Positions 1 to 64,000 of a DNA stretch of 64,000 nucleotides are shown here, one piece after another. Made by a program: the position numbers and the translations under genes. Under the pieces are notes generated by a model. It did not search any database and was not told the DNA's origin. It saw only the letters and a list, made by a program, of their open reading frames with translations. The stretch is from Candidatus Multivoradales bacterium (GTDB taxonomy: Bacteria; Acidobacteriota; Thermoanaerobaculia; Multivoradales; Multivoraceae). Each line of letters opens with the position of its first letter. The first letter of the stretch is position 1. Where the stretch lies: contig CBDCWI010000002.1 in assembly GCA_965223325.1 (NCBI GenBank), forward strand, positions 416,001 to 480,000. The letters are read 5' to 3'.

Positions 1-858
1 GACACCATCACTCCGGTGACCTCGACGATCACAGAGGAATACCTGGCGCGTGAGTGGGTCGAGCCGCGGCTGGTCGACGTGCCATCGAGCCACCAGAAGC
101 GGCCGGTGCGTTCGCGGCTCTACCTGCCGGCAGCGGACGCCCCCAACCGAACGGCGGAGGGCAAGCGGCCAGCGGTGATGTTCGTGCACGGTGCTGGCTA
201 CCTCCAGAACGCCCATGCCGGCTGGTCAGGGTACTTTCGCGAATTCATGTTCCACACCCTCCTGACCGAGCGCGGCTTCGTGGTTCTCGATATGGACTAC
301 CGCGGTTCGGCTGGCTACGGGCGTGACTGGCGAACGGCCATCTATCGCCAGATGGGGCACCCGGAGGTCGAGGACCTCAAAGACGGGGCCGCCTGGCTGG
401 CCGAGCACCACGACGTCGACCCCGAGCGCGTCGGGGTCTATGGTGGTTCCTACGGCGGTTTCCTCGCCTTCATGTCGCTGTTTACCGAGCCCGACCTCTT
501 CGCCGCCGGCGCGGCTCTTCGGCCGGTCACCGACTGGGCGCACTACAACCACCCCTACACCTCGAACATTCTCAACACTCCCGAAGACGACCCCGAGGCC
601 TACGCCCGCAGCTCGCCGATCGAGTTCGCCGACGGCCTTTCGTCGCACCTGTTGATCTGCGCGCCGATGTTGGACGACAACGTGTTCTTCCAGGACACCG
701 TGCGCCTTGTGCAACGGCTCATCGAGCTCGAGAAGGAGAACTGGGACGTCGCGCTCTACCCGGTCGAAGCGCACGGTTTTCGCCAGCCTTCGAGCTGGCT
801 CGACGAGTACCGGCGGATTCTCGAGCTGTTCGAGGAAAACCTGCTCGATTCGCTCTAG
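1..858 (+). CDS. S9 family prolyl oligopeptidase / dipeptidyl peptidase IV-like, C-terminal catalytic domain (5'-partial)
   Basis: Frame open from base 1; nucleophile motif GGSYGG, DDNV (Asp) and EAHG (His) triad, DYRGSAGYG motif. Confidence 0.9.
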   Translation, partial: DTITPVTSTITEEYLAREWVEPRLVDVPSSHQKRPVRSRLYLPAADAPNRTAEGKRPAVMFVHGAGYLQNAHAGWSGYFREFMFHTLLTERGFVVLDMDYRGSAGYGRDWRTAIYRQMGHPEVEDLKDGAAWLAEHHDVDPERVGVYGGSYGGFLAFMSLFTEPDLFAAGAALRPVTDWAHYNHPYTSNILNTPEDDPEAYARSSPIEFADGLSSHLLICAPMLDDNVFFQDTVRLVQRLIELEKENWDVALYPVEAHGFRQPSSWLDEYRRILELFEENLLDSL

Positions 859-887
859 CCGAGCACCTCCGGTGGTACCGTCCCGCC

Positions 888-2282
888 ATGCAACTGGGTT
901 TTGTTCTCGACCAGGGGGCCTGCATTGGCTGCCACGCCTGCACCGTCGCCTGCAAGGCGGAGAACGACGTTCCCCTGGGGTCGTTTCGGACCTGGGTGAA
1001 GTGGATCGAGAAGGGTGAGTTCCCAGAGACCCAGCGGGCGGCTGCGGTCTTGCGCTGTAACCACTGCAGCGATGCACCGTGCATCTCGATCTGCCCCACC
1101 GGAGCGCTGCACAAACTGGACAACGGCATCGTCGACCTCGACCCGCGCTCCTGCATCGGCTGTGCCTCGTGCCTCCAGGCCTGCCCCTACGACGCGATCT
1201 ACATCGACGACCGCGTGGGCACCGCCGCCAAGTGCCACTTCTGCGCCCATCGCATCGAGGTCCAGATGGCCCCGGCTTGCGTCTCGGTATGCCCCGAACA
1301 GGCGATCAAGGTCGTCGACATGGCGGCGCCCGGAATGCTCGTCGAACTCGCCGAGCGCGGCGCCACCGTTCGTAAGGCCGAGCGTGGCACCCGCCCGCAG
1401 ACTTCGTACCTGGGGGCCGATCCGGCAACCCTCGACCCGCTCGCCGTCGATGGCACGCGCACCCTCTCGCACGCCGAAGTGCCGAACCCGCTACCCGCTC
1501 CCGGCAACACCGACGCGCGTGCGGTGTACGACGTGCCGAGGAAGCGCCAGTGGGGCTCGAAGATCGCTGCCTACATGGTGACCAAGGCGATCGCCTCAGG
1601 GGCCCTCTTGTGCGCTGCGGCCAGCCCCTGGGTGGCACCGCTCGCCGCCGAGGCCCAGGCACTCGGCTGGATAGGGGTCATCTTCACCGTCATCACCGCC
1701 ATCTTGTTGGTCAGCGATCTGCACAAGCCCAGCCGTTTCTTCTACGTCTTGACCCGGCCCAACACCACGTCCTGGTTGGTCAAAGGTGGCTGGGTGATCA
1801 CCGCGCATGGCGCGCTTTCGTTCCTGTGGGCCGTCGGAGCCGGTGCCCGACCAGGGCTGGCGACGGGGCTCGCCGTCGCCTCGGTTCCCCTGGCGATCTT
1901 GATGTCGATCTATACGGCGTTCCTCTTCCGGCAGGCGCGCGGGCGTGAACTGTGGTCTGAAGACATCTGGCTGCCGGCGGTCCTCGCGGTGCAATCGCTG
2001 GTCTCGGCTGTCGCCATCGCTGGTTTCTTGGGGGTGTCGGTTCCGGGCGGCGTCTGGGCCTGGCTGCTCCTCTACCCGATCGTCATGCTGCTCTCATCCC
2101 TCTGGCCGCAACCCACCCACCAGGCGCGGGTCGCGCACGGGCTCATGCTCCGGCACCCGGCCTTCGCCGTCGGCGCGGTGTTCTCCCTTCTGGCGCTGGT
2201 CGTACCGGTCCTTCTCTTCCTCGCCTTCCTGTTCTTCGATTGGGTCTACGTCAGAGCCGGTCAGGAGGTCGCCCTGTCGTGA
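888..2282 (+). CDS. 4Fe-4S dicluster protein (DmsB/NrfC-like) fused to NrfD/PsrC-type membrane anchor
   Basis: CIGCHACTVAC, CNHCSDAPCISICP, CIGCASCLQACP, CHFC...CVSVCP motifs, then multi-TM region with W..IAAY and DLHKPSRF...SWLVKG NrfD signatures. Confidence 0.88.
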   Translation: MQLGFVLDQGACIGCHACTVACKAENDVPLGSFRTWVKWIEKGEFPETQRAAAVLRCNHCSDAPCISICPTGALHKLDNGIVDLDPRSCIGCASCLQACPYDAIYIDDRVGTAAKCHFCAHRIEVQMAPACVSVCPEQAIKVVDMAAPGMLVELAERGATVRKAERGTRPQTSYLGADPATLDPLAVDGTRTLSHAEVPNPLPAPGNTDARAVYDVPRKRQWGSKIAAYMVTKAIASGALLCAAASPWVAPLAAEAQALGWIGVIFTVITAILLVSDLHKPSRFFYVLTRPNTTSWLVKGGWVITAHGALSFLWAVGAGARPGLATGLAVASVPLAILMSIYTAFLFRQARGRELWSEDIWLPAVLAVQSLVSAVAIAGFLGVSVPGGVWAWLLLYPIVMLLSSLWPQPTHQARVAHGLMLRHPAFAVGAVFSLLALVVPVLLFLAFLFFDWVYVRAGQEVALS

Positions 2283-4990
2283 CCGACCAGAACCATCGCA
2301 CTCCGAAACCACCGCTTCCGTTCCTTCCCGAGGGCATGTGTAGAGCGCCACCACCCGAGCGCTGGGACGACTGGGAAGAGCTCGACCCCAGCGCCTGGCC
2401 GGAGCGCAAGAAGCGCAGTCTCAGGTTGGTACCGACGATCTGCTTCAACTGCGAGTCGGGCTGCGGTCTGCTCGGCTACGTCGACCGGGCAACCGGTGAG
2501 ACAACCAAGTTCGAGGGCAATCCGGCTCACCCGGGCAGCCGCGGGCGGGTGTGCGCCAAGGGGCCCGCGACCCTCAACCAGGTCAACGACCCGGATCGCA
2601 TCCTCTATCCCTTGAAGCAGAAGGGGAAGCGCGGCAGTGGCGACTGGCAGCGCGTCGACTGGGAGGAAGTCCTCGAAGTGATCGGCGGCCGCATCGGCCG
2701 CGCGCTGGCCGAGGACCGTCGTACCGAGGTGATGTACCACGTTGGAAGGCCGGGTCACGACGGCACCATGGAGCGCATTCTGCAGGCCTGGGGTGTCGAC
2801 GGCCACAACAGCCACACCAACGTGTGCTCGAGTGCGGCGCGTCTCGGCTACGTGGTGACCTGCGGTGCCGACCGGCCGTCGCCCGACTACGAGAACGCCG
2901 GCACGGTGCTGCTTCTGTCGTCTCACCTCGAGGCTGGCCACTACTTCAACCCGCACGCCCAGCGCATCATCGAAGGCAAACAGAAAGGCGCGCGCCTGAT
3001 CGTCATGGACCCGCGGCTCTCCAACACTGCCGCCAAAGCCGATCTGTGGTTGCCGACCTGGCCAGGTTCGGAAGCCACCGTCCTGCTCGCGATCTGTCGC
3101 GACCTTCTCGACCGAGGTTGTTTCGACCGCCAGCTTCTCGACGAGCACTCCAACTGGCGCGAGACTCTCGCCCACCTCAGCCCCGGGCAAGAGGCCGGGA
3201 GTTTCGACGACTTCATCGCCGCCTTCCGCGAGCACCTCGCCCCCTTCACCTTCGAGCGCGCCGCCCTGGAGAGCCGGGTCGACATTGAACGGCTGCGCAA
3301 GGCGGCGCGCTGGATTGGTGAGCGGCCTGGCGGCCTTGCCAGTCACGTCTGGCGGGGCCCAGCGACCGGCAACCTGGGCGGCTGGCAGATCGCCCGCGCG
3401 CTGCAGATTCTGAACATTGTCAGCGGCTCGGTCGGAACCGAGGGCGGCACAGCACCCAACTCGTGGCACAAGTGGAAGGCGGCCGCGCACATGAAGCCGG
3501 CGCCGCAAACGATGTGGAACGAGCTGCTCTACCCGCGTGACTACCCGCTCGCCTTTCACGAGCTCAGTCCCCTCCTGCCCTACCTGGTCACCCCCGAGAA
3601 CCGCGTCGATACATACTTCACGCGCGTTTTCAACCCGGTGTGGACTTACCCTGACGGAGTTGCCTGGATCGATCTCTTGCGCGACGAGGAACGCATCGGC
3701 CTGCACGCAGCCCTCACGCCCACCTGGAACGAAACCGCGCGCTACGCCGACTACGTGCTGCCGATGGGCCTCGCCTCCGAGCGCCACGACATCATGAGCC
3801 AGGAGACCCACGCCGGCGCCTGGATCGGTTTTCGCCAGCCCATTGCACGGGTACTCGCCGAACGCGACGGGAAACCAGTCGAGTTCACCTGGCAGGCGAA
3901 TCCTGGCGAGGTGTGGGAAGAGGAAGAGTTCTTCTTCGAACTTTCGTGGGCCATCGATCCGGAGGGAGCTCTGGGCGTCCGGCAGCACTTCGAATCGCCC
4001 TATCGCCCGGGAGAGAAACTCACCATCGACGAGCACTACCAGTGGATCTTCGAGAATTCGGTCCCCGGCCTACCCGAGGCGGCTGCCCAGGAAGGCCTCA
4101 GCGCGCTCGCCTACATGCGACGCTATGGCGCGTTCTCTGTCTCCGACCAGGTGTACGCGCTGCATGAGCCACGTGAACGACGTCCGATGGGCTCAGACGC
4201 CCAGGAACAGCGGCCCTTCAAGACCCCGAGTGGCAAACTCGAGATCTACTCCGAGACCCTCGCGACATGGGGCTGGCCAGAGTACGCGATGCCCGGTTCG
4301 ATCGAAAGTCATGTCGCACACCGCCGACTCGCTCCAGACGAGATGGTCCTCTTGCCCACCTTCCGTCTACCCACCTTGATTCACTCACGCTCGGCCAACT
4401 CGGAATGGCTGGCCGAAATCAGCCACAAGAATCCGCTCTGGATGCACCCCCAGGACGCCGATCGACTGGGCATCGCCGAACAGGATCTGGTGCGCGTCGA
4501 AACCGAGATCGGCCACTTCGTGCTCTACCCGTACATCACCGAGGGTCTGCTACCGGGAATCGTCGCCTGCAGCCATCACCTGGGGCGCTGGCATCAAAAG
4601 CAGGACAGAGACGCCTCGCGCTGGGCCAGCGCCGAGGTGGCGCTCTTGGTCGAAGGAGACACCTGGCGCTGGCGACGAACCGGCAGCCTCGAAGGGCAAT
4701 CGATCTGGTGGAGCGAAAGTGGAGTCCACCAGAACATCACCTTTCCGGTCCACCCTGACCCGATCAGCGGCATGCACTGCTGGCATCAGAAGGTCCGCGT
4801 GGGCCGCGCCGCGGAAGGCGATCGTTTTGGCGACATCCTGGTCGACCGCAAGCGCGCCCGCGAGGTGTATGAAAAGTGGCGCGCGATGACACGCGCGCCA
4901 CAAGGCAACCTCAGGCGGCCCCTGTGGATGGCACGCCACGTGCGCCCCGATGACAACGCCTACGCGCTGCCGCCCCACCGTGGCGACTGA
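2279..4990 (+). CDS. Molybdopterin (Mo/W-bisPGD) oxidoreductase catalytic subunit
   Basis: CFNCESGC...CAKG Fe-S motif, DPDRILYPL, DPRLSNTA, ADYVLP, C-terminal LWMHPQDA domain; GTG start at 2279 overlaps upstream stop (GTGA). Confidence 0.88.
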   Translation: MTDQNHRTPKPPLPFLPEGMCRAPPPERWDDWEELDPSAWPERKKRSLRLVPTICFNCESGCGLLGYVDRATGETTKFEGNPAHPGSRGRVCAKGPATLNQVNDPDRILYPLKQKGKRGSGDWQRVDWEEVLEVIGGRIGRALAEDRRTEVMYHVGRPGHDGTMERILQAWGVDGHNSHTNVCSSAARLGYVVTCGADRPSPDYENAGTVLLLSSHLEAGHYFNPHAQRIIEGKQKGARLIVMDPRLSNTAAKADLWLPTWPGSEATVLLAICRDLLDRGCFDRQLLDEHSNWRETLAHLSPGQEAGSFDDFIAAFREHLAPFTFERAALESRVDIERLRKAARWIGERPGGLASHVWRGPATGNLGGWQIARALQILNIVSGSVGTEGGTAPNSWHKWKAAAHMKPAPQTMWNELLYPRDYPLAFHELSPLLPYLVTPENRVDTYFTRVFNPVWTYPDGVAWIDLLRDEERIGLHAALTPTWNETARYADYVLPMGLASERHDIMSQETHAGAWIGFRQPIARVLAERDGKPVEFTWQANPGEVWEEEEFFFELSWAIDPEGALGVRQHFESPYRPGEKLTIDEHYQWIFENSVPGLPEAAAQEGLSALAYMRRYGAFSVSDQVYALHEPRERRPMGSDAQEQRPFKTPSGKLEIYSETLATWGWPEYAMPGSIESHVAHRRLAPDEMVLLPTFRLPTLIHSRSANSEWLAEISHKNPLWMHPQDADRLGIAEQDLVRVETEIGHFVLYPYITEGLLPGIVACSHHLGRWHQKQDRDASRWASAEVALLVEGDTWRWRRTGSLEGQSIWWSESGVHQNITFPVHPDPISGMHCWHQKVRVGRAAEGDRFGDILVDRKRAREVYEKWRAMTRAPQGNLRRPLWMARHVRPDDNAYALPPHRGD

Positions 4991-5044
4991 CTCCCCCTTC
5001 CTCGCGGGGTCGCCTCACACCGCAAGGTGAGAACAGGAGATCCA

Positions 5045-5548
5045 ATGAAAGAGCTCATTCTCCTCCGGCATGGAAAGTCTGACTGGGGTGCAGAAGCCTC
5101 GAGCGACCACGAGCGACCGCTCAATCCACGCGGGCGGGAAGCTGCCGCGCAGGTCGGGCGCTTCCTCGAAACGAGCGGCCGCCGGCCGGACCGTATCGTC
5201 TCGTCGACCGCAGTGCGCGCTCGAACGACCGCCGAACGCGCCGCCGAGTCAGCCGGCTGGGCCGACCTCTCAATCGAGCTCGAACCGGCGCTCTACGGCG
5301 CCTCAGTCGACCAGGTCCTGGCTGTCGCCGCGGGCAGCGCTCCGACCGTCGAGCGCCTCCTGGTGGCCGGACACGAGCCGACCAGCTCGGACGTGGTGAG
5401 GCGGTTGACCGGTGCGCGCGTGCGCTTCCCGACCGCCAATCTCGCCTGCATTCGGCTGTTCATCACCGACTGGCGCGAGGCACCCAGCGCAGTTGGGGAA
5501 CTCTTGTGGATGTGCCCGCCAAGGCTGGCCAAGCCCTTCTTCGACTGA
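5045..5548 (+). CDS. sixA: Phosphohistidine phosphatase SixA
   Basis: LILLRHGKS, DHERPL, SSTAVRA, VAGHEP, FPTA motifs; AGGAG RBS before ATG 5045. Confidence 0.88.
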   Translation: MKELILLRHGKSDWGAEASSDHERPLNPRGREAAAQVGRFLETSGRRPDRIVSSTAVRARTTAERAAESAGWADLSIELEPALYGASVDQVLAVAAGSAPTVERLLVAGHEPTSSDVVRRLTGARVRFPTANLACIRLFITDWREAPSAVGELLWMCPPRLAKPFFD

Positions 5549-5559
5549 AGGAGAAGGGC
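5533..5559. terminator. Hairpin at convergent sixA/ABC permease junction, possible bidirectional terminator
   Basis: GCCCTTCT (5533-5540) / AGAAGGGC (5552-5559) inverted repeat spanning sixA stop; no clear U-tract. Confidence 0.35.
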
Positions 5560-5570
5560 GCACTCACCCC

Positions 5571-5630
5571 GCAGTCTGTCTCCGTGCAGTCCGTCTCCGT
5601 GCAGTCCGTCTCCGCGTACTCAGTCTCCGC
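5571..5630. repeat. 15-bp tandem repeat (3 good copies + 1 degenerate)
   Basis: GCAGTCTGTCTCCGT / GCAGTCCGTCTCCGT / GCAGTCCGTCTCCGC / GTACTCAGTCTCCGC. Confidence 0.85.
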
Positions 5631-8600
5631 GCAATGCCGGCAGCAGTTCGAAGCTCAAGGCGCGCCGGACCGCAGCGAGGCTCGCCAGGCTGCCGACCAG
5701 GAGGACCGCCAACAGGGTCATCGCGAGACTGAGCCAGGGAACCGAAGCGCTCTGCTCGAGCAGATGCGGCCAGACGGCGACCAGGGCCGCCAGCGTGCCG
5801 ACGACCATGCCGGCGATCAAGACCAGGCCGTTTTCGGCCATCACCATCGTCGCCAGGCGGCGACCGCGGAAGCCGACGGCACGCAAGAGAGCGAGCTCGC
5901 GCCGGCGCTCCATCACGTTGCGTAGCAGAATGACTGCCAACCCCAGCGTTCCGAGCAAGAGGCCCAACCCACCCAGCGCCTGAAAGGTCCCCAGGTAGGT
6001 GTTTTCGACCGCCTGGAAGGCCTGCAGACGGGCGGCCGTCGTCGTCACGTCCATTCCGAAGGAATCAAGACCTTCCTCGAGCGTGTTGGTGATCACCGCT
6101 CCGCTCCCGACCGGGGCATCGATCAAGAACGAGGAGTAGCCCTCGATTCCCGGGAAGTGAGCGAGGAGCTGAGATTCGGCGATCACCAGTTCACTTTGAA
6201 AGACACTCTTGCGCAGAAGTCCCACGATACGGAGCCGTACCGTCTCTCCGCGCGCGTTCTCGAACTCGACCTCCTTGCCGAGTCCCGACTTGAGGATCCA
6301 GCGCACCGAATTGGCGTCTCCAAAGGCCGGCACTCTGCCACCTTCGAGGTCTTGTTCGAGTAACGACCAGGGATTCTCCGGCGGGCTCTCGAGGCCGAAA
6401 CTCTCCAGGTCGAGACCGGAGAACGTGAAACCCCCGCGCTCGATCAACTCCCGCGGTGCTCCCAGGAGCCGCGGCTCACTTGGCTGATAGAGGTTCAAGC
6501 AGCTGACGTCGTCTCCGCTGCGCACCCGGAAGGGGACGATCGTCGACGACTGAAATGCCTCCTCACTCTCTCCGCCAGCCGGGAGACCGAGCTCGAAGCG
6601 CCCGGTGGGAGTGCCCAGATCGTGATGAACGGCGATGTCTGACTCCGCCAGCAGGCTGAAGCCACCCGCACCCGAGCTGCGCTCGCGCAGCTCCTCACCG
6701 AAACGCAGTCCGTAGGCTCCCACCGAAACGATGACGAAGCACGCCGAGGCCACCAGCGCCGTGCTCAAAAGACTCCGCCCGGGATGCAGTCCCGCGTTGG
6801 CAAATGCCAGGCGACTCGGGCGACCAAAGCCGGAGCTCACACCGCCCCACCGCCCGGGTCGCAACAACATCGCAACCACCGCCAGGCCAAAACCCAGGAG
6901 GGCCGCGCCGAGGCCGAAAAAGAGCGCCGGGGCGGCTGTGCTGGCAACGGTCATCGAGGCTGCCAACAGCAGAAGAGCCAACCCCAGGCAGACCGCCGCC
7001 ACCCAACGGGCGCGCGAGGTCGAGCGTTGCTCGCCGGCATCGTCACTGGTGACGCCCCGCAGGAGAGCGGGAACCGGTAGCGCCGCCAGGCGGCGCACGG
7101 CTCTTTGCACCGCAAAGAGAATCACCAGAAACGAAGCGATCGCGCCAATGAAGAGGCTCAGCGGGCTGATGAACAACTCGAGCCGCGTTGCACCGACTGC
7201 GCCGCGCCAAAGCGTGGTGAGCGCGAAGATCATGGTTGCGGCGTAGGCGACAGCCAGAGCCACTCCGAGAGCGACGCCGAGGCCACCGAGAAGAGCGCCC
7301 TCGCCCAGGAAGCGCAGGCGAACCCCCTTGATGCTCTCTCCGATCGCCAGGCGAAGACCGAGCTCCGCAGCGCGACTCTCGACCAGGAGGCGAAAGAATA
7401 AGCCCACCAGGAGCGCCGCGGCGGCGATCAGGAACATGCTGAAGCCCAAGAACAGGCCGGTAAAGTCCGTCGCACCGCGCGCAGCATCGAGACTGCTGGC
7501 CTTGATGTCCTGAACGGCCAGGCCCGCCGCCGCCAGCGGGATGATCTCCGGCAACTCGCGACGCAGCGTCTCATCGAGTTCAGAGGAACCTCCCTCTGCT
7601 GCGAGGCGAATCTCGCTGAGCTCACCAAACCGACTCGACCACATGGCGCGCGCCGTCATCGGATGCACGAAGGCTTTCGGTGCTCCGCGATAGGCGTCCC
7701 AGTACTCTTCGTCGACCGAACGAATCAGCGAGAGGTCCACCGGAAAGGTCGGCTCCCAGTCCGACATGTCATCGACGTCGGAGACGCCCGGGTAGTCGGG
7801 GGTCAGTTCAGGATCGGCGCCCAGGCCACTCTGGCTGAGGATTCCGGCCACTTCGAAGGAACGCACCCGTTCGATCAGCTGCTCACGCTCGCCAACCTCG
7901 AAGTAGGCCAGGCCGACGCGGGCTCCAGCCGACACGTCGAGATTCTGCGCGGCCCATTCGTTGAGCAGAATCTGATCGCGCTCGAGCTCGGGCGGAGTCG
8001 AACCGTCGGTGAGCTGCCACTCTCCCAGCGCCGGCGACAGCGGGGGCGCAATCGCAGAAACCGTTGAATAGGGGATCAGGTCGGGCTCATCGCGACCGTC
8101 TCCGAAGTCAGGCCGAACCTCGACGCCGCGATCACTGATCTTCCACAGCCGATTCGCCAGGTACGTCGACACCGGCATGCTCGCCCAGCCGCGTTCGCGG
8201 GCTAGATCGAGCACTCGCCGCTCGACTTCGGGGCGCAGGATGATCTCGCGACTCCGCAACGCAACATGGTCTTCCTGCGCATTGCCCGCTCTCGAACGAC
8301 GCACCAGGATCTCGAGCCCCAGGTCGCTTTCGCTCGCCTGGCGGGCGAGCGCCTTGCGGAGGGCATCGCCGGCTACGTTCGGGGCTTCCCCGGGAGCACT
8401 GATCAAGAGCGCGTTCACCAGGCCGCGCCGATCGAGGGCACGGACCAGGACCCGCTCTTCGGCGAACGCGACGCGCGCCGAACCGCTCGGGTTGAGCCGG
8501 AAGCTCCCGACTCCACGGTCGGAAATGACCTCTCGCACGGAGAAACGAATCGACCGCACCATTGCGCTGGGATCGGTGTCACCCATCAGGGTCTCGCGGG

Positions 8601-9108
8601 GAACGTCACTCGGGCGCTCGAGCGACAGGAGGACCTCGTCGCCGTTGGTCACTGCGAGTTCCTCGGCAAGCGTCTGGTTGATCACCACCGAAGGGAAGGC
8701 CTGGCCCTCGCGGCGCTCGAACGAGAACGGCGGCTCGGTCGCTTCCGGGTCGTAGACCGAAAAGAAGCGCTCGTCGATACCCTGGACGCCGACCGCCGAA
8801 GCACGACGCCCTGTCTCGGGCGAGCGCATGGCACCCTGGAGCACGATGGCCGGTGCGACCTGCACTTCGCCACTCGGAAGGCTCTCGCCGAGATCCGCCG
8901 CCAGTCGCTCCCCGAGGTCGGCGGTGACGAAGGGCTCAGAGAGAACCGCAAAGTCCACTCCACCGAGACGCTCGAGGGTCAGTTGCCGCAGGCTGCCGCG
9001 AACCGAGTCGCCAACCAGAAGCGCACCAGTGAGAACCGCCGTCGTCGTCGCCGCGGCAAGGACAACCGCGAGACTCGAGCGCCAATAGAACTTCTGGGTG
9101 TCGAGCAT
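5620..9108 (-). CDS. Large ABC transporter permease, FtsX/MacB (type VII) family with duplicated permease domains
   Basis: Two FtsX-type TM blocks (ESRAAELGLRLAIG; ERRRELALLRAVGF), two large extracytoplasmic loops, adjacent ATPase gene. Confidence 0.88.
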   Translation of the reverse strand: MLDTQKFYWRSSLAVVLAAATTTAVLTGALLVGDSVRGSLRQLTLERLGGVDFAVLSEPFVTADLGERLAADLGESLPSGEVQVAPAIVLQGAMRSPETGRRASAVGVQGIDERFFSVYDPEATEPPFSFERREGQAFPSVVINQTLAEELAVTNGDEVLLSLERPSDVPRETLMGDTDPSAMVRSIRFSVREVISDRGVGSFRLNPSGSARVAFAEERVLVRALDRRGLVNALLISAPGEAPNVAGDALRKALARQASESDLGLEILVRRSRAGNAQEDHVALRSREIILRPEVERRVLDLARERGWASMPVSTYLANRLWKISDRGVEVRPDFGDGRDEPDLIPYSTVSAIAPPLSPALGEWQLTDGSTPPELERDQILLNEWAAQNLDVSAGARVGLAYFEVGEREQLIERVRSFEVAGILSQSGLGADPELTPDYPGVSDVDDMSDWEPTFPVDLSLIRSVDEEYWDAYRGAPKAFVHPMTARAMWSSRFGELSEIRLAAEGGSSELDETLRRELPEIIPLAAAGLAVQDIKASSLDAARGATDFTGLFLGFSMFLIAAAALLVGLFFRLLVESRAAELGLRLAIGESIKGVRLRFLGEGALLGGLGVALGVALAVAYAATMIFALTTLWRGAVGATRLELFISPLSLFIGAIASFLVILFAVQRAVRRLAALPVPALLRGVTSDDAGEQRSTSRARWVAAVCLGLALLLLAASMTVASTAAPALFFGLGAALLGFGLAVVAMLLRPGRWGGVSSGFGRPSRLAFANAGLHPGRSLLSTALVASACFVIVSVGAYGLRFGEELRERSSGAGGFSLLAESDIAVHHDLGTPTGRFELGLPAGGESEEAFQSSTIVPFRVRSGDDVSCLNLYQPSEPRLLGAPRELIERGGFTFSGLDLESFGLESPPENPWSLLEQDLEGGRVPAFGDANSVRWILKSGLGKEVEFENARGETVRLRIVGLLRKSVFQSELVIAESQLLAHFPGIEGYSSFLIDAPVGSGAVITNTLEEGLDSFGMDVTTTAARLQAFQAVENTYLGTFQALGGLGLLLGTLGLAVILLRNVMERRRELALLRAVGFRGRRLATMVMAENGLVLIAGMVVGTLAALVAVWPHLLEQSASVPWLSLAMTLLAVLLVGSLASLAAVRRALSFELLPALRGD

Positions 9109-9120
9109 CAGCGGTTGCCC

Positions 9121-9828
9121 TCAGGCCTCTGGTGCCACCAACCGACCGGCTTCGAGATCGCGCCGGACGGGAAAGCGCTCGGCAAGCTCACGATCGTGGG
9201 TGACGACGATCAGCATGCGTTCGCCAACCCCCAGACCGACTTCAAAGAGGAGCTCTGAAACTGCTCCCGCAGTTTCCTGGTCGAGATTGCCGGTCGGTTC
9301 ATCGCAAAGCAGCAGACGCGGGCCGTTGATCAGAGCGCGTGCCACCGCCACACGCTGGCGCTCACCCCCCGAGAGCTCCGCCGGTCGATGACCGTGACGC
9401 TTCGAAAGGCCTACCCTGTCGAGGAGATCGACCGCCACCGCCCGCGCGTCGACCGGCGAGCGGCCAATGGCGGTCGCCGGCAGAACGACGTTCTGGATGA
9501 CATCGAACTGCGGCAAGAGGTGATGGTCCTGGAAGACGAAGCCGACGTGTCGGCCGCGATAGGCGGCGAGCTCGGGCTCGGCCAGCTCGTGCGGGCAGCT
9601 GCCGTCGACCAGGACCCGGCCGCTACTCGGACGGTCAAGGCCACCCAGAATGTGTAGCAGGGTGCTCTTTCCCGAACCCGACGGGCCGGTGATCGCCAAG
9701 GCCTCACCGTTCGCAAGGTCGAGGTCGATATCCTTGAGCACGTCGATCTGGTGCTCGCCAGTCGTGTAGGTGCGCGAGACCCCGCGAACCTCGAGCGCGG
9801 CACCCGGCGGGGCTTCAGCGGACATCAT
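9121..9828 (-). CDS. ABC transporter ATP-binding protein, LolD/MacB-like
   Basis: GPSGSGKST, GFVFQ, LSGGERQRVAVARAL, LLCDEPTGNLD; start set at MMSAE. Confidence 0.92.
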   Translation of the reverse strand: MMSAEAPPGAALEVRGVSRTYTTGEHQIDVLKDIDLDLANGEALAITGPSGSGKSTLLHILGGLDRPSSGRVLVDGSCPHELAEPELAAYRGRHVGFVFQDHHLLPQFDVIQNVVLPATAIGRSPVDARAVAVDLLDRVGLSKRHGHRPAELSGGERQRVAVARALINGPRLLLCDEPTGNLDQETAGAVSELLFEVGLGVGERMLIVVTHDRELAERFPVRRDLEAGRLVAPEA

Positions 9829-9966
9829 GCGGGACCTTTCAGGGAGCGGGAGGGTCGTACGCACCGGTCTCTCAGTCGACGGCCGTAACGGTCCCACCGC
9901 AGGGATTTGAAAGAGTGCCGCAGCATACCGCGCCCGCAACCGCGGACGATCCGCGGCGGCGGCGGC

Positions 9967-10416
9967 TCAGGCCTCAGCGGGAGCCTCGGTGATGCGTTCC
10001 AGCAGCTCGCTGGGGATAGCGATCGAGCGCGGCCCGTCGCCCGTCAACTGGCAGCACACGGCGGTGATCTGCCCCCGTGCCACTTCCTTACCCTGGTGGT
10101 CGAAACAGAAACCCCAGGTGATCGACTTTCGACCGAGGCGCTCGATCCTCACCTTGATCTCGACTTCGTCTTCGAAACGTACCGGGCGAGTGAACGAGGC
10201 ACTCGACGTCACCCGTGGCCAACCGATCTGCTGGCCGCCGATTTCAGTGTGCACGCTGGTACCGACCGCGTTCCAAAACTCGTGCTCTGCCGCCTCCATG
10301 AACACGAAGTAGCGCGAGAAGTGAATGATGCCGGCCATGTCGGTGTCGGCGAACTCGATCCGCCTGCGGGTGGTGAACGCGAAGCGTCGACCCTGTTCAT
10401 CGACCTCTAGCTTCAT
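9967..10416 (-). CDS. Acyl-CoA thioesterase, hotdog fold (4HBT/YbgC family)
   Basis: RIEFADTDMAGIIHFSRYFVFMEAA motif; start overlaps GT stop (ATGA). Confidence 0.9.
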   Translation of the reverse strand: MKLEVDEQGRRFAFTTRRRIEFADTDMAGIIHFSRYFVFMEAAEHEFWNAVGTSVHTEIGGQQIGWPRVTSSASFTRPVRFEDEVEIKVRIERLGRKSITWGFCFDHQGKEVARGQITAVCCQLTGDGPRSIAIPSELLERITEAPAEA

Positions 10417-11723
10417 GATCGGTTCTCTGCCGCCACGGCGGCAATCGCCGCCTCGTAAGCGGCGATGGTGCTCGCCGCCATGGCCTTGTCTGAGTAGCGC
10501 TCGAGTACCGAGGTCCGACCCTGGGAACCCAGCTGGCGACGACGTTCCGGATCGCGAAGCAGCATCTCGATCCCAACGGCGAGGGCTTCGGGATCCCCGG
10601 GCTCGACCAGTACCCCGCCGCCGGTCGCCTCGATCATCTCGGGGAAGGCACCGTGCGCCGGCTGTACGACGGGCACTCCACTGGCCATCGCCTCGAGGAC
10701 CGGCAGCCCCTTGGGTTCCTGATAGACCGTGGGGACAGTGAGCACGTGCAGGCGATCGAGCATGTCGAGTTTCGCCTGGTGATCGATCTCGCCGTGGACT
10801 ACAACGTGCTCAGAAAGCCCCCACTCCTCGATGAGCGCGGTTTGCTCGTCCAGATAAGCGTGGTCGCGCCCACCGAGATAGCCGGCGATCTCGAAGCGCA
10901 CCTGGCCTGCCCCGAAGCGTCGACTGAGCAGGCGAAACGCCTGGGCGGCGTGGTGGAGCCCCTTCTCCGGGCAGATCCGGGCGATGTAGCCGACGACCCA
11001 AGGCGGTCCCTCAGCTTCGACGTTCTGATGGCCGTCTGTCGCGATGCCGAGCGGGGCCGTGTGGATCTTCTCGCGCGGCACAGAGAGAAGCTCCGCCATG
11101 CGGTCGGCGTACCACATGCTGGTTGAAACGAAGAGGTCGATGTCGCGACAGCGAGCACGCATCTCGCGGAGCACCTGCTCCTTCCAGGGATCTCTCAGGT
11201 CTTCGAGGAAGATGTCTTCGCCCTGCAAAGCACAAACGATGGGCACTCCTGGCAGGGCATCACGAATGCGATGGGCGATCCCCATCAACATCGAGTTGGT
11301 GATCTGCAGCACGTCGGGGCGGACTTCTTTGGCGAGCCAGCGCACCAGTTCGTCGAGCTCGCGGCTCTGGTCACCGTGCTCGCCGCGGAGCATCGAGAGC
11401 GTCAGGCCACCGAGAGAAGAGGCATCCGTGGCGGCGTTCGAGGTGCGTAGGAGCTTCAAGATGGCCGGCGAATCGAGCCACTTGACGAGTCGACGCGGAA
11501 TGCGCCGCCACAGCGCACTCTTCTCCTCGAGGTAGATATTGATCGCGCCGTAGAACACCCGCTCCGCCTCGACGCTCCCCTCGTCTGTGCGCAACGGGGT
11601 GTAGAGAGGCACCAGGACCGCGTCGTGACCCGCGGCACGTAGGGCGCGCACCAGGGTGACGTCACGAATGCAGCTGCCGCAGATCATTCCGGCAGCACCG
11701 GCCGCGACATAGACGATCTTCAT
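10413..11723 (-). CDS. Glycosyltransferase family 4 (GT-B) with N-terminal CxxC
   Basis: True start MKIVYVAAGAAGMICGSC at 11723 (ATGA overlap with symporter stop); ARICPEKG and EPKGLPVLEAMASGVPVV GT4 motifs. Confidence 0.88.
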   Translation of the reverse strand: MKIVYVAAGAAGMICGSCIRDVTLVRALRAAGHDAVLVPLYTPLRTDEGSVEAERVFYGAINIYLEEKSALWRRIPRRLVKWLDSPAILKLLRTSNAATDASSLGGLTLSMLRGEHGDQSRELDELVRWLAKEVRPDVLQITNSMLMGIAHRIRDALPGVPIVCALQGEDIFLEDLRDPWKEQVLREMRARCRDIDLFVSTSMWYADRMAELLSVPREKIHTAPLGIATDGHQNVEAEGPPWVVGYIARICPEKGLHHAAQAFRLLSRRFGAGQVRFEIAGYLGGRDHAYLDEQTALIEEWGLSEHVVVHGEIDHQAKLDMLDRLHVLTVPTVYQEPKGLPVLEAMASGVPVVQPAHGAFPEMIEATGGGVLVEPGDPEALAVGIEMLLRDPERRRQLGSQGRTSVLERYSDKAMAASTIAAYEAAIAAVAAENRS

Positions 11724-13225
11724 TGACGCTTTGACCGTCCTGAAGGTCCGCCGGCCACTTGCCCGGCCGGGAAGAAGCGTGCGATGTGCGCCGGCGCGGG
11801 TGCCGGGCCGAGGAGCGATCCCACGACCACGGCCACCGTCGATGCCAGAACCATCGCCGCAACCGGCATCACCCCGGTACCGAGAACCGAGTAGTCGGGT
11901 CGACCGAAACCCTGGGTGAAAAACCACACCCACGCGACGCACACCACAAAGAGCGCACACCACGCACCGGTCTTGTTCGCGCGGCGCCAGTAGAGTCCGG
12001 CAGCCAGGATCGGCACCAGAGCGGCAAAGCCCGAGAACGACCACACCGAAAGGCCGAAGATCGACGGGCCGGAAAGGAGGGAGAGCACATAGGTGACGGC
12101 AATGACGACCGCAACGAACAGTCGGCCGAAGAGCACCTGGCGTGTCTCGTCCATCGCCCCGACGAGGCCGTAGTGTCGCAGAACGTCCTGGGTGAACATC
12201 GTGCCGAGCGACAGCGACTGTGAGTCGAGCGACGACATGATCGCGGCGAACACCCCGGCACCGAGGAGCCCCGCAAGTGCCGCCGGCGCATGCAGAGCGA
12301 TCTGGCGAATCAGAATCGAGTTGGTCGCCGGGCCCTCGAGACCAGGGAAGTCGAGACGGCCGAGTGTGCCGAGAAGCACCATGGGCAGCCACACCGCTCC
12401 GATGCACAGTGGGTAGAAGATCACCGGAGGCTTGAAGGTCTCGGCTTTTTCGGCTGACAACCAGTGCAGAAAGATGTGCGGGAAGGCACCGACCGAAAGC
12501 GGCACAAAAGCATAGGTGATCGCTCGCACCAGGCTCAGGCGTTCGCCGCGCACCAGCATGTCGGGCCGTTCTTCGAACAGGCGCGTCATGGACGGTTCGA
12601 GACCACCGAGACTGCGCACGATGATCACTGCGGTGACCCCTCCCAACAGCATGAACAGCGAGGTCTGGAAGGTGTTGACCCAGGCCGTTCCTCGCATGCC
12701 ACCGAACGACACGTAGATCAGCACCACCGCACAGATCAGGAGACCGCCGAGCCACTGCGGCACTTGACCGTCGGTGATCTGAGCCAGCGTGATACCGCCA
12801 CCGAGAACACCAATCAAGAGGTAGGGCACGAGGAGCAGCACCATCACGATGAACATCGCCAGGCCAAAGGAGCTGCTCTCGAACCGATCGCGTAGGTACT
12901 GAACCTGGGTCAGATAGCCGTAGCGCTTGCCGAGCGCCCAAACCCGCAGGCCGACATAGAAGAAGACCACCGGAACGACGATCGCCGAAGACGACGCCAT
13001 CAGCGTGAAGACCCCGATGCCGACGCGGTAGCTCTCCGCAGAGGAACCGAGCAGCGCGAAGGACGTCATGTGCGTACCGAAGAGCGTCATCAACAGGACG
13101 AAGGGCCCGATCGTGCGACCCGCGACGAACCACTCCGAACCGCTACCCGCGCGAGCCCAGTGCCGCGACGAGACTCCGATGGCGGCCACCAATGCGAGGT
13201 AGCCGAGGATGATGCCGAGAGTCAC
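11720..13225 (-). CDS. Sodium:solute symporter (SSS) family transporter
   Basis: About 13 TM; WFVAGRTIGP, YLRDRF, YVSFGGMRGTAWVNTFQ, FAAIMSSLDSQ motifs. Confidence 0.92.
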   Translation of the reverse strand: MTLGIILGYLALVAAIGVSSRHWARAGSGSEWFVAGRTIGPFVLLMTLFGTHMTSFALLGSSAESYRVGIGVFTLMASSSAIVVPVVFFYVGLRVWALGKRYGYLTQVQYLRDRFESSSFGLAMFIVMVLLLVPYLLIGVLGGGITLAQITDGQVPQWLGGLLICAVVLIYVSFGGMRGTAWVNTFQTSLFMLLGGVTAVIIVRSLGGLEPSMTRLFEERPDMLVRGERLSLVRAITYAFVPLSVGAFPHIFLHWLSAEKAETFKPPVIFYPLCIGAVWLPMVLLGTLGRLDFPGLEGPATNSILIRQIALHAPAALAGLLGAGVFAAIMSSLDSQSLSLGTMFTQDVLRHYGLVGAMDETRQVLFGRLFVAVVIAVTYVLSLLSGPSIFGLSVWSFSGFAALVPILAAGLYWRRANKTGAWCALFVVCVAWVWFFTQGFGRPDYSVLGTGVMPVAAMVLASTVAVVVGSLLGPAPAPAHIARFFPAGQVAGGPSGRSKRQ

Positions 13226-13231
13226 AGCGGT

Positions 13232-13477
13232 CTAGCTCCTGGCCTCACCGGGAGCCGGCGGCTCGCTGTCATCGGTTCGAGCGGCCCACTGCTCGAGGTC
13301 ACGGGGCCAGGCAACCCGCACCAGAAACCAGAGCACAACCGCCGCTGCCAGGCAGAAGGCCACCTGATAGGCCAGCCCAATGGGCAGCCCCAAGACCAGT
13401 TGCGGGTCATTCCACCACCAGAAGTCGAGTCGCACCAGGAAGAGTGCAACCACCAGAGCTACTGCCAGACGTCTCAT
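13232..13477 (-). CDS. Small membrane protein, DUF3311-like (SSS partner)
   Basis: DFWWWNDPQLVLGLPIGLAYQV motif, 2 TM, immediately upstream of SSS gene. Confidence 0.8.
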   Translation of the reverse strand: MRRLAVALVVALFLVRLDFWWWNDPQLVLGLPIGLAYQVAFCLAAAVVLWFLVRVAWPRDLEQWAARTDDSEPPAPGEARS

Positions 13478-13517
13478 GTGCGCCAGAGTGTAGCCTGGAC
13501 AGTGCGTCAGACGAGCG

Positions 13518-13554
13518 CCTTGATCCCCCGGAAAGCAGGGTTGCAGGATCAAGG
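13518..13554. promoter_or_regulatory. Intergenic hairpin (terminator or operator)
   Basis: CCTTGATCC (13518-13526) / GGATCAAGG (13546-13554) perfect 9-bp inverted repeat. Confidence 0.35.
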
Positions 13555-13589
13555 TCGCGGTGGGACCAGCGTCGCAGTCTCGCGGCGGG

Positions 13590-14657
13590 CTATTCGGCCA
13601 GGAGTTGGCGATAGCGCGAAGCTGCTTCGATCGCCGCCCGGGGAATGGTCTCGACCGCGACCCGCTTCTTCTTCGCTGGCTGCTGCACCGAGGGTGCGAC
13701 TACCGGCACCATCGTCGTCGCGGTGGTCGGGCGATCGGTCCCCGTCGAGCCCTCGGCCGCCCCCACCGCGGCCGCCATGCGGGCAAGCTGCCCGCCGTCA
13801 CCACTCGCAGCCGAGTTTGCGCTCGCCGGCGGGTGCGCCGCCCCTGCCGAGCCTGCGTCAGGCAAAGACTCCTCGATCGGTGTGCCATCGATCGTCGCTT
13901 CGCCTTCGAACCAACCGTCACTCTCTGGTGTCGCGCCGGCCGGGCGCTCGACCCAACCGACCGACGCAACCTTCTCGACCATCCTGCCGAGGTCTTGGAG
14001 CGCCCGCCGGCGCTCGCTCGTGGTGCCTTCTGGAAGACGGTAGACCCGCTTCTCGATGCGTCGGGCGATGTCTCGAAAGGCCGGCGCGGCAGCGACCCAG
14101 CCCTCTGCCACCCGTAGATCGTGCCTTCTGACGACAGCCGCCACCTCGTTGACATAGTCATCCCAGCGCGCCTTCTCGTAGCGTTCGAGCCAGGAGCGTT
14201 GGTTGACTGCCTCGAACAGAATCTGGACCACACGGTTCGACGGCTTGGCAAAGTCGATCACCGTCGTGTTCGTACCCTCGGTCTTCTCGAGATGATCCTC
14301 GCGGCGCTCGAACATCGCCTCCCGAAACGCCAGGGCGTCCTCCTCCCGGGTGGTGATCTTCGGACCGCGGTCGCGCACCTTCGGCTTCGCCGCCTCCTCG
14401 GTAGCACGGGCGCTCGCCTCGAGGTCGATCGCATCGGTACGAATCATCGTCAACCGGCCAATGTGGTTGGTATAGGTGATGCGCCGGCCCTTGACCTCGT
14501 AGGGCCCCTGGGTCTCGATCGTTTCACCGTCCTTGGTCACCAGGACATCTGCAGGCAGAGAAGTCGGCGCCATCCAGGTGAAGCAAAGCGCCAGCATTAG
14601 AGTGAGCCGAGGGCCAGGTTGCGGAGGTTTCTTCACCGGTTTCTGCTCAGAGTCCAT
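13590..14657 (-). CDS. Hypothetical secreted protein
   Basis: Signal-peptide-like N-terminus (LTLMLALCFTWMAPTSLPA-D), small beta-rich domain DVLVTKDGETIETQGPYEVKG, low-complexity Ala/Thr/Pro C-terminal part. Confidence 0.65.
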   Translation of the reverse strand: MDSEQKPVKKPPQPGPRLTLMLALCFTWMAPTSLPADVLVTKDGETIETQGPYEVKGRRITYTNHIGRLTMIRTDAIDLEASARATEEAAKPKVRDRGPKITTREEDALAFREAMFERREDHLEKTEGTNTTVIDFAKPSNRVVQILFEAVNQRSWLERYEKARWDDYVNEVAAVVRRHDLRVAEGWVAAAPAFRDIARRIEKRVYRLPEGTTSERRRALQDLGRMVEKVASVGWVERPAGATPESDGWFEGEATIDGTPIEESLPDAGSAGAAHPPASANSAASGDGGQLARMAAAVGAAEGSTGTDRPTTATTMVPVVAPSVQQPAKKKRVAVETIPRAAIEAASRYRQLLAE

Positions 14658-15213
14658 GGTCCATCCCTGTTTCCAGTACCAGGTTTTTCTATTTTAGCTA
14701 GTAATTTGCCCATCGCCAAACGGTCCGCTCCTGTCCTCGGCTTACCTCCTGACCAACGTTGCGAAGCCGCTGACCCAGGCCTCACTGGAGAGAGCGCTTC
14801 GCTCGGGGCGAAGGCCATCCCCTCGACGAGATGGACCGCTCCGGTCTTGCGACCACGAGGAAGACGCGAAGTGACGTGCCCACGACGAACGATTGGACCC
14901 CACCCGCGGGCTCGAAGAGGCGTGACGCCGGGTGGGCGCTTCTACCTGGCTACTTGCGAGAACGCTGTAGCACCGTCGAGCGCCTGATTGAAAGTGCCAT
15001 CCAGAACGCCGTCACCGATCGCGCGATCGACGCCTCCAACTGGCTCGACGAGCGTCGCCCGTGCACCTCGAAGGGGCTGCCTGGCACCACCCGCGCCGCC
15101 CTCGGTCGGCCCAGTACCTGGTCGAAACCCGAGCCCCAGTCAGCGAGCGAGGCGACGAGTCTCGACCGGCCCAATTGCTTGGATCCACAGGATGGGCCAC
15201 ACGCAGGAGTGGC

Positions 15214-16803
15214 TCACTTCCAGAAGGAAACGTCGCCCGACTCGAAGCCGTCGGCGAACAGATGGGGCCCGACCGGCTCCCCGGTTTGCCAGCGTTCCTT
15301 TGCTGGGTTGCTGCATAGGGCCGGTCGCGAGTCGAGGGGCGCTGGCCAGGGCTTGTTGCCGTAGAACGCCGGGCGGCTCTCGAGGTATAGGGAGTCGGGG
15401 ATCTCCTGCGGGAGGCCGCTCTGCCAGGTCGTGCCAGCAGAAGTGTAGTTGCCGTGCTCGATGGTGTCCTCGACGCCGGCCTCGATCTCGATCTCTTCTC
15501 CAGCGCCCACCAAATCGTTGGCGATGAGGTTCTGACGATGCGATTGGTCGCTTACGTCGAGGCCTTCGCCTTCGAAGCAGTTGCGCAGGAGGGTGTTGCC
15601 CGGGCCGGCCGGGCCCCAGTAATCCGCGATGTGTGCCTCTTGTACGACGTTGCCTTCGAAGAGGTTGAACGCGGCGTAGTGGCCGTGAACTGAGATGTCG
15701 GGGGGCGACCAGCTTTCACCCGACACGGTTTCCCGCGAGTAGTTGTAGCCGAAGACGTTGCCGCTGGCGCCTACCTGGACGAGCATGGCATGGCGCAGCG
15801 ACTCGAAGACGTTGTTCTCGACCAGACAGTCGGTGGTGTGACGGCCGAGCTCGACACCGTAGCCATGGCCGCCGCTCCCGTAGTCGTGGCTGTGGTGGAG
15901 GTAGCTGTCGCGCACCAGGCAGCCGTAGGTGACCTGGGTGCTGATGTGGGCACGCACCGTGCTGGAAGTCTCGATCCCGATGAACCAGATGTTGGCGGCG
16001 TTTCGAACCCGCACGGTTTCGCCGTCGCCATCGTCTAAACGGTTGATCGACAGATGCTCGAGGCCGACTTCTTCGATCAGACCTTGCGGCCTGATGCGCG
16101 GATTGAGCGACGGTTCGTACGGGAAGTGCAGCGGGTCGCGCAGGGTCAGACTGTTACCCGAGCGCGCAGTGACCCACACGACCTCCCCTACCGAGCCGTC
16201 AGCCCACGAAACATCCCAGCGCGGATCGGTGTACATGATCTCGGGGTCGTTTTCCTGCTCGATCTCAGCCCAACCTGGAACGGTGAACGAAGAGGCGTCG
16301 GCAACGGTGACCTGGCGGGCACCCTTCGCCGCACCCGCGGGTACGCCGGTCCACTCACCCCGGTCGTAGCGCAGAATTTCGATCGGATCTTCGTCCCGAC
16401 CCGCGAGATCGAAGACCAGGCGACTCGAGGTTCCGACTCCCCGCAGGACGACCCGCGACTCGAGTTCGAGGTGCTGCTCTAGCAGGTAGTGGCCTGCGGG
16501 TACCAGGACGGTGCCCCCCGAAGCCGGCACCGCATCGATCGCAGCCTGAAACGCCGCGGCGTCATTGGCTACGCCATTGCCGTGGGCCCCGAAGTCGACC
16601 ACCGTGTGCACCACCGGGAAAACTGGTGGACCTTCGGCCATCGCCGGCTGCCAATCGACCGTGCGGTCGCTGGTGAGATAGGCGGGGGCCCGCCGCTCAG
16701 ACTGATTGAAGGCCTGCGCGGTGAGACCGCCGGCAGCCAGAAGCGTGAGCAAGAGGAGCACGCCCGTAGCCGGGCGGGCCAGGATCGAGGAAAAGTTCGG
16801 CAT
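15214..16803 (-). CDS. Secreted right-handed beta-helix protein (pectate lyase-3/GH28-like N-terminus) with C-terminal FADGFESG tag
   Basis: Signal peptide; VVDFGAHGNGVANDAAAFQAAIDA...GGTVLVPAGHY; Asn-ladder repeats (VENNVF, FEGNVV). Confidence 0.8.
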   Translation of the reverse strand: MPNFSSILARPATGVLLLLTLLAAGGLTAQAFNQSERRAPAYLTSDRTVDWQPAMAEGPPVFPVVHTVVDFGAHGNGVANDAAAFQAAIDAVPASGGTVLVPAGHYLLEQHLELESRVVLRGVGTSSRLVFDLAGRDEDPIEILRYDRGEWTGVPAGAAKGARQVTVADASSFTVPGWAEIEQENDPEIMYTDPRWDVSWADGSVGEVVWVTARSGNSLTLRDPLHFPYEPSLNPRIRPQGLIEEVGLEHLSINRLDDGDGETVRVRNAANIWFIGIETSSTVRAHISTQVTYGCLVRDSYLHHSHDYGSGGHGYGVELGRHTTDCLVENNVFESLRHAMLVQVGASGNVFGYNYSRETVSGESWSPPDISVHGHYAAFNLFEGNVVQEAHIADYWGPAGPGNTLLRNCFEGEGLDVSDQSHRQNLIANDLVGAGEEIEIEAGVEDTIEHGNYTSAGTTWQSGLPQEIPDSLYLESRPAFYGNKPWPAPLDSRPALCSNPAKERWQTGEPVGPHLFADGFESGDVSFWK

Positions 16804-16860
16804 ATGCCGATATTACTATAGTTCTGCGCCTTCGGCCATCCCGATCCTCAAAGCCGCTCG

Positions 16861-18135
16861 TCAGCCCGCTGTAGGAACGGACCCGGCTGCCGTCTCCTCG
16901 CGAGCCGCCGCCAACATGGCGTTCATGTCGCGGTACATGGCACTGAAGTCGGTTTCGAAGACGTCGCCGATCAGGACCCGGGTGACTGCACTTTGATGCT
17001 CTGGATGTTTCTTCAAGAACCGGCCGAAGCTGAACTCAGGGTCGTAGAACGAGCGCACCAGACCGAGCACCGCGGAGATCCCCCGCTCGAGTCGCCCCCT
17101 GAAGGAACCGATGCGCTCACCGGAGAGATCGCCCTCGGCGATCGCAAGGACGGCTGTGTCAGCCGCCATCACTCCGGCGTGTAGGGCCAGAAACACCCCC
17201 GACGAATACACCGGATCGATGAAGCTGAAGGCATCTCCCACCAGAACCCAACCGTCGCCCGCCATGCGCTCGAACTGATACGAAAAATCACGCACCATGT
17301 CGACTGGACGACACTGCACTGCACCCTCGAGCCGCCGTCTGATTTCGGGACAGCGCCTCGTCTCCTCGAAGAAGACCTCGTGCGGCAACTTGCCGCTACG
17401 CTTCATCGCCGCGGCGGGTCCCACGACGCCGATCGAGACCACGTCATCGGGTAGTGGGATGTACCAGAACCAGGAGTCGCCTTCGGGAACCGTCTGCAGA
17501 ATCAGGGTGGCGCCCTCGTCGACGCCTTCATCGCGCCAGGCTCCTTTGAACCAGGTAAAGATCGAGGCGTGACGCAGGTCGTAGTCCTTCTTGCCGAGAT
17601 CGAAGTGTCGCCCGAGAACCGTGCTCTGCCCACTCCCGTCGATGAAAACCTTCAACGAGACCTCGGCCTCGCAGCCTTCTTTGTCACGCAGGCAAACGCC
17701 GGTGACCTGCGCGCCGTCGCGAACGACGTCATGCACACTCAGGCCGCGCAAGCACTCCGCGCCCCGCTCTCGGGCACACTCGAAAAGCATCTGATCGAAG
17801 TCGGCCCGTCTTACCTGCCAGGTTCGAGCGCGCTCCTCTGGAACTTCGTCCTTGAAGTAGAACGGCGCTGAGGCGCGACCATTCCTGGCGTAGAACTGCA
17901 CACTGTGCTTCTCGACGAAGTTCGACTCCTTCAACTTCTCGAGTGCCCCCATGCGTACCAAAGCATCGTAGGTCTCGGGCATCAGCGACTCACCAATCTT
18001 GAATCGCGGTGCCTCATCACGCTCGACGAGAAGGGTACTGAGACCTTCGCGAGCCGCGACTGCCGCTGCCGCGCAGCCGGCCGGCCCGGCGCCCACGACC
18101 ACCACGTCATAGGCGTCTCGCAGAGGGGCGCTCAT
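16861..18135 (-). CDS. Flavin-dependent halogenase-family oxidoreductase
   Basis: GAGPAG FAD motif, RFKIGESL, Lys76 in FVEKHS, WFWYIP (WxWxIP), GDAFSFIDPVYSSGV; ATGA-coupled to radical SAM gene. Confidence 0.85.
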   Translation of the reverse strand: MSAPLRDAYDVVVVGAGPAGCAAAAVAAREGLSTLLVERDEAPRFKIGESLMPETYDALVRMGALEKLKESNFVEKHSVQFYARNGRASAPFYFKDEVPEERARTWQVRRADFDQMLFECARERGAECLRGLSVHDVVRDGAQVTGVCLRDKEGCEAEVSLKVFIDGSGQSTVLGRHFDLGKKDYDLRHASIFTWFKGAWRDEGVDEGATLILQTVPEGDSWFWYIPLPDDVVSIGVVGPAAAMKRSGKLPHEVFFEETRRCPEIRRRLEGAVQCRPVDMVRDFSYQFERMAGDGWVLVGDAFSFIDPVYSSGVFLALHAGVMAADTAVLAIAEGDLSGERIGSFRGRLERGISAVLGLVRSFYDPEFSFGRFLKKHPEHQSAVTRVLIGDVFETDFSAMYRDMNAMLAAAREETAAGSVPTAG

Positions 18136-19520
18136 GTGTAGCGCGCCCCTTGATACTTCTCGTCATAGAACGCCGGCAGCAATTGATCGACCCGCAAGAG
18201 GCCGCCCGGAGTCAACCGGATCTCGTCCTCGCCGAAGGTGAGCAGGCCTTCGGCTTCGAGCTCCTCCCATTGCGAGCGCCACTCGAGCACTACGTCTGAA
18301 GCAAACTTGTCCTGGAAGTAGCGGGGATCGATCACCCCGTACTTGAGCTGCAGAATGAGCTCCCGAGTCAATTGCTCACGCAGCGACATCTTGAAGGCGC
18401 GGCGCACCGCCATGCCACCCAGTGCCTGCTCCGTGCGGGTTTCGATGCGTTCGAGGTAGTCGCCGAAACGATCGGCGTTCTGGAAATGCACCCCGCTCAT
18501 GTGACCGAACGACGAGACCCCGGCGCCAATCATGTCGGCACCCCGCCAGAGCTTCTCGGTGTAGACGAAGCGACAGTCGCGATCTCGCCGCAGCAGCGTG
18601 TAAGCGCTCCACTTCTCGAAGCCCGCCTTCTCCAACTCCTCGATGGCATAGGCGTGCCAGGCGCGTTTGGTCGACCAATCGGCGAACTCGAGGCCTGAGT
18701 CTCCGCGCAGTTTGTCTTTGGAGTAGACCGTATTGAACGGCAGCTCCATCTGATAGATCGTCACGCTGTCGGGGTCCCAGTCGATCGTCTTCTGGACGGT
18801 CTCTTTCCAGGTTTCCCAACTCTCCCCCACCATTCCGGCGATCAAATCGATGTTGACCTGCGGGAAATCGAGCGCCTCGAGCCAGGGCTTGACCCGATCG
18901 ATCTCGCGCGTCAGGTGGGCGCGACCGTTCTCCTCGAGAATCCGGTCGTTGAAGTTCTCGATACCGACCGAAAGCCGGGTGACACCGATCTCGCGCAGTG
19001 CTTCGAGCTTCGACTGAGTCAGCGTACCCGGCTCGCACTCGAAGGCGATCTCTTCGGTACGGTTCCAGGGCAGCGCGGCCTTCAAACGCTCGACCAGGGG
19101 CAACAGCTGCTTCACCGCGATGTAGGACGGCGTTCCGCCGCCGAAGTAGACGTAGTTGAGTGGCCGGTCGCGCACCGCCGCGGTCTCGGCCCAACGCTCG
19201 ACCTCGGTGCCCAGGGCCTCGAGGTAACGCTGGATCTGCTCGGCGTTCTTGTCTGTGTAGACACGGAAGTAACAGAACTTGCAGCGCTTGCGACAGAAAG
19301 GAATGTGCAGGTAGAGACCAAGCGGCGTGTTCGGGCGCGGGGCGGAGGCGAAGGCCCGATGAGCCGCCTCGAGATCCTCTTCCTGATCACTCCACACCGA
19401 ATATGGCGGGTAGTTCGAAACGAAGACCGAACCGACTCCAGTCGCCTCGAGGTCGAGGTGCGCCGTGGCCGGCTCACTCCGCGTCGGTCGGGGCCCGGCG
19501 TTGTCAGGAGAAGTCGTCAT
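18132..19520 (-). CDS. HemN-like (class C) radical SAM enzyme
   Basis: YLHIPFCRKRCKFCYF, YFGGGTPS, ECEP, TRLSVG, NIDLIAG, GAGVSSFG and HemN_C-like tail. Confidence 0.88.
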   Translation of the reverse strand: MTTSPDNAGPRPTRSEPATAHLDLEATGVGSVFVSNYPPYSVWSDQEEDLEAAHRAFASAPRPNTPLGLYLHIPFCRKRCKFCYFRVYTDKNAEQIQRYLEALGTEVERWAETAAVRDRPLNYVYFGGGTPSYIAVKQLLPLVERLKAALPWNRTEEIAFECEPGTLTQSKLEALREIGVTRLSVGIENFNDRILEENGRAHLTREIDRVKPWLEALDFPQVNIDLIAGMVGESWETWKETVQKTIDWDPDSVTIYQMELPFNTVYSKDKLRGDSGLEFADWSTKRAWHAYAIEELEKAGFEKWSAYTLLRRDRDCRFVYTEKLWRGADMIGAGVSSFGHMSGVHFQNADRFGDYLERIETRTEQALGGMAVRRAFKMSLREQLTRELILQLKYGVIDPRYFQDKFASDVVLEWRSQWEELEAEGLLTFGEDEIRLTPGGLLRVDQLLPAFYDEKYQGARYT

Positions 19521-19636
19521 GTTGAGGGCCTCAGGAGTTTAAACAGCGCCAGAGCGCCACCGGAGCCGGCACCTACGTACGGTCGGCCAGCTGCCTCCCC
19601 GATCTTATGCGCACCCTGTCCGAGCTGCAGGTAGAC

Positions 19637-20839
19637 CTACTCGAAGCAGTAGACGACTCCGTCCAGACTCGCGATCACCAGCTTCTTCGCCGCCACTGCC
19701 GGGCTCGAGACAATCGCTGAACCGGTCTCGAACTTCCAGACTGGCTCGCCGGTTGCGGCGTCGAGGGCGAACACCTCGCCGGTCTTGCTGCCGGCAAAGA
19801 TCCGGTCGCCCACCACGACCGGCGACGAGTCGATGCGGGCGCCGCTGTTCCAGGTCCACCGTGCCTTGCCGGTCTCACGGTCCAGGAGGTGAATCATCTT
19901 GTCGCGGCCACCGATCACCGCGTACTCCTCCGTCACCGCCGCCGAGGCGTAGTACGGGAACTTGCGCTCGGGATGCTCATAGCGCCACAGAACGCGGTGC
20001 TTGTCGAGATCGACTGCCAGGACTTCGTTTTCGTAGGTACCGACGTAGGCGACACCATCACGAATCGCCGGTGAGCTCGGCGCCTGTCCACCGAGATCGA
20101 CCTTGGCAATCGTCGAGCCATCGTCAATGTTGATCAACCAAAGGTAACCGTCGCACCCGGAGACCGTCGTCGTTCGGCCGACAATTGCCGGTACGGCGTG
20201 CACGTAGCCGTCTGTTTCGACCTTCCAGGCAAGGGAGCCGTCGTTGCGCTCGAGGCTGTAGAGCGAATTGTCGTAGGAACCGATCAAGAGACGATCGTCG
20301 TAGAAGGTCGCCGACGACAGAATCTCGGCCATGGTCTCGAAGGTCCACAGCTGGTTGCCGGTGGCCGCATCGACGGCATGGAGAAACCCATACTCGTCGC
20401 CGACATAGACCACTCCTTCGAAGATCGAAGGCGTCGCCTTGATGGGGTTTTGGGCGTTGTACTTCCACAGTTCGCGACCGTCGTCGAGCGACAGCGCCCA
20501 GAGGTAGCCGTCGTAGTCACCGATATAGACGACCCCGTCGTCGATGATCGCCGATCCCTCGATGTCCGCGGCGAGATCTTTGGTCCACTTGACCTTCAGG
20601 TCGAAGGCCAGCTCACTGGCGGCGACTCCCGACATCGACAGATCGCCTCGCACCAGTGGCCAGGAGTCGGGCGCGACGGCGCCGAGACGCTCGCTCGCCT
20701 TGTCGTTGGAAGCGGCGCCGGCACCCGCGAGGAGTCCCACAGTGAGCGCCAGGATGAGAGCCCGACGCAGGCTACGTGGCGCCTTGGAGTTCTGTAATTC
20801 AGTACCCGCCGGACGGACCGGCCATTTCCTCGTTCGCAC
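19637..20839 (-). CDS. PQQ-like (BamB-type) beta-propeller repeat protein, secreted
   Basis: WPLVRGD, regular repeats VYIG.YDG.L.AL...G..LW; GTG start at 20839 with GGAG RBS (start uncertain, ORF open to 20884). Confidence 0.85.
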   Translation of the reverse strand: MRTRKWPVRPAGTELQNSKAPRSLRRALILALTVGLLAGAGAASNDKASERLGAVAPDSWPLVRGDLSMSGVAASELAFDLKVKWTKDLAADIEGSAIIDDGVVYIGDYDGYLWALSLDDGRELWKYNAQNPIKATPSIFEGVVYVGDEYGFLHAVDAATGNQLWTFETMAEILSSATFYDDRLLIGSYDNSLYSLERNDGSLAWKVETDGYVHAVPAIVGRTTTVSGCDGYLWLINIDDGSTIAKVDLGGQAPSSPAIRDGVAYVGTYENEVLAVDLDKHRVLWRYEHPERKFPYYASAAVTEEYAVIGGRDKMIHLLDRETGKARWTWNSGARIDSSPVVVGDRIFAGSKTGEVFALDAATGEPVWKFETGSAIVSSPAVAAKKLVIASLDGVVYCFE

Positions 20840-20971
20840 TCTAATGCTCCAGTAGGGGCCCGCGATCGCTACCGTGATCGCCATGGCCAGAAGGGGATTG
20901 CAGATTGTACGTGAGCGACTGGGGTTGGAGATTTCAGCCGGATTTTCAGTCGAGATTGCAAACTCCAGGGC

Positions 20972-22138
20972 TCAGAGGCACTGGCGGTAGAGCTCGCGCA
21001 GCGCCTGGGCGTCGACCGGGCGCGGATTGAAGCTGCCGGTCCACTGCTCGGCCGCTGCCTGCGCCAGCTCCGGGAGTTCACTCTCCTCAAACCCAACTTC
21101 CTGCAGGCTGCCAGGTATTCCGGCGGCCGCGGCGAACGCTTCCATGCGTGCCGCCAGCTCAGCCGGGCCCGCAACCTGCTCGAGCTCGGCGTAGCGTTCG
21201 GCCACCACTTCGGTCTCACCGTTCCAACGGACGACCGCCGGAAGAACGATCGACACGGCGATGCCATGCGTCACGTCTCGCACCGCCGTTAGAGGGTTCG
21301 CCAGGGCGTGCGCCGCGCCGAGCATCGAAGCCTCGACGGCTGCACCCGAGAAATAGGCACCGACCTGCATCTCCTGCCAGTCCGCGGGAGCGGCGTCACC
21401 GGCCAAGACAGTCTCGAAGTGCCCCGAAAGCCGCTCCCAGGCGGCCCGCGACCACATGCGAGAGAACGGATTGGCGGGTTTGCTGACCAGGCTCTCGACG
21501 GCATGCGAGAGAGCGTCCAGGCCCGTCACTGCGATCACCTCACGCGGAGCAGTCCGCGCCAACAGCGGGTCGAGCAGCACGTGACCGAAGCGGGCCTTTT
21601 GATCGCCGCAGGCCATCTTGCGATGGTCGCGCGCTCGCGAGATCAAAGCGTATGACTGTGCCTCGCTACCGGTCCCTGCGGTCGACGGCACACCGATCGA
21701 CGGCAGCATGGGGAGACTCGCCTTGCCATAGCCGAGGTAGTCCTCCATTCGGCCGCCGTTGGTGAGCAGGAAGTTGATGCCCTTGGCGCAGTCCATCGAG
21801 CTCCCGCCACCGAGACCTACCAGGAGATCGGCCGAGGCCTTGCGCGCCGCCTCGACGCCCGCCGCAACGTGCTTCTCCGTCGGGTTCTCACGCACCCCGT
21901 CGAAGACGACCGCCGCGAGCCCGGCCGCTGCAAGCGACTGCAAGGCTCGTTCGACATGGCCGGCGCGCTCGATCCCCGGGTCAGTGACCACCAGGACCCG
22001 CGAGCCACCGAGCCTCTTGGCACACTCACCGAGCGTGTCGGCTACACCGGCACCACACGAGATGCGCGCCGCGCGCAGCTCGGCGGTCCAGACAGAGGGC
22101 CCCTCCGGGCCTCGGCTTTCCTCTCGCTCATCGACCAC
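20972..22138 (-). CDS. Iron-containing alcohol dehydrogenase
   Basis: VVTDPG, GLGGGSSMDCAK, PSTAGTGSE, DALSHAVES, GAAHALANPL...HG. Confidence 0.92.
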   Translation of the reverse strand: MVDEREESRGPEGPSVWTAELRAARISCGAGVADTLGECAKRLGGSRVLVVTDPGIERAGHVERALQSLAAAGLAAVVFDGVRENPTEKHVAAGVEAARKASADLLVGLGGGSSMDCAKGINFLLTNGGRMEDYLGYGKASLPMLPSIGVPSTAGTGSEAQSYALISRARDHRKMACGDQKARFGHVLLDPLLARTAPREVIAVTGLDALSHAVESLVSKPANPFSRMWSRAAWERLSGHFETVLAGDAAPADWQEMQVGAYFSGAAVEASMLGAAHALANPLTAVRDVTHGIAVSIVLPAVVRWNGETEVVAERYAELEQVAGPAELAARMEAFAAAAGIPGSLQEVGFEESELPELAQAAAEQWTGSFNPRPVDAQALRELYRQCL

Positions 22139-22214
22139 CGCTGGTTCTTACCACGGGTGACACCGCACCGCGAGTGAGGCGGGCCAAAGAATCTCGCCGA
22201 GGGACGAGCGCCCT

Positions 22215-22571
22215 TCAGCGGCGGATCAGGAGATCCTTGTTGGTTTTCCCGGCTGCCAGGGCATCCTTGTACCACTGCGGGCGTCGACCACGCCCCGACC
22301 ACGTCTGGGAGCGGTCGGCCGGATTGCAGAACTTGGGAGGAAGTTTTCCGCGGCGTGCACCCCTCTTCTTGAGGCGGGGCGGTCCGGTCTTTTCGATGCT
22401 GAAAAGCGACTCGACGGTCTCCCCGACGTTGGCAGCGATCTTGCGAATTTCGCGCTTTGCTGCGGTGCGTTCGGCGCGTTTTCGCCGCCCGAGCTCGCCT
22501 TTGAGTTGGTTGAGTCGGCGCTCTAGTTCCTTGGTACTGACTTCTTCCATGATGTTCTCTCGGACCAGCAT
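22215..22571 (-). CDS. hns: H-NS family nucleoid-associated protein
   Basis: N-terminal coiled coil, basic linker, C-terminal PKFCNP...TWSGRGRRPQW DNA-binding motif; start 22571 (GGAGG upstream) or 22550. Confidence 0.85.
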   Translation of the reverse strand: MLVRENIMEEVSTKELERRLNQLKGELGRRKRAERTAAKREIRKIAANVGETVESLFSIEKTGPPRLKKRGARRGKLPPKFCNPADRSQTWSGRGRRPQWYKDALAAGKTNKDLLIRR

Positions 22572-22912
22572 CGACCTCAGGCCTCCCCGATGCTGCTTCA
22601 TTGATGTTTGACTAGGTGAAGATGGAAGCTGATCGATCTCGGTCGCTGATGGTACCGCTCGGGTCGAGCGGGGTGCCGAACCGGGACCCGCGAAGGGCTC
22701 GAGCCTCAGAAGCCCAGGCTTGAAAAGCTCAGGTCTGAGCAATCCGCGGCCATTGGCGATCTGGGGCCCTTGCAATCAAGCGCTGGAGTGGAGCGCCTTT
22801 CCTTTTCAGAAGAACTGCACACTACCCAATTTTCGGCGCCAGCGGTATCGCACGAGCCGCATGGCGCCAGAATGGCCAGGAATGGCGAGCACAGGCTGCT
22901 AAGGTCCCGTGC

Positions 22913-25165
22913 GTGTCACGTCCCTCGAAGAATGGCGGTCAGACGACTACCGCGCCGCCAGTCCTGCAGGTCGCGCCGGGAAGAGAGGGAGGCCTGGGCA
23001 CTTTTGGGGGCGTGTTCACCCCCTCGATTCTGACGATCCTGGGCGTCATCATGTACCTGCGCTTCGGCTGGGTACTGGCCAATGTCGGCCTCGCCGGAAC
23101 TCTCTTGATCGTCACCCTGGCGACGACGATCACGTTCCTGACGGCGCTCTCGATCTCCGAGATCGCGACCGACCAGCGGGTGCGGGGCGGCGGCGCCTAC
23201 TACATGATCAGCCGCTCGCTCGGCGTAGAAACCGGCGGAGCGGTCGGCCTACCGCTCTACGTCGCACTGACCCTGTCGATCGCGCTCTACACGGTCGGCT
23301 TCGCCGAAGCCGTGGTCGAGGTCTTTCCGCAACTTGATGCCCGTTGGGTCGGTCTCATCACGACTGTGCTGGTCGCTGGGCTCGCTCTCACTTCGGCGCG
23401 AGCTGCGATTCGCGCACAGTACTTCATCATGGCGGCCATCGCGCTCTCGCTCCTGGCTCTCGTTTTCGGCCAGCACCTGCCGGGTGAACCGCTGGGGCTG
23501 AGCGCTGGCCCCGCCGAGAACGCGGCACCCTTCTGGGTTGTGTTCGCAGTCTTTTTCCCTGCCGTCACCGGCATCATGTCGGGTGTCAACATGTCGGGCG
23601 ACCTCAAAGACCCGGGGCGCTCGATTCCATTCGGCACCCTGGCCGCCGTCGGCGTGGGCTACCTCATCTACATGGGGCTTCCGATTCTTCTCGCGACGCG
23701 CGCCAGCCAGGAGGCCCTGCTCGAAGAGCCGCTGGTCATGCGGCAGATGGCCGCCTGGGGTCCGGCGATCGTGCTCGGCGTCTGGGGCGCCACCCTATCG
23801 AGCGCCGTTGGAAGCATGCTGGGAGCCCCGCGGGTGTTGCAGGCGCTGGCGCGCGACGGGGTTCTGCCGCGCGGCCTGGACTGGCTGGGGCGTGGCAGCG
23901 GAACCGAAGACGAGCCACGCAACGGCACCGTCCTGACGCTCGCGATCGCGCTCGGCGCTGTTGCGATTGGCGACCTCAACATGATTGCCCCGGTCTTGAC
24001 CATGTTCTTCCTGACCACCTACGGGGTGCTCAACGTGGTCGCCGGTGTCGAGAGGTTCCTCGGTAGCCCCTCGTTCAGGCCGCAGTTTCGCGTTCACTGG
24101 GGCCTATCGATTCTCGGCGCCATCGGCTGCGCCGGTGTCATGCTCTTGATCAACCCCTTAGCGACCGGAATCGCCGGCGTCGTCGTGCTGGCGATCTTCG
24201 TCTGGCTCGAGCGTCGCGAGATGACCACGGCCTGGGGTGACGTGAGGCGCGGCGTTTGGATGGCGATCACGCGCGCCGGCCTCCTACGGTTGCGCGATCC
24301 GGTCGACGCCAAGAACTGGCGGCCGCACATGCTCGTCTTGTCGGGTGCACCAACCAAACGCTGGCACTTGATCGAGCTCGCCCGCGACCTGGGACATGCC
24401 AAGGGCCTGATCACCGTCGCGACAGTTCTTCCTCAGAAGGCACTCGAAGCCGATCGCCAGATCGCCCTCGAGTCGACCATTCGCGACTACATCGAGAAAC
24501 GTGGTGTCACCGCCCTGGTGCGGGTGGTGCCCGGCGAGGATCCCTTCATCGGCGGCGAGATGCTGGCGCAGTACTACGGGTTGGGCTCGATCGTCCCCAA
24601 CACCGTCATTCTCGGTGGCAGCGCCGAAAGCGACCATCGCCAGCGCTACTGCGAGATGATCAGCCGCTTCCATCAGGCGCAACGCAACGTCGTCCTGGTC
24701 CACGGCGGCGACGGGGGGCTCGTTCGCGGCCGGCGCCGAATCGACGTCTGGTGGGGTGGTCTGCAGAGAAACGGCGGCTTGATGACCGTGCTCGCGTACC
24801 TACTCCAGACCAGCCGCCCCTGGCGCAACGCCGAAGTCCATCTCAAGATGGTCGTCCAGGACGAACGAGCCGCCGACGGCTGTCGCAGCAATCTTGCCAC
24901 CCTGGTCGCCCGTGCCCGCACCGGCGCCCAGATCCAGGTGATCGTCGCCGAGGGGCGTCCCTTCGGTGACATCCTGCGCGAGGAGTCGGCCGGCGCCGAC
25001 GTCGTTTTTCTCGGTCTCGCCAAACCCGACCCCGACGACATGGCCGCCTTCACCGAGTACTACGCGCAGCTCATCGGGCGCATCGCTCCCCTGCCGACCA
25101 CCCTCATGGTGCTCGCGGCTGAAGACCTGGCCTTCGGCGAGGTCCTCCTCGAGCAGGACTTCTAG
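22913..25165 (+). CDS. SLC12/cation-chloride cotransporter-like amino acid permease-family protein
   Basis: LGTFGGVFTPSILTILGVIMYLRFGW, GGAYYMISRSLG, FAVFFPAVTGIMSG.NMSGDL.DP, KNWRPHMLV, IDVWW cytoplasmic domain. Confidence 0.88.
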   Translation: MSRPSKNGGQTTTAPPVLQVAPGREGGLGTFGGVFTPSILTILGVIMYLRFGWVLANVGLAGTLLIVTLATTITFLTALSISEIATDQRVRGGGAYYMISRSLGVETGGAVGLPLYVALTLSIALYTVGFAEAVVEVFPQLDARWVGLITTVLVAGLALTSARAAIRAQYFIMAAIALSLLALVFGQHLPGEPLGLSAGPAENAAPFWVVFAVFFPAVTGIMSGVNMSGDLKDPGRSIPFGTLAAVGVGYLIYMGLPILLATRASQEALLEEPLVMRQMAAWGPAIVLGVWGATLSSAVGSMLGAPRVLQALARDGVLPRGLDWLGRGSGTEDEPRNGTVLTLAIALGAVAIGDLNMIAPVLTMFFLTTYGVLNVVAGVERFLGSPSFRPQFRVHWGLSILGAIGCAGVMLLINPLATGIAGVVVLAIFVWLERREMTTAWGDVRRGVWMAITRAGLLRLRDPVDAKNWRPHMLVLSGAPTKRWHLIELARDLGHAKGLITVATVLPQKALEADRQIALESTIRDYIEKRGVTALVRVVPGEDPFIGGEMLAQYYGLGSIVPNTVILGGSAESDHRQRYCEMISRFHQAQRNVVLVHGGDGGLVRGRRRIDVWWGGLQRNGGLMTVLAYLLQTSRPWRNAEVHLKMVVQDERAADGCRSNLATLVARARTGAQIQVIVAEGRPFGDILREESAGADVVFLGLAKPDPDDMAAFTEYYAQLIGRIAPLPTTLMVLAAEDLAFGEVLLEQDF

Positions 25166-25202
25166 TCGGATCGCGGTTGTTCGTTGGGGTCCGGGCCTCG
25201 GC

Positions 25203-26702
25203 CTACTGGCTACCGGCACCCTCTTCGATTGCGAACAGCGAAGCACGCGTCGCGATGTACATCACACCGCCTTCGGCCACCGGTGTGGTGTAGATGGCAC
25301 GTCCCATGTTCTGCTCTGCCAGGACCTTTTCTTCCTTGCCGGTGGCGAGAACCACGATGTCGCCGTCCTCGTCGCCGAGATAGATCTTGCCGTCGGCAAC
25401 GAAAGGTGAGCCCCAGACCGCCGCGAAGGTGTCGTGCACCCAGAGTTCCTTGCCGGTTTCGGCATCGAGTGCGTAGAGGAATCCTGAGAGATCGGTGATG
25501 TAGACGACTCCGTCATGGATGGCGGCAGTCGAGATCGTCCGGTTGAAGGCGTCACCACCGACATGGAAAACGGCCGCCGTGTCGGTCACGTCTCCCTCCT
25601 GGGTCGCATCAAGAGCGTAGAAATGGCCTTCGCCCTCACCGTGCTCGGGATCCTGGCCGACACCAACGTAGAAGCGGTTCTTGTAGAACACCGGTGTCGA
25701 GATGACGTTGTTGCGAGTTCCAGCACCGCCAAGCTCCCACACCGAGTCTTTGGGGTTCATATCGAACTTCCACAGCAACTTGCCGGTGAGCGGCGCGTAG
25801 ACGTACAGCCACCCGTCGCCACCCGGGAAGGCAACCTGGCCAACTCCGTTGACGTCACCGTAGGCGGCGTTCGACCAGGTACCGTGGAGGATGTTGTCGC
25901 CCGGGTCGGCCGACTCCCACACCAGCTTGCCGGTGTTCTTGTTGATCGCCACGAAGCTCGGGCCCGCCGGTGACGGAATGTTGACGTGGCCCTCGTCGAC
26001 ACCGTTGCCTGTGGTCACGTAGAGAATGTCGCCGACCACGAGGGGCGAGCTGGCCGCGAGGTTGTGCGGAAAGACGTCGAGCTCGCCGATGAGATCGAAC
26101 GTCCACAGGATGTCAGCGTCGCGCTCGGTCTTGTACTGCTCGTCGGTGAACGGGCCGTCGTTCTCTCCGTCATGGAACCCATTGGTGTCGACGGCCACGA
26201 CTTCGGCGCGATTCGACAGGTACCAGGCGACTTCCCCTTCGATGTAGGGCGTCGAGCAGACCCCCTGTAACGGCCAATCGTTGACCCGCCCGGCGGGCAG
26301 CTTGTCGTGAGTGGCTTGCCAGAGCAATCTGCCGGTCTCAGCGTCGAACGCCAAGACGACACCTTTGTCACCTTCAATCCCTGAGATGAGGTTGCCCTCG
26401 TTGTTCGTGCCGACGTAGACCTTGCCGTCGTAGACCACCGGACCGGCGTAGGTCTGCGAGCCGAGCTTGGTTTCCCACTTGATGTTCTTGCCGCTTTCGA
26501 CGTCCCATTCGGTCGCCAGGCCGGTCTCGTCGGAGACCATGTTGCGACCGGGGCTACCGCCGAAGATGCCGTACTCCTTGTCCGGGTCCTCGGCGACAAG
26601 GCCGGGCACCCAGATGCTTGCCACCAACAGGAGAAGGCCAGCTACGGCCAACGCGAGACGCGCCGACCTACGAGTCGAAGAATGTGGTTGACGGTGGAGC
26701 AT
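25203..26702 (-). CDS. PQQ-like beta-propeller protein, secreted
   Basis: Signal peptide; GGSPGRNMV, W..KLGSQTYAGPVV, repeated YALDA.TG..LW blades; acidic insert DTNGFHDGENDGPFTDE. Confidence 0.85.
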   Translation of the reverse strand: MLHRQPHSSTRRSARLALAVAGLLLLVASIWVPGLVAEDPDKEYGIFGGSPGRNMVSDETGLATEWDVESGKNIKWETKLGSQTYAGPVVYDGKVYVGTNNEGNLISGIEGDKGVVLAFDAETGRLLWQATHDKLPAGRVNDWPLQGVCSTPYIEGEVAWYLSNRAEVVAVDTNGFHDGENDGPFTDEQYKTERDADILWTFDLIGELDVFPHNLAASSPLVVGDILYVTTGNGVDEGHVNIPSPAGPSFVAINKNTGKLVWESADPGDNILHGTWSNAAYGDVNGVGQVAFPGGDGWLYVYAPLTGKLLWKFDMNPKDSVWELGGAGTRNNVISTPVFYKNRFYVGVGQDPEHGEGEGHFYALDATQEGDVTDTAAVFHVGGDAFNRTISTAAIHDGVVYITDLSGFLYALDAETGKELWVHDTFAAVWGSPFVADGKIYLGDEDGDIVVLATGKEEKVLAEQNMGRAIYTTPVAEGGVMYIATRASLFAIEEGAGSQ

Positions 26703-26770
26703 GGGGAGTTCCTTGTTGTCTCTTGGGTTGAAGCGAAGAACCGGTTCGTTGGTGGCCAGTTCGGGGTCAC

Positions 26771-29023
26771 TCAGTTTGGGGTCACGGTGACGTTGTCAAA
26801 CGCGACCGGCGCCGGCGAGTAGCCCTGGAGGCCGGGGGTTCCGTAACGGTTGGGCATTGGGTCTTCGGCGGTAATGGTCCACTCCGCGGGCTCACTCTCG
26901 CCCCGTTTCCAGACCTTGCCCAGAACTCGACCACCGCTGTCGTGGGCTTCAACCCGCAGCTTCAAGGTGTACCAGGCGTCGACGTCCCACTCGAAAGGAA
27001 TCGTCACTGCCATCCGCTTGACCGCCGACCAGGTCCGCAGCTCGAGCTTCTGACCGTTGCCTAGCAGGTCGAGAAAGTAGCCCTGGTTGACCAGGCCGAC
27101 GTCGGTCATGCGGCGACCGGCCTGCCCGCCCCGCACGTCGGCCTGCACGGTGTAGTTCGACAGATAGGGCGTTCCCAGGAACAAGTTGGAGCGTAAGAGA
27201 CCGGCCTCGGCGACCGGCTTCTCAAGCATCTTGCCGCCTGAAGGCCCATCGACGACCTGGTAGCGGCCCAGTCCCAGCCAGTAGGGCCGGCCACGACCGG
27301 TGATGTCATCGAAATCCTCGCTCCATGGAAGCGGCGGGAAGACCCGTACGCGCCCGGTGACTTCGTGACCAGCCACTCTGACCTTGACGACGCCCGCACT
27401 CGCCGCGCTCTCGGCGGGCACCGTGAGCTTGCCGCTCGCACTGTTCCCGGTGACCGCGCCGGGCAGGCCTTCGAGCGACCAGCTCGCCTCGCCCGCTGGC
27501 TCGAGGCGACGCCCGACCTCGTTGAAGACACGCACCTCGTAGTCGACGCTCTCGCCGGTTCCCGCAATGGTCTCCGCCGGCAACAGCAACACCTGGGCAA
27601 CGTCATCGGAACCACGCTTCTCCGCCGGCTGCGGCGGCGCCGCCGACTCGCGCACCTCGAAGGCCCGGCCTTCCTCTGCCAGAGCGTAGATTCCTTCTTC
27701 GGTGGTGAAGTAGACGCGGCCGTAGGCAACTGCCGGCGAGCCGTAGATCTCAGCGTAGCGTGAGCGACGGCCTTCCTTGATCTCGACGTACTCGCGGTCC
27801 AGCACTTCGGCCGCGTCGCCCTTGTCCTCGAGAATCCAGAACAGGCCGTTGACCTCGGTGACGTAGAGCTTGCCGTCGGCCCACACCGGAGCCGCCTTCC
27901 CCACCGTCCCGAGTTCGGTCTCCCAGATCGTCTCGCCGCCGTTCAGGTCGAGCGCCATCAGGTTGGCCGAGTTGTCCATCACGTAGAGACGCCCCTCGTG
28001 CTCGAGTGGCGACGGGAAACCCATCTTGATGTCGCGGCGCCACTTCTCGTGCGTTTTCGTCACATCGCCGCTGCCGGTGGCATCGATCGCCACCAGCCGA
28101 CCGAGGGTCGCTTCGTCGACGTTCTCTTCCGAATGGCCGATGATCACCGTCTCGCCCACCACGATGGGCGAGCTGTTGATACCGCGCTTGGAGAGCTCGA
28201 AGCTCCAGATCTTCTTGCCGGTTCGTGCCTGCAACGCGTAGATGTGCCCGTCGGCGTTACCGGTGATCAGCATGCGCTGACCATCGATCACGGCGCTGGT
28301 GATGTTCGAGGACGTGTTGCGGTCGTAGGGGAAACCACCCGGGGTCGAAATCCATACCAGGCGGCCGTCTCCCTTGTCGAAGGCGTAGTAGCGATGGGTC
28401 GGGCGACCGAGCGGCCCCCACGAGGAGTTGATGTTGCTGACGATGAGCAGGTCTTCGTCGATGATTGGGCTCTGGGTGCGCCCGCCGTAGCCCGAGAAGC
28501 GACCGAACTCCTCAGACATCAGGTGCTCCCACACCAACTCGCCGTCGCGATCGTAGGCAACGACCGGCCCGGCAACGCCCTGCGCGTACACAAGGCCAGT
28601 TTCGGGGTCGACGATGGGACCGGCCCAGCCGGCCCGGTTGTACGGAACTGTCGTGAGCTGAGTCGTCAAGGTGCGCTCCCACAGCGGTTCTCCGGTTTCG
28701 GCATCGAAGGCGGCGAGAACTTCTCGGCGCGTGTTGCCTTCGCCGGCCCGACCCGTGGTGAACAGCCGCCCGCGGTGAATCACCGGCGTTGCACGGCCGA
28801 TGAAGTCGGTGCGCCAGGCCAGGTTCTCGCCGTCTTGTGACCACGACGACGGGAGGCCTGTCTCAGCGGACACGCCGCGCTGCGTCGGTCCCCGCCAGGA
28901 AGTCCAGTCGCCCGCGGTCGCGAGCTCGGGTAGAACCAGGAGCGCCAGCGCGAAGCAACCGCCAACGGCGGCCATGAACGAAGCGGTAGCGCTCGAGGCG
29001 TTCGGTCTCGAGAAGGTCAACAT
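26771..29023 (-). CDS. PQQ-like beta-propeller protein with C-terminal Ig-like and concanavalin/DUF1080-like domains
   Basis: AGGAG RBS before ATG 29023; signal peptide, DWTSWRGP, propeller blades, C-terminal WSEDF...WYTLKLRV...VAFDNVTV jelly-roll pattern. Confidence 0.82.
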   Translation of the reverse strand: MLTFSRPNASSATASFMAAVGGCFALALLVLPELATAGDWTSWRGPTQRGVSAETGLPSSWSQDGENLAWRTDFIGRATPVIHRGRLFTTGRAGEGNTRREVLAAFDAETGEPLWERTLTTQLTTVPYNRAGWAGPIVDPETGLVYAQGVAGPVVAYDRDGELVWEHLMSEEFGRFSGYGGRTQSPIIDEDLLIVSNINSSWGPLGRPTHRYYAFDKGDGRLVWISTPGGFPYDRNTSSNITSAVIDGQRMLITGNADGHIYALQARTGKKIWSFELSKRGINSSPIVVGETVIIGHSEENVDEATLGRLVAIDATGSGDVTKTHEKWRRDIKMGFPSPLEHEGRLYVMDNSANLMALDLNGGETIWETELGTVGKAAPVWADGKLYVTEVNGLFWILEDKGDAAEVLDREYVEIKEGRRSRYAEIYGSPAVAYGRVYFTTEEGIYALAEEGRAFEVRESAAPPQPAEKRGSDDVAQVLLLPAETIAGTGESVDYEVRVFNEVGRRLEPAGEASWSLEGLPGAVTGNSASGKLTVPAESAASAGVVKVRVAGHEVTGRVRVFPPLPWSEDFDDITGRGRPYWLGLGRYQVVDGPSGGKMLEKPVAEAGLLRSNLFLGTPYLSNYTVQADVRGGQAGRRMTDVGLVNQGYFLDLLGNGQKLELRTWSAVKRMAVTIPFEWDVDAWYTLKLRVEAHDSGGRVLGKVWKRGESEPAEWTITAEDPMPNRYGTPGLQGYSPAPVAFDNVTVTPN

Positions 29024-29232
29024 TCTGGTCACTCCTGTGGGAACCGGCGCCTGGGAGGGCGAGCGCCTGATTCTGAGCCTTCGGTACTTGGTTGGGATGA
29101 GAGCGTTGGGTCTGAGGGGTGCTCGGAAGGGATTCTCGGCCTCGAGCGCCTTTCGTACCATGGGTGCAGGCGCGGCGGGACTGAGTCCGCCCTGAAAGCG
29201 CTCCCTGAAACGCGTGCGGCCGCCGGTGAATT

Positions 29233-30723
29233 TCAACGGAGATCAGAGTATACGACGCGCCGGAGGCTCTTGCGGGTGGCCAGAAACAGCGATCGACCCT
29301 CGAAAACCGGGGACGAATAGACCCCGACAGCGAGTTCGGCCTCTGCCAAGACCTCGAGTTCAGGACCCAGACCGAGCACAGCCAGGTCGCCGTCTGTGTC
29401 GACAACCAGGACCCGATCGCCGACCACCAGTGGAGTCGCCCAGATCGGCGCCAACATGTCGTAGCGCCAGTGCTCGCTGCCATCTCCAGGGTCGAGGGCG
29501 TGGACGTAGCCATCGAGGTCGACGGCAAGCACCATTCCTGGGGCCGCCGCGACCCGTGCGATGGTGCGGCCGAAGCGTGCACCAGCAGACCCGCTGTCGG
29601 TCCCCATGCTCCAGGCGAGTACCGGTTCGCCACCGGGAAGCGCGTCGAGGGCGAACAGCCGGCCCGGCGCCGCTCCCGCCTCGGGATCACGACCCATGGC
29701 CAGGTAGATGCGGTGCTTCGCTCGGCCTCCCAGCCCTGGTACGACCACCGGGCTCGCGACGATCGCATGCCGCAGGTGTTCGGAGGCGTCCCCCTGCCCC
29801 TGGTTACCGTCGAAGCTCCAGCGCAGCGCGCCGGTCGCGGGGTCGAGAGCCACCAGGCGCCCGTCTCCGCCGCCGTAGAGCACCGCGCCACCTCCTCTCT
29901 GCGGGCCGGGCAGCCAGGTGGGGCTCGACCATTGACCGTCGACCAGATCGCCATCGGCGATCTCGAAGGTCCACAGCAGTTCTCCCGTGCGCCGAGTAAC
30001 GGCGATAAGACCGGGGCTTCGGGTGTCCCCGCCGCTGTGCTTTGCGCCGCGTCCTTCAGGCGGACCGTGGCCGGTGGCGACGAAAACCCGCTCGCCCACC
30101 ACGAGCGGCGACGAGGCCGACATGAAGTGCTGGCGAACACCCAGGCGCGCTGGCATGTCGAAGGCCCAGCGCACGCTTCCGCCTCGGTCGATTGCCGTCA
30201 GCTCACCGCGGTTGGTGACGAAGAACAGGCCTCCCGAGCCGGTGACGGTCGGAGTCGAGCAGATTCCCTGGAGCGGCCAATCGCGATCGCCGTCGGCGAG
30301 CTTTGAACGCTCGAAGCGCCAGATACGAGCGCCGGTCTCGAGGTCGAAGCCCAGGAGCACACCGAGATCTGGCGCATCGATAGCTGCGTCCGCGGCCGAC
30401 TCGCCGTTGGTTCCGACGACCACCATCTGCGGAGTGATCACCGGCCCGGCATAGCTTTCCGAGCCGAGTTCGACCTCCCACACCTCACGAGCCCTCGCCT
30501 CACCCAGCAGCCAGTCTTCGAGCGCCACCGGTCCGGAGGGCGTGACCACCGGGTTGCGCGACAGGGGCCAGACGTCTTCCGCCGCGAAAGGCGACCGCAC
30601 GCGCGCGGCGCTTGGCGACTCGCTCGCACCGTCGGTCGAGGCACAACCAGCGAGCAGAGCCAGGCTCGAAGCCACGATAAGGAGCCGCCACCGGCCTGAG
30701 CTCGCTGCCCTGGGCGACGTCAC
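29233..30723 (-). CDS. PQQ-like beta-propeller lipoprotein (paralog of 25203-26702)
   Basis: GTG start overlapping upstream stop; lipobox LLAG-C; LGSESYAGPVI and DWPLQGICSTP shared with the 499-aa propeller. Confidence 0.8.
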   Translation of the reverse strand: MTSPRAASSGRWRLLIVASSLALLAGCASTDGASESPSAARVRSPFAAEDVWPLSRNPVVTPSGPVALEDWLLGEARAREVWEVELGSESYAGPVITPQMVVVGTNGESAADAAIDAPDLGVLLGFDLETGARIWRFERSKLADGDRDWPLQGICSTPTVTGSGGLFFVTNRGELTAIDRGGSVRWAFDMPARLGVRQHFMSASSPLVVGERVFVATGHGPPEGRGAKHSGGDTRSPGLIAVTRRTGELLWTFEIADGDLVDGQWSSPTWLPGPQRGGGAVLYGGGDGRLVALDPATGALRWSFDGNQGQGDASEHLRHAIVASPVVVPGLGGRAKHRIYLAMGRDPEAGAAPGRLFALDALPGGEPVLAWSMGTDSGSAGARFGRTIARVAAAPGMVLAVDLDGYVHALDPGDGSEHWRYDMLAPIWATPLVVGDRVLVVDTDGDLAVLGLGPELEVLAEAELAVGVYSSPVFEGRSLFLATRKSLRRVVYSDLR

Positions 30724-31211
30724 ACCGGCTTGAACATGGTCACCAACCAGGCGCCGGTGCCAGCCATCGCGATTCCCAGCAGGAACGGCCAGCGAATCGC
30801 GTCCAGGCCTCCGGCGGGCGGATGAAACGACATCGCGACGAACGCGTTGACGATCGGGGCACAGCCAAAAACGATCGACATCACGACTGCCGGAGTGCCC
30901 CCGCTGCCGAACGCCAGGAGCACACCGAAGGCCCCGATCGCCCCAACGACGCCGGCCACCAGTGACCAGATCGCACCCTTGGGAGATACGGCAAAGCCAC
31001 CGCCGTTCAACCACAGAAGAGCGGCCGGCGCCAGCACCGCGGTCAAGAAGTACGCAATGCCAACCCACAGAAACGCTTTGTAGCGACCGTTGATCGGGTC
31101 TCCGATCGCCATGTTTCCCTGGTGCAGAAAGACGCCGTAGCACCCCCATGCCGCAACCGTCATGAAAGCAAACCACAGCCAACCCATCGAAGCACCATCG
31201 GTCGTTGCCAT
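30720..31211 (-). CDS. Small 5-TM membrane protein (DMT/EamA-like half)
   Basis: Five hydrophobic helices, WGCYG, GVVGAIGAFG, VMSIVFGCAPIVN; GGAGG RBS. Confidence 0.75.
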   Translation of the reverse strand: MATTDGASMGWLWFAFMTVAAWGCYGVFLHQGNMAIGDPINGRYKAFLWVGIAYFLTAVLAPAALLWLNGGGFAVSPKGAIWSLVAGVVGAIGAFGVLLAFGSGGTPAVVMSIVFGCAPIVNAFVAMSFHPPAGGLDAIRWPFLLGIAMAGTGAWLVTMFKPV

Positions 31212-31262
31212 CTAACGAACCTCCCTTGTTCAGCCCGCAGTACTGAGTGTTTCCGCCACGCG

Positions 31263-31307
31263 TGTTGTAAAGCTCTACCGATCTTAGCCGGTGTGAGCGC
31301 TACAACA
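31263..31307. promoter_or_regulatory. Extended imperfect inverted repeat between dynamin stop and cluster first gene
   Basis: TGTTGTA..GCTC.ACCG / CGGT..GAGC..TACAACA. Confidence 0.4.
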
Positions 31308-31312
31308 AGCGG

Positions 31313-33037
31313 TCAGATCTGTTCGATGCGGCCGGCGAGCTCCTCGAGCCGGTGGCGGAGTGCACGGAACGTCTCGCGCTCGCCCTCGAGCTTCTCGCGT
31401 TCGGAGCGCACGAAGCGGGTGTACGGCTGAACCGCTTCTTCGATCGAGCGCTGGCTGCGCGAGATCTCACTCTCGAACTGGCTACGCAGGCTCGCAGTGA
31501 GCTGGCTCCGCAGTTGGCCCAGGCGCTCGCGAAGTTCGGCCTTGGCCTGCCGGCGCTTGTTGGGAATCACGAACAGCCCCAACGTCGCCAGAGTGCCGGC
31601 GGCCAGAAAGCCAGTGATGTCGGCAGCGGTCGTACTCGCCAGGGCCGCCACCAGACCGCCGAGTCCCACCGCTCCGACCTGGAGGAGCGCGGTGCCGGCA
31701 ACGGCCTGTTGGACGCTCGCCGCTAGACGTTCCGACTCGTGACGTTGGTCGTAGGTCTCGACGGCCCGACTCGCGGAGCGCCCGAGGCTGTCGAGTAGGC
31801 GCGCGCGCGAGGTTTCGAACGCACTCTCCTCCACCGAACCGACGATGCGCCCCTCGTGCTCGCCCTCACGCCGGCGCACATGCGCGGTCACCGCCTGCCA
31901 CTGCCGAAGCTCACTATCGACCATCCAGTCGATCAGGTCGTTGACCATCTTCTCGATTCGATCCGGCAGGTCGCCGATGACCTCACGTTCGAAGGCCAAC
32001 TGGTTCTTCGACTTGTTGAGGAGGTCGGGCACCCGCAGGATGCGAAGGCGGTCATCGAAGAACGCAATCCCACGGTTCTCGATTTCGCCGATCAGCGCTT
32101 CGACTTCGTTGAGCCGATGCCTGAACTCGCGGTCCATGTCCTCGCGGTAGAGAGCAACCTGACGCTCGAGATCGTCCAGAGTCTCGAAGTCACCGGCGAG
32201 CAGCTCGAGGCGCTGGTCGCCAACCGTAGATTGCTCGGCGACCAGCTTCAGACCGACGTGGAGCGGGTTCTCCAACTTGAGGCGCAACCGTTCGCGTTCG
32301 TCGAGGGTTTCATTGACAAAGGCGAGGAGCTCCTCGAACGCCGCGTCCTCTTCCCCCGCCTCAATAGCGCGCAATGCCCGCCGCCCACTGAGGGCAAACA
32401 CCGTGGGATCGAAGCCCAGGAGACTGTTGGCACTCTCACGAACAAAGCGCACCACCTGATCGATCTCGTCCTGGCGTTCGAGGATGTCGATCTTGTTGAC
32501 CAACACGACGACCTTCTTGCCCCACTCCCGCAGGCCTTGCATGAAGGCACGCTCGCTCTCGGTGAACGGGCGATCGGCCGAGGTCACGAACAGCACCAGG
32601 TCGGCGCGCGGTACGAAACGCCGCGTCAGCGCCTCATGCTCACGGTCGATGGCGTTGGTGCCCGGAGTGTCGACGAGGTGGATCTGCCGCAGGAGCTCGA
32701 TCGGCGCTTCGATGATCGTGTAGCCGTCTTCGGCGACCCGCCGGTCCACCGCGTCGCCGTAGCGCAGAAGATGCACCTGGCCGGTCGTCGGAGTTACGCC
32801 CTGTTCGAGGAGGTCCTGACCGATCAGAGCGTTGAGAAGCACGCTCTTGCCGGCGTTGAACTCCCCCACCACGACCAGGAGGAACAACTCGTCGAGCTGC
32901 CGGAGAGAATCCGCCAACGCCTCCTGGCTCGGCGTCGGCGCACCCGCCGCCGCCAGCGACGCGCGCAAGTCACCGAGCGTCACGCGCAGGTCGGACAAGA
33001 GGGTTTCGGAGTCACGCTCCAGGATTTTTCGCAGCAT
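31313..33037 (-). CDS. Bacterial dynamin-like GTPase (FZL/mitofusin-like)
   Basis: GEFNAGKS (G1), GVTPTT (G2), DTPG (G3), NKID (G4), long coiled coils, hydrophobic hairpin near C-terminus. Confidence 0.88.
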   Translation of the reverse strand: MLRKILERDSETLLSDLRVTLGDLRASLAAAGAPTPSQEALADSLRQLDELFLLVVVGEFNAGKSVLLNALIGQDLLEQGVTPTTGQVHLLRYGDAVDRRVAEDGYTIIEAPIELLRQIHLVDTPGTNAIDREHEALTRRFVPRADLVLFVTSADRPFTESERAFMQGLREWGKKVVVLVNKIDILERQDEIDQVVRFVRESANSLLGFDPTVFALSGRRALRAIEAGEEDAAFEELLAFVNETLDERERLRLKLENPLHVGLKLVAEQSTVGDQRLELLAGDFETLDDLERQVALYREDMDREFRHRLNEVEALIGEIENRGIAFFDDRLRILRVPDLLNKSKNQLAFEREVIGDLPDRIEKMVNDLIDWMVDSELRQWQAVTAHVRRREGEHEGRIVGSVEESAFETSRARLLDSLGRSASRAVETYDQRHESERLAASVQQAVAGTALLQVGAVGLGGLVAALASTTAADITGFLAAGTLATLGLFVIPNKRRQAKAELRERLGQLRSQLTASLRSQFESEISRSQRSIEEAVQPYTRFVRSEREKLEGERETFRALRHRLEELAGRIEQI

Positions 33038-33158
33038 GGGGCTCTAGGGATTCTCGCGCAGTAGCGGCAGGCGTTTCCTGACGCTATCCCATCGCCCTAC
33101 CCGATTCGTGCTCGGGGAGTGCCCCACCACGGCACAAATGCAAACCGCAAGCGCCCTC

Positions 33159-34016
33159 TCAGGGAACTGCGCGGCTCCAGTCCGCCAGCGACGGGTCTTC
33201 GAAGCCCGAACTGAAGAGCGGCGGCACTCCGGCAAACGTCCAGCTGACGATGTACTGCGGCTGGTAGCAGAGACCGGTGCCGGCGGTGAAGCCAACGTAG
33301 ATCTCGTCGTTGTCGTCGTAGATTCCGAGAGCGTCGATGTCGACGGCTGCTTCGAGCTCTGTCTGACCGTCGAGTTGTACCTCGATCTGGCCGGCGGCGT
33401 AGGTGATGGTCACCGTGCGCTCGGACCCCCGCAATGAGCTCGCCGGGCTTGCCAGGGCCAGCGTGGCAACGGGCGATGAGAGGTTTGGATCGGTGCCCAT
33501 GGACTGCACGGCGATGTGGTTGCCGTCGGGCTCCATGAACTCGACCGTGTTGTGCCAGGTGTCGATCTCGACCACCAGGCTGTTGGGAATTCCGTCGACG
33601 CCTTCGCCGGTGCCGTAGCCGATACCGATCCCCGAGCCACCGATCGCTTCGAGGTCGTTGCTCTGCATAACGAAGGCGATGCCATCACCCGGCCGGTTGA
33701 CACACACCGGTTCCTCGGAGGGGAATTGCGGTTCTTCGATGCGATAGGTGAACGTGGTCACGAAACCGTTCTCGAGCGACACCGGAGTGTTGAACCAGAC
33801 CGCTCCAACCTCGTAGGTCACCTCGTCGGTCAGGCGGACTTCACCACCGACCTGGGCGGCATCGGAAACCAGTGTGAGGTCCGAGACGTCGGTAAAGTCC
33901 GGCTTGTCGACGAAATCCTGGGCAACGGCAGGCGACAGAGTCGCGCCGAGAATGAGCAGAGCGGCAAGAACGTACAGCGATGGCACGCCTCTCCCTGCTT
34001 CTACACGTAAACGCAT
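33159..34016 (-). CDS. Secreted L-type (legume) lectin domain protein with C-terminal FSSGFE tag
   Basis: AGGAG RBS; signal peptide; VRLT...GAVW, GDGIAFV, VVEIDTW.N, NHIAV, YVGFTAGTG lectin motifs. Confidence 0.85.
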   Translation of the reverse strand: MRLRVEAGRGVPSLYVLAALLILGATLSPAVAQDFVDKPDFTDVSDLTLVSDAAQVGGEVRLTDEVTYEVGAVWFNTPVSLENGFVTTFTYRIEEPQFPSEEPVCVNRPGDGIAFVMQSNDLEAIGGSGIGIGYGTGEGVDGIPNSLVVEIDTWHNTVEFMEPDGNHIAVQSMGTDPNLSSPVATLALASPASSLRGSERTVTITYAAGQIEVQLDGQTELEAAVDIDALGIYDDNDEIYVGFTAGTGLCYQPQYIVSWTFAGVPPLFSSGFEDPSLADWSRAVP

Positions 34017-34190
34017 GGAAGGTCTCCTTGATCGGGGATGTCTATAGAGCGATCGCAATACTACCGAAGACTGGTAACGGCCGATGCAACGAATCGGAGG
34101 ATCAACAGGAACGTCGTATTCTCCCTCGCAGGAGAACAGGCCCCGAGCACCAACCCCACCCCTTATCGAAACGGTACGATCGCCTCGCCG

Positions 34191-35021
34191 ATGAGCAATC
34201 CCGACGCCCCACAACCAGACGACGAAGCGCGCCGAGAGAAGACGGCCTCTCCACCCGCGCCAGGCAAGACCAGCTTCGGCTGGCCGGCCGCCTTCACCGT
34301 CGTCGCGATCGCGATTCTCGGTGTGGCGCTGTGGGTGTTCGAAGCGATCCGTTCAGTGCCAGGAGACGTGGTCGAAAGTGGTCGCGCGGTGCTCTCCGAT
34401 CTCACCGACCTGGCGCGGGCCTTCAACGAGGGCCATGTCGAGACCTCGTTTCTGAGCTATGCCACCGAAGTCTCGGGCAACACCTACCTGCAGTTCGCCA
34501 CCCTCGACCAGACTGAAGTCTTCGAGCGCACCGACCATGCCTCGACACTCTGGGGGCAGCTCGAACTCCCTGAAGTCGTCGTGCACGCCACCGCCCCGGT
34601 GACCTATACCTATTACCTCGACCTCGAAGGCGCCTGGCACTTTCAGGTCGAAGGCAACCAGGTCAAGGTCAGTGCGCCACCGATTCGCTTCAACAAGCCG
34701 GCGGTCGACATCTCACAACTCGAGTTCCGAGTGTCGAGTGGCAGCTTGTTCCGTGACGAAGAGGCCGCGACCGAGGCGTTGCGTGCCGGCATCACGGCGA
34801 TGGCCCGCCGCAAGGCGCAAGAGAACACCGACCTGGTGCGCGAGGTCGGACGACGACGCACCGAGGAGTTCATCGCCACCTGGCTCCTCGAGAGCTTCGC
34901 CGAACCCGACGTGCCGTGGGACGTCGAGGTGCACTTCGCCGATGAAGATGTGCCCATCCTCCAGGCACCGACCATCGACAACGGCTCGCGCCTCATCGAG
35001 CCGGGCGAAGGCCCGCGCTAG
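34191..35021 (+). CDS. DUF4230-like membrane-anchored protein
   Basis: Single N-terminal TM then soluble domain (APVTYTYYLDL, APPIRFNKPAVD); family assignment from recognition only. Confidence 0.6.
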   Translation: MSNPDAPQPDDEARREKTASPPAPGKTSFGWPAAFTVVAIAILGVALWVFEAIRSVPGDVVESGRAVLSDLTDLARAFNEGHVETSFLSYATEVSGNTYLQFATLDQTEVFERTDHASTLWGQLELPEVVVHATAPVTYTYYLDLEGAWHFQVEGNQVKVSAPPIRFNKPAVDISQLEFRVSSGSLFRDEEAATEALRAGITAMARRKAQENTDLVREVGRRRTEEFIATWLLESFAEPDVPWDVEVHFADEDVPILQAPTIDNGSRLIEPGEGPR

Positions 35022-35054
35022 GCCCCTCTGCTCCCCTGCCGCGAACCGAGATTC

Positions 35055-36320
35055 ATGCTGCCCCGTTTCGAAGACCGCAAGGCGCTCGAGCGCCACCAGG
35101 AAAAGCGCCTCTGCGATCTTCTTCGTGGAGCTCTGCGCAGCAACCAGTTCATACGCAACAAGCTCGGCCGGCTCGAGCGACCGCCAAGCCTCGAGGACCT
35201 CCGCCACCTGCCGCTCACCACCAAGGGTGAGCTGGTTGCCGACCAGGCCAACAACCCGCCGTGGGGAACCAACCTCACCTTCGAACTGCGTGACTACACC
35301 CGCCACCACCGCACCTCTGGAACGGCAGGCCAGCCCATGCACTGGCTCGACACGCGCGACAGCTGGAGCTGGTTTCTCGAGTGCTGGCGCGAAGTTCTCG
35401 CCCGCGCACGCTTCACCGGCCGTGAACGCATCTTCTTCGCCTTCTCCTTCGGCCCCTTTATCGGCTTCTGGGGAGCCTACGAAGCCGCGCAGCTCGACGG
35501 CATGATGGTGATGACCGGCGGAGCGATGACTGGAAGTCAGCGACTCGATGCACTCACCCACCAGCGCGCCACGTCGCTCGTGTGCACGCCGACCTATGCG
35601 CTCCATCTCGCCAGCCTCGCCAAAGACCGGGGACTCGACCTTGCCAGCTCCGATGTAGAGCGCATCCTCTGCGCTGGTGAGCCTGGGGCAAGCGTTCCCA
35701 ACGTGCGCCAGCGCATCGAAGAGGCCTGGGGAGCGCGCGTTTACGACCACGCCGGTGCCACGGAACTCGGCGCCTGGGGAGCGCCAGGCGACCAACCGGA
35801 TTCGCTGGTCGTCCTCGAAAGCGAGTTCATTGCTGAAGTCATCGACCCGGAGACCGCGGAGCCGGCTCAACCGGACAAGGATGGCAAACGGCACGGGGAG
35901 CTCGTTTTGACGAACCTCGGTCGCGAATGCTCGCCGCTCATTCGCTACCGCACCGGCGACCTCGTAGCCCTCGAGAACGAAACGGAGGGCCAGCAACCTC
36001 TCGCCCGACTGCACGGCGGAGTCCTTGGCCGCGCCGACGACATGTTGATCGTACGCGGCGTCAACGTCTACCCCAGCGCCATCGACGACATCGTGCGCTC
36101 CATCCCGGAGATCGTCGAGTATCGAATCACGGTCGACCGGCGCGGCGAGCTCATCGAACTCAACGCTGAAGTCGAAGCACCCGAAGACGCCGCCGCACAT
36201 CTCGCCAACCGTTTTCACCAACGCCTCGCGCTGCGCATTCCGGTGACCACCGTCGCAGCCGACAGCCTGCCGCGCTTCGAGCTCAAGGCGAAACGCTGGC
36301 AAGACAAAGACGCCTCTTAA
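35055..36320 (+). CDS. Phenylacetate-CoA ligase-family (ANL) adenylating enzyme
   Basis: LPLTTK.EL, RTSGTAG, TPTYAL, GEPG, DHAGATE, RYRTGD, GRADDMLIVRGVNVYP. Confidence 0.88.
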   Translation: MLPRFEDRKALERHQEKRLCDLLRGALRSNQFIRNKLGRLERPPSLEDLRHLPLTTKGELVADQANNPPWGTNLTFELRDYTRHHRTSGTAGQPMHWLDTRDSWSWFLECWREVLARARFTGRERIFFAFSFGPFIGFWGAYEAAQLDGMMVMTGGAMTGSQRLDALTHQRATSLVCTPTYALHLASLAKDRGLDLASSDVERILCAGEPGASVPNVRQRIEEAWGARVYDHAGATELGAWGAPGDQPDSLVVLESEFIAEVIDPETAEPAQPDKDGKRHGELVLTNLGRECSPLIRYRTGDLVALENETEGQQPLARLHGGVLGRADDMLIVRGVNVYPSAIDDIVRSIPEIVEYRITVDRRGELIELNAEVEAPEDAAAHLANRFHQRLALRIPVTTVAADSLPRFELKAKRWQDKDAS

Positions 36321-36347
36321 GGCCAACGCCTCAGAGAGACACCGCGC

Positions 36348-37235
<888 letters not shown>

Positions 37236-37760
37236 CCGAACGAGCACCGCGTTCGAAGTCGGTAAACGGCTCGCGGCCGTCAAGCGATGCCTCGATCGAG
37301 GCCAACGGGCGGCCCTACCCAAGCCAGGCCCAACAATCCAGCCACCAACGCACCGCCCACCCTGCATCAAGAGAGATCCCCGTCCGTCGTGATGCGGGTG
37401 AGTGCGTGGGCGACGGTCCAGGGTGCTCTTCGTGGCCGAACGACCTAAGGGCAAACGACCCACAGCCGTCAAGCCATGCATCGATCACGGCCAACGGGCG
37501 GCCCTACCCAAGCCTGGCCCAACAATCCAGCCGCCAACGCACCGCCCACCCTGCATCAAGAGAGACCCCCGTCCGTCGTGATGACGCGAGAGCGCGGGTG
37601 AGTGCGTGGGCGACGGTCCAGGGTGCTCTTGGCGGCCGAACGAGCACCGTGTTCGAAGGCGGTAAACCACCCGCGGCCGTCAAGCGCAGGCGACGCTACC
37701 CAAGGCAGGCTCAGCAAGCGTCGCCGTGCCCAGGACCGTCGCCCACGCACTCACCCGCGC
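37236..37760. repeat. 200-bp-period tandem repeat element with 28-bp inverted repeats (REP/BIME- or MITE-like)
   Basis: CCGAACGA at 37236/37436/37636; 95-bp core 37300-37394 vs 37489-37583 with 3 mismatches; perfect 28-bp IR 37592-37619 / 37733-37760. Confidence 0.9.
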
Positions 37761-37804
37761 GGCGACCCCCCAAGCCCAACCATCAACCAAGAACAACAAA
37801 AGCG

Positions 37805-39337
37805 TCAAGGACGGAGATCGAACCCCACCATTTCACGCGCGTTACGAACCAGCAGAACCCCGTCACCAGCAACCGCAGGAACGTTCCAGGTCTTGCCCGA
37901 AACCGCATCCATCGAAACCAACTCCTCATGCCGCTCCGGGCTAGCCCGAACCAGCACCAACCGCCCCCGCTCCGTCGAAACCAACAAAACATGCTCACCA
38001 GACTCAGCCGAGCGCATCAGCAACACCTGCCCGTGACCATACCGCCCGCCCTTCCAGAGCCGCTTGCCAGTGCGCACTTCGACCGCCGCCAGAATCCCCT
38101 CGTCGAGCCCATAGACAACATCGTCAAGCAGAACCGAGCTCGAGAACTTGTTCTTCATCGTGTTCTCGAACCACACTTCGCGTGCCTCGAGGTCCTTGCC
38201 ATCACCCAGCAGCTCCACCAACGCCGCGCCCTTCCCGTAGCCCGACGAAATGAACACATGCCGCTCGTCGACCACGATCGGTTGCGCTGCGTTGACGTCG
38301 TACTGCGTTGCCCACGGCGTGCTCCACAGGAGCTCACCCCGAGTCGTCGTACCGAGTAGGCGCTCCGCCGTCACCAGGAGGAGCTGCTCACGCCCAGCCA
38401 GCTCAACCCGCATCGGCGCAACGTAGGCCGCGCGGTCGTTGAGCGCTTTCCAGGACACCTGCCCGGTGCGCGCGTCGTAGGCCACCATCCCATGCCCCGC
38501 GCCACCTGGGAGCACGACCACCTCCTGGGCCCCCGAACTCCCCACCTGAACCAAAGGAGACGCAGCCATACCCCATTCGATGTTGCTCGCCCCCGCATCC
38601 TCGAGAATGTTCGTACGCCAGCGCAGCGTCCCGGTCTCGAGATCGAGCGCGCGCAGCTCACCACTGGCGCCGAGGGCGTACAACGTATCGCCCGAAACCG
38701 CCGGCGTTGAGCGCGGACCGTCGCCACCCATCGACTCCGAGAACCGGTTCGGCCACGAGTCGACCCAGAGTTCCGCGCCAGACATCACGTCATAGGCCGC
38801 CACCACCTCCTGGTCGCGCCGCTGCTCGAGCGTGAAGGCTCGCCCGTCAGCCGCAACGAACGAGCCGTAGCCATCACCGATCGGCTGCCGCCAGAGCTCC
38901 TCCGGCGGCCGCTTCCCCCAATCCGTCCGCACCGGCTGTGAGACCACTCCCGAGAACCCGACGCCACGGTACGTTGGCCACGAAGGAGCAACGTTCCTCG
39001 CCACCGCCGCGCTGTCTGCAGTTGCCGGCTCGACAATCGCCACCGGCGCCTCGCCCTCGACGTCGACGTCGTAGGTCTCGTTCGCGAGCGGCGCCAGCGC
39101 GACCTTTGCACCATTGACCGCCTCATCGGCCGACTCGCCGAGGGCATCCCCAGCCTGCAGTTCCCGATGGGCCTCGAGGCGCTCATAGTGCTCCTCGGCG
39201 TCGGGCCCGAAGCTGACCACCGGCAGCCACGACGTGCCACCGATTTCAACCCGCATCCCAAACACAAAAACGAGCACCATCGCAGCCAGGCCCAGGACCA
39301 GGGCCGCACCGACAACGAACTTCACAAGACGTTTCAT
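37805..39337 (-). CDS. Membrane-anchored PQQ-like beta-propeller protein
   Basis: N-terminal TM, WPTYRG, LWRQPIGDGYGS, GPRSTP, WKGGRYGHGQ, KTWNVP. Confidence 0.85.
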   Translation of the reverse strand: MKRLVKFVVGAALVLGLAAMVLVFVFGMRVEIGGTSWLPVVSFGPDAEEHYERLEAHRELQAGDALGESADEAVNGAKVALAPLANETYDVDVEGEAPVAIVEPATADSAAVARNVAPSWPTYRGVGFSGVVSQPVRTDWGKRPPEELWRQPIGDGYGSFVAADGRAFTLEQRRDQEVVAAYDVMSGAELWVDSWPNRFSESMGGDGPRSTPAVSGDTLYALGASGELRALDLETGTLRWRTNILEDAGASNIEWGMAASPLVQVGSSGAQEVVVLPGGAGHGMVAYDARTGQVSWKALNDRAAYVAPMRVELAGREQLLLVTAERLLGTTTRGELLWSTPWATQYDVNAAQPIVVDERHVFISSGYGKGAALVELLGDGKDLEAREVWFENTMKNKFSSSVLLDDVVYGLDEGILAAVEVRTGKRLWKGGRYGHGQVLLMRSAESGEHVLLVSTERGRLVLVRASPERHEELVSMDAVSGKTWNVPAVAGDGVLLVRNAREMVGFDLRP

Positions 39338-39433
39338 ACGCAAACTATACGAGCCCCACCGCCCCCAGGGTTCGCCCCCGCCTTCAGGGCAACTCGCTAG
39401 CCCCCTCCAGCCGTCGAGCCATCACGAGGGGCC

Positions 39434-41455
39434 TCACGCCGGTTGCAGGCGCGGCACGACAAGAACAAAGGCCAGGAACAAGAACGCGCCCAGAACATTC
39501 GCCCAGGACAACGAGATGACCCCCGCCAGCTCGAGATCGACCCCGGGAAACAGCAAGAGCGCAGCAGCAGCCAGCGCCACGAGGCGGGGAATCCACTCGA
39601 GGGAGCGCCCATAGAAGCCAGCAATCCCGACCGCGAGAGCGAAAATCCCGACCACCGCAATGGTCACCGCACCAACCACCGACAGCACCGAAACCGAACC
39701 GCCGTCCGGGCCCATGAGAAGTAGCTGCGGCCTGAAAACGAACAGGAACGGCAGCGTGAACCCCACCAGCGCGAACCGAAAAGCTGCCAGACCCGCTCGC
39801 ATGATGTCGGCCTCGGCAATCGACGCGGCGGCGTAGGCCGCCAGAGCCACCGGCGGCGTCACCATCGACATCATGCCGAAATAGAAGATGAACATGTGTG
39901 CCGCCAGCGGTGGCACCCCCAGGCTCCCGAGCACCGGCCCGATCAACGTCGCCATCAGGAGATAGCAAACCGCCGACGGCAACCCCATGCCGAGCACGAT
40001 CGAACAAGCCATGATGATCACCAGGGCGAGCATCAAACTGTCCTCCGCTAGCGGAAGGAGCATCGCCGGCAGCTTGTTGCCAATTCCAGTCAACGTCACC
40101 ACTCCGAGCACGATACCCACCGAAGACGCTGCCGCGACCAGGGGAACCGCCCCGCGGGCCGTCTTTAGAAGCGCGTCGATCACCTCGCGAGCACCAATGC
40201 GAGTGCGCGGCGAAACCAGCGACAGGAGCACGATGACGACGAGGGCGACCGTCACCGCGCGAAAGACCGTGTAGCGCATGATCAAGAGCGCGATCAGAAC
40301 ACCGAGAGCACCAAAGAACACAACCCCCGCCCAGGCCGCCGGCGGATCCGTTTCCATCGCGTCACCTTCGTCGGTCCCCTCCGCGGCCGCCACCCGGCGC
40401 GAAGTCAAGTGGACGATGAAGAACAGCGAAAGGTAGTACAAGATCGCGGGAATGAGCGCTGCTCGAACGATCTCGAGATAGGTCACTGCGGGTTCGATGA
40501 TCTCGAGCATCATGTAGGCCGCCGCACCCATCACCGGCGGAACCAGTGCACCACCTGAGCTCGCCGCCGCTTCGACTCCGGCTGCGACGTGACGCTTGAA
40601 GCCTCCAGAACGCATCAACGGAATGGTGAACGCGCCGGTGGTCGCCGTGTTGGCCACCGCACTTCCCGAAAGCGAACCCATCAACCCACTCGACAGCACC
40701 GAAACCTTCGCCGCCCCGCCCACCGAGTTGCGAAACAGGCGCCTTGCACCGTCGATCACGAAGCCGATGGCACCGGTGGCCTCGAGTAGCGCGCCGAACA
40801 ATACGAATAGAAAGACATAGGTGAACATCACCTTGAGCGCGATGCCGAAGACCCCCTGACTGTGAAGGAACGTCTGCGAGACGATCCGCTCCCAGTCATA
40901 GCCCCGATGGGGAAAGAGCCAGTCGGGAAAGTGAGAACCGAGACTGGCGTAGGCGAGGAAGGCGACGGCGAGAATAGGAAGCGCCAGGCCGACCGCGCGT
41001 CGAGTTGCCTCGAGCACCACCAGCACGCCCAGCGCCCCGACCAGGTAGTCGAGCTGCGTCTCAGCGCCCGCGCGCGCACCGAGGCTCTGCGCCCCTCCCC
41101 ACCAACGTTCGAACATGGGTTCGTTCGAAACCAGCACGTAACCACACACGAAGACCGAGACGACGACCAGCAACCAGTCGACGGCGGCGGCCGCGCGGGA
41201 AGCGCCCCAACGCTTCGACATCGGCATCGACAGAAAGCACTGAATGAGGCCAAGCATCGCGAACACGGCGAGCTGAGACTGCGGTCCCAGGTTCGGGTAG
41301 TTGACCTCAGCGAGAACGAAGGCGGCCAGCAGAATGGCGGCGACCACCAGGACGCCTCGCCGCAAGCCGCCCTCTGAGCCTGCAGGCGCACCCGTGCCGG
41401 GCGGCGCACTAGAAGGAGGTGCACTCGAAGAAGGTGTCTGAGACTTCGCCGTCAT
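39434..41455 (-). CDS. TRAP transporter fused 4TM/12TM permease (TAXI type)
   Basis: LEATRRAVG, GGAAKVSV.SSGLMGSLSGSAVAN, PPVMGAAAY, LGMGLP, VTPPVALA. Confidence 0.92.
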   Translation of the reverse strand: MTAKSQTPSSSAPPSSAPPGTGAPAGSEGGLRRGVLVVAAILLAAFVLAEVNYPNLGPQSQLAVFAMLGLIQCFLSMPMSKRWGASRAAAAVDWLLVVVSVFVCGYVLVSNEPMFERWWGGAQSLGARAGAETQLDYLVGALGVLVVLEATRRAVGLALPILAVAFLAYASLGSHFPDWLFPHRGYDWERIVSQTFLHSQGVFGIALKVMFTYVFLFVLFGALLEATGAIGFVIDGARRLFRNSVGGAAKVSVLSSGLMGSLSGSAVANTATTGAFTIPLMRSGGFKRHVAAGVEAAASSGGALVPPVMGAAAYMMLEIIEPAVTYLEIVRAALIPAILYYLSLFFIVHLTSRRVAAAEGTDEGDAMETDPPAAWAGVVFFGALGVLIALLIMRYTVFRAVTVALVVIVLLSLVSPRTRIGAREVIDALLKTARGAVPLVAAASSVGIVLGVVTLTGIGNKLPAMLLPLAEDSLMLALVIIMACSIVLGMGLPSAVCYLLMATLIGPVLGSLGVPPLAAHMFIFYFGMMSMVTPPVALAAYAAASIAEADIMRAGLAAFRFALVGFTLPFLFVFRPQLLLMGPDGGSVSVLSVVGAVTIAVVGIFALAVGIAGFYGRSLEWIPRLVALAAAALLLFPGVDLELAGVISLSWANVLGAFLFLAFVLVVPRLQPA

Positions 41456-41470
41456 CGGGGCGAGCGGGGT

Positions 41471-42577
41471 TCAGTTGGCGTCGGTCGTGGCCGGTTCGGT
41501 CGCGGCCAGGTCGTCCGTCGGCCAGATCCCGATCTCACGGTAGAAGCGCACCGCGCCAGGGTGAAACGTCGTCCCGGTGTCACGCACGACGTTCTTCTCC
41601 TGGATGGCGCGACCGGCAGGGTGCATCAGAGCGACCTCTTCTCGGTTCTCCCACAACGTCCGGGTCGCTTGATAGACCATCTCCTCGTCGGCGTCGGCGG
41701 AGGTGATCAGGTGCATCGCGCCCACGTTCAACCCTTCGTAGTCGGCCTCGAGGCCGCGATAGGTGCCCGCCGGAATCGTTGCCGGCGCAAAGAAGGGATA
41801 GCCTGCAATCAGGCTCTCGCGCGCCTGTTCATCGAACGGTACGTAGTGGAGATCGCGGGTTGCAGCTGCCTGAGTGATCGACGCCGTGGGTACAGCCCCA
41901 CCCAGGAAGGCCGCGGCAGCAGAACCGTCGGCCAGGTTATCGACGGCTCCTGCCTGGGTGTTGTAGATCGGCGTGAGGTCTTCGTAGGTAAGGCCGTGCG
42001 CACCGAGGATCGGGCGCAGGAAGTACTCGAAGCCAGCCCCAGCCGGGCCAAGCACCACCCGCTTGCCGCGCAGGTCCTCGACCGCTTGAACCGGGCCGCC
42101 AGCGGGAGCGACGAACAGCGCCACATTGGGCGCCAGGGTCATCACAGCGTTGACGTCGTACCGCTCTTCCCAGCCCTCGCTGCCGCGCACCGCAAAGTAG
42201 GAGATCCCGGCGTTCGACAACGCGAAGTCGAGCTCGCCCGAGGCGAGGCGACGGATGTTCTCTTGCGAGCCCTTGGTGGCTTCGGCCGTCACATCCCAGT
42301 TGTCGTGATGGTTGTCGAGAACCTGGGCCAGGGCGCCGCCAACGACGAAGAACGCTCCGCCGGTGGGCGCCGTTCCAAGGCTGAGAAAACGACGCTTCTC
42401 CTGGTCGCCAGAGGCCGATGAAGACGCAGGGTCGCTGTCGCCGCTTCCGCCGCACCCAGAGAACATGAGGGACAGACACAACAGTAGGCTGCCCCAGGCA
42501 GCCGTCCTGTTTCCTGGGAAGGAAACGGAGGCAGGTGAATCCCGGTGCTCGGCGGCACCGCGGTGGTTCTGGGACAT
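41471..42577 (-). CDS. TAXI family TRAP solute-binding lipoprotein
   Basis: Lipobox FSG-C; GTAPTGG, TKGSQEN, DLRGKRV..G, FHPGA.RFYRE; GGGAG RBS before ATG 42577. Confidence 0.92.
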   Translation of the reverse strand: MSQNHRGAAEHRDSPASVSFPGNRTAAWGSLLLCLSLMFSGCGGSGDSDPASSSASGDQEKRRFLSLGTAPTGGAFFVVGGALAQVLDNHHDNWDVTAEATKGSQENIRRLASGELDFALSNAGISYFAVRGSEGWEERYDVNAVMTLAPNVALFVAPAGGPVQAVEDLRGKRVVLGPAGAGFEYFLRPILGAHGLTYEDLTPIYNTQAGAVDNLADGSAAAAFLGGAVPTASITQAAATRDLHYVPFDEQARESLIAGYPFFAPATIPAGTYRGLEADYEGLNVGAMHLITSADADEEMVYQATRTLWENREEVALMHPAGRAIQEKNVVRDTGTTFHPGAVRFYREIGIWPTDDLAATEPATTDAN

Positions 42578-42718
42578 GTCTGTTCTCCCGAATCGCCCTC
42601 GAACAACGGCAGGACGAGTGGCTGGATGATGAAGGGCGGACTGTAACAGCCTCACCTCGGGAGCGCCTCCTCGGTCCCCCGGCAGCCTCCCAGCACCACG
42701 CCCGGGAGAGGGCACCAC

Positions 42719-45700
42719 TTACGGTACGTTCGAGCTCCAGGCCGAGAGCGCACCAGACTCGAAGTCATCGACGAAGAGACCGTCGCTTCTGTCGTCGAAA
42801 TGCGCGATGCAGTTGAGCTCGGTATCGACCTTGAGCAGCCCGTCGCTGCAGTCTTCCTCGCCGAAGAAACCGTTGAACTGTGACCCGAGAGTCGCCGCGG
42901 GCTCGAGAAGTACGACGGTGCCGAGCGGGAAGTCGCTCGAACACACACCCTCGGAGCAATCGACACCGGCCGGAATGCTGGTTATGCGCCCGCTTCCGAA
43001 CACTCGCAGCTCGACCGTCTCGGAACCCGTAGAAGGCTCGAAGCGCACCGAGCAGTCGACATTCGAGTCGACCCGTACCCGTCCATCGAGACAGTCCGAG
43101 GCCCCACCAAAGCCCCAGAACGCTGACCCAGGAGAGGCGATCGGTTCGAGACGCACTTCAGTGCCCGCGGGGAGCTCGGTCGTGCAGTGATCGACACAAT
43201 CGATGCCTACCGCGGTACTGGTGACCTTGCCGGCCCCGTCACCGCGAAACTCGATCGAAAGCATCGCCTCGCCACCTGGCTCGACTGCGAACGAGGCGGT
43301 GCAGGCGCGCGCGCTGCTCATCAGAACCGCCCCGTCGCTGCAATCGGCGTCGCCGGTCCAACCCTCGAACACCGACCCGGGATCCGGGGTGGCGACGAGG
43401 GTGACCACGGTGCCGTCGACGAATGCCTCGTCGCAGTCGCCGAGGCAGTCAATGCCCGCCGGACTCGACACCACCGAACCCCGACCCTGGCCGCTCAGCG
43501 TGACCGTGAGCTCGAACATGTCGGGCGGCAGCAGATCAAAGCGTGCGCTACAAGAGCGCGCCGAGCTCATCGTCACCTGGCCGTCGTTGCAGTCCGCATC
43601 GCCCTGCCAGCCCACGAAGGACGAACCCGCCGAAGCTGTCGCAGTGAGTGCGACGACGGTGCCAGCGCCGAGAGTCTCGCTGCAATCTCCGGGGCAGGAG
43701 ATCCCCGCCGGGATCGACGAAACGCTACCCGAGCCTGAACCCATGAGCGCGACCGTGAGGTCGTAGCTCGGCGACTCGAAGTTCGCCTGGCAGGACAGGC
43801 TCCTGGTCATGCTCACCGAGCCGTCGCCACAGTCGGTGTCGCCCGTCCAGGAGAGGAAGGTCCCCAGGGCTCCGTCGTGGGGCGTCAGCGTGACCACGGT
43901 GCCGTGGTCATAGGTCTCTTCACAGTCGGCGCCGCAGTTGACGCCGGACGGATCAGAGGTCACCGAGCCATCGCCCGAGATCGAGATGGAGAGGGTCTTC
44001 GGGGTGCGAATGAACGTCGCAGTGCAAGTGCGCGCCGCGTTCATCGTGACACTCCCATCGGAACAGTCGGCTGAACCGCTCCAGCCATCAAAACGCGACC
44101 CGGAGGCAGCCGTGGCGGTGAGAGCGACAACCGTGTCGTCGTCGAAACTCTCGGTGCAGTGCGCACCGCAGTTGATTCCCGACGGTTCTGAGGTCACGGT
44201 TCCGGTACCTGGGCCGGCACGCGTCACCGTCAAGAGAAACTGCGCAACGAGATCGAACGTAGCGCCGCAGCTTCGATCTCCGTTCATCGTCAGCGCACCG
44301 TCCGAACAGTCTCCGTCGCCGATCCAACCGGAGAACTCGGAGCCCGCGGCAGCCGTGGCCGTCAAGGTCACGACCGTACCCTCGGCGAAGTCCTCCGTAC
44401 AGTCGCCCGCACAGTCGATACCTGAGGGCTCGGAAGTGACCGCGCCCTGGCCAGCGCCGGTGACGGTCACGTCCAGCGCATGGATAATCGCCTCGAACAG
44501 GGCGTCACAAGTGCGCGACGCCGACAGAGTCACCGTACCGTCGCCGCAGTCGGGGTGACCACTCCAACCCACGAACGTAGACCCCGCGTCGGCTACGGCA
44601 TGGAGATCGATCTCTGCACCGGGTGAGAACTGAGCGTTACAGGTCGCGCCACAGTTGATTCCCGCGGGTGTCGAGGTCACGGTGCCGCTGCCGGTACCGC
44701 TTCGAGTCACGGTCAGGCTGAGGTCGTCGCTGATGCTCAAGCTGAGGTCGTACATCTGCACGTCGTCGGTGTCGTCGCCCCGAACGACCGCGAAGTAGGT
44801 CCCGGCGCCGCTGAGGAGAAGAACATCGCTCAGCGTCTCGCCAACGCCGGTGCCGTTGGCGTTGGCTGAATCGAGGACCGTCGAGCCGTCGGTGTCGAGG
44901 ATCTCGATCTCGAGATCATGCACATTGAGGGTGTCGAGGATCTCGCCGGCAGTGCAGCCGCCACTCTGCTGGGCTCCACTCAGATAGCTCCCGCCAACGG
45001 GAGTCACCGTGAGGGTCGCCTGCTTCCCTACCGGTACCGTGAAGCTCAGGAAGTCGAGGTCACTGTTGTCGTCGATGCTGAGACCGCTTTGGCTGAAACT
45101 GCTGATGGCGCCCAGCGGCTTCGACATCCCCGGCGTGTCGTTGTTCTGGTCGACGCCATGGGCTTCGAAGATGTCGCCGTAGCCGCGATTCATCGCCTGG
45201 ATGTCGTCATGCTGCGGACCATCGAAAGCGGAGGAGACAAAGGGCTCCATCAATTTGGTTTGATTGACCGGACAAACATGCGGAAGACCGAGGCCATGAC
45301 CATGCTCATGGGCGAGCACGTTGCGTAGGCCGAGCGACGAACCGTTGGTGTTGTTGTAGAAACTGTCTCCGGTATCGATGACCATGTCGCCGAAGTTCGG
45401 GAAGAAGTTGTACGCCAGGACACCGCTGTTGCCATCGATGTAGTGGCCCGAGATGCGCACGTCGCCACGCACGCCGGCTACTCCAACGGGTAGGGATGTC
45501 GAGGTCATTGCCGCGCCGTCGTCTGCCTCCTGATAGACGTAGGTGATTCCGATGAGATCGCCCCAACGGTCGAACACAGACTGAAGAATCGGCAGCCATA
45601 CCGACTTCGAACCGTAGATGCCGTTGAGAAACGCCTGGAGGTTGCTGTCCGCGGCTGGCTCACCGTTGTAGCCATGAACCGGCGTGCCATCGGGAACGAT

Positions 45701-46006
45701 GCTCCAGATCAAGGTCGTTGCAACACCCTGATCGAGACCGCCGCCGTCGGTGGCAGTTGTCGTCCAACGGCCATTGGCGTATTGGTCACGCGTAGCGGTC
45801 GAACCAGGTCCCTGCAGCGAGCTGGCGATGGCCTCCCACATCCGCCGTTCGGCGTGCCTGCGCACGGTTTCGGCGGGGGTTCCGGGCGCGAAGCAGACCC
45901 TGGGTGACGGGATGGTCTCTGGCGGCGGGAGTTCGGTGGCGCCAAGCGTCGCGGCGGGCAATACAAGAAGACAGCACGAGACGACGAACCTGACGAATCG
46001 GATCAT
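42719..46006 (-). CDS. Secreted matrixin (M10/metzincin) protease with 8 Cys-rich InlB-B/Flg_new-like repeats and C-terminal FVDDFESG tag
   Basis: HEHGHGLGLPH Zn motif, LAYNFFP, KLMEP Met-turn, PPC-like domain, 8 repeats G.VTS.P.GI.C...C...F.GW.G..DC; GGAG RBS before ATG 46006. Confidence 0.88.
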   Translation of the reverse strand: MIRFVRFVVSCCLLVLPAATLGATELPPPETIPSPRVCFAPGTPAETVRRHAERRMWEAIASSLQGPGSTATRDQYANGRWTTTATDGGGLDQGVATTLIWSIVPDGTPVHGYNGEPAADSNLQAFLNGIYGSKSVWLPILQSVFDRWGDLIGITYVYQEADDGAAMTSTSLPVGVAGVRGDVRISGHYIDGNSGVLAYNFFPNFGDMVIDTGDSFYNNTNGSSLGLRNVLAHEHGHGLGLPHVCPVNQTKLMEPFVSSAFDGPQHDDIQAMNRGYGDIFEAHGVDQNNDTPGMSKPLGAISSFSQSGLSIDDNSDLDFLSFTVPVGKQATLTVTPVGGSYLSGAQQSGGCTAGEILDTLNVHDLEIEILDTDGSTVLDSANANGTGVGETLSDVLLLSGAGTYFAVVRGDDTDDVQMYDLSLSISDDLSLTVTRSGTGSGTVTSTPAGINCGATCNAQFSPGAEIDLHAVADAGSTFVGWSGHPDCGDGTVTLSASRTCDALFEAIIHALDVTVTGAGQGAVTSEPSGIDCAGDCTEDFAEGTVVTLTATAAAGSEFSGWIGDGDCSDGALTMNGDRSCGATFDLVAQFLLTVTRAGPGTGTVTSEPSGINCGAHCTESFDDDTVVALTATAASGSRFDGWSGSADCSDGSVTMNAARTCTATFIRTPKTLSISISGDGSVTSDPSGVNCGADCEETYDHGTVVTLTPHDGALGTFLSWTGDTDCGDGSVSMTRSLSCQANFESPSYDLTVALMGSGSGSVSSIPAGISCPGDCSETLGAGTVVALTATASAGSSFVGWQGDADCNDGQVTMSSARSCSARFDLLPPDMFELTVTLSGQGRGSVVSSPAGIDCLGDCDEAFVDGTVVTLVATPDPGSVFEGWTGDADCSDGAVLMSSARACTASFAVEPGGEAMLSIEFRGDGAGKVTSTAVGIDCVDHCTTELPAGTEVRLEPIASPGSAFWGFGGASDCLDGRVRVDSNVDCSVRFEPSTGSETVELRVFGSGRITSIPAGVDCSEGVCSSDFPLGTVVLLEPAATLGSQFNGFFGEEDCSDGLLKVDTELNCIAHFDDRSDGLFVDDFESGALSAWSSNVP

Positions 46007-46096
46007 TGAGACACTCCGGAAAAGAAGAAAGGAAAAGAGGACACCGCGCAATGCACCGAGGGTTGCTCTTTGCGGCGCGATTCAACAATATATCCT

Positions 46097-46117
46097 AAAA
46101 CTTTTAAAAAAAGTTTT
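46097..46117. promoter_or_regulatory. AT-rich palindrome upstream of matrixin gene (candidate operator)
   Basis: AAAACTTTT-AAA-AAAAGTTTT in an AT-rich patch within a high-GC genome. Confidence 0.45.
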
Positions 46118-46237
46118 TCGAATATTTATCGCGGCAAGGATCGCCGACCCTCGGCCGAAAACAATCTCGGCGAGCGCCCTCGTGTGGCGCCTCCTGCACC
46201 CGGAGCTGCGTGCTCGATCTGCCTGGCTGACCGGCGC

Positions 46238-48652
46238 TTACGGTTGGACGCCGCTCCACTCGCTGGTGTTTCCGACCTCGAAACCGGTCTCGAAGAGCGA
46301 GAAATCGGCCGGCCCGAAGTAGGCCCCACAGTTGAGGTCTTCATCGACGATCACGCTGCCATCGGCACAATCGAGGTCACCGAAGAGAGCCTTGAGCTCC
46401 TGGCCGGGGGCAGGCTCGGCAAAGAACTCGACGAGCTCACCGGCGGGATAGTCGTGGGCGCAGGTTTCGGTGCAATCGAGGCCTACTGGGTCGCTGTGTA
46501 CGCGGCCCTCGCCATAGATCGCCATCTGCACACGGTGAGTGGGCGTCATCGTCAAATCAAAGCGTGCGACGCAGTCTCGATCGGCGTTGAGCGTTACCGT
46601 GCCGCTCGAACAGCCCGCGTCTCCCGAAAAACCCACGAACGTCGAGCCCGACTGAGGAAGCGGCACCAGGGTGTGCTGGGAGCCCTCGGCGAAGTTTCGG
46701 CCACAGGTCGAGGAGCACACGTCATTCGACGGCTCGATGCGAACCGCACCAGCTCCCGTGCCAGAGAAGGTCAGGAAGAGACGCGCGGTGCCCTCTTCTG
46801 CCGGACCAAAGGTGGCCGTGCACACGCGGGCGGCATTCATCGTCACCGAACCGTCCGAGCAGTCTGCACTGCCAGTCCAACCGTTGAACTGCTGTCCCGA
46901 CGCCGGAGATGACGAGAGGTCGACGACGGTGCCCTGGGCAAAGTTGGCGCTGCAGGTTGGCGGACAGGCAATGCCACTGGGTGAACTGAACACCGAACCA
47001 CTGCCAGACACGCTGACGGTGAGACTTTCTTGTGGCCCCGTGGCGGTGAACTCGGCGTCGCACACGATGTCAGTCGTCATGGTGACGTTGCCGTCGACGC
47101 AGTCTGGATGACCGGAGAACCCGGTGAAGGTCGAACCGCCAGAGGCGAGCGGCTGAAGGCCAACCGAGGTGCCCTCGCCGAATTCGCCGGTACAGGCACC
47201 ACCGCAATTGATACCCGACGGCGACGAAACCACGCTACCGCTACCGGTACCGCTCTTTTGCACCGTGAGATCGAACGTCGGCGCCTGCTCGATGGTCAAG
47301 CGCAGGTCGTAGAGCTGGGCCGCGGTCGTCGTGTCGCCGCGAACCACAGCGGTGTAGCGGCCAGCGCCGTTGGTGAGCAGAACATCCGAAACGGTCTCGC
47401 CACTACCAGGTGGGTTGAAGTCGGCGCTCGCAATGACAGTGAAACCGTTCTGGTCGAGGATCTCGATCGAGAGGTTGTGAACAGCGAGCGTGTCCAGGTT
47501 GGTGCCCGGCGTGCATGAACCGTCGGCGTTCTGAGGGCCGCTCAGGAAGGTCGAACCAAGGGGGGTAACGGTCAGAGTCGCCATCGCCCCGACCGACACG
47601 TCGAATGGGTGGTAGTCGACATCGGTGCGATCGTCAATGCTCAGGTTTGACCGGACGTGCAACGAGCCGGTGCCGAGCGTCGTACCGGTACCGGGCGTAT
47701 CGTTCTCTTCGACAACGTCACCGTAGGCGCGATTCATCGCCCTGATGTCGTCGTGCTGCGGCCCGTCGAACGAGAAGGAAACGAACGGTTCCATGAGCTT
47801 CGTCTGCTGTACGGGGCAAACGTGCGGCAGACCGAGTCCGTGCCCGTGTTCGTGAGAAAGCACGTTGCGCAGTCCGAGTGAGCTGCCGGCGCTGTTCTCG
47901 CTGTAGAAAACGTCGCCAGTGTCGATCACCATGTCACCCCCGGACGGGCCGGGGAAGAAGTTGTAGGCCAGGATGTTGCCGTTGCCGTCGATGAAGTGAC
48001 CACCGATGCGCACGTCCCCACGTGAACCAAGAACACCCGGAGGGAGCGAGTCTTCCTCCATCGGGGCACCATCGTCCGAGACGTAGACGTACGAGAGCCC
48101 GGTGAGCTCGGCCCAGCGGTCGAAAACACTTTCAAAGAGCGGCATCCAGACCTCTTGGCTACCGTAGATTCCGTCGAGAAAGGCGTGCAGGTTGCTATTC
48201 GACGTGGGCTCGTCGAGGTACCCGAAGATCGGGGTGCCGTCAGGCACGATGCTCCAGGTCAGAACCGTAGGGTCGCCCTGCCCGAGACCGCTCGGTGTGG
48301 TCGCAGTACCCGTCCAGCGATTGCCATCTTCGTAGCTATCTCGGCTGGGCGTCTGAGGCTGTAGTGACGTGAGAGCTCGCTTGAATGTGCGGCGCTGGGC
48401 ATGGTGCGCGACAACCTCGGGCGCGGTGCCCGGTGCGTAACAGGGCGTCGGGGGCCGTACCGGCGTCCTCGCGGCGCTCGTGGTTTCGGCGGCATCGACG
48501 GTCGATTCCTGAGCGCCGCCTTCCTCGGTCACCGGGACAGCCGAGGAAGTTGCCGGGGCGACGGTCGCTGCAAGCGGTCCGGCAACGCCGACGCAAGCGA
48601 CCGCAACGATGAGACGAAGGCGAAGATCGAGCGACCGGGCACATAGGAGCAT
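46238..48652 (-). CDS. Secreted matrixin protease paralog with 4 Cys-rich repeats and C-terminal FETGFE tag
   Basis: Same HEHGHGLGLPH/KLMEP motifs and near-identical blocks (WSIVPDGTP, DGPQHDDI) as neighbour; 4 repeats. Confidence 0.88.
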   Translation of the reverse strand: MLLCARSLDLRLRLIVAVACVGVAGPLAATVAPATSSAVPVTEEGGAQESTVDAAETTSAARTPVRPPTPCYAPGTAPEVVAHHAQRRTFKRALTSLQPQTPSRDSYEDGNRWTGTATTPSGLGQGDPTVLTWSIVPDGTPIFGYLDEPTSNSNLHAFLDGIYGSQEVWMPLFESVFDRWAELTGLSYVYVSDDGAPMEEDSLPPGVLGSRGDVRIGGHFIDGNGNILAYNFFPGPSGGDMVIDTGDVFYSENSAGSSLGLRNVLSHEHGHGLGLPHVCPVQQTKLMEPFVSFSFDGPQHDDIRAMNRAYGDVVEENDTPGTGTTLGTGSLHVRSNLSIDDRTDVDYHPFDVSVGAMATLTVTPLGSTFLSGPQNADGSCTPGTNLDTLAVHNLSIEILDQNGFTVIASADFNPPGSGETVSDVLLTNGAGRYTAVVRGDTTTAAQLYDLRLTIEQAPTFDLTVQKSGTGSGSVVSSPSGINCGGACTGEFGEGTSVGLQPLASGGSTFTGFSGHPDCVDGNVTMTTDIVCDAEFTATGPQESLTVSVSGSGSVFSSPSGIACPPTCSANFAQGTVVDLSSSPASGQQFNGWTGSADCSDGSVTMNAARVCTATFGPAEEGTARLFLTFSGTGAGAVRIEPSNDVCSSTCGRNFAEGSQHTLVPLPQSGSTFVGFSGDAGCSSGTVTLNADRDCVARFDLTMTPTHRVQMAIYGEGRVHSDPVGLDCTETCAHDYPAGELVEFFAEPAPGQELKALFGDLDCADGSVIVDEDLNCGAYFGPADFSLFETGFEVGNTSEWSGVQP

Positions 48653-48781
48653 AGGAGAGGCCTCCAGAAGATCAGAACAAGAACGGTGTCCGGGGACACC
48701 CGAGTCACTCCACCCCAGGCAGAATACTCGTCAATCTATGAATTGTATCTGATGAATACCTTCTGGGCTATATGCCCATCC

Positions 48782-50053
48782 TCAACCGTCCAGGCAGTAG
48801 AGGAAATCAGCCGTCCGCAGATAGAGGCGGCCGCCGGCGGCAGCCAGTGACGAGAGCGTGTAGCCCGTTGCGGTATTCGTCGCCAGGACCTCGAACTCAC
48901 GACCCGCTCTAAGCACCGTCGTGACGCCGTCTTCTGACGTCATGTACAAGCGCCCCTCGGCTAGCAACGGCGAGGCGCTGTAGGTACCTGGGGCGATGCG
49001 CTCGGGCCCCCAGATCGCCTCCCCATTGGTGGCCTCCCAGGCCGACACCAGCCCCCGGTCATCGAGAACGAAGAGGACCCCCTCAGCCACGACTGGTGTC
49101 GGGACGTCGGTGGCCTTCTCGAGCGCCCAGAGGACCTCCGGCTGGCCTTCGCGGGCCTCGAGCGCCAACAGCGGCTTGACCCGTGACGGTACGTAGAGAC
49201 GATTGCCCGCCACCACCGGCGAAGCGACGACGCGGTACATCGGGGCCTTGTCGGGGTTGAGCCCGCCGATACGCCACAGCTCTTTGCCTGTCTCCAGATC
49301 GTGGCCGGTGACGTAGTCGCCGCCGCTGATGACCAGATCTCGGCGGTCGTGATGGTTCCAGATCATCGGCGTGGTGTAGGCGTCAGGAGACTCTCGTACG
49401 GCGTCGGTGGGGCGCTCGACCTTCCACCTGGCCTCGCCACTAGCCCCGTCGATCGCCAACACGTACGAAGGGTCGTCGGTCTTCATGCCATGCAGCACGG
49501 GAACGTAGAGAGTCCCTTCGTCGAGAAGCGGTGAAGCGCCGTAGCCATGGTTGAGACCGAAGGCTCCGTAGTCGGCTTGCAGATCGCGCACCCAGACTTC
49601 CTCGAATATCTCGCTCGCGAGATCAAAGGCCGACAAGCGACCGGTGCCCGTCATCACCCACAGGGTCTTGCCGTCGGTCACTGGCGACGGTGAGGACATG
49701 TTGTGCTTCATGCGCTTGTAGTTGCCACTGCCGAGTGCATGTTTAGACAGCAGGCGACCACTCTGTTCGTCGAGAACCCAGAGCTCGAGATCGTCTTCGA
49801 GCGCCACGCTCAGGAAGATGCGCCCGCCCGTGATAATTGGCGTCGATCCGGAGACGCCGGCCATCGGAACCTTCCAGACCACATTCTGGGTCTCACCTTC
49901 GCCGTCGTTCCACTGCACGGGAAGACCCGTCTCGGTGGTGCTTCCATCGAGTGCCGGGCCGCGCCACTGCGGCCAGTCAGAAGCCACGAGGGGTGCACCC
50001 GCCAACCAACAAACGATCACCAATGGCCAACCACGCATTCTCTCTCCTCTCAT
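48782..50053 (-). CDS. PQQ-like beta-propeller protein, secreted
   Basis: Signal peptide, [34 protein letters not shown]. Confidence 0.86.
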
Positions 50054-50077
50054 TGCGAACAGTTTCTCGACCGGCCT

Positions 50078-53000
50078 TCAGCCTGGGGCGCCATCCGCGT
50101 CGCCTGCGATTTCGGCCCCTTGCGACTCTTCGGAGGGCGACGTTTCGGAGGGCGTCTCACCGGCGGCCGGTTCGGCTTCCGGGAAGAGAGACACCTGAAC
50201 GTACCGGTCCTCATTCAGATAGCGGCGCGCTGCCTGCGCAATCGCTTCGGCATCGAGACCGCTGACGCGGTCCTCGTAGCTGAGAATCTCGAGCGGGTCC
50301 AGCTGGTGTTCGAAGTAGAACGCCAGCGACCGGAGCCAGAAGCCGTTGGTGCGCACTGCGGTCTCACGCTCGCGCCGCATCTGTTCCTTGATCTTGGTGA
50401 GCTCGAGTTCTGTCGCCGGATCTTTCTTGAGCTTGTCGATCTGATCGAACATGGCCTCGGTCAAGACCTCGAGCTTCTCCGGGTCGGCGGCGAAACCGAT
50501 CGACACCGAGTAGGTCGTCCTGGGGCGCAGCTGACTGCTGGAGTTCACTCCTACCCCATAGGTTCCGCCGAGCTCCTCCCGCAGCACTTCGCGCAGGCGC
50601 GTCTCGAGCAGAGTCGCCATGGCACTCAGTTCGAAGCGGTTCTCGACCGACTGTTCGAACGGACCATGAAAGACCAGGCGTAGGAGACTCTTCGGTTCGA
50701 TGCCGCGCTCGACCGTGCGCACGACCACCCCATCGGGTCTTTCGATACCGATGTCGCGCCAGGTCTCCTCGCGCCCGGTCGAGGGCAGGCCGCCAAGGTA
50801 CGTGGTCACCAGCGGCTCGATGCTCTCCAGGTTGAACGCACCGACAATCACGAAAGTGAAGTCCGAGAAGTCTCTAAAGCGCTCCTTGTAGACCCGGCAG
50901 GCAGTGTCGAGGTCCAGGTCGTCGACACTCTCAATGGTCATCGGCTGGCGGCGCGGGTGGTCGCCGCCCAGAGCGCGCACCAGCTCGCGAGAAAACCAGG
51001 TGCCCGGCTGCTTCTCCTGGTTCTCGAGCGCCGCGCGCAAGCGCACCTGAAACGACGCGAAGGCCTTCTCGTCGCAGCGGGGCGCGGTGCCGTAGAGATA
51101 GGCGAGCTGGAACATCAGCTCGAGATCCTCCGGCGAGGCTCCGCCCTGCATGCCCTCGCTCAATTCACCGATGTAGGGCGAGACGCCCGCGGCTGTGCCT
51201 GCAAGGGCCTTCTGCAACTGAATCACGTCGAGGTCGGCCAGGCCACCCATCGTCACCATGCTCGAGGCATTGCTCGCCGACATGAAGTCGAGGTCGCCCA
51301 CCAGGGAATGGCCGCCGGGGCTGAAGGCGCTGAACGTCACCTGGTCGTTCTTGAAGTCGGTGGTCTTCAAGATCACTCTCACGCCGTTGCCCAACGTCCA
51401 GATGTCGACATCGAGCGCGTCGATGCGCTGACGTTCGGTGATCTCCGAACCGGTCGGCGGGGTCGGCAGAAGCTCACCGTCGTGAACCCGGTCGACGTAG
51501 GGCTCGACCTCCGTCGCCTCGACCCGCTCGAAGGTCCGCAGAAGCTCTTCCTCGGTGGGCGGGACGAGACTTTCCTTCTCGGGCAGGCTGGCGAGGATCA
51601 CTCGATTCTCGGTTCCCAGGAAGCGACTCGAAAGCGCGTCGACCTCTGCGAGCGTCACCCCTGGTAGGTAGCGGTGGGCGACCTCGCGCTCGATGGCAAT
51701 CCCCGGGTAGGGCTCATTGGTCAGGAAGTTGCGCACATACTCGTCTGCCAGGAGCCTGCTCTCGGTCTTGTCGCGCTCCTCGTAGGCACTGTCATAGAAG
51801 CGCAGGATGTCCTCGCGAGCCCGGTCGAGCTCACCCTGGGTGAAACCGTGACGTCGCGCACGCCGTGCCTCAGTGAGCAGCGCCTCGAGGCCGCGCTGCA
51901 TTCCACCATCGGCAACAGCGGCCGACAGCGAGTATGACCCGGTGTCCGGTGAGAGGGCGCCCTCCGAAGAGAACGCCCCGAGGTATGGCGGGTCGGTCTC
52001 CTGGACGCGCTCGGCGAGGCGACCGTTGAGCATGCTCGACCAGATGGTCTCGACCAGCGACTCGCGGTACTCGGCGACCGAGGCGCTCTCGCGCTCGGGG
52101 AATTTGTAGTTGATCGAGATGGTCGAGCGCGTCAGTTCGGGATCGGTCACCACAGACACCAGCGTCTCTTCGTGCGACGGTACGGTGGCCAGAAAGCGCT
52201 CGCGCGGCTCCGGCGGGTTCTCGAGCGGCTCGAAGAGGTCTCGGATGCGCCGTTCGATGCCATCGGGGTCGAAGTCGCCAACCGCAACGATGGCCATCAA
52301 TTCGGGCCGATACCAGTCGTCGTAGAAGCGTCGGAGGACCTCGGGTTCGAAGGCCTCGAGGATCTCTCTTTGCCCGATCGGTAGCCGGTCGGCGTAGCGC
52401 GAGTGGTGGAAGATGAGCGGAAACTGTTTGTCGCGAACGCGTGCACCGGCTCCACGGCCGAGCCGCCACTCCTCGATGACAACGCCGCGTTCTTTCTCGA
52501 TCTCCTCGGGGTCGAGGCTGAGGCCCGATGCCCAATCGGCGAGGATCAGGAAACCACGGTCGAGGATTCCTTCGTCGTCGGTCGGAATCTGGAGCATGTA
52601 GACCGTTTCGTCGAACGAAGTGTAGGCGTTGAGGTCCGGCCCGAAGCGCATGCCGATGGACTCGAGGTAGTCGACCAATTCCTGCTTCTCGAAGTTCTCG
52701 GTGCCGTTGAAGGCCATGTGCTCGAGAAAATGCGCCAGTCCCTGTTGGTCGTCGTCTTCGAGAATCGAACCCGCTTTGATCGCCAGGCGTAGCTCGGCGC
52801 GTGCGCGCGGCCGCGGGTTGGTTCGAATGTAGTACTCGAGTCCGTTTGTGAGGCTGCCCCGTCGCACCGCCGGGTCGCTCTTCATGTTGTCGTCGAGCTC
52901 GAGGCCCGGCGTCGGGGTGGCGAACTCGGGAGGCTCGGAGGGGGCGGCCGTCGGAGCCTCTGCAGCCGATTGCTGCGCGGCTGGCACGGCAACTTCCGAC

Positions 53001-53146
53001 GGAACCGCCACTTCGCCACCCCCGATCGTCGCGCAGCCGGAGAGGACCAATGAAAGCGCACCGGCCAGAGCGAGAGCGGAAACCGCCTGGCACGGGCGAT
53101 TGGAGCGGCCAGAAAGTCGAATCGAAAGGGAAAGAAGCTGGTGCAT
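50078..53146 (-). CDS. M16 family zinc peptidase (PqqL-like), lipoprotein
   Basis: GLAHFLEH (HxxEH), NAYTSFDETVY, LRE.LREELGGTYGV; lipobox LSG-C. Confidence 0.92.
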   Translation of the reverse strand: MHQLLSLSIRLSGRSNRPCQAVSALALAGALSLVLSGCATIGGGEVAVPSEVAVPAAQQSAAEAPTAAPSEPPEFATPTPGLELDDNMKSDPAVRRGSLTNGLEYYIRTNPRPRARAELRLAIKAGSILEDDDQQGLAHFLEHMAFNGTENFEKQELVDYLESIGMRFGPDLNAYTSFDETVYMLQIPTDDEGILDRGFLILADWASGLSLDPEEIEKERGVVIEEWRLGRGAGARVRDKQFPLIFHHSRYADRLPIGQREILEAFEPEVLRRFYDDWYRPELMAIVAVGDFDPDGIERRIRDLFEPLENPPEPRERFLATVPSHEETLVSVVTDPELTRSTISINYKFPERESASVAEYRESLVETIWSSMLNGRLAERVQETDPPYLGAFSSEGALSPDTGSYSLSAAVADGGMQRGLEALLTEARRARRHGFTQGELDRAREDILRFYDSAYEERDKTESRLLADEYVRNFLTNEPYPGIAIEREVAHRYLPGVTLAEVDALSSRFLGTENRVILASLPEKESLVPPTEEELLRTFERVEATEVEPYVDRVHDGELLPTPPTGSEITERQRIDALDVDIWTLGNGVRVILKTTDFKNDQVTFSAFSPGGHSLVGDLDFMSASNASSMVTMGGLADLDVIQLQKALAGTAAGVSPYIGELSEGMQGGASPEDLELMFQLAYLYGTAPRCDEKAFASFQVRLRAALENQEKQPGTWFSRELVRALGGDHPRRQPMTIESVDDLDLDTACRVYKERFRDFSDFTFVIVGAFNLESIEPLVTTYLGGLPSTGREETWRDIGIERPDGVVVRTVERGIEPKSLLRLVFHGPFEQSVENRFELSAMATLLETRLREVLREELGGTYGVGVNSSSQLRPRTTYSVSIGFAADPEKLEVLTEAMFDQIDKLKKDPATELELTKIKEQMRRERETAVRTNGFWLRSLAFYFEHQLDPLEILSYEDRVSGLDAEAIAQAARRYLNEDRYVQVSLFPEAEPAAGETPSETSPSEESQGAEIAGDADGAPG

Positions 53147-53244
53147 GAAATCTCCAGGTTTGGCCGAGGATACCGATCCAACCGCCTCGACGGGATTGCC
53201 GTTGGGAAAGTCGTCCCGCTATGGCCCTAACAACCGATATCCTC

Positions 53245-53997
53245 ATGACCATGGCACAGACCGCGGCGGCGCTCGTCATTGGTACGGAGATTCTGACCGG
53301 GAAGATCCAGGAGACCAATGTCCACCGGCTCGCCCAGGAGCTGTTCCGCCTCGGCATCGAGCTCAAGCGGGTGGTCGTTTGCCCAGACGACATCGAAACG
53401 ATCGCACGAGATATCGACCAGCTGCGGCGCGAGTTCGACTGGTTGTTCACCAGTGGCGGCGTGGGACCCACACACGACGACGTCACCCTCGAGGCGGTTG
53501 CTCGAGCGTTCGACTGCCAGGTCGTCGAGTCTCCCGAGTTGGTCGAGAAGATTCGCGACTTCGTCGGCGAGGGGGCCTGGAACGAAGGCCATCAGCGGAT
53601 GTCCGTCATTCCGGAGGGCGCCAAGCTCCTCGCTTCGCCCGAGGTGCCGTGGCCGACCGTGGTGATGGCCAACGTCTATGTGCTGCCGGGACTGCCGCGG
53701 GTCTTCGAGATGAAGATGCAGCTGGTGCGACAGGAGCTGGTGGGCGACACGCCGTTCCTCAGCCGGGCGGTCTACACCCAGTGCCGCGAGAGTGAACTCG
53801 CGACGACACTGACGACCCTCGCCGAGCAGCACGACCAGGTCTCGCTGGGCAGCTACCCGGTGTGGGGCGACAAGCGCTACCGCGTCAAGCTGACGGTCGA
53901 TGGACGCGACGAGGCGGCAGTCGAACGGGCGGTCGAAGCGATTCGCGAGGCACTGCCATCGGAGCAGGTGGTTCCGGCGCCGGATGAGCCTCTGTAG
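53245..53997 (+). CDS. CinA N-terminal-like / MoCF-binding domain protein (competence/damage-inducible A family)
   Basis: IGTEILTGKIQETN, SGGVGPTHDDVT, LPGLP; no PncC domain. Confidence 0.85.
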   Translation: MTMAQTAAALVIGTEILTGKIQETNVHRLAQELFRLGIELKRVVVCPDDIETIARDIDQLRREFDWLFTSGGVGPTHDDVTLEAVARAFDCQVVESPELVEKIRDFVGEGAWNEGHQRMSVIPEGAKLLASPEVPWPTVVMANVYVLPGLPRVFEMKMQLVRQELVGDTPFLSRAVYTQCRESELATTLTTLAEQHDQVSLGSYPVWGDKRYRVKLTVDGRDEAAVERAVEAIREALPSEQVVPAPDEPL

Positions 53998-54080
53998 GCG
54001 CGATCGCGTTGCGCTGCGGCCCGCGCGGCTCGCGGTATCGTGGCGGCCGAAGCGCAACAACCCCTAGAGAGGACTCCGCC

Positions 54081-54878
54081 ATGAGCTCCGATCTCCTCCT
54101 CGTCGACCGCAGCGAGCCGATCGTTCGCATCACTCTCAACAACCCGGAACAGCGTAACGCCATGCCACCCGAGATGGGCATAGCGCTCACCGAGGCGGTG
54201 CAGGAGATCAACGCCGACCGGAAGGCGCGTGTGGTCGTCGTGCGCGGCGCGGGCCGAGCGTTCAGCGCGGGCGGCAACCTCGACAACCTCGAGGCCGAAA
54301 CCCGCGGCGAGCGCGAGCGTGAGGCGGGCGGTCTCGGAGGCGGTGCCCGCTTCTACCGTCTTTTTCTCTCGATTCGAGATCTCGAAGTGCCGACGATCGC
54401 CGCGGTCAACGGCCACGCGGTGGGCGCAGGTCTCTGTTTCGCTCTCGCCCACGACCTGCGCGTGATCCATGAACGCGCCAAGCTCGGCGTGACATTCACG
54501 CGCCTGGGAATCCATCCCGGTATGGCGGCCACCTGGACCCTGCCCCGCCTCATCGGCTCCTCACGCGCTGCGGACCTCCTCTACACGGGGCGCCTGATCA
54601 CTGCGCAAGAAGCGTTGGAGATGGGCATCGCCAATCGCATCGGCGGTGACGATGACTTCGACGCAACGGTCAACGAACTCGCGGAACGAATCGCCGGCTC
54701 GGGTCCGGTCGCCGTCCGCGGAGTCAAAGAAACCCTCCGCGGCACCTTCGATCGCACCATCGACGACGCCCTCGAGCGCGAAGGCGCAGTCCAAGCCCGT
54801 ACGTTCACGACTGACGATGCAAAGGAGGGCATCGCGGCGATCAAGGCCAGGAGGGAACCTGAGTTCAAGGGCCGCTAG
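54081..54878 (+). CDS. Enoyl-CoA hydratase/isomerase family protein
   Basis: LNNPEQRNA, FSAGGNL, PTIAAVNGHAVGAG, LGIHPGM; GAGGA RBS. Confidence 0.92.
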   Translation: MSSDLLLVDRSEPIVRITLNNPEQRNAMPPEMGIALTEAVQEINADRKARVVVVRGAGRAFSAGGNLDNLEAETRGEREREAGGLGGGARFYRLFLSIRDLEVPTIAAVNGHAVGAGLCFALAHDLRVIHERAKLGVTFTRLGIHPGMAATWTLPRLIGSSRAADLLYTGRLITAQEALEMGIANRIGGDDDFDATVNELAERIAGSGPVAVRGVKETLRGTFDRTIDDALEREGAVQARTFTTDDAKEGIAAIKARREPEFKGR

Positions 54879-54941
54879 CAGCGCGAGCGCCCCCCTGCCG
54901 CGTCACACCCCCGAGATTTCCCAGAACCACCCCAGTCAATT

Positions 54942-55040
54942 GCCCGGGAAACGCCCGGGAAACGCCCGGGAGACGCCCGGGAGACGCCCGGGAGGTGCCC
55001 GGGAGGTGCCCGGGAGGTGCCCGGGAAATGCCCGGGATAC
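54942..55040. repeat. 11-bp tandem repeat x9 (GCCCGGGA-NNN)
   Basis: Units start 54942, 54953, 54964, 54975, 54986, 54997, 55008, 55019, 55030. Confidence 0.95.
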
Positions 55041-55058
55041 CTGGATAGAATCCGACCT

Positions 55059-55625
55059 ATGAATCTCTCCTTTACCCCATTGGCTCGCAAGAACATCCTG
55101 CTCGCCATGGAAGACGAAGAACGCGCCGAGCTCGCGGTTCGTGTCGCCATCACCGGACGCCGAGGTCCAGGTGGCTTCCAGTACCGCATGGACCTGGTTG
55201 GCATGGATGAACGCGCGGATGATGATCTGGTCGTCGATCTCGGTGACTTCAAGGCCTTCGTAGATCCCGAGAGTGCGCCTGATCTGGAAGGCGCCTCGAT
55301 CGACTTCGTCCAGAAGCTCAACGAGGCAGGCTTTCGCTTCAACAACCCCAACTCGCCCTGGGACTCGCCCATCGCCGCCGAAGTGCAGAAGGTGATTGAT
55401 GACCGCATCAACCCCTCGATCGCGTCACACGGTGGTTTCATCACGCTGCTCGACGTCAAGGAGAACGACGTCTACTTGCAGATGGGCGGGGGTTGTCAGG
55501 GCTGCGGCCAGGCCGACGTGACATTGAAGCTTGGGGTCGAAGAAATGATTCGTGAGGCCGTGCCGCAGGTCGAGAACATTTTCGACACCACCGACCACGC
55601 AGCAGGTGCCAACCCCTACTACTGA
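55059..55625 (+). CDS. nfuA: Fe-S biogenesis protein NfuA
   Basis: Degenerate A-type carrier N-domain (LEGASIDFV...GFRFNNPN) plus NifU-C domain INPSIASHGG...GGGCQGCG...DTTDHAAGANPYY. Confidence 0.9.
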   Translation: MNLSFTPLARKNILLAMEDEERAELAVRVAITGRRGPGGFQYRMDLVGMDERADDDLVVDLGDFKAFVDPESAPDLEGASIDFVQKLNEAGFRFNNPNSPWDSPIAAEVQKVIDDRINPSIASHGGFITLLDVKENDVYLQMGGGCQGCGQADVTLKLGVEEMIREAVPQVENIFDTTDHAAGANPYY

Positions 55626-55646
55626 CCCTTCGCACAAAGGCCAACG

Positions 55647-56147
55647 ATGAGCGTTTCCGTCAACGGCATCGCGCACATCCAGCTCACCGTCCGTGATCCC
55701 GAGCGCTGCCTGCCGTTCTGGGAACGGCTGTGTCATTTCCTCGAAATGAAGACGCTCATCAAGTCCGAGAACGTTCTGTACTGCATTGGCAGTCGCACCG
55801 GCATCCTGGTGCGCGGCGCACCGGCTGAGAAGCGTGACCGGGCCTTCGATCAAGACCGTCCGGGTCTCCACCACTTCTGCTTTCGCGCTCGCTCCCGTGA
55901 AGACGTCGACGAGGTCTTTGGCTTCATTGAGTCCGAGCCGGACATCAACGTCGTTCACGGTCCAGAAGACGGCGAACAATTCGCCCCTGGCTATTATTCG
56001 ATTCTTTTCGAGGACCCCGACGGCATTCGGGTCGAGTTCAACTACGTCCCGGGCAAGGGCCATTTCGGGCCCGAGGGCCGCCTGGGAGGCGGCAAAGGCC
56101 CCGCCGATCGCTACGGCGAAGACGGCCTCACCGACACGAGCAGCTGA
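55647..56147 (+). CDS. VOC/glyoxalase family protein
   Basis: GIAHIQLTV, GLHHFCFRA, YYSILFEDPDGIRVE. Confidence 0.88.
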   Translation: MSVSVNGIAHIQLTVRDPERCLPFWERLCHFLEMKTLIKSENVLYCIGSRTGILVRGAPAEKRDRAFDQDRPGLHHFCFRARSREDVDEVFGFIESEPDINVVHGPEDGEQFAPGYYSILFEDPDGIRVEFNYVPGKGHFGPEGRLGGGKGPADRYGEDGLTDTSS

Positions 56148-56181
56148 ACCAAGCGCCAGCGAACCCCCGCCCAGCTTGGCA

Positions 56182-56290
56182 TGAAAGTGTCTGACACCCG
56201 TCGTGACACCCGTCGTGACCCCTCGTCTTGAAAGCGTCTGACACCTTCTGACCCCCTTCGGACCCGTCGTGCGTGAAAGTGTCTGACACC
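56182..56290. repeat. Three 17-bp direct repeats with internal palindrome (TGAAAGTGTCTGACACC)
   Basis: Copies at 56182, 56229 (one mismatch), 56274; spacers carry GACACCCGTCGT-like sub-repeats. Confidence 0.85.
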
Positions 56291-56425
56291 TTGGGCGCTT
56301 TGGGGGATGGCACGCCCTCGCGGTACGTTCTCGGCTAGGCCTCGCCTTTCAATTAAACCTCGTTTTTCATTAGAATCTGACTTCCGAGGTCCTCTTCTCC
56401 TCGGGAAATGTCCGGAGGGATTTCA

Positions 56426-57823
56426 ATGCGATGCACCAACTCACGGCTGATCCGGCTCTTCCTTTTCGTCGGCTGCCTGGCTTGGACCGGCTCGGTTGTG
56501 GCGCAACCGGGGGCTCTCGACACATCGTTCGGCGACGGCGGCACCGCCGCTGTGTCATCGCCAGACCCAGCTGCCTTTGGTTTTGCCTATGGCTACGATG
56601 TCGTCGAAACAGCAGACCGTCGTTTGATCGTCGCCGGTTCGGTCGAAGTCAAGAACCTGGACGGTGAGGTCTCAGGTCGTGCCGTGGCGCTGGCCAAGCT
56701 CACCGAAGACGGGTTGCTCGATCCGGACTTCGGTACTGGCGGTCTCGTCACCCACGACATTTCACCCGGCTTCTTCGACCAGCTCTTCGACATCGCCCTC
56801 CTACCCGACGGCAAGATCATCGCCTGCGGCACCGCCTTCCACAACCAGCAGGACATCCTGCTGGCGCGCTTCCATGCCGACGGTCGTCTTGATCGCCGTT
56901 TCGGCGACAACGGCGTTGTGGTGACGCACATCCAGGAAGGCGAGAACGCATTCAGTCTGGCAGTCCAGGAGAACGGACGCATCGTGATCGCGGGCGCCAC
57001 CAAAGCGACGTCGGACAATCGTTTCGATTTCGTCGTCGCTCGCTACCGCTCCTCCGGCAAGCTCGATCGTAAGTTCGCCGACGGCGGTATGTTCATTGAC
57101 GACTTCGGCTTCGGCGACGCCACGGCTCGCAAGGTCATGGTCCAGGCAGACGGCAAGATCGTCGTCGCCGGTGACGCCGGAGAGCCGGCGCCACCCTATC
57201 CACGGGAAATGGTGGCCCTTCGCCTGCGGGGAAACGGCTCCCTCGACCGTAGGTTCGGCGAGGGTGGCCTGGTAGTGATCGACTTCACAGGCAAGCGCGA
57301 CTTCACCTCCGCGCTCGCCATCGACGACAGCGGCCGCATCCTGGTCGGCGGCCAGGCAGAGAACGGTGAGGCCAACAACTGGGACATCGCCATCACACGC
57401 CTCAAGACCAACGGACGATTCGATCGCACGTTCGGTGACCGGGGGCGCAGACTGATCGACCTGCAGAGCAAGACCGAAGCGGCGAGCGGGCTCCAACTCG
57501 AAAAGCGCGGCAAGATCCTGGTCGGTGGCTGGGTCGCCTCGGCAGAGGGCACCGCCTGCAACGGCCAGGGCCGAGACACGCACTGCGACCTCGCCGTCAT
57601 GCGACTGCGCAACAACGGCGATCTCGACCCCAACTTCGGCGTCGGTGGATGGCAAACAACAGATGTCAACGGCCACTGGGACCGCAACTTCGGCATGATC
57701 ATCGACAGCAGAAGGCGCATCGTGCTCGCCGGTACCACCACCACCGGCGCACCCAACAACTTCCCCATCGCCGAGGACTCGGCGATGTTGGTGGCGCGCT
57801 TCTTCACTCGTAGGGCGCACTAG
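56426..57823 (+). CDS. Secreted delta-60 repeat (DUF5122-like) beta-propeller protein
   Basis: GGAGG RBS; signal peptide; repeats G.LD..FG..G and DGKIVVAG. Confidence 0.88.
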   Translation: MRCTNSRLIRLFLFVGCLAWTGSVVAQPGALDTSFGDGGTAAVSSPDPAAFGFAYGYDVVETADRRLIVAGSVEVKNLDGEVSGRAVALAKLTEDGLLDPDFGTGGLVTHDISPGFFDQLFDIALLPDGKIIACGTAFHNQQDILLARFHADGRLDRRFGDNGVVVTHIQEGENAFSLAVQENGRIVIAGATKATSDNRFDFVVARYRSSGKLDRKFADGGMFIDDFGFGDATARKVMVQADGKIVVAGDAGEPAPPYPREMVALRLRGNGSLDRRFGEGGLVVIDFTGKRDFTSALAIDDSGRILVGGQAENGEANNWDIAITRLKTNGRFDRTFGDRGRRLIDLQSKTEAASGLQLEKRGKILVGGWVASAEGTACNGQGRDTHCDLAVMRLRNNGDLDPNFGVGGWQTTDVNGHWDRNFGMIIDSRRRIVLAGTTTTGAPNNFPIAEDSAMLVARFFTRRAH

Positions 57824-57837
57824 CAGAGCGCCTCAGG

Positions 57838-58188
57838 TCAGCCCTTGACCGTCCAGCCGCGGCGTGTGAGCTCGGCGCGTAGCGCGGCGCGCTGGTCGCC
57901 TTGCATTTCGATGTGACGTGCGCCGTGGGTGCCACCGGTGCCGCAGCGTGCCTTGAGCTCCTTGGCGAGGCTACGCAGGAACGACGGGTTGGCTGGCAGC
58001 CCTTCGATCATCGTGAGCGTCTTTCCCCTACGCCCCTTCTTATCGAGGCGCAAGCTCACCGCGAGCTGATCGGGAACTTCCTCGGGCGCAGCCGATTGGC
58101 TGCAGGAGCATCGCCTCTCCGGCTGCCCACAGCGCGGGCACATCGTTCCGCACTCCGTGGAGTAGGTGAGTCTTCCGCGGCGAGCCAT
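57838..58188 (-). CDS. yciH: SUI1/eIF1-like translation initiation factor YciH
   Basis: LTYSTE, KGRRGK.LT.IEGL, LK.RCGTGGT, IEMQGDQR. Confidence 0.88.
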   Translation of the reverse strand: MARRGRLTYSTECGTMCPRCGQPERRCSCSQSAAPEEVPDQLAVSLRLDKKGRRGKTLTMIEGLPANPSFLRSLAKELKARCGTGGTHGARHIEMQGDQRAALRAELTRRGWTVKG

Positions 58189-58280
58189 GGGGCCTCCTGG
58201 TCGTTGCTCGTTCTGGCGCTTGCGGGGTACGCACGACTATTGTGTCGCAGGCGCTGGCAACCGACCGCGAAGCGATCACG

Positions 58281-59012
58281 ATGACCGATTCCCCACCGCG
58301 ACATCAAAACGACATCTACGCCGACCTGAGCGAAGACTCCGGGAACCCCGCGATTCCGGCGGCGACCGTCGTGCTCTTGCGTGACGCTCCGTCAGGTCCT
58401 GAGGCCTTGATGTTGCGCAAGAACTCCAAGATCGCCTTCGGCGGCATGTGGGTCTTCCCCGGCGGCCGTATCGACGAAGAGGACTACCCCGCCGACCGAG
58501 ATCTCTTGACTGCAGCACGCAATGCCGCGGCGCGCGAGGCGGCAGAGGAGGCCGGAATCGAGCAGGACCCTACGGACTTCGTATGGTTCTCCCACTGGAG
58601 CCCTCCCCCATCGACGAAGAGGCGCTTCGCGACCTTCTTCTTCGCCGCCCGCGCGGCGTCCAACGAAATCGCAATCGACGGAGGCGAGATCCTCGAGCAC
58701 GTCTGGATCATGCCCGGAGATGCCCTCGACCGCCATCGTAGGGGCGCCATTGATCTGGCGCCGCCCACCTGGGTCACCCTCTTTCACCTCTCGCAACGTC
58801 AACCGACCGCCGAGGTGCTCGAGCACTTCCGAAACCAGACACCACAGGTCTACGAGACTCACATCGCAGAGCGTGCAGACGGGCAGCGTGTCGCCCTGTG
58901 GAAAGGAGACGCCGGCTACCTGGACTGGGACGCCGACGCGGCCGGGGACCGCCACCGGCTCACCCTGGCCCGTGGCGGATTCACCTTCGAGTACCCCCCG
59001 GGAATCTATTGA
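58281..59012 (+). CDS. NUDIX hydrolase
   Basis: AATVVLLRD, FGGMWVFPGG...AAAREAAEEAG Nudix box, RRFATFFF. Confidence 0.88.
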   Translation: MTDSPPRHQNDIYADLSEDSGNPAIPAATVVLLRDAPSGPEALMLRKNSKIAFGGMWVFPGGRIDEEDYPADRDLLTAARNAAAREAAEEAGIEQDPTDFVWFSHWSPPPSTKRRFATFFFAARAASNEIAIDGGEILEHVWIMPGDALDRHRRGAIDLAPPTWVTLFHLSQRQPTAEVLEHFRNQTPQVYETHIAERADGQRVALWKGDAGYLDWDADAAGDRHRLTLARGGFTFEYPPGIY

Positions 59013-59036
59013 TTGCCCATCGAAGACTCGACGAGG

Positions 59037-60152
59037 CTAGAGCCACTTCTTCACGCGAAAGAACACCAACAGCCCCAGGGCGATCAAGACCATCGCCAGG
59101 AGGGTCACCGGATAGGCCCACGCCCATCGCAGCTCGGGCATACTCCAAGGCCCGGCATCGGGGCTGAAATTCATCCCGTAGACGCCGGCGATGAAGGTCA
59201 GCGGAATGAAGATCGAACCAATGATCGTCAACACCTTCATGACCTCGTTGAGCGTCTGACTCACACTCGACAAGTAGAGATGCGCCAGGCTATTGGTGAC
59301 GTCGCGATACGACTCCACCCGATCGACGATCTGCATCGCGTGGTCTGCACAGTCGCGCAGGTAGACCTTGGTCTCCTTACCCAGCAGCTCGTGCTGCTCG
59401 CGCCGCAAGCTGACGATCACATCCCGCAGCGGCCAGGTGGCCCGCAGCACATCGAGCAGATCGCGACGGGTGTCCTGGATGCTCTCCATGTCCTTCTTTT
59501 CGGGATTGGTCAGAATCTTGTCCTCGAGCCGCTCGATGTGCTCGTCGAACGCTTCCAACACCGGGAAGAACTGGTCGATCAAGGTATCGAGAAGCGCATA
59601 GGCGAGATAGTCGGCGCCACGCGTCCGCAGCCGGCTACCCGAGCGCTCGAGCCGCGACCGTACCGGCGCAAAGAGATTTGCCGGTGACTCCTCGATCGAC
59701 ACCACCCACCCGCGACCAAAGAACAGGCTGACCTGCTCGTTCTCCACCCCTTCGACCGCAGAGCTCGTTCTCTCGCTCTGATGGAACGAACGCAGGACGA
59801 CGTAGTGGTGGTCGTCGAACTCGTCGTGCTTGGCACGTTGCTTGGGGTGCACAACATCCTCGAGTGCCAGCGGATGCAAGCCAAAGTGGCGACCGATCTT
59901 CTGAATCGACTCGAAGTCACGAACCCCCTCGGCGTGCAGCCACAGAACCTCGTCACCCCGGCGATCTGCGAGTGCAGGCAGTGCCTCAACCGAGTCGAGG
60001 GTCGTCTCCGACACCCCATCGCGGCTGTAACGACAAAGCCATAGCCGCAGCCCGACAGGCGTTTGCACTTCGCCCTCGCGGGCCAGCTCGAGCGGCGCGA
60101 GTTCGCCGGGCGGATGCCCTGGTTGCCAGGGCACCCGCTCGAGCTTCTTCAT
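59037..60152 (-). CDS. corA: Magnesium/cobalt transporter CorA
   Basis: LHPLALED, QRAK, NEVMKVLT, IAGVYGMNF...MPEL. Confidence 0.95.
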   Translation of the reverse strand: MKKLERVPWQPGHPPGELAPLELAREGEVQTPVGLRLWLCRYSRDGVSETTLDSVEALPALADRRGDEVLWLHAEGVRDFESIQKIGRHFGLHPLALEDVVHPKQRAKHDEFDDHHYVVLRSFHQSERTSSAVEGVENEQVSLFFGRGWVVSIEESPANLFAPVRSRLERSGSRLRTRGADYLAYALLDTLIDQFFPVLEAFDEHIERLEDKILTNPEKKDMESIQDTRRDLLDVLRATWPLRDVIVSLRREQHELLGKETKVYLRDCADHAMQIVDRVESYRDVTNSLAHLYLSSVSQTLNEVMKVLTIIGSIFIPLTFIAGVYGMNFSPDAGPWSMPELRWAWAYPVTLLAMVLIALGLLVFFRVKKWL

Positions 60153-60203
60153 CGATCAGCGTCCGAGGCGAGGCAAGGAGTCACGAACCCTCGCGGGCTC
60201 GAC

Positions 60204-62381
<2,178 letters not shown>

Positions 62382-62384
62382 GGC

Positions 62385-62888
62385 TTACCTCCCCGCTCCG
62401 GCTGACGTTTCCGTGGCACTCGACGACCCGTCTGAAGCGAGCTCGGCCGAGCGGTGAATGGCTTTGCGAATGCGGGTGTAGGTGGCGCACCGGCAGAGGT
62501 TGCCAGCCATCGCCTGGTCGATGTCGGCGTCGCTGGGCTGGGGGTTCTTCGCCAACAGCGCCGAAGCCGACATGATCTGCCCGGCCTGGCAGTAGCCGCA
62601 CTGCGGTACATCGATCTCTTTCCACGCCAGCTGCACCGGGTGGGAACCGTCCGCTGAAAGACCCTCGACCGTCGTGATGTCGCGCCCGGCGACCCGTGAG
62701 ACCGGCAACTGGCAGGTCTTGCGGGCGGTGCCGTCGACGTGCACTGTGCATGCGCCGCATTGGGTCTTGCCGCAACCGAACTTCGTCCCTTTCATATCGA
62801 GCACATCTCGAAGAACCCACAGGAGAGGCATCTCTCCGGGGACATCAACGCTCATCGGCTTACCATTGAGCCGGAATTCAATCGCCAT
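62385..62888 (-). CDS. iorA: (2Fe-2S)-binding subunit IorA-like
   Basis: [34 protein letters not shown]; GGAG RBS before ATG 62888. Confidence 0.92.
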
Positions 62889-63150
62889 AGGAGTTTCTCC
62901 TTCGCTGATCTTTGGACCGTCGGAACGGACCACTGGGTCGTGCTGGGCCGCTGCTCCGAGAGTTTTCTGGTGAAATCTGCGGTGTGGGTGCGGGCCGTCG
63001 ACCGCCAGACACCAGGCAGGCAAACGGCGTAGTCTCGTGGGCTACTTCCCAGCCTACCAGCTGACGACTATGGCGGCCTTTCGAGCACCTGCCGCCCGCG
63101 GCCACCGTCCGCTGGTCGCCACTCGGCAAAGCTCATGGAGAAAAGGTGTT

Positions 63151-63843
63151 TTGAAGCCCCCATCGACCGATCCGACCGCAGTGCGCCCCGGAATTCGCTA
63201 CGAGCTCGAGGGCTGGGAACTGTTCGGGGCAGCGCTGGTGCGCGCCGATGACTCGGCCACCGCAGCAGCAGCCGACCGAATCGCCGCTCTGCGCGCCGAG
63301 GTCACGGCCACTGTCCAACGTGACTTCGTGCTCGATCAACTCGCCAGCCACCCGACCGTCAAGGCGCTGCGCGAGCTGTTCAAGGCAGCCGGAACCAACC
63401 CCAGCCGCTACCGACCGTCATCCGAAGCGCTGGTTCGTCGCCTTCTCAAGGGCTCGGAAATGCCGGCGATCGACGCCCTCGTCGACCTCAACAACTGCCT
63501 CTCGGCGAGTCTCGCGGTGCCGTGCTGCGTGATGGCCGAAGGCACCTTCGAGCCCCCCTTCGTGTTGCGCTCCGGCCGTGACGGGGAAAGCTACGAGTCA
63601 CTGCGCGGGCCGTTTCGCCTCGCCGGACGGCCGCTTCTGGTCGACACTCTCGGGCCCTGTGACGCTCCCATCACTGGCAGCACGCGGGTCAAGGTCACGG
63701 CAGATTCCCAACGCGCCTGGCTGATTGCCTATCTGCCCCACGGCCTGGTCTCCCGCCAGCAGGCTGCCGAGGTTCTCGAGCACCTGATCGAGCGCGCCCC
63801 GGTTGCTGCCTGTCGATTGATCGATTTCGAGGATGAATCGTGA
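63151..63843 (+). CDS. Stand-alone B3/B4 (PheT-like editing) domain protein
   Basis: GTNPSRYRPSSEALVRR, IDALVDLNNCLS; start uncertain (TTG 63151). Confidence 0.8.
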   Translation: MKPPSTDPTAVRPGIRYELEGWELFGAALVRADDSATAAAADRIAALRAEVTATVQRDFVLDQLASHPTVKALRELFKAAGTNPSRYRPSSEALVRRLLKGSEMPAIDALVDLNNCLSASLAVPCCVMAEGTFEPPFVLRSGRDGESYESLRGPFRLAGRPLLVDTLGPCDAPITGSTRVKVTADSQRAWLIAYLPHGLVSRQQAAEVLEHLIERAPVAACRLIDFEDES

Positions 63844-64000
63844 GAAGAGAGGCCAAGCACGACAGCCTCCGAATCCGTGCGGATGTTCGCTCGCAGAGCG
63901 CGGTGCCTCTGGTCCCGGCTCATCTGGTCTCGTTGCATCTGGCCTCAGTGTTCTTGGCCCTTCTGCTTCTCGCCTCGGTCCCCGCCGCGTGCCAACCCCA
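63840..64000 (+). CDS. 5' end of a putative exported/lipoprotein gene (3'-partial)
   Basis: GTG overlapping upstream stop (GTGA), open to window end, encodes hydrophobic LASVFLALLLLASVPAAC. Confidence 0.4.
   Translation, partial: MRREAKHDSLRIRADVRSQSAVPLVPAHLVSLHLASVFLALLLLASVPAACQP

Follow-up and report, generated by a model that had tools for sequence, protein, structure and literature searches.

A conserved gene module with a radical SAM enzyme and a predicted flavin-dependent halogenase in uncultured Acidobacteriota, Poribacteria and Latescibacterota

Gene content and layout of the locus

The window analysed here is a stretch of 64,000 nucleotides from a Candidatus Multivoradales genome (designated G000). 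Its interval 5620-31211 holds 18 supported ORFs:

5620-9108, minus: FtsX/MacB-type (type VII ABC) permease of 1162 aa with duplicated FtsX domains (FtsX, E 4.6e-20)
9121-9939, minus: ABC ATPase, LolD/MacB/DevA-like (ABC_tran, E 3.5e-33)
9967-10416, minus: hotdog (4HBT, YbgC/FadM-like) acyl/aryl-CoA thioesterase (4HBT_2, E 2.9e-12)
10413-11723, minus: GT4 glycosyltransferase (Glycos_transf_1, E 1.8e-29; Glyco_transf_4)
11720-13225, minus: sodium:solute symporter, SSS (SSF, E 6e-37)
13232-13552, minus: DUF3311 small membrane protein (PF11755, E 1e-7, above cut-off)
13590-14657: 355-aa protein
15214-16803: pectate-lyase-fold protein
16861-18135, minus: predicted flavin-dependent halogenase of the pyrrole/phenol (Bmp2/PltA/Mpy16) type (Trp_halogenase, E 7.3e-22)
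18132-19520, minus: HemN-like radical SAM (rSAM) enzyme of a distinct branch (Radical_SAM, E 7.8e-22)
19637-20884, minus: propeller p415, secreted, 8-blade-type, PQQ_2/BamB-like (PQQ_2, E 3.3e-43)
20972-22138, minus: iron-containing alcohol dehydrogenase, Fe-ADH (Fe-ADH, E 3.3e-45; ADH_Fe_C)
22215-22775: H-NS-like protein
22913-25165, plus: SLC12-type cotransporter
25203-26702, minus: propeller p499 (PQQ_2, E 5.2e-29)
26771-29236, minus: propeller p821 (PQQ_2, E 7.1e-30)
29233-30723, minus: propeller p496, a diverged paralog (PQQ_2, E 4.6e-28)
30720-31211, minus: 163-aa protein with five predicted helices (no family match)

An earlier note on this DNA had described 14 of these genes as a co-oriented run, which was partly confirmed: all 14 are present, on the minus strand and in the order given, but the run is not unbroken. 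Four ORFs absent from that list (the 355-aa, pectate-lyase-fold and H-NS-like proteins and, on the plus strand, the cotransporter) lie within it, and the array has a gap of 556 nt (14658-15213). Counterparts of the four were found in none of 100 related loci (20 from relatives and 80 named loci, all rSAM-seeded, with at least three duplicates among them). The four 4-nt overlaps reported before are exact: ATGA joins the rSAM and halogenase genes (18132-18135), the GT4 and SSS genes (11720-11723), and the thioesterase and GT4 genes (10413-10416), and GTGA (30720-30723) joins the p496 and 163-aa genes. An additional TTGA (29233-29236) means that the p496 gene overlaps both neighbours. As had also been noted, PKS, NRPS and carrier proteins are absent; the search for PP-binding domains returned 12 matches in the genome, none of them in the window (C2:416001-480000). 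Likewise, no flavin reductase was found in the window and no UbiC-like gene in the cluster here.

The boundaries drawn earlier, 5620 and 31211, proved wrong, as a ligase, a propeller and an importer at 35055-42718 belong to the locus too:

35055-36320, plus: PaaK-like aryl/acyl-CoA ligase (AMP-binding_C_2, E 5.1e-13)
37805-39343, minus: fifth PQQ_2 propeller (PQQ_2, E 4.4e-33)
39434-41455, minus: fused permease of a TAXI-TRAP importer (TRAP_fused)
41471-42718, minus: solute-binding protein of the same importer (TRAP_TAXI)

The ligase scores below the cut-offs of three models (PaaK, 192 bits; FlxY, 110; BagE/FevW, 72); in 47 of the 100 loci its ortholog comes after the rSAM gene. Among 40 relatives surveyed, its orthologs occur in 27 of the 33 that are cluster-positive and in none of the seven negatives. 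A 742-aa minus-strand ORF over the ligase gene (34713-36941) was rejected as spurious. Both importer proteins score above the cut-offs (TRAP_fused, 557 bits; TRAP_TAXI, 248 bits). In 23 of the 100 loci, 22 of which are Poribacteria-labelled, a TAXI ortholog (58-62% identity) is encoded downstream of the halogenase gene. An EhpF/EhpG-like carboxylate-reductase pair is encoded 212 kb off in this genome (EhpF-like protein versus EhpF in the PDB, E 1.6e-45).

The predicted halogenase and the radical SAM enzyme

To judge from its sequence, the flavoenzyme bears every mark of a flavin-dependent halogenase. Its best matches in the PDB are all halogenases (8zop, E 2.8e-65; further Bmp2 5bva, Mpy16 5buk, PltA 5dbj, CndH 3e1t and CmlS 3i3l), and GxGxxG, Lys76 and WxWxIP are invariant in 55/55 orthologs.

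The rSAM enzyme contains CxxxCxxC, then YF. Its scores are under the cut-offs of STM4012 (182 bits, cut-off 380), HutW (176, 400), HemN (173, 325) and HemW (142, 205), and are near equal. The best match among solved structures is HemN (1olt, E 1.3e-31), and the NocN methyltransferase is also matched (9p2u, E 5.4e-25). A role as the cell's coproporphyrinogen dehydrogenase (HemN), or in anaerobic haem degradation of the ChuW/HutW type together with a TonB-dependent receptor, would agree with the match to 1olt, with the bits gained from the HutW and HemN models and with the receptor gene that adjoins the rSAM gene in relatives, but is barely credible, as the scores are far under the curated cut-offs. 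Moreover, this genome is without HemE, HemF, ferrochelatase, ChdC and AhbA/B, and has no AhbD above cut-off, so a HemN would be left without a substrate. Occurrence of HemE (27/33 cluster-positive versus 4/7 cluster-negative relatives) is uncorrelated with the cluster. The TonB receptor, found in 24 of the 100 loci and missing from this genome, scores 61 bits with the haem model (cut-off 317) and instead passes the siderophore-receptor model (256 bits, cut-off 223.5). The sub-cut-off scores, the missing haem genes and the uncorrelated HemE thus largely refute a haem function; on these comparisons the enzyme is a HemN-like branch of its own, with a haem role all but excluded here.

Conservation and co-occurrence across phyla

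Orthologs of the rSAM enzyme, p415 and p499 were found in the same 33 of the 40 relatives and in none of the other seven, and 30 of the 33 also carry the halogenase. Among 200 evenly sampled Acidobacteriota, 46 have both the rSAM and the halogenase gene, two only the former, one only the latter and 151 neither; this count takes in two unpublished genomes, G088 and G189, in both of which the pair is adjacent (44/198 without them). The genes lie within 4 kb of each other in 37 of the 46. For the Poribacteria-labelled phylum (n = 81), the corresponding numbers are 73, two, one and five, the rSAM gene thus occurring in 75/81. Genomes in which the two genes are far apart still retain both (565 kb apart in G080, ∼65 kb in G005). 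Across phyla, the module proteins are 55-68% identical.

The recurring order, seen across the 20 relatives' loci and the 80 named loci, is Fe-ADH, p415, rSAM, [ligase/propeller/TonB receptor], halogenase, [DUF3311-SSS or TAXI], GT4, thioesterase, ABC-FtsX. Five loci (L047, L049, L086, L095 and L099) have the same members in shuffled order; in L047 (Vicinamibacterales label) it reads GT4-ABC-FtsX-three propellers-5TM-rSAM-thioesterase-halogenase. In L103, housekeeping genes flank a minimal version made up of four genes, for rSAM, a 185-aa protein, the halogenase and the ligase. The fold modelled for the 185-aa protein (pLDDT 92.9) resembles those of DUF98/AF1396 and the chorismate lyase UbiC (Foldseek: 2nwi, TM 0.77; also 1jd3 and 1fw9).

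It is highly unlikely that unrelated operons without a common function merely lie side by side. The four non-conserved genes (one on the opposite strand) and the 556-nt gap break the array here, and in several genera the halogenase part is far off or on another contig, in line with such an arrangement; against this stand the strong co-occurrence found in both phyla, which holds for separated genes too, and the membership that is kept under altered gene order. Being conserved and co-occurring, the cluster is beyond chance: it is a real, co-inherited module common to uncultured Acidobacteriota, Poribacteria and Latescibacterota, of which the array here is best read as a rearranged copy. The earlier proposal of a single conserved, co-inherited module is thereby borne out, orthologs being strongly correlated and no matching characterised pathway having been found. 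The taxa named at the time hold in part: relatives are labelled Acidobacteriota, Poribacteria, Latescibacterota and KSB1, and the best 80 of 582 relatives include none with a Planctomycetota or Verrucomicrobiota label.

Propellers

The propellers carry predicted export signals; p415 orthologs, for instance, have Sec-type signal peptides. With the BamB model, p415 scores 165 bits (cut-off 285). The best-conserved protein of the cluster is p499 (57-75% identity across the order). Orthologs of p821 (45-61% identity) are encoded upstream of p499 in 23 of the 100 loci, four of them Poribacteria-labelled. For p496, the related loci contain no ortholog at ≥40% identity with >50% of the length matched, the matches reaching only 34-43%. 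In 28 loci a propeller family comes after the rSAM gene, and its best match in this genome is the fifth propeller (35-39% identity).

The cytoplasmic enzymes might supply the co-inherited secreted propellers with a cofactor or ligand, a small aromatic compound bound as prosthetic group or as signal. This is improbable, even though p415 and p499 track the rSAM gene perfectly (33/33 with, 0/7 without) and the p415 gene adjoins it in 91/100 loci, across phyla. The matches are to the generic PQQ_2/BamB repeat only, no binding site was found, and in L103 the enzyme core occurs without any propeller within 10 kb. Genomes with the module have 17-137 first-look propeller candidates versus 2-32 in the seven without, but such counting is coarse, and the genomes compared are relatives of one another.

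Redox, transport, glycosylation and export genes

Fe-ADH was found in 81/100 loci, SSS and GT4 in 32 each, the thioesterase in 20, the ABC ATPase in 17 and the permease in 10, all Acidobacteriota-labelled. GT4 loci are from Acidobacteriota plus 2/9 of the Latescibacterota-labelled ones. DUF3311 proteins are customary partners of SSS transporters, and short tblastn matches adjoin the SSS gene in relatives. Several best NCBIfam matches are below cut-off: PanF-like for SSS (125 bits), TIGR00051 for the thioesterase (57 bits, cut-off 68.7) and LolD for the ATPase (248 bits, cut-off 307.75). Pfam places FtsX in two stretches of the permease, with MacB_PCD (E 9.5e-4) under its curated cut-off, and the protein partially matches the ADOP duplicated permease. 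In none of the 36 Poribacteria-labelled loci are GT4, thioesterase or ABC exporter genes present within 10 kb; these genes are therefore lineage-specific add-ons, and export and glycosylation stand outside the universal core.

The 163-aa protein matched nothing in Pfam or NCBIfam, and its AF2 model (five helices, pLDDT 67) matched nothing in Foldseek. Orthologs (39-71% identity) occur in 10 loci, nine of them distinct (L006 and L030 are one contig), beside the GT4/thioesterase or the rSAM gene.

Proposed function

The best reading, to which we give an even chance, is that the module tailors a halogenated aromatic acid and moves it out of and into the cell. Its substrate would be a small aromatic, probably phenolic, carboxylic acid. 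This would be taken up by SSS/DUF3311 and TAXI-TRAP here, and by the TonB-dependent receptor in relatives, some of which may instead synthesize it with the UbiC-like lyase. The PaaK-like ligase would activate the acid, the halogenase would halogenate it, and the HemN-like enzyme would modify it. The likeliest modification, a guess based solely on family resemblance, is C-methylation of the kind catalysed by class C radical SAM methyltransferases. The EhpF/EhpG-like pair and Fe-ADH may reduce the carboxylate. Acidobacteriota could add glycosylation by GT4, release or proof-reading by the hotdog thioesterase and export by the MacB-type ABC system, and the co-inherited secreted propellers may bind or process the compound in the periplasm. 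A chorismate lyase together with a flavin halogenase forms a proven bromophenol route (PMC10579414). The earlier interpretation is thus partly supported: its logic of import, tailoring and export is compatible with the gene content, and methylation, glycosylation and a periplasmic propeller complex remain putative.

Near-universality in one phylum and 55-68% identity between phyla are unusual for secondary metabolism and count against the best reading. Conservation at family to phylum scale would fit core physiology, as in a salvage or catabolic locus that imports an exogenous aromatic acid and activates and converts it in the cytoplasm. The acid would pass from the TonB receptor in the outer membrane via periplasmic propellers and SSS or TRAP to activation, the ABC, GT4 and thioesterase genes being a neighbouring envelope module. 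Importers are the most general transport part (SSS 32, TAXI 23 and TonB receptor 24 versus ABC 17 of the 100 loci), the receptor passes the siderophore model, and the pairing of a CoA ligase with a hotdog thioesterase recalls the phenylacetate pathway. Such a role is nevertheless rather unlikely. The invariant Lys and WxWxIP of the halogenase indicate halogen installation, for which we know of no catabolic role; ring-cleavage and beta-oxidation genes are absent from every annotated locus; and some variants include the UbiC-like lyase, so the substrate would be made there, not imported.

Also counted against tailoring and export of a halogenated acid were the wider spread of importers than of exporters, the lack of GT4, thioesterase and ABC exporter genes in the Poribacteria-labelled loci, and the absence here of a UbiC-like gene, a carrier protein and a flavin reductase.

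The module had been called undescribed, which no longer holds entirely: a 2026 preprint reports related sponge-symbiont "Halo_AMP" clusters with halogenase and AMP-ligase, product unassigned, alongside rSAM, PQQ-like, GT, TE and TonB genes (10.64898/2026.08.03.742642).

Gene content and extent of the cluster

In the source genome (6.69 Mb in two contigs, 98.2% complete), ORF listing and Pfam/NCBIfam scans recovered every gene that the earlier note had named as part of a 14-gene system between 5620 and 31211, all on the minus strand and in the order described there. The four 4-nt gene overlaps claimed were confirmed by script, which also found a fifth (TTGA, 29233-29236). The system is real, but its gene list was incomplete, as four further genes lie inside the interval. 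Its boundaries were also drawn too narrowly, because the cluster continues past 31211 with a ligase, a fifth propeller and a TAXI-TRAP importer (35055-42718).

Genes of the cluster in the window (coordinates, strand, product)
5620-9108, minus, FtsX permease
9121-9939, minus, ABC ATPase
9967-10416, minus, thioesterase
10413-11723, minus, GT4 glycosyltransferase
11720-13225, minus, SSS transporter
13232-13552, minus, DUF3311 protein
13590-14657, minus, signal-anchored protein of no family, 355 aa (not in the earlier list)
15214-16803, minus, secreted pectate-lyase-fold protein, 529 aa (not in the earlier list)
16861-18135, minus, halogenase
18132-19520, minus, HemN-like radical SAM enzyme (rSAM)
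19637-20884, minus, propeller p415
20972-22138, minus, Fe-ADH
22215-22775, minus, H-NS-like DNA-binding protein, PF00816, E 1.4e-14 (not in the earlier list)
22913-25165, plus, SLC12-type/K-Cl-cotransporter-like protein, TIGR00930, E 2.8e-134 (not in the earlier list)
25203-26702, minus, propeller p499
26771-29236, minus, propeller p821
29233-30723, minus, propeller p496
30720-31211, minus, 5-TM protein
35055-36320, plus, PaaK-like ligase, ortholog of the ligase family that follows the rSAM gene in relatives
36348-37235, alpha/beta hydrolase
37805-39343, minus, fifth propeller
39434-42718, minus, TAXI-TRAP importer

The H-NS-like gene and the divergently transcribed SLC12-type gene separate the propeller block from Fe-ADH, and the pectate-lyase-fold and 355-aa genes lie, alongside a 556-nt ORF-free gap, between the halogenase gene and DUF3311. 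Counterparts of these four were found in none of 100 related loci, and they are read as local insertions. Neither a PKS, an NRPS nor a carrier protein was found in the window, nor was a flavin reductase or, in the cluster, a UbiC-like lyase. A 742-aa ORF (34713-36941, minus strand) without family match turned out to be only an antisense shadow cast by the ligase gene, its tblastn matches in Latescibacterota loci being antisense ligase matches; it is a warning for any ORF-based reading of DNA with 65% G+C.

Adjoining the propeller block (31313-34214, minus strand) are genes for a dynamin-like GTPase (574 aa) and, beside it, a legume-lectin-domain protein. Seven of the 100 loci (one being a duplicate) contain an ortholog of the GTPase (47-59% identity), and all seven are labeled Acidobacteriota or come from the same order as the source genome; the lectin-domain protein was not seen in relatives. 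The stretch 42719-48652 (minus strand) encodes a pair of large secreted proteins, of 1110 and 804 aa, which carry both a matrixin-type M10 metalloprotease domain and InlB B-repeat (Flg_new_2) domains.

The flavoenzyme as a halogenase

The flavoenzyme overlapping the rSAM gene is treated as a flavin-dependent halogenase with predicted halogenating activity. Its closest solved structures are without exception halogenases (8zop, E 2.8e-65, followed by Bmp2, Mpy16, PltA, ChlB4, CndH and CmlS); Bmp5 was not among the PDB matches listed, and a literature search found no paper on 8zop, the best structural relative. The FAD-binding GxGxxG motif reads GAGPAG (residues 15-20), and its three glycines are the same in 55 of 55 orthologs. 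Equally invariant (55/55) are W, W, I and P of WFWYIP (residues 222-227), which aligns with the same motif of 8zop, Bmp2 and Mpy16 and represents WxWxIP, the motif of flavin-dependent halogenases. K76, again invariant in all 55, aligns with a lysine in the three PDB alignments shown and corresponds to the catalytic lysine of these enzymes. Because the best solved relatives are all halogenases and the motifs are invariant, halogenation is taken as the conserved chemistry.

The radical SAM enzyme and the haem question

The rSAM protein is HemN-like but falls below every curated cut-off, being about equally far from STM4012, HutW, HemN and HemW (HemN model TIGR00538, 173 bits, or 169 bits in the genome search, vs a cut-off of 325; HutW model TIGR04107, 176 bits vs 400). 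It has matches at E ≤1e-60 in at least 7,999 protein clusters, which bear in their sources only the name "coproporphyrinogen III oxidase family." PDB matches were HemN (1olt) and, over residues 66-273 only, the methyltransferase NocN (9p2u, E 5.4e-25). Its CxxxCxxC motif is followed by YF; lack of HemN's fourth cysteine is a feature of class C radical SAM methyltransferases. With HemN (CgdH) and the class C enzymes (NocN/NosN, ChuW, MenK) it shares the fold family, CxxxCxxC and the HemN_C region; unlike them, it scores under the family cut-offs, lies outside any haem context and has a secreted propeller, usually also a halogenase, as partner.

A function in haem metabolism (HemN/CgdH or ChuW/HutW) is rejected here in view of these sub-cut-off scores, the missing substrate pathway and the lack of correlation with HemE. 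The source genome yielded no HemE, HemF, ferrochelatase, ChdC or AhbA/B, and nothing that scored above the cut-off for HemN or AhbD; HemW is encoded away from the cluster (C2:693113-694192). Among the relatives, 27 of the 33 with the cluster and four of the seven without it have HemE, which is missing in nine of the 40, including a genome of the same genus (G001). The TonB receptor encoded beside the rSAM gene in relatives, which has no ortholog in the source genome, fits the siderophore-receptor model (256 bits vs a cut-off of 223.5), not the haem-receptor model. The source organism itself may depend on haem from outside (auxotrophy) or make it by some unknown route.

Co-inheritance of the module

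Among the 40 nearest genomes, 33 encode an rSAM ortholog (≥56% identity), and exactly these 33 also have orthologs of p499 and p415, which are absent from the remaining seven (G006, G028, G029, G031, G032, G034 and G035). Ligase orthologs follow the same line (27/33 vs 0/7). Halogenase orthologs are absent from only three rSAM-positive genomes, all fragmented (G002, G009 and G014; 30/33 present), and the seven rSAM-negative genomes contain only halogenase paralogs of 29-37% identity. The association between rSAM and halogenase extends to wider samples, in which the genomes are related and the counts not independent.

Co-occurrence of rSAM and halogenase genes (sample: both; rSAM only; halogenase only; neither)
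200 Acidobacteriota, drawn evenly: 46; 2 (G115, G225); 1 (G230, 72% complete); 151
81 genomes of one phylum (that of locus L071, Poribacteria by label): 73; 2; 1; 5

Of the Acidobacteriota genomes counted, G088 and G189 are unpublished, and each has an adjacent pair; without these, 44 of 198 have both genes. In the 46 Acidobacteriota with both, the genes lie ≤4 kb apart in 37, ∼10 kb apart in one, 565 kb apart in one and on different contigs in seven. The same pattern in two phyla, and the retention of both genes where they are separated, rule out mere juxtaposition. A paralogous pair (rSAM 41%, halogenase 41%) in locus L110 (G179:C146:3299-8873), followed by a second HemN-like rSAM gene and a flavin amine oxidase gene, points to diversification of this duo.

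Gene order across related loci

The window proteins were compared by tblastn with 100 loci, namely 20-kb stretches around the rSAM ortholog in each of 20 same-order genomes, and the best 80 of 582 further loci. The latter were drawn from the genomes of 185,579 species, where 582 of 588 candidate stretches encoded a relative. By label, the best 80 comprise 36 Poribacteria, 25 Acidobacteriota lineages, nine Latescibacterota, one KSB1 and nine other or unlabeled loci. Planctomycetota and Verrucomicrobiota, which the earlier note had named as carriers, were not seen, neither label appearing among these best 80 of 582.

The recurring order is (p821, p499), (EhpF-like, EhpG-like), Fe-ADH, p415, rSAM, (PaaK-like ligase/propeller/TonB receptor), halogenase, (DUF3311-SSS or TAXI), GT4, thioesterase, ABC ATPase and FtsX permease. 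In some classes, the order is shuffled and the membership kept, as in locus L047 (GT4-ABC-FtsX-three propellers-5TM-rSAM-thioesterase-halogenase), and the ATGA overlap between rSAM and halogenase genes in the window is replaced by 2-3 kb of other genes in relatives.

Cluster genes in the 100 rSAM-seeded loci (lower bounds, as flanks are ≤10 kb and several contigs are cut; the 100 include at least three duplicates, L001=L021, L006=L030 and L020=L031)
p415: at least 91
Fe-ADH: at least 81
Halogenase: at least 69
Ligase: at least 47
p499: at least 39
EhpG-like: at least 34
SSS: at least 32
GT4: at least 32
TonB receptor: at least 24
TAXI: at least 23
p821: at least 23
EhpF-like: at least 21
Thioesterase: at least 20
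ABC ATPase: at least 17
FtsX: at least 10
5-TM protein: at least 9

It is essentially only in loci labeled Acidobacteriota that the GT4, thioesterase and ABC/FtsX genes occur, with GT4 also in two of the nine Latescibacterota loci; none was found within the ≤10-kb flanks of the 36 Poribacteria-labeled loci.

Ligase, carboxylate-reducing genes and a lyase-fold protein

A PaaK-like ligase gene directly follows the rSAM gene in 46 loci and lies 0-3 kb from the halogenase gene in many relatives; in the window, it is on the plus strand, ∼17 kb away (18135 to 35055). The TAXI binding protein of the window is orthologous to that encoded downstream of the halogenase gene in 22 Poribacteria-labeled loci.

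The EhpF-like gene, located between p499 and Fe-ADH in relatives, has moved in the source genome to a site outside the window, together with its EhpG-like partner:
C2:203248-205999, EhpF-like/EhpG-like pair (EhpF-like, 203248-204351)
The pair is surrounded by PTS and PEP-carboxylase genes, with no further cluster parts. The EhpF-like protein matches EhpF of the PDB over its full length (E 1.6e-45), and the neighbor is aldehyde-dehydrogenase-like. Both features recall EhpF/EhpG of Pantoea agglomerans, which act in the D-alanylgriseoluteic acid (phenazine) pathway; the difference is that the pair here lies apart from the window cluster. Three ORFs upstream of the EhpF-like gene (84, 342 and 379 aa) have no match in any locus and are for this reason probably not genes.

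In three loci (L102-L104), the gap of 0.6-0.9 kb between rSAM and halogenase genes is filled by a gene for a ∼185-aa protein; in L103, rSAM, this protein, halogenase and ligase stand between the housekeeping genes DapF and Icd/Mdh. The protein had no Pfam, NCBIfam or PDB sequence match. Its predicted structure (pLDDT 92.9) most resembles the DUF98 protein AF1396 (2nwi, TM 0.77) and also matches the chorismate lyase UbiC, so that by fold search only it is a predicted UbiC/DUF98-fold protein; some homologs are named chorismate-pyruvate lyase by JGI. In the source genome, there was no PF01947 match, and a weak homolog of the UbiC-fold protein is encoded among EF-P, TruD and RNase D genes (C2:709039-709605).

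Propellers, 5-TM protein and ABC transporter

The propellers match only generic PQQ_2/BamB repeats. Orthologs of p415 begin with a Sec-type signal peptide followed by a conserved FRG(N/D)PQLTG start. Tat export was rejected in favor of this Sec-type route, as RR occurs in only 11 of 45 N-termini with a hydrophobic stretch, with no conserved motif; the remaining orthologs gave no hydrophobic stretch because their ORF starts are uncertain. Nor is p415 BamB, given a sub-cut-off score (TIGR03300, 165 bits vs 285) and orthologs only in the 33 rSAM-positive of 40 relatives, unlike a general envelope factor. In a first look, PQQ-like propeller candidates numbered 2-32 per genome in the seven module-negative and 17-137 in the 33 module-positive relatives; these crude candidate counts suggest that propeller expansions go with the module.

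The 5-TM protein had no Pfam/NCBIfam match even at lax thresholds, and Foldseek with its AF2 model (pLDDT 67) returned nothing from the PDB at E ≤0.001. The FtsX and ATPase matches of the ABC transporter are clear, whereas MacB_PCD scored 19.9 bits vs a cut-off of 27.

Predicted function

Judged from gene content, there is about an even chance that the module tailors a halogenated aromatic acid, with uptake and, in Acidobacteriota, export. A phenolic or similar aromatic carboxylate would be imported via SSS/DUF3311 and TAXI-TRAP, with the TonB receptor in relatives, or made instead by the UbiC-fold lyase in some lineages. The PaaK-like ligase would activate it, the halogenase would halogenate the ring, and the HemN-like enzyme would modify it further, most plausibly by C-methylation, in analogy to class C radical SAM methyltransferases. 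Reduction of the carboxylate toward the alcohol would fall to the EhpF/EhpG-like pair and Fe-ADH. In Acidobacteriota, GT4 would glycosylate, the hotdog thioesterase hydrolyze CoA esters and the putative MacB-type ABC transporter export. Beyond the cytoplasm, the secreted propellers may bind the molecule or act on it. The interpretation in the earlier note (import, tailoring and export to a periplasmic propeller complex) was broadly right in kind, but off in boundaries, in taxa and in calling the system undescribed. The chief weaknesses of the tailoring reading are that the window is without lyase, carrier protein and flavin reductase, and that not all lineages carry the genes for export and glycosylation.

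The module is near-universal in one phylum (Poribacteria by label), and its proteins are 55-68% identical across phyla, which looks more like core physiology than a typical natural-product cluster. This pattern keeps two rivals alive. One, an uptake-and-conversion locus for an aromatic acid, we consider unlikely. The other, cofactor or ligand supply for the secreted propellers, draws on the strict co-inheritance of p415 and p499 with the rSAM gene in the 40 relatives, and is more doubtful still; equally improbable is its specific form, in which rSAM, halogenase and ligase would make a halogenated aromatic that is the bound cofactor or obligate ligand of these PQQ-like propellers. If true, it would be a new cofactor system rather than ordinary secondary metabolism, and would account for the "empty" expansions of propellers seen in Acidobacteriota, Poribacteria and relatives. 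Should the module's product be a halogenated phenolic, the bacteria that carry it could be a large, overlooked source of natural organohalogens in sponges, sediments and soils, and the cluster would offer a direct handle on which symbionts make sponge organobromines, a long-open question.

Relation to known systems

That the system is undescribed no longer holds in full, since a preprint covers part of the novelty (Loureiro et al., bioRxiv 2026, 10.64898/2026.08.03.742642). According to its accessible part, sponge metagenomes were mined for halogenase and AMP-binding genes (rule: Trp_halogenase + AMP-binding, cutoff 5, neighbourhood 20), which yielded "Halo_AMP" clusters of 20 types in Acidobacteriota, Latescibacterota and Poribacteria, without MIBiG match or known product. 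These carry rSAM, PQQ-like, GT, TE, ABC and TonB genes (PQQ-like domains being called unusual in BGCs) and are interpreted as host-specific natural-product BGCs. As far as that part goes, the likeness covers a flavin halogenase with a PaaK-type AMP ligase and all these accompanying genes. The focus cluster (CC A), however, has P450s, absent from the window; our counts indicate a family- to phylum-wide trait rather than a host-specific one; and the module also occurs in MAGs whose names do not point to sponges. With the cutoff read as 5 kb, the rule would not call the window locus because its rule genes are ∼17 kb apart. Absent from the same part of the preprint are the distribution at phylum scale, the strict joint inheritance with propellers, the carboxylate-reducing genes and the occurrence in MAGs whose names give no hint of sponges.

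Chorismate lyase with a flavin halogenase (and P450) is a proven bromophenol route, according to the accessible part of PMC10579414. The module resembles this Bmp5/Bmp6 pathway, so far as described there, in its phenol/pyrrole-type flavin halogenase and in the predicted UbiC/DUF98-fold protein between rSAM and halogenase in L102-L104. The window cluster differs in having neither lyase nor P450, and adds the HemN-like rSAM, CoA ligase, carboxylate-reducing set, propellers and transporters. Literature searches found no paper giving the module a product or function, and no characterized pathway combining a flavin halogenase, this new HemN-like rSAM branch and secreted propellers. We regard the module as a probable form of halogenase-based aromatic tailoring, an orphan variant that is widely conserved and whose tie to the secreted propellers is so far unexplained; its marker genes rSAM and halogenase are widespread (73/81 Poribacteria-labeled genomes, 46/200 Acidobacteriota).

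With aryl polyene/flexirubin clusters, the module shares a halogenase-like flavoenzyme, hotdog thioesterase, glycosyltransferase and FlxY-like ligase (FlxY model, 110 bits vs a cut-off of 520); unlike them, it gave no PP-binding match anywhere in the window, and the ORFs annotated contain no KS domain. Elsewhere in the source genome, a region (C2:214003-228258) encodes an FkbO/Hyg5-like chorismatase, an ACP (PP-binding, 217631-217849) and a halogenase-like protein (226639-228258), and may be an aryl-polyene-like cluster separate from that of the window.
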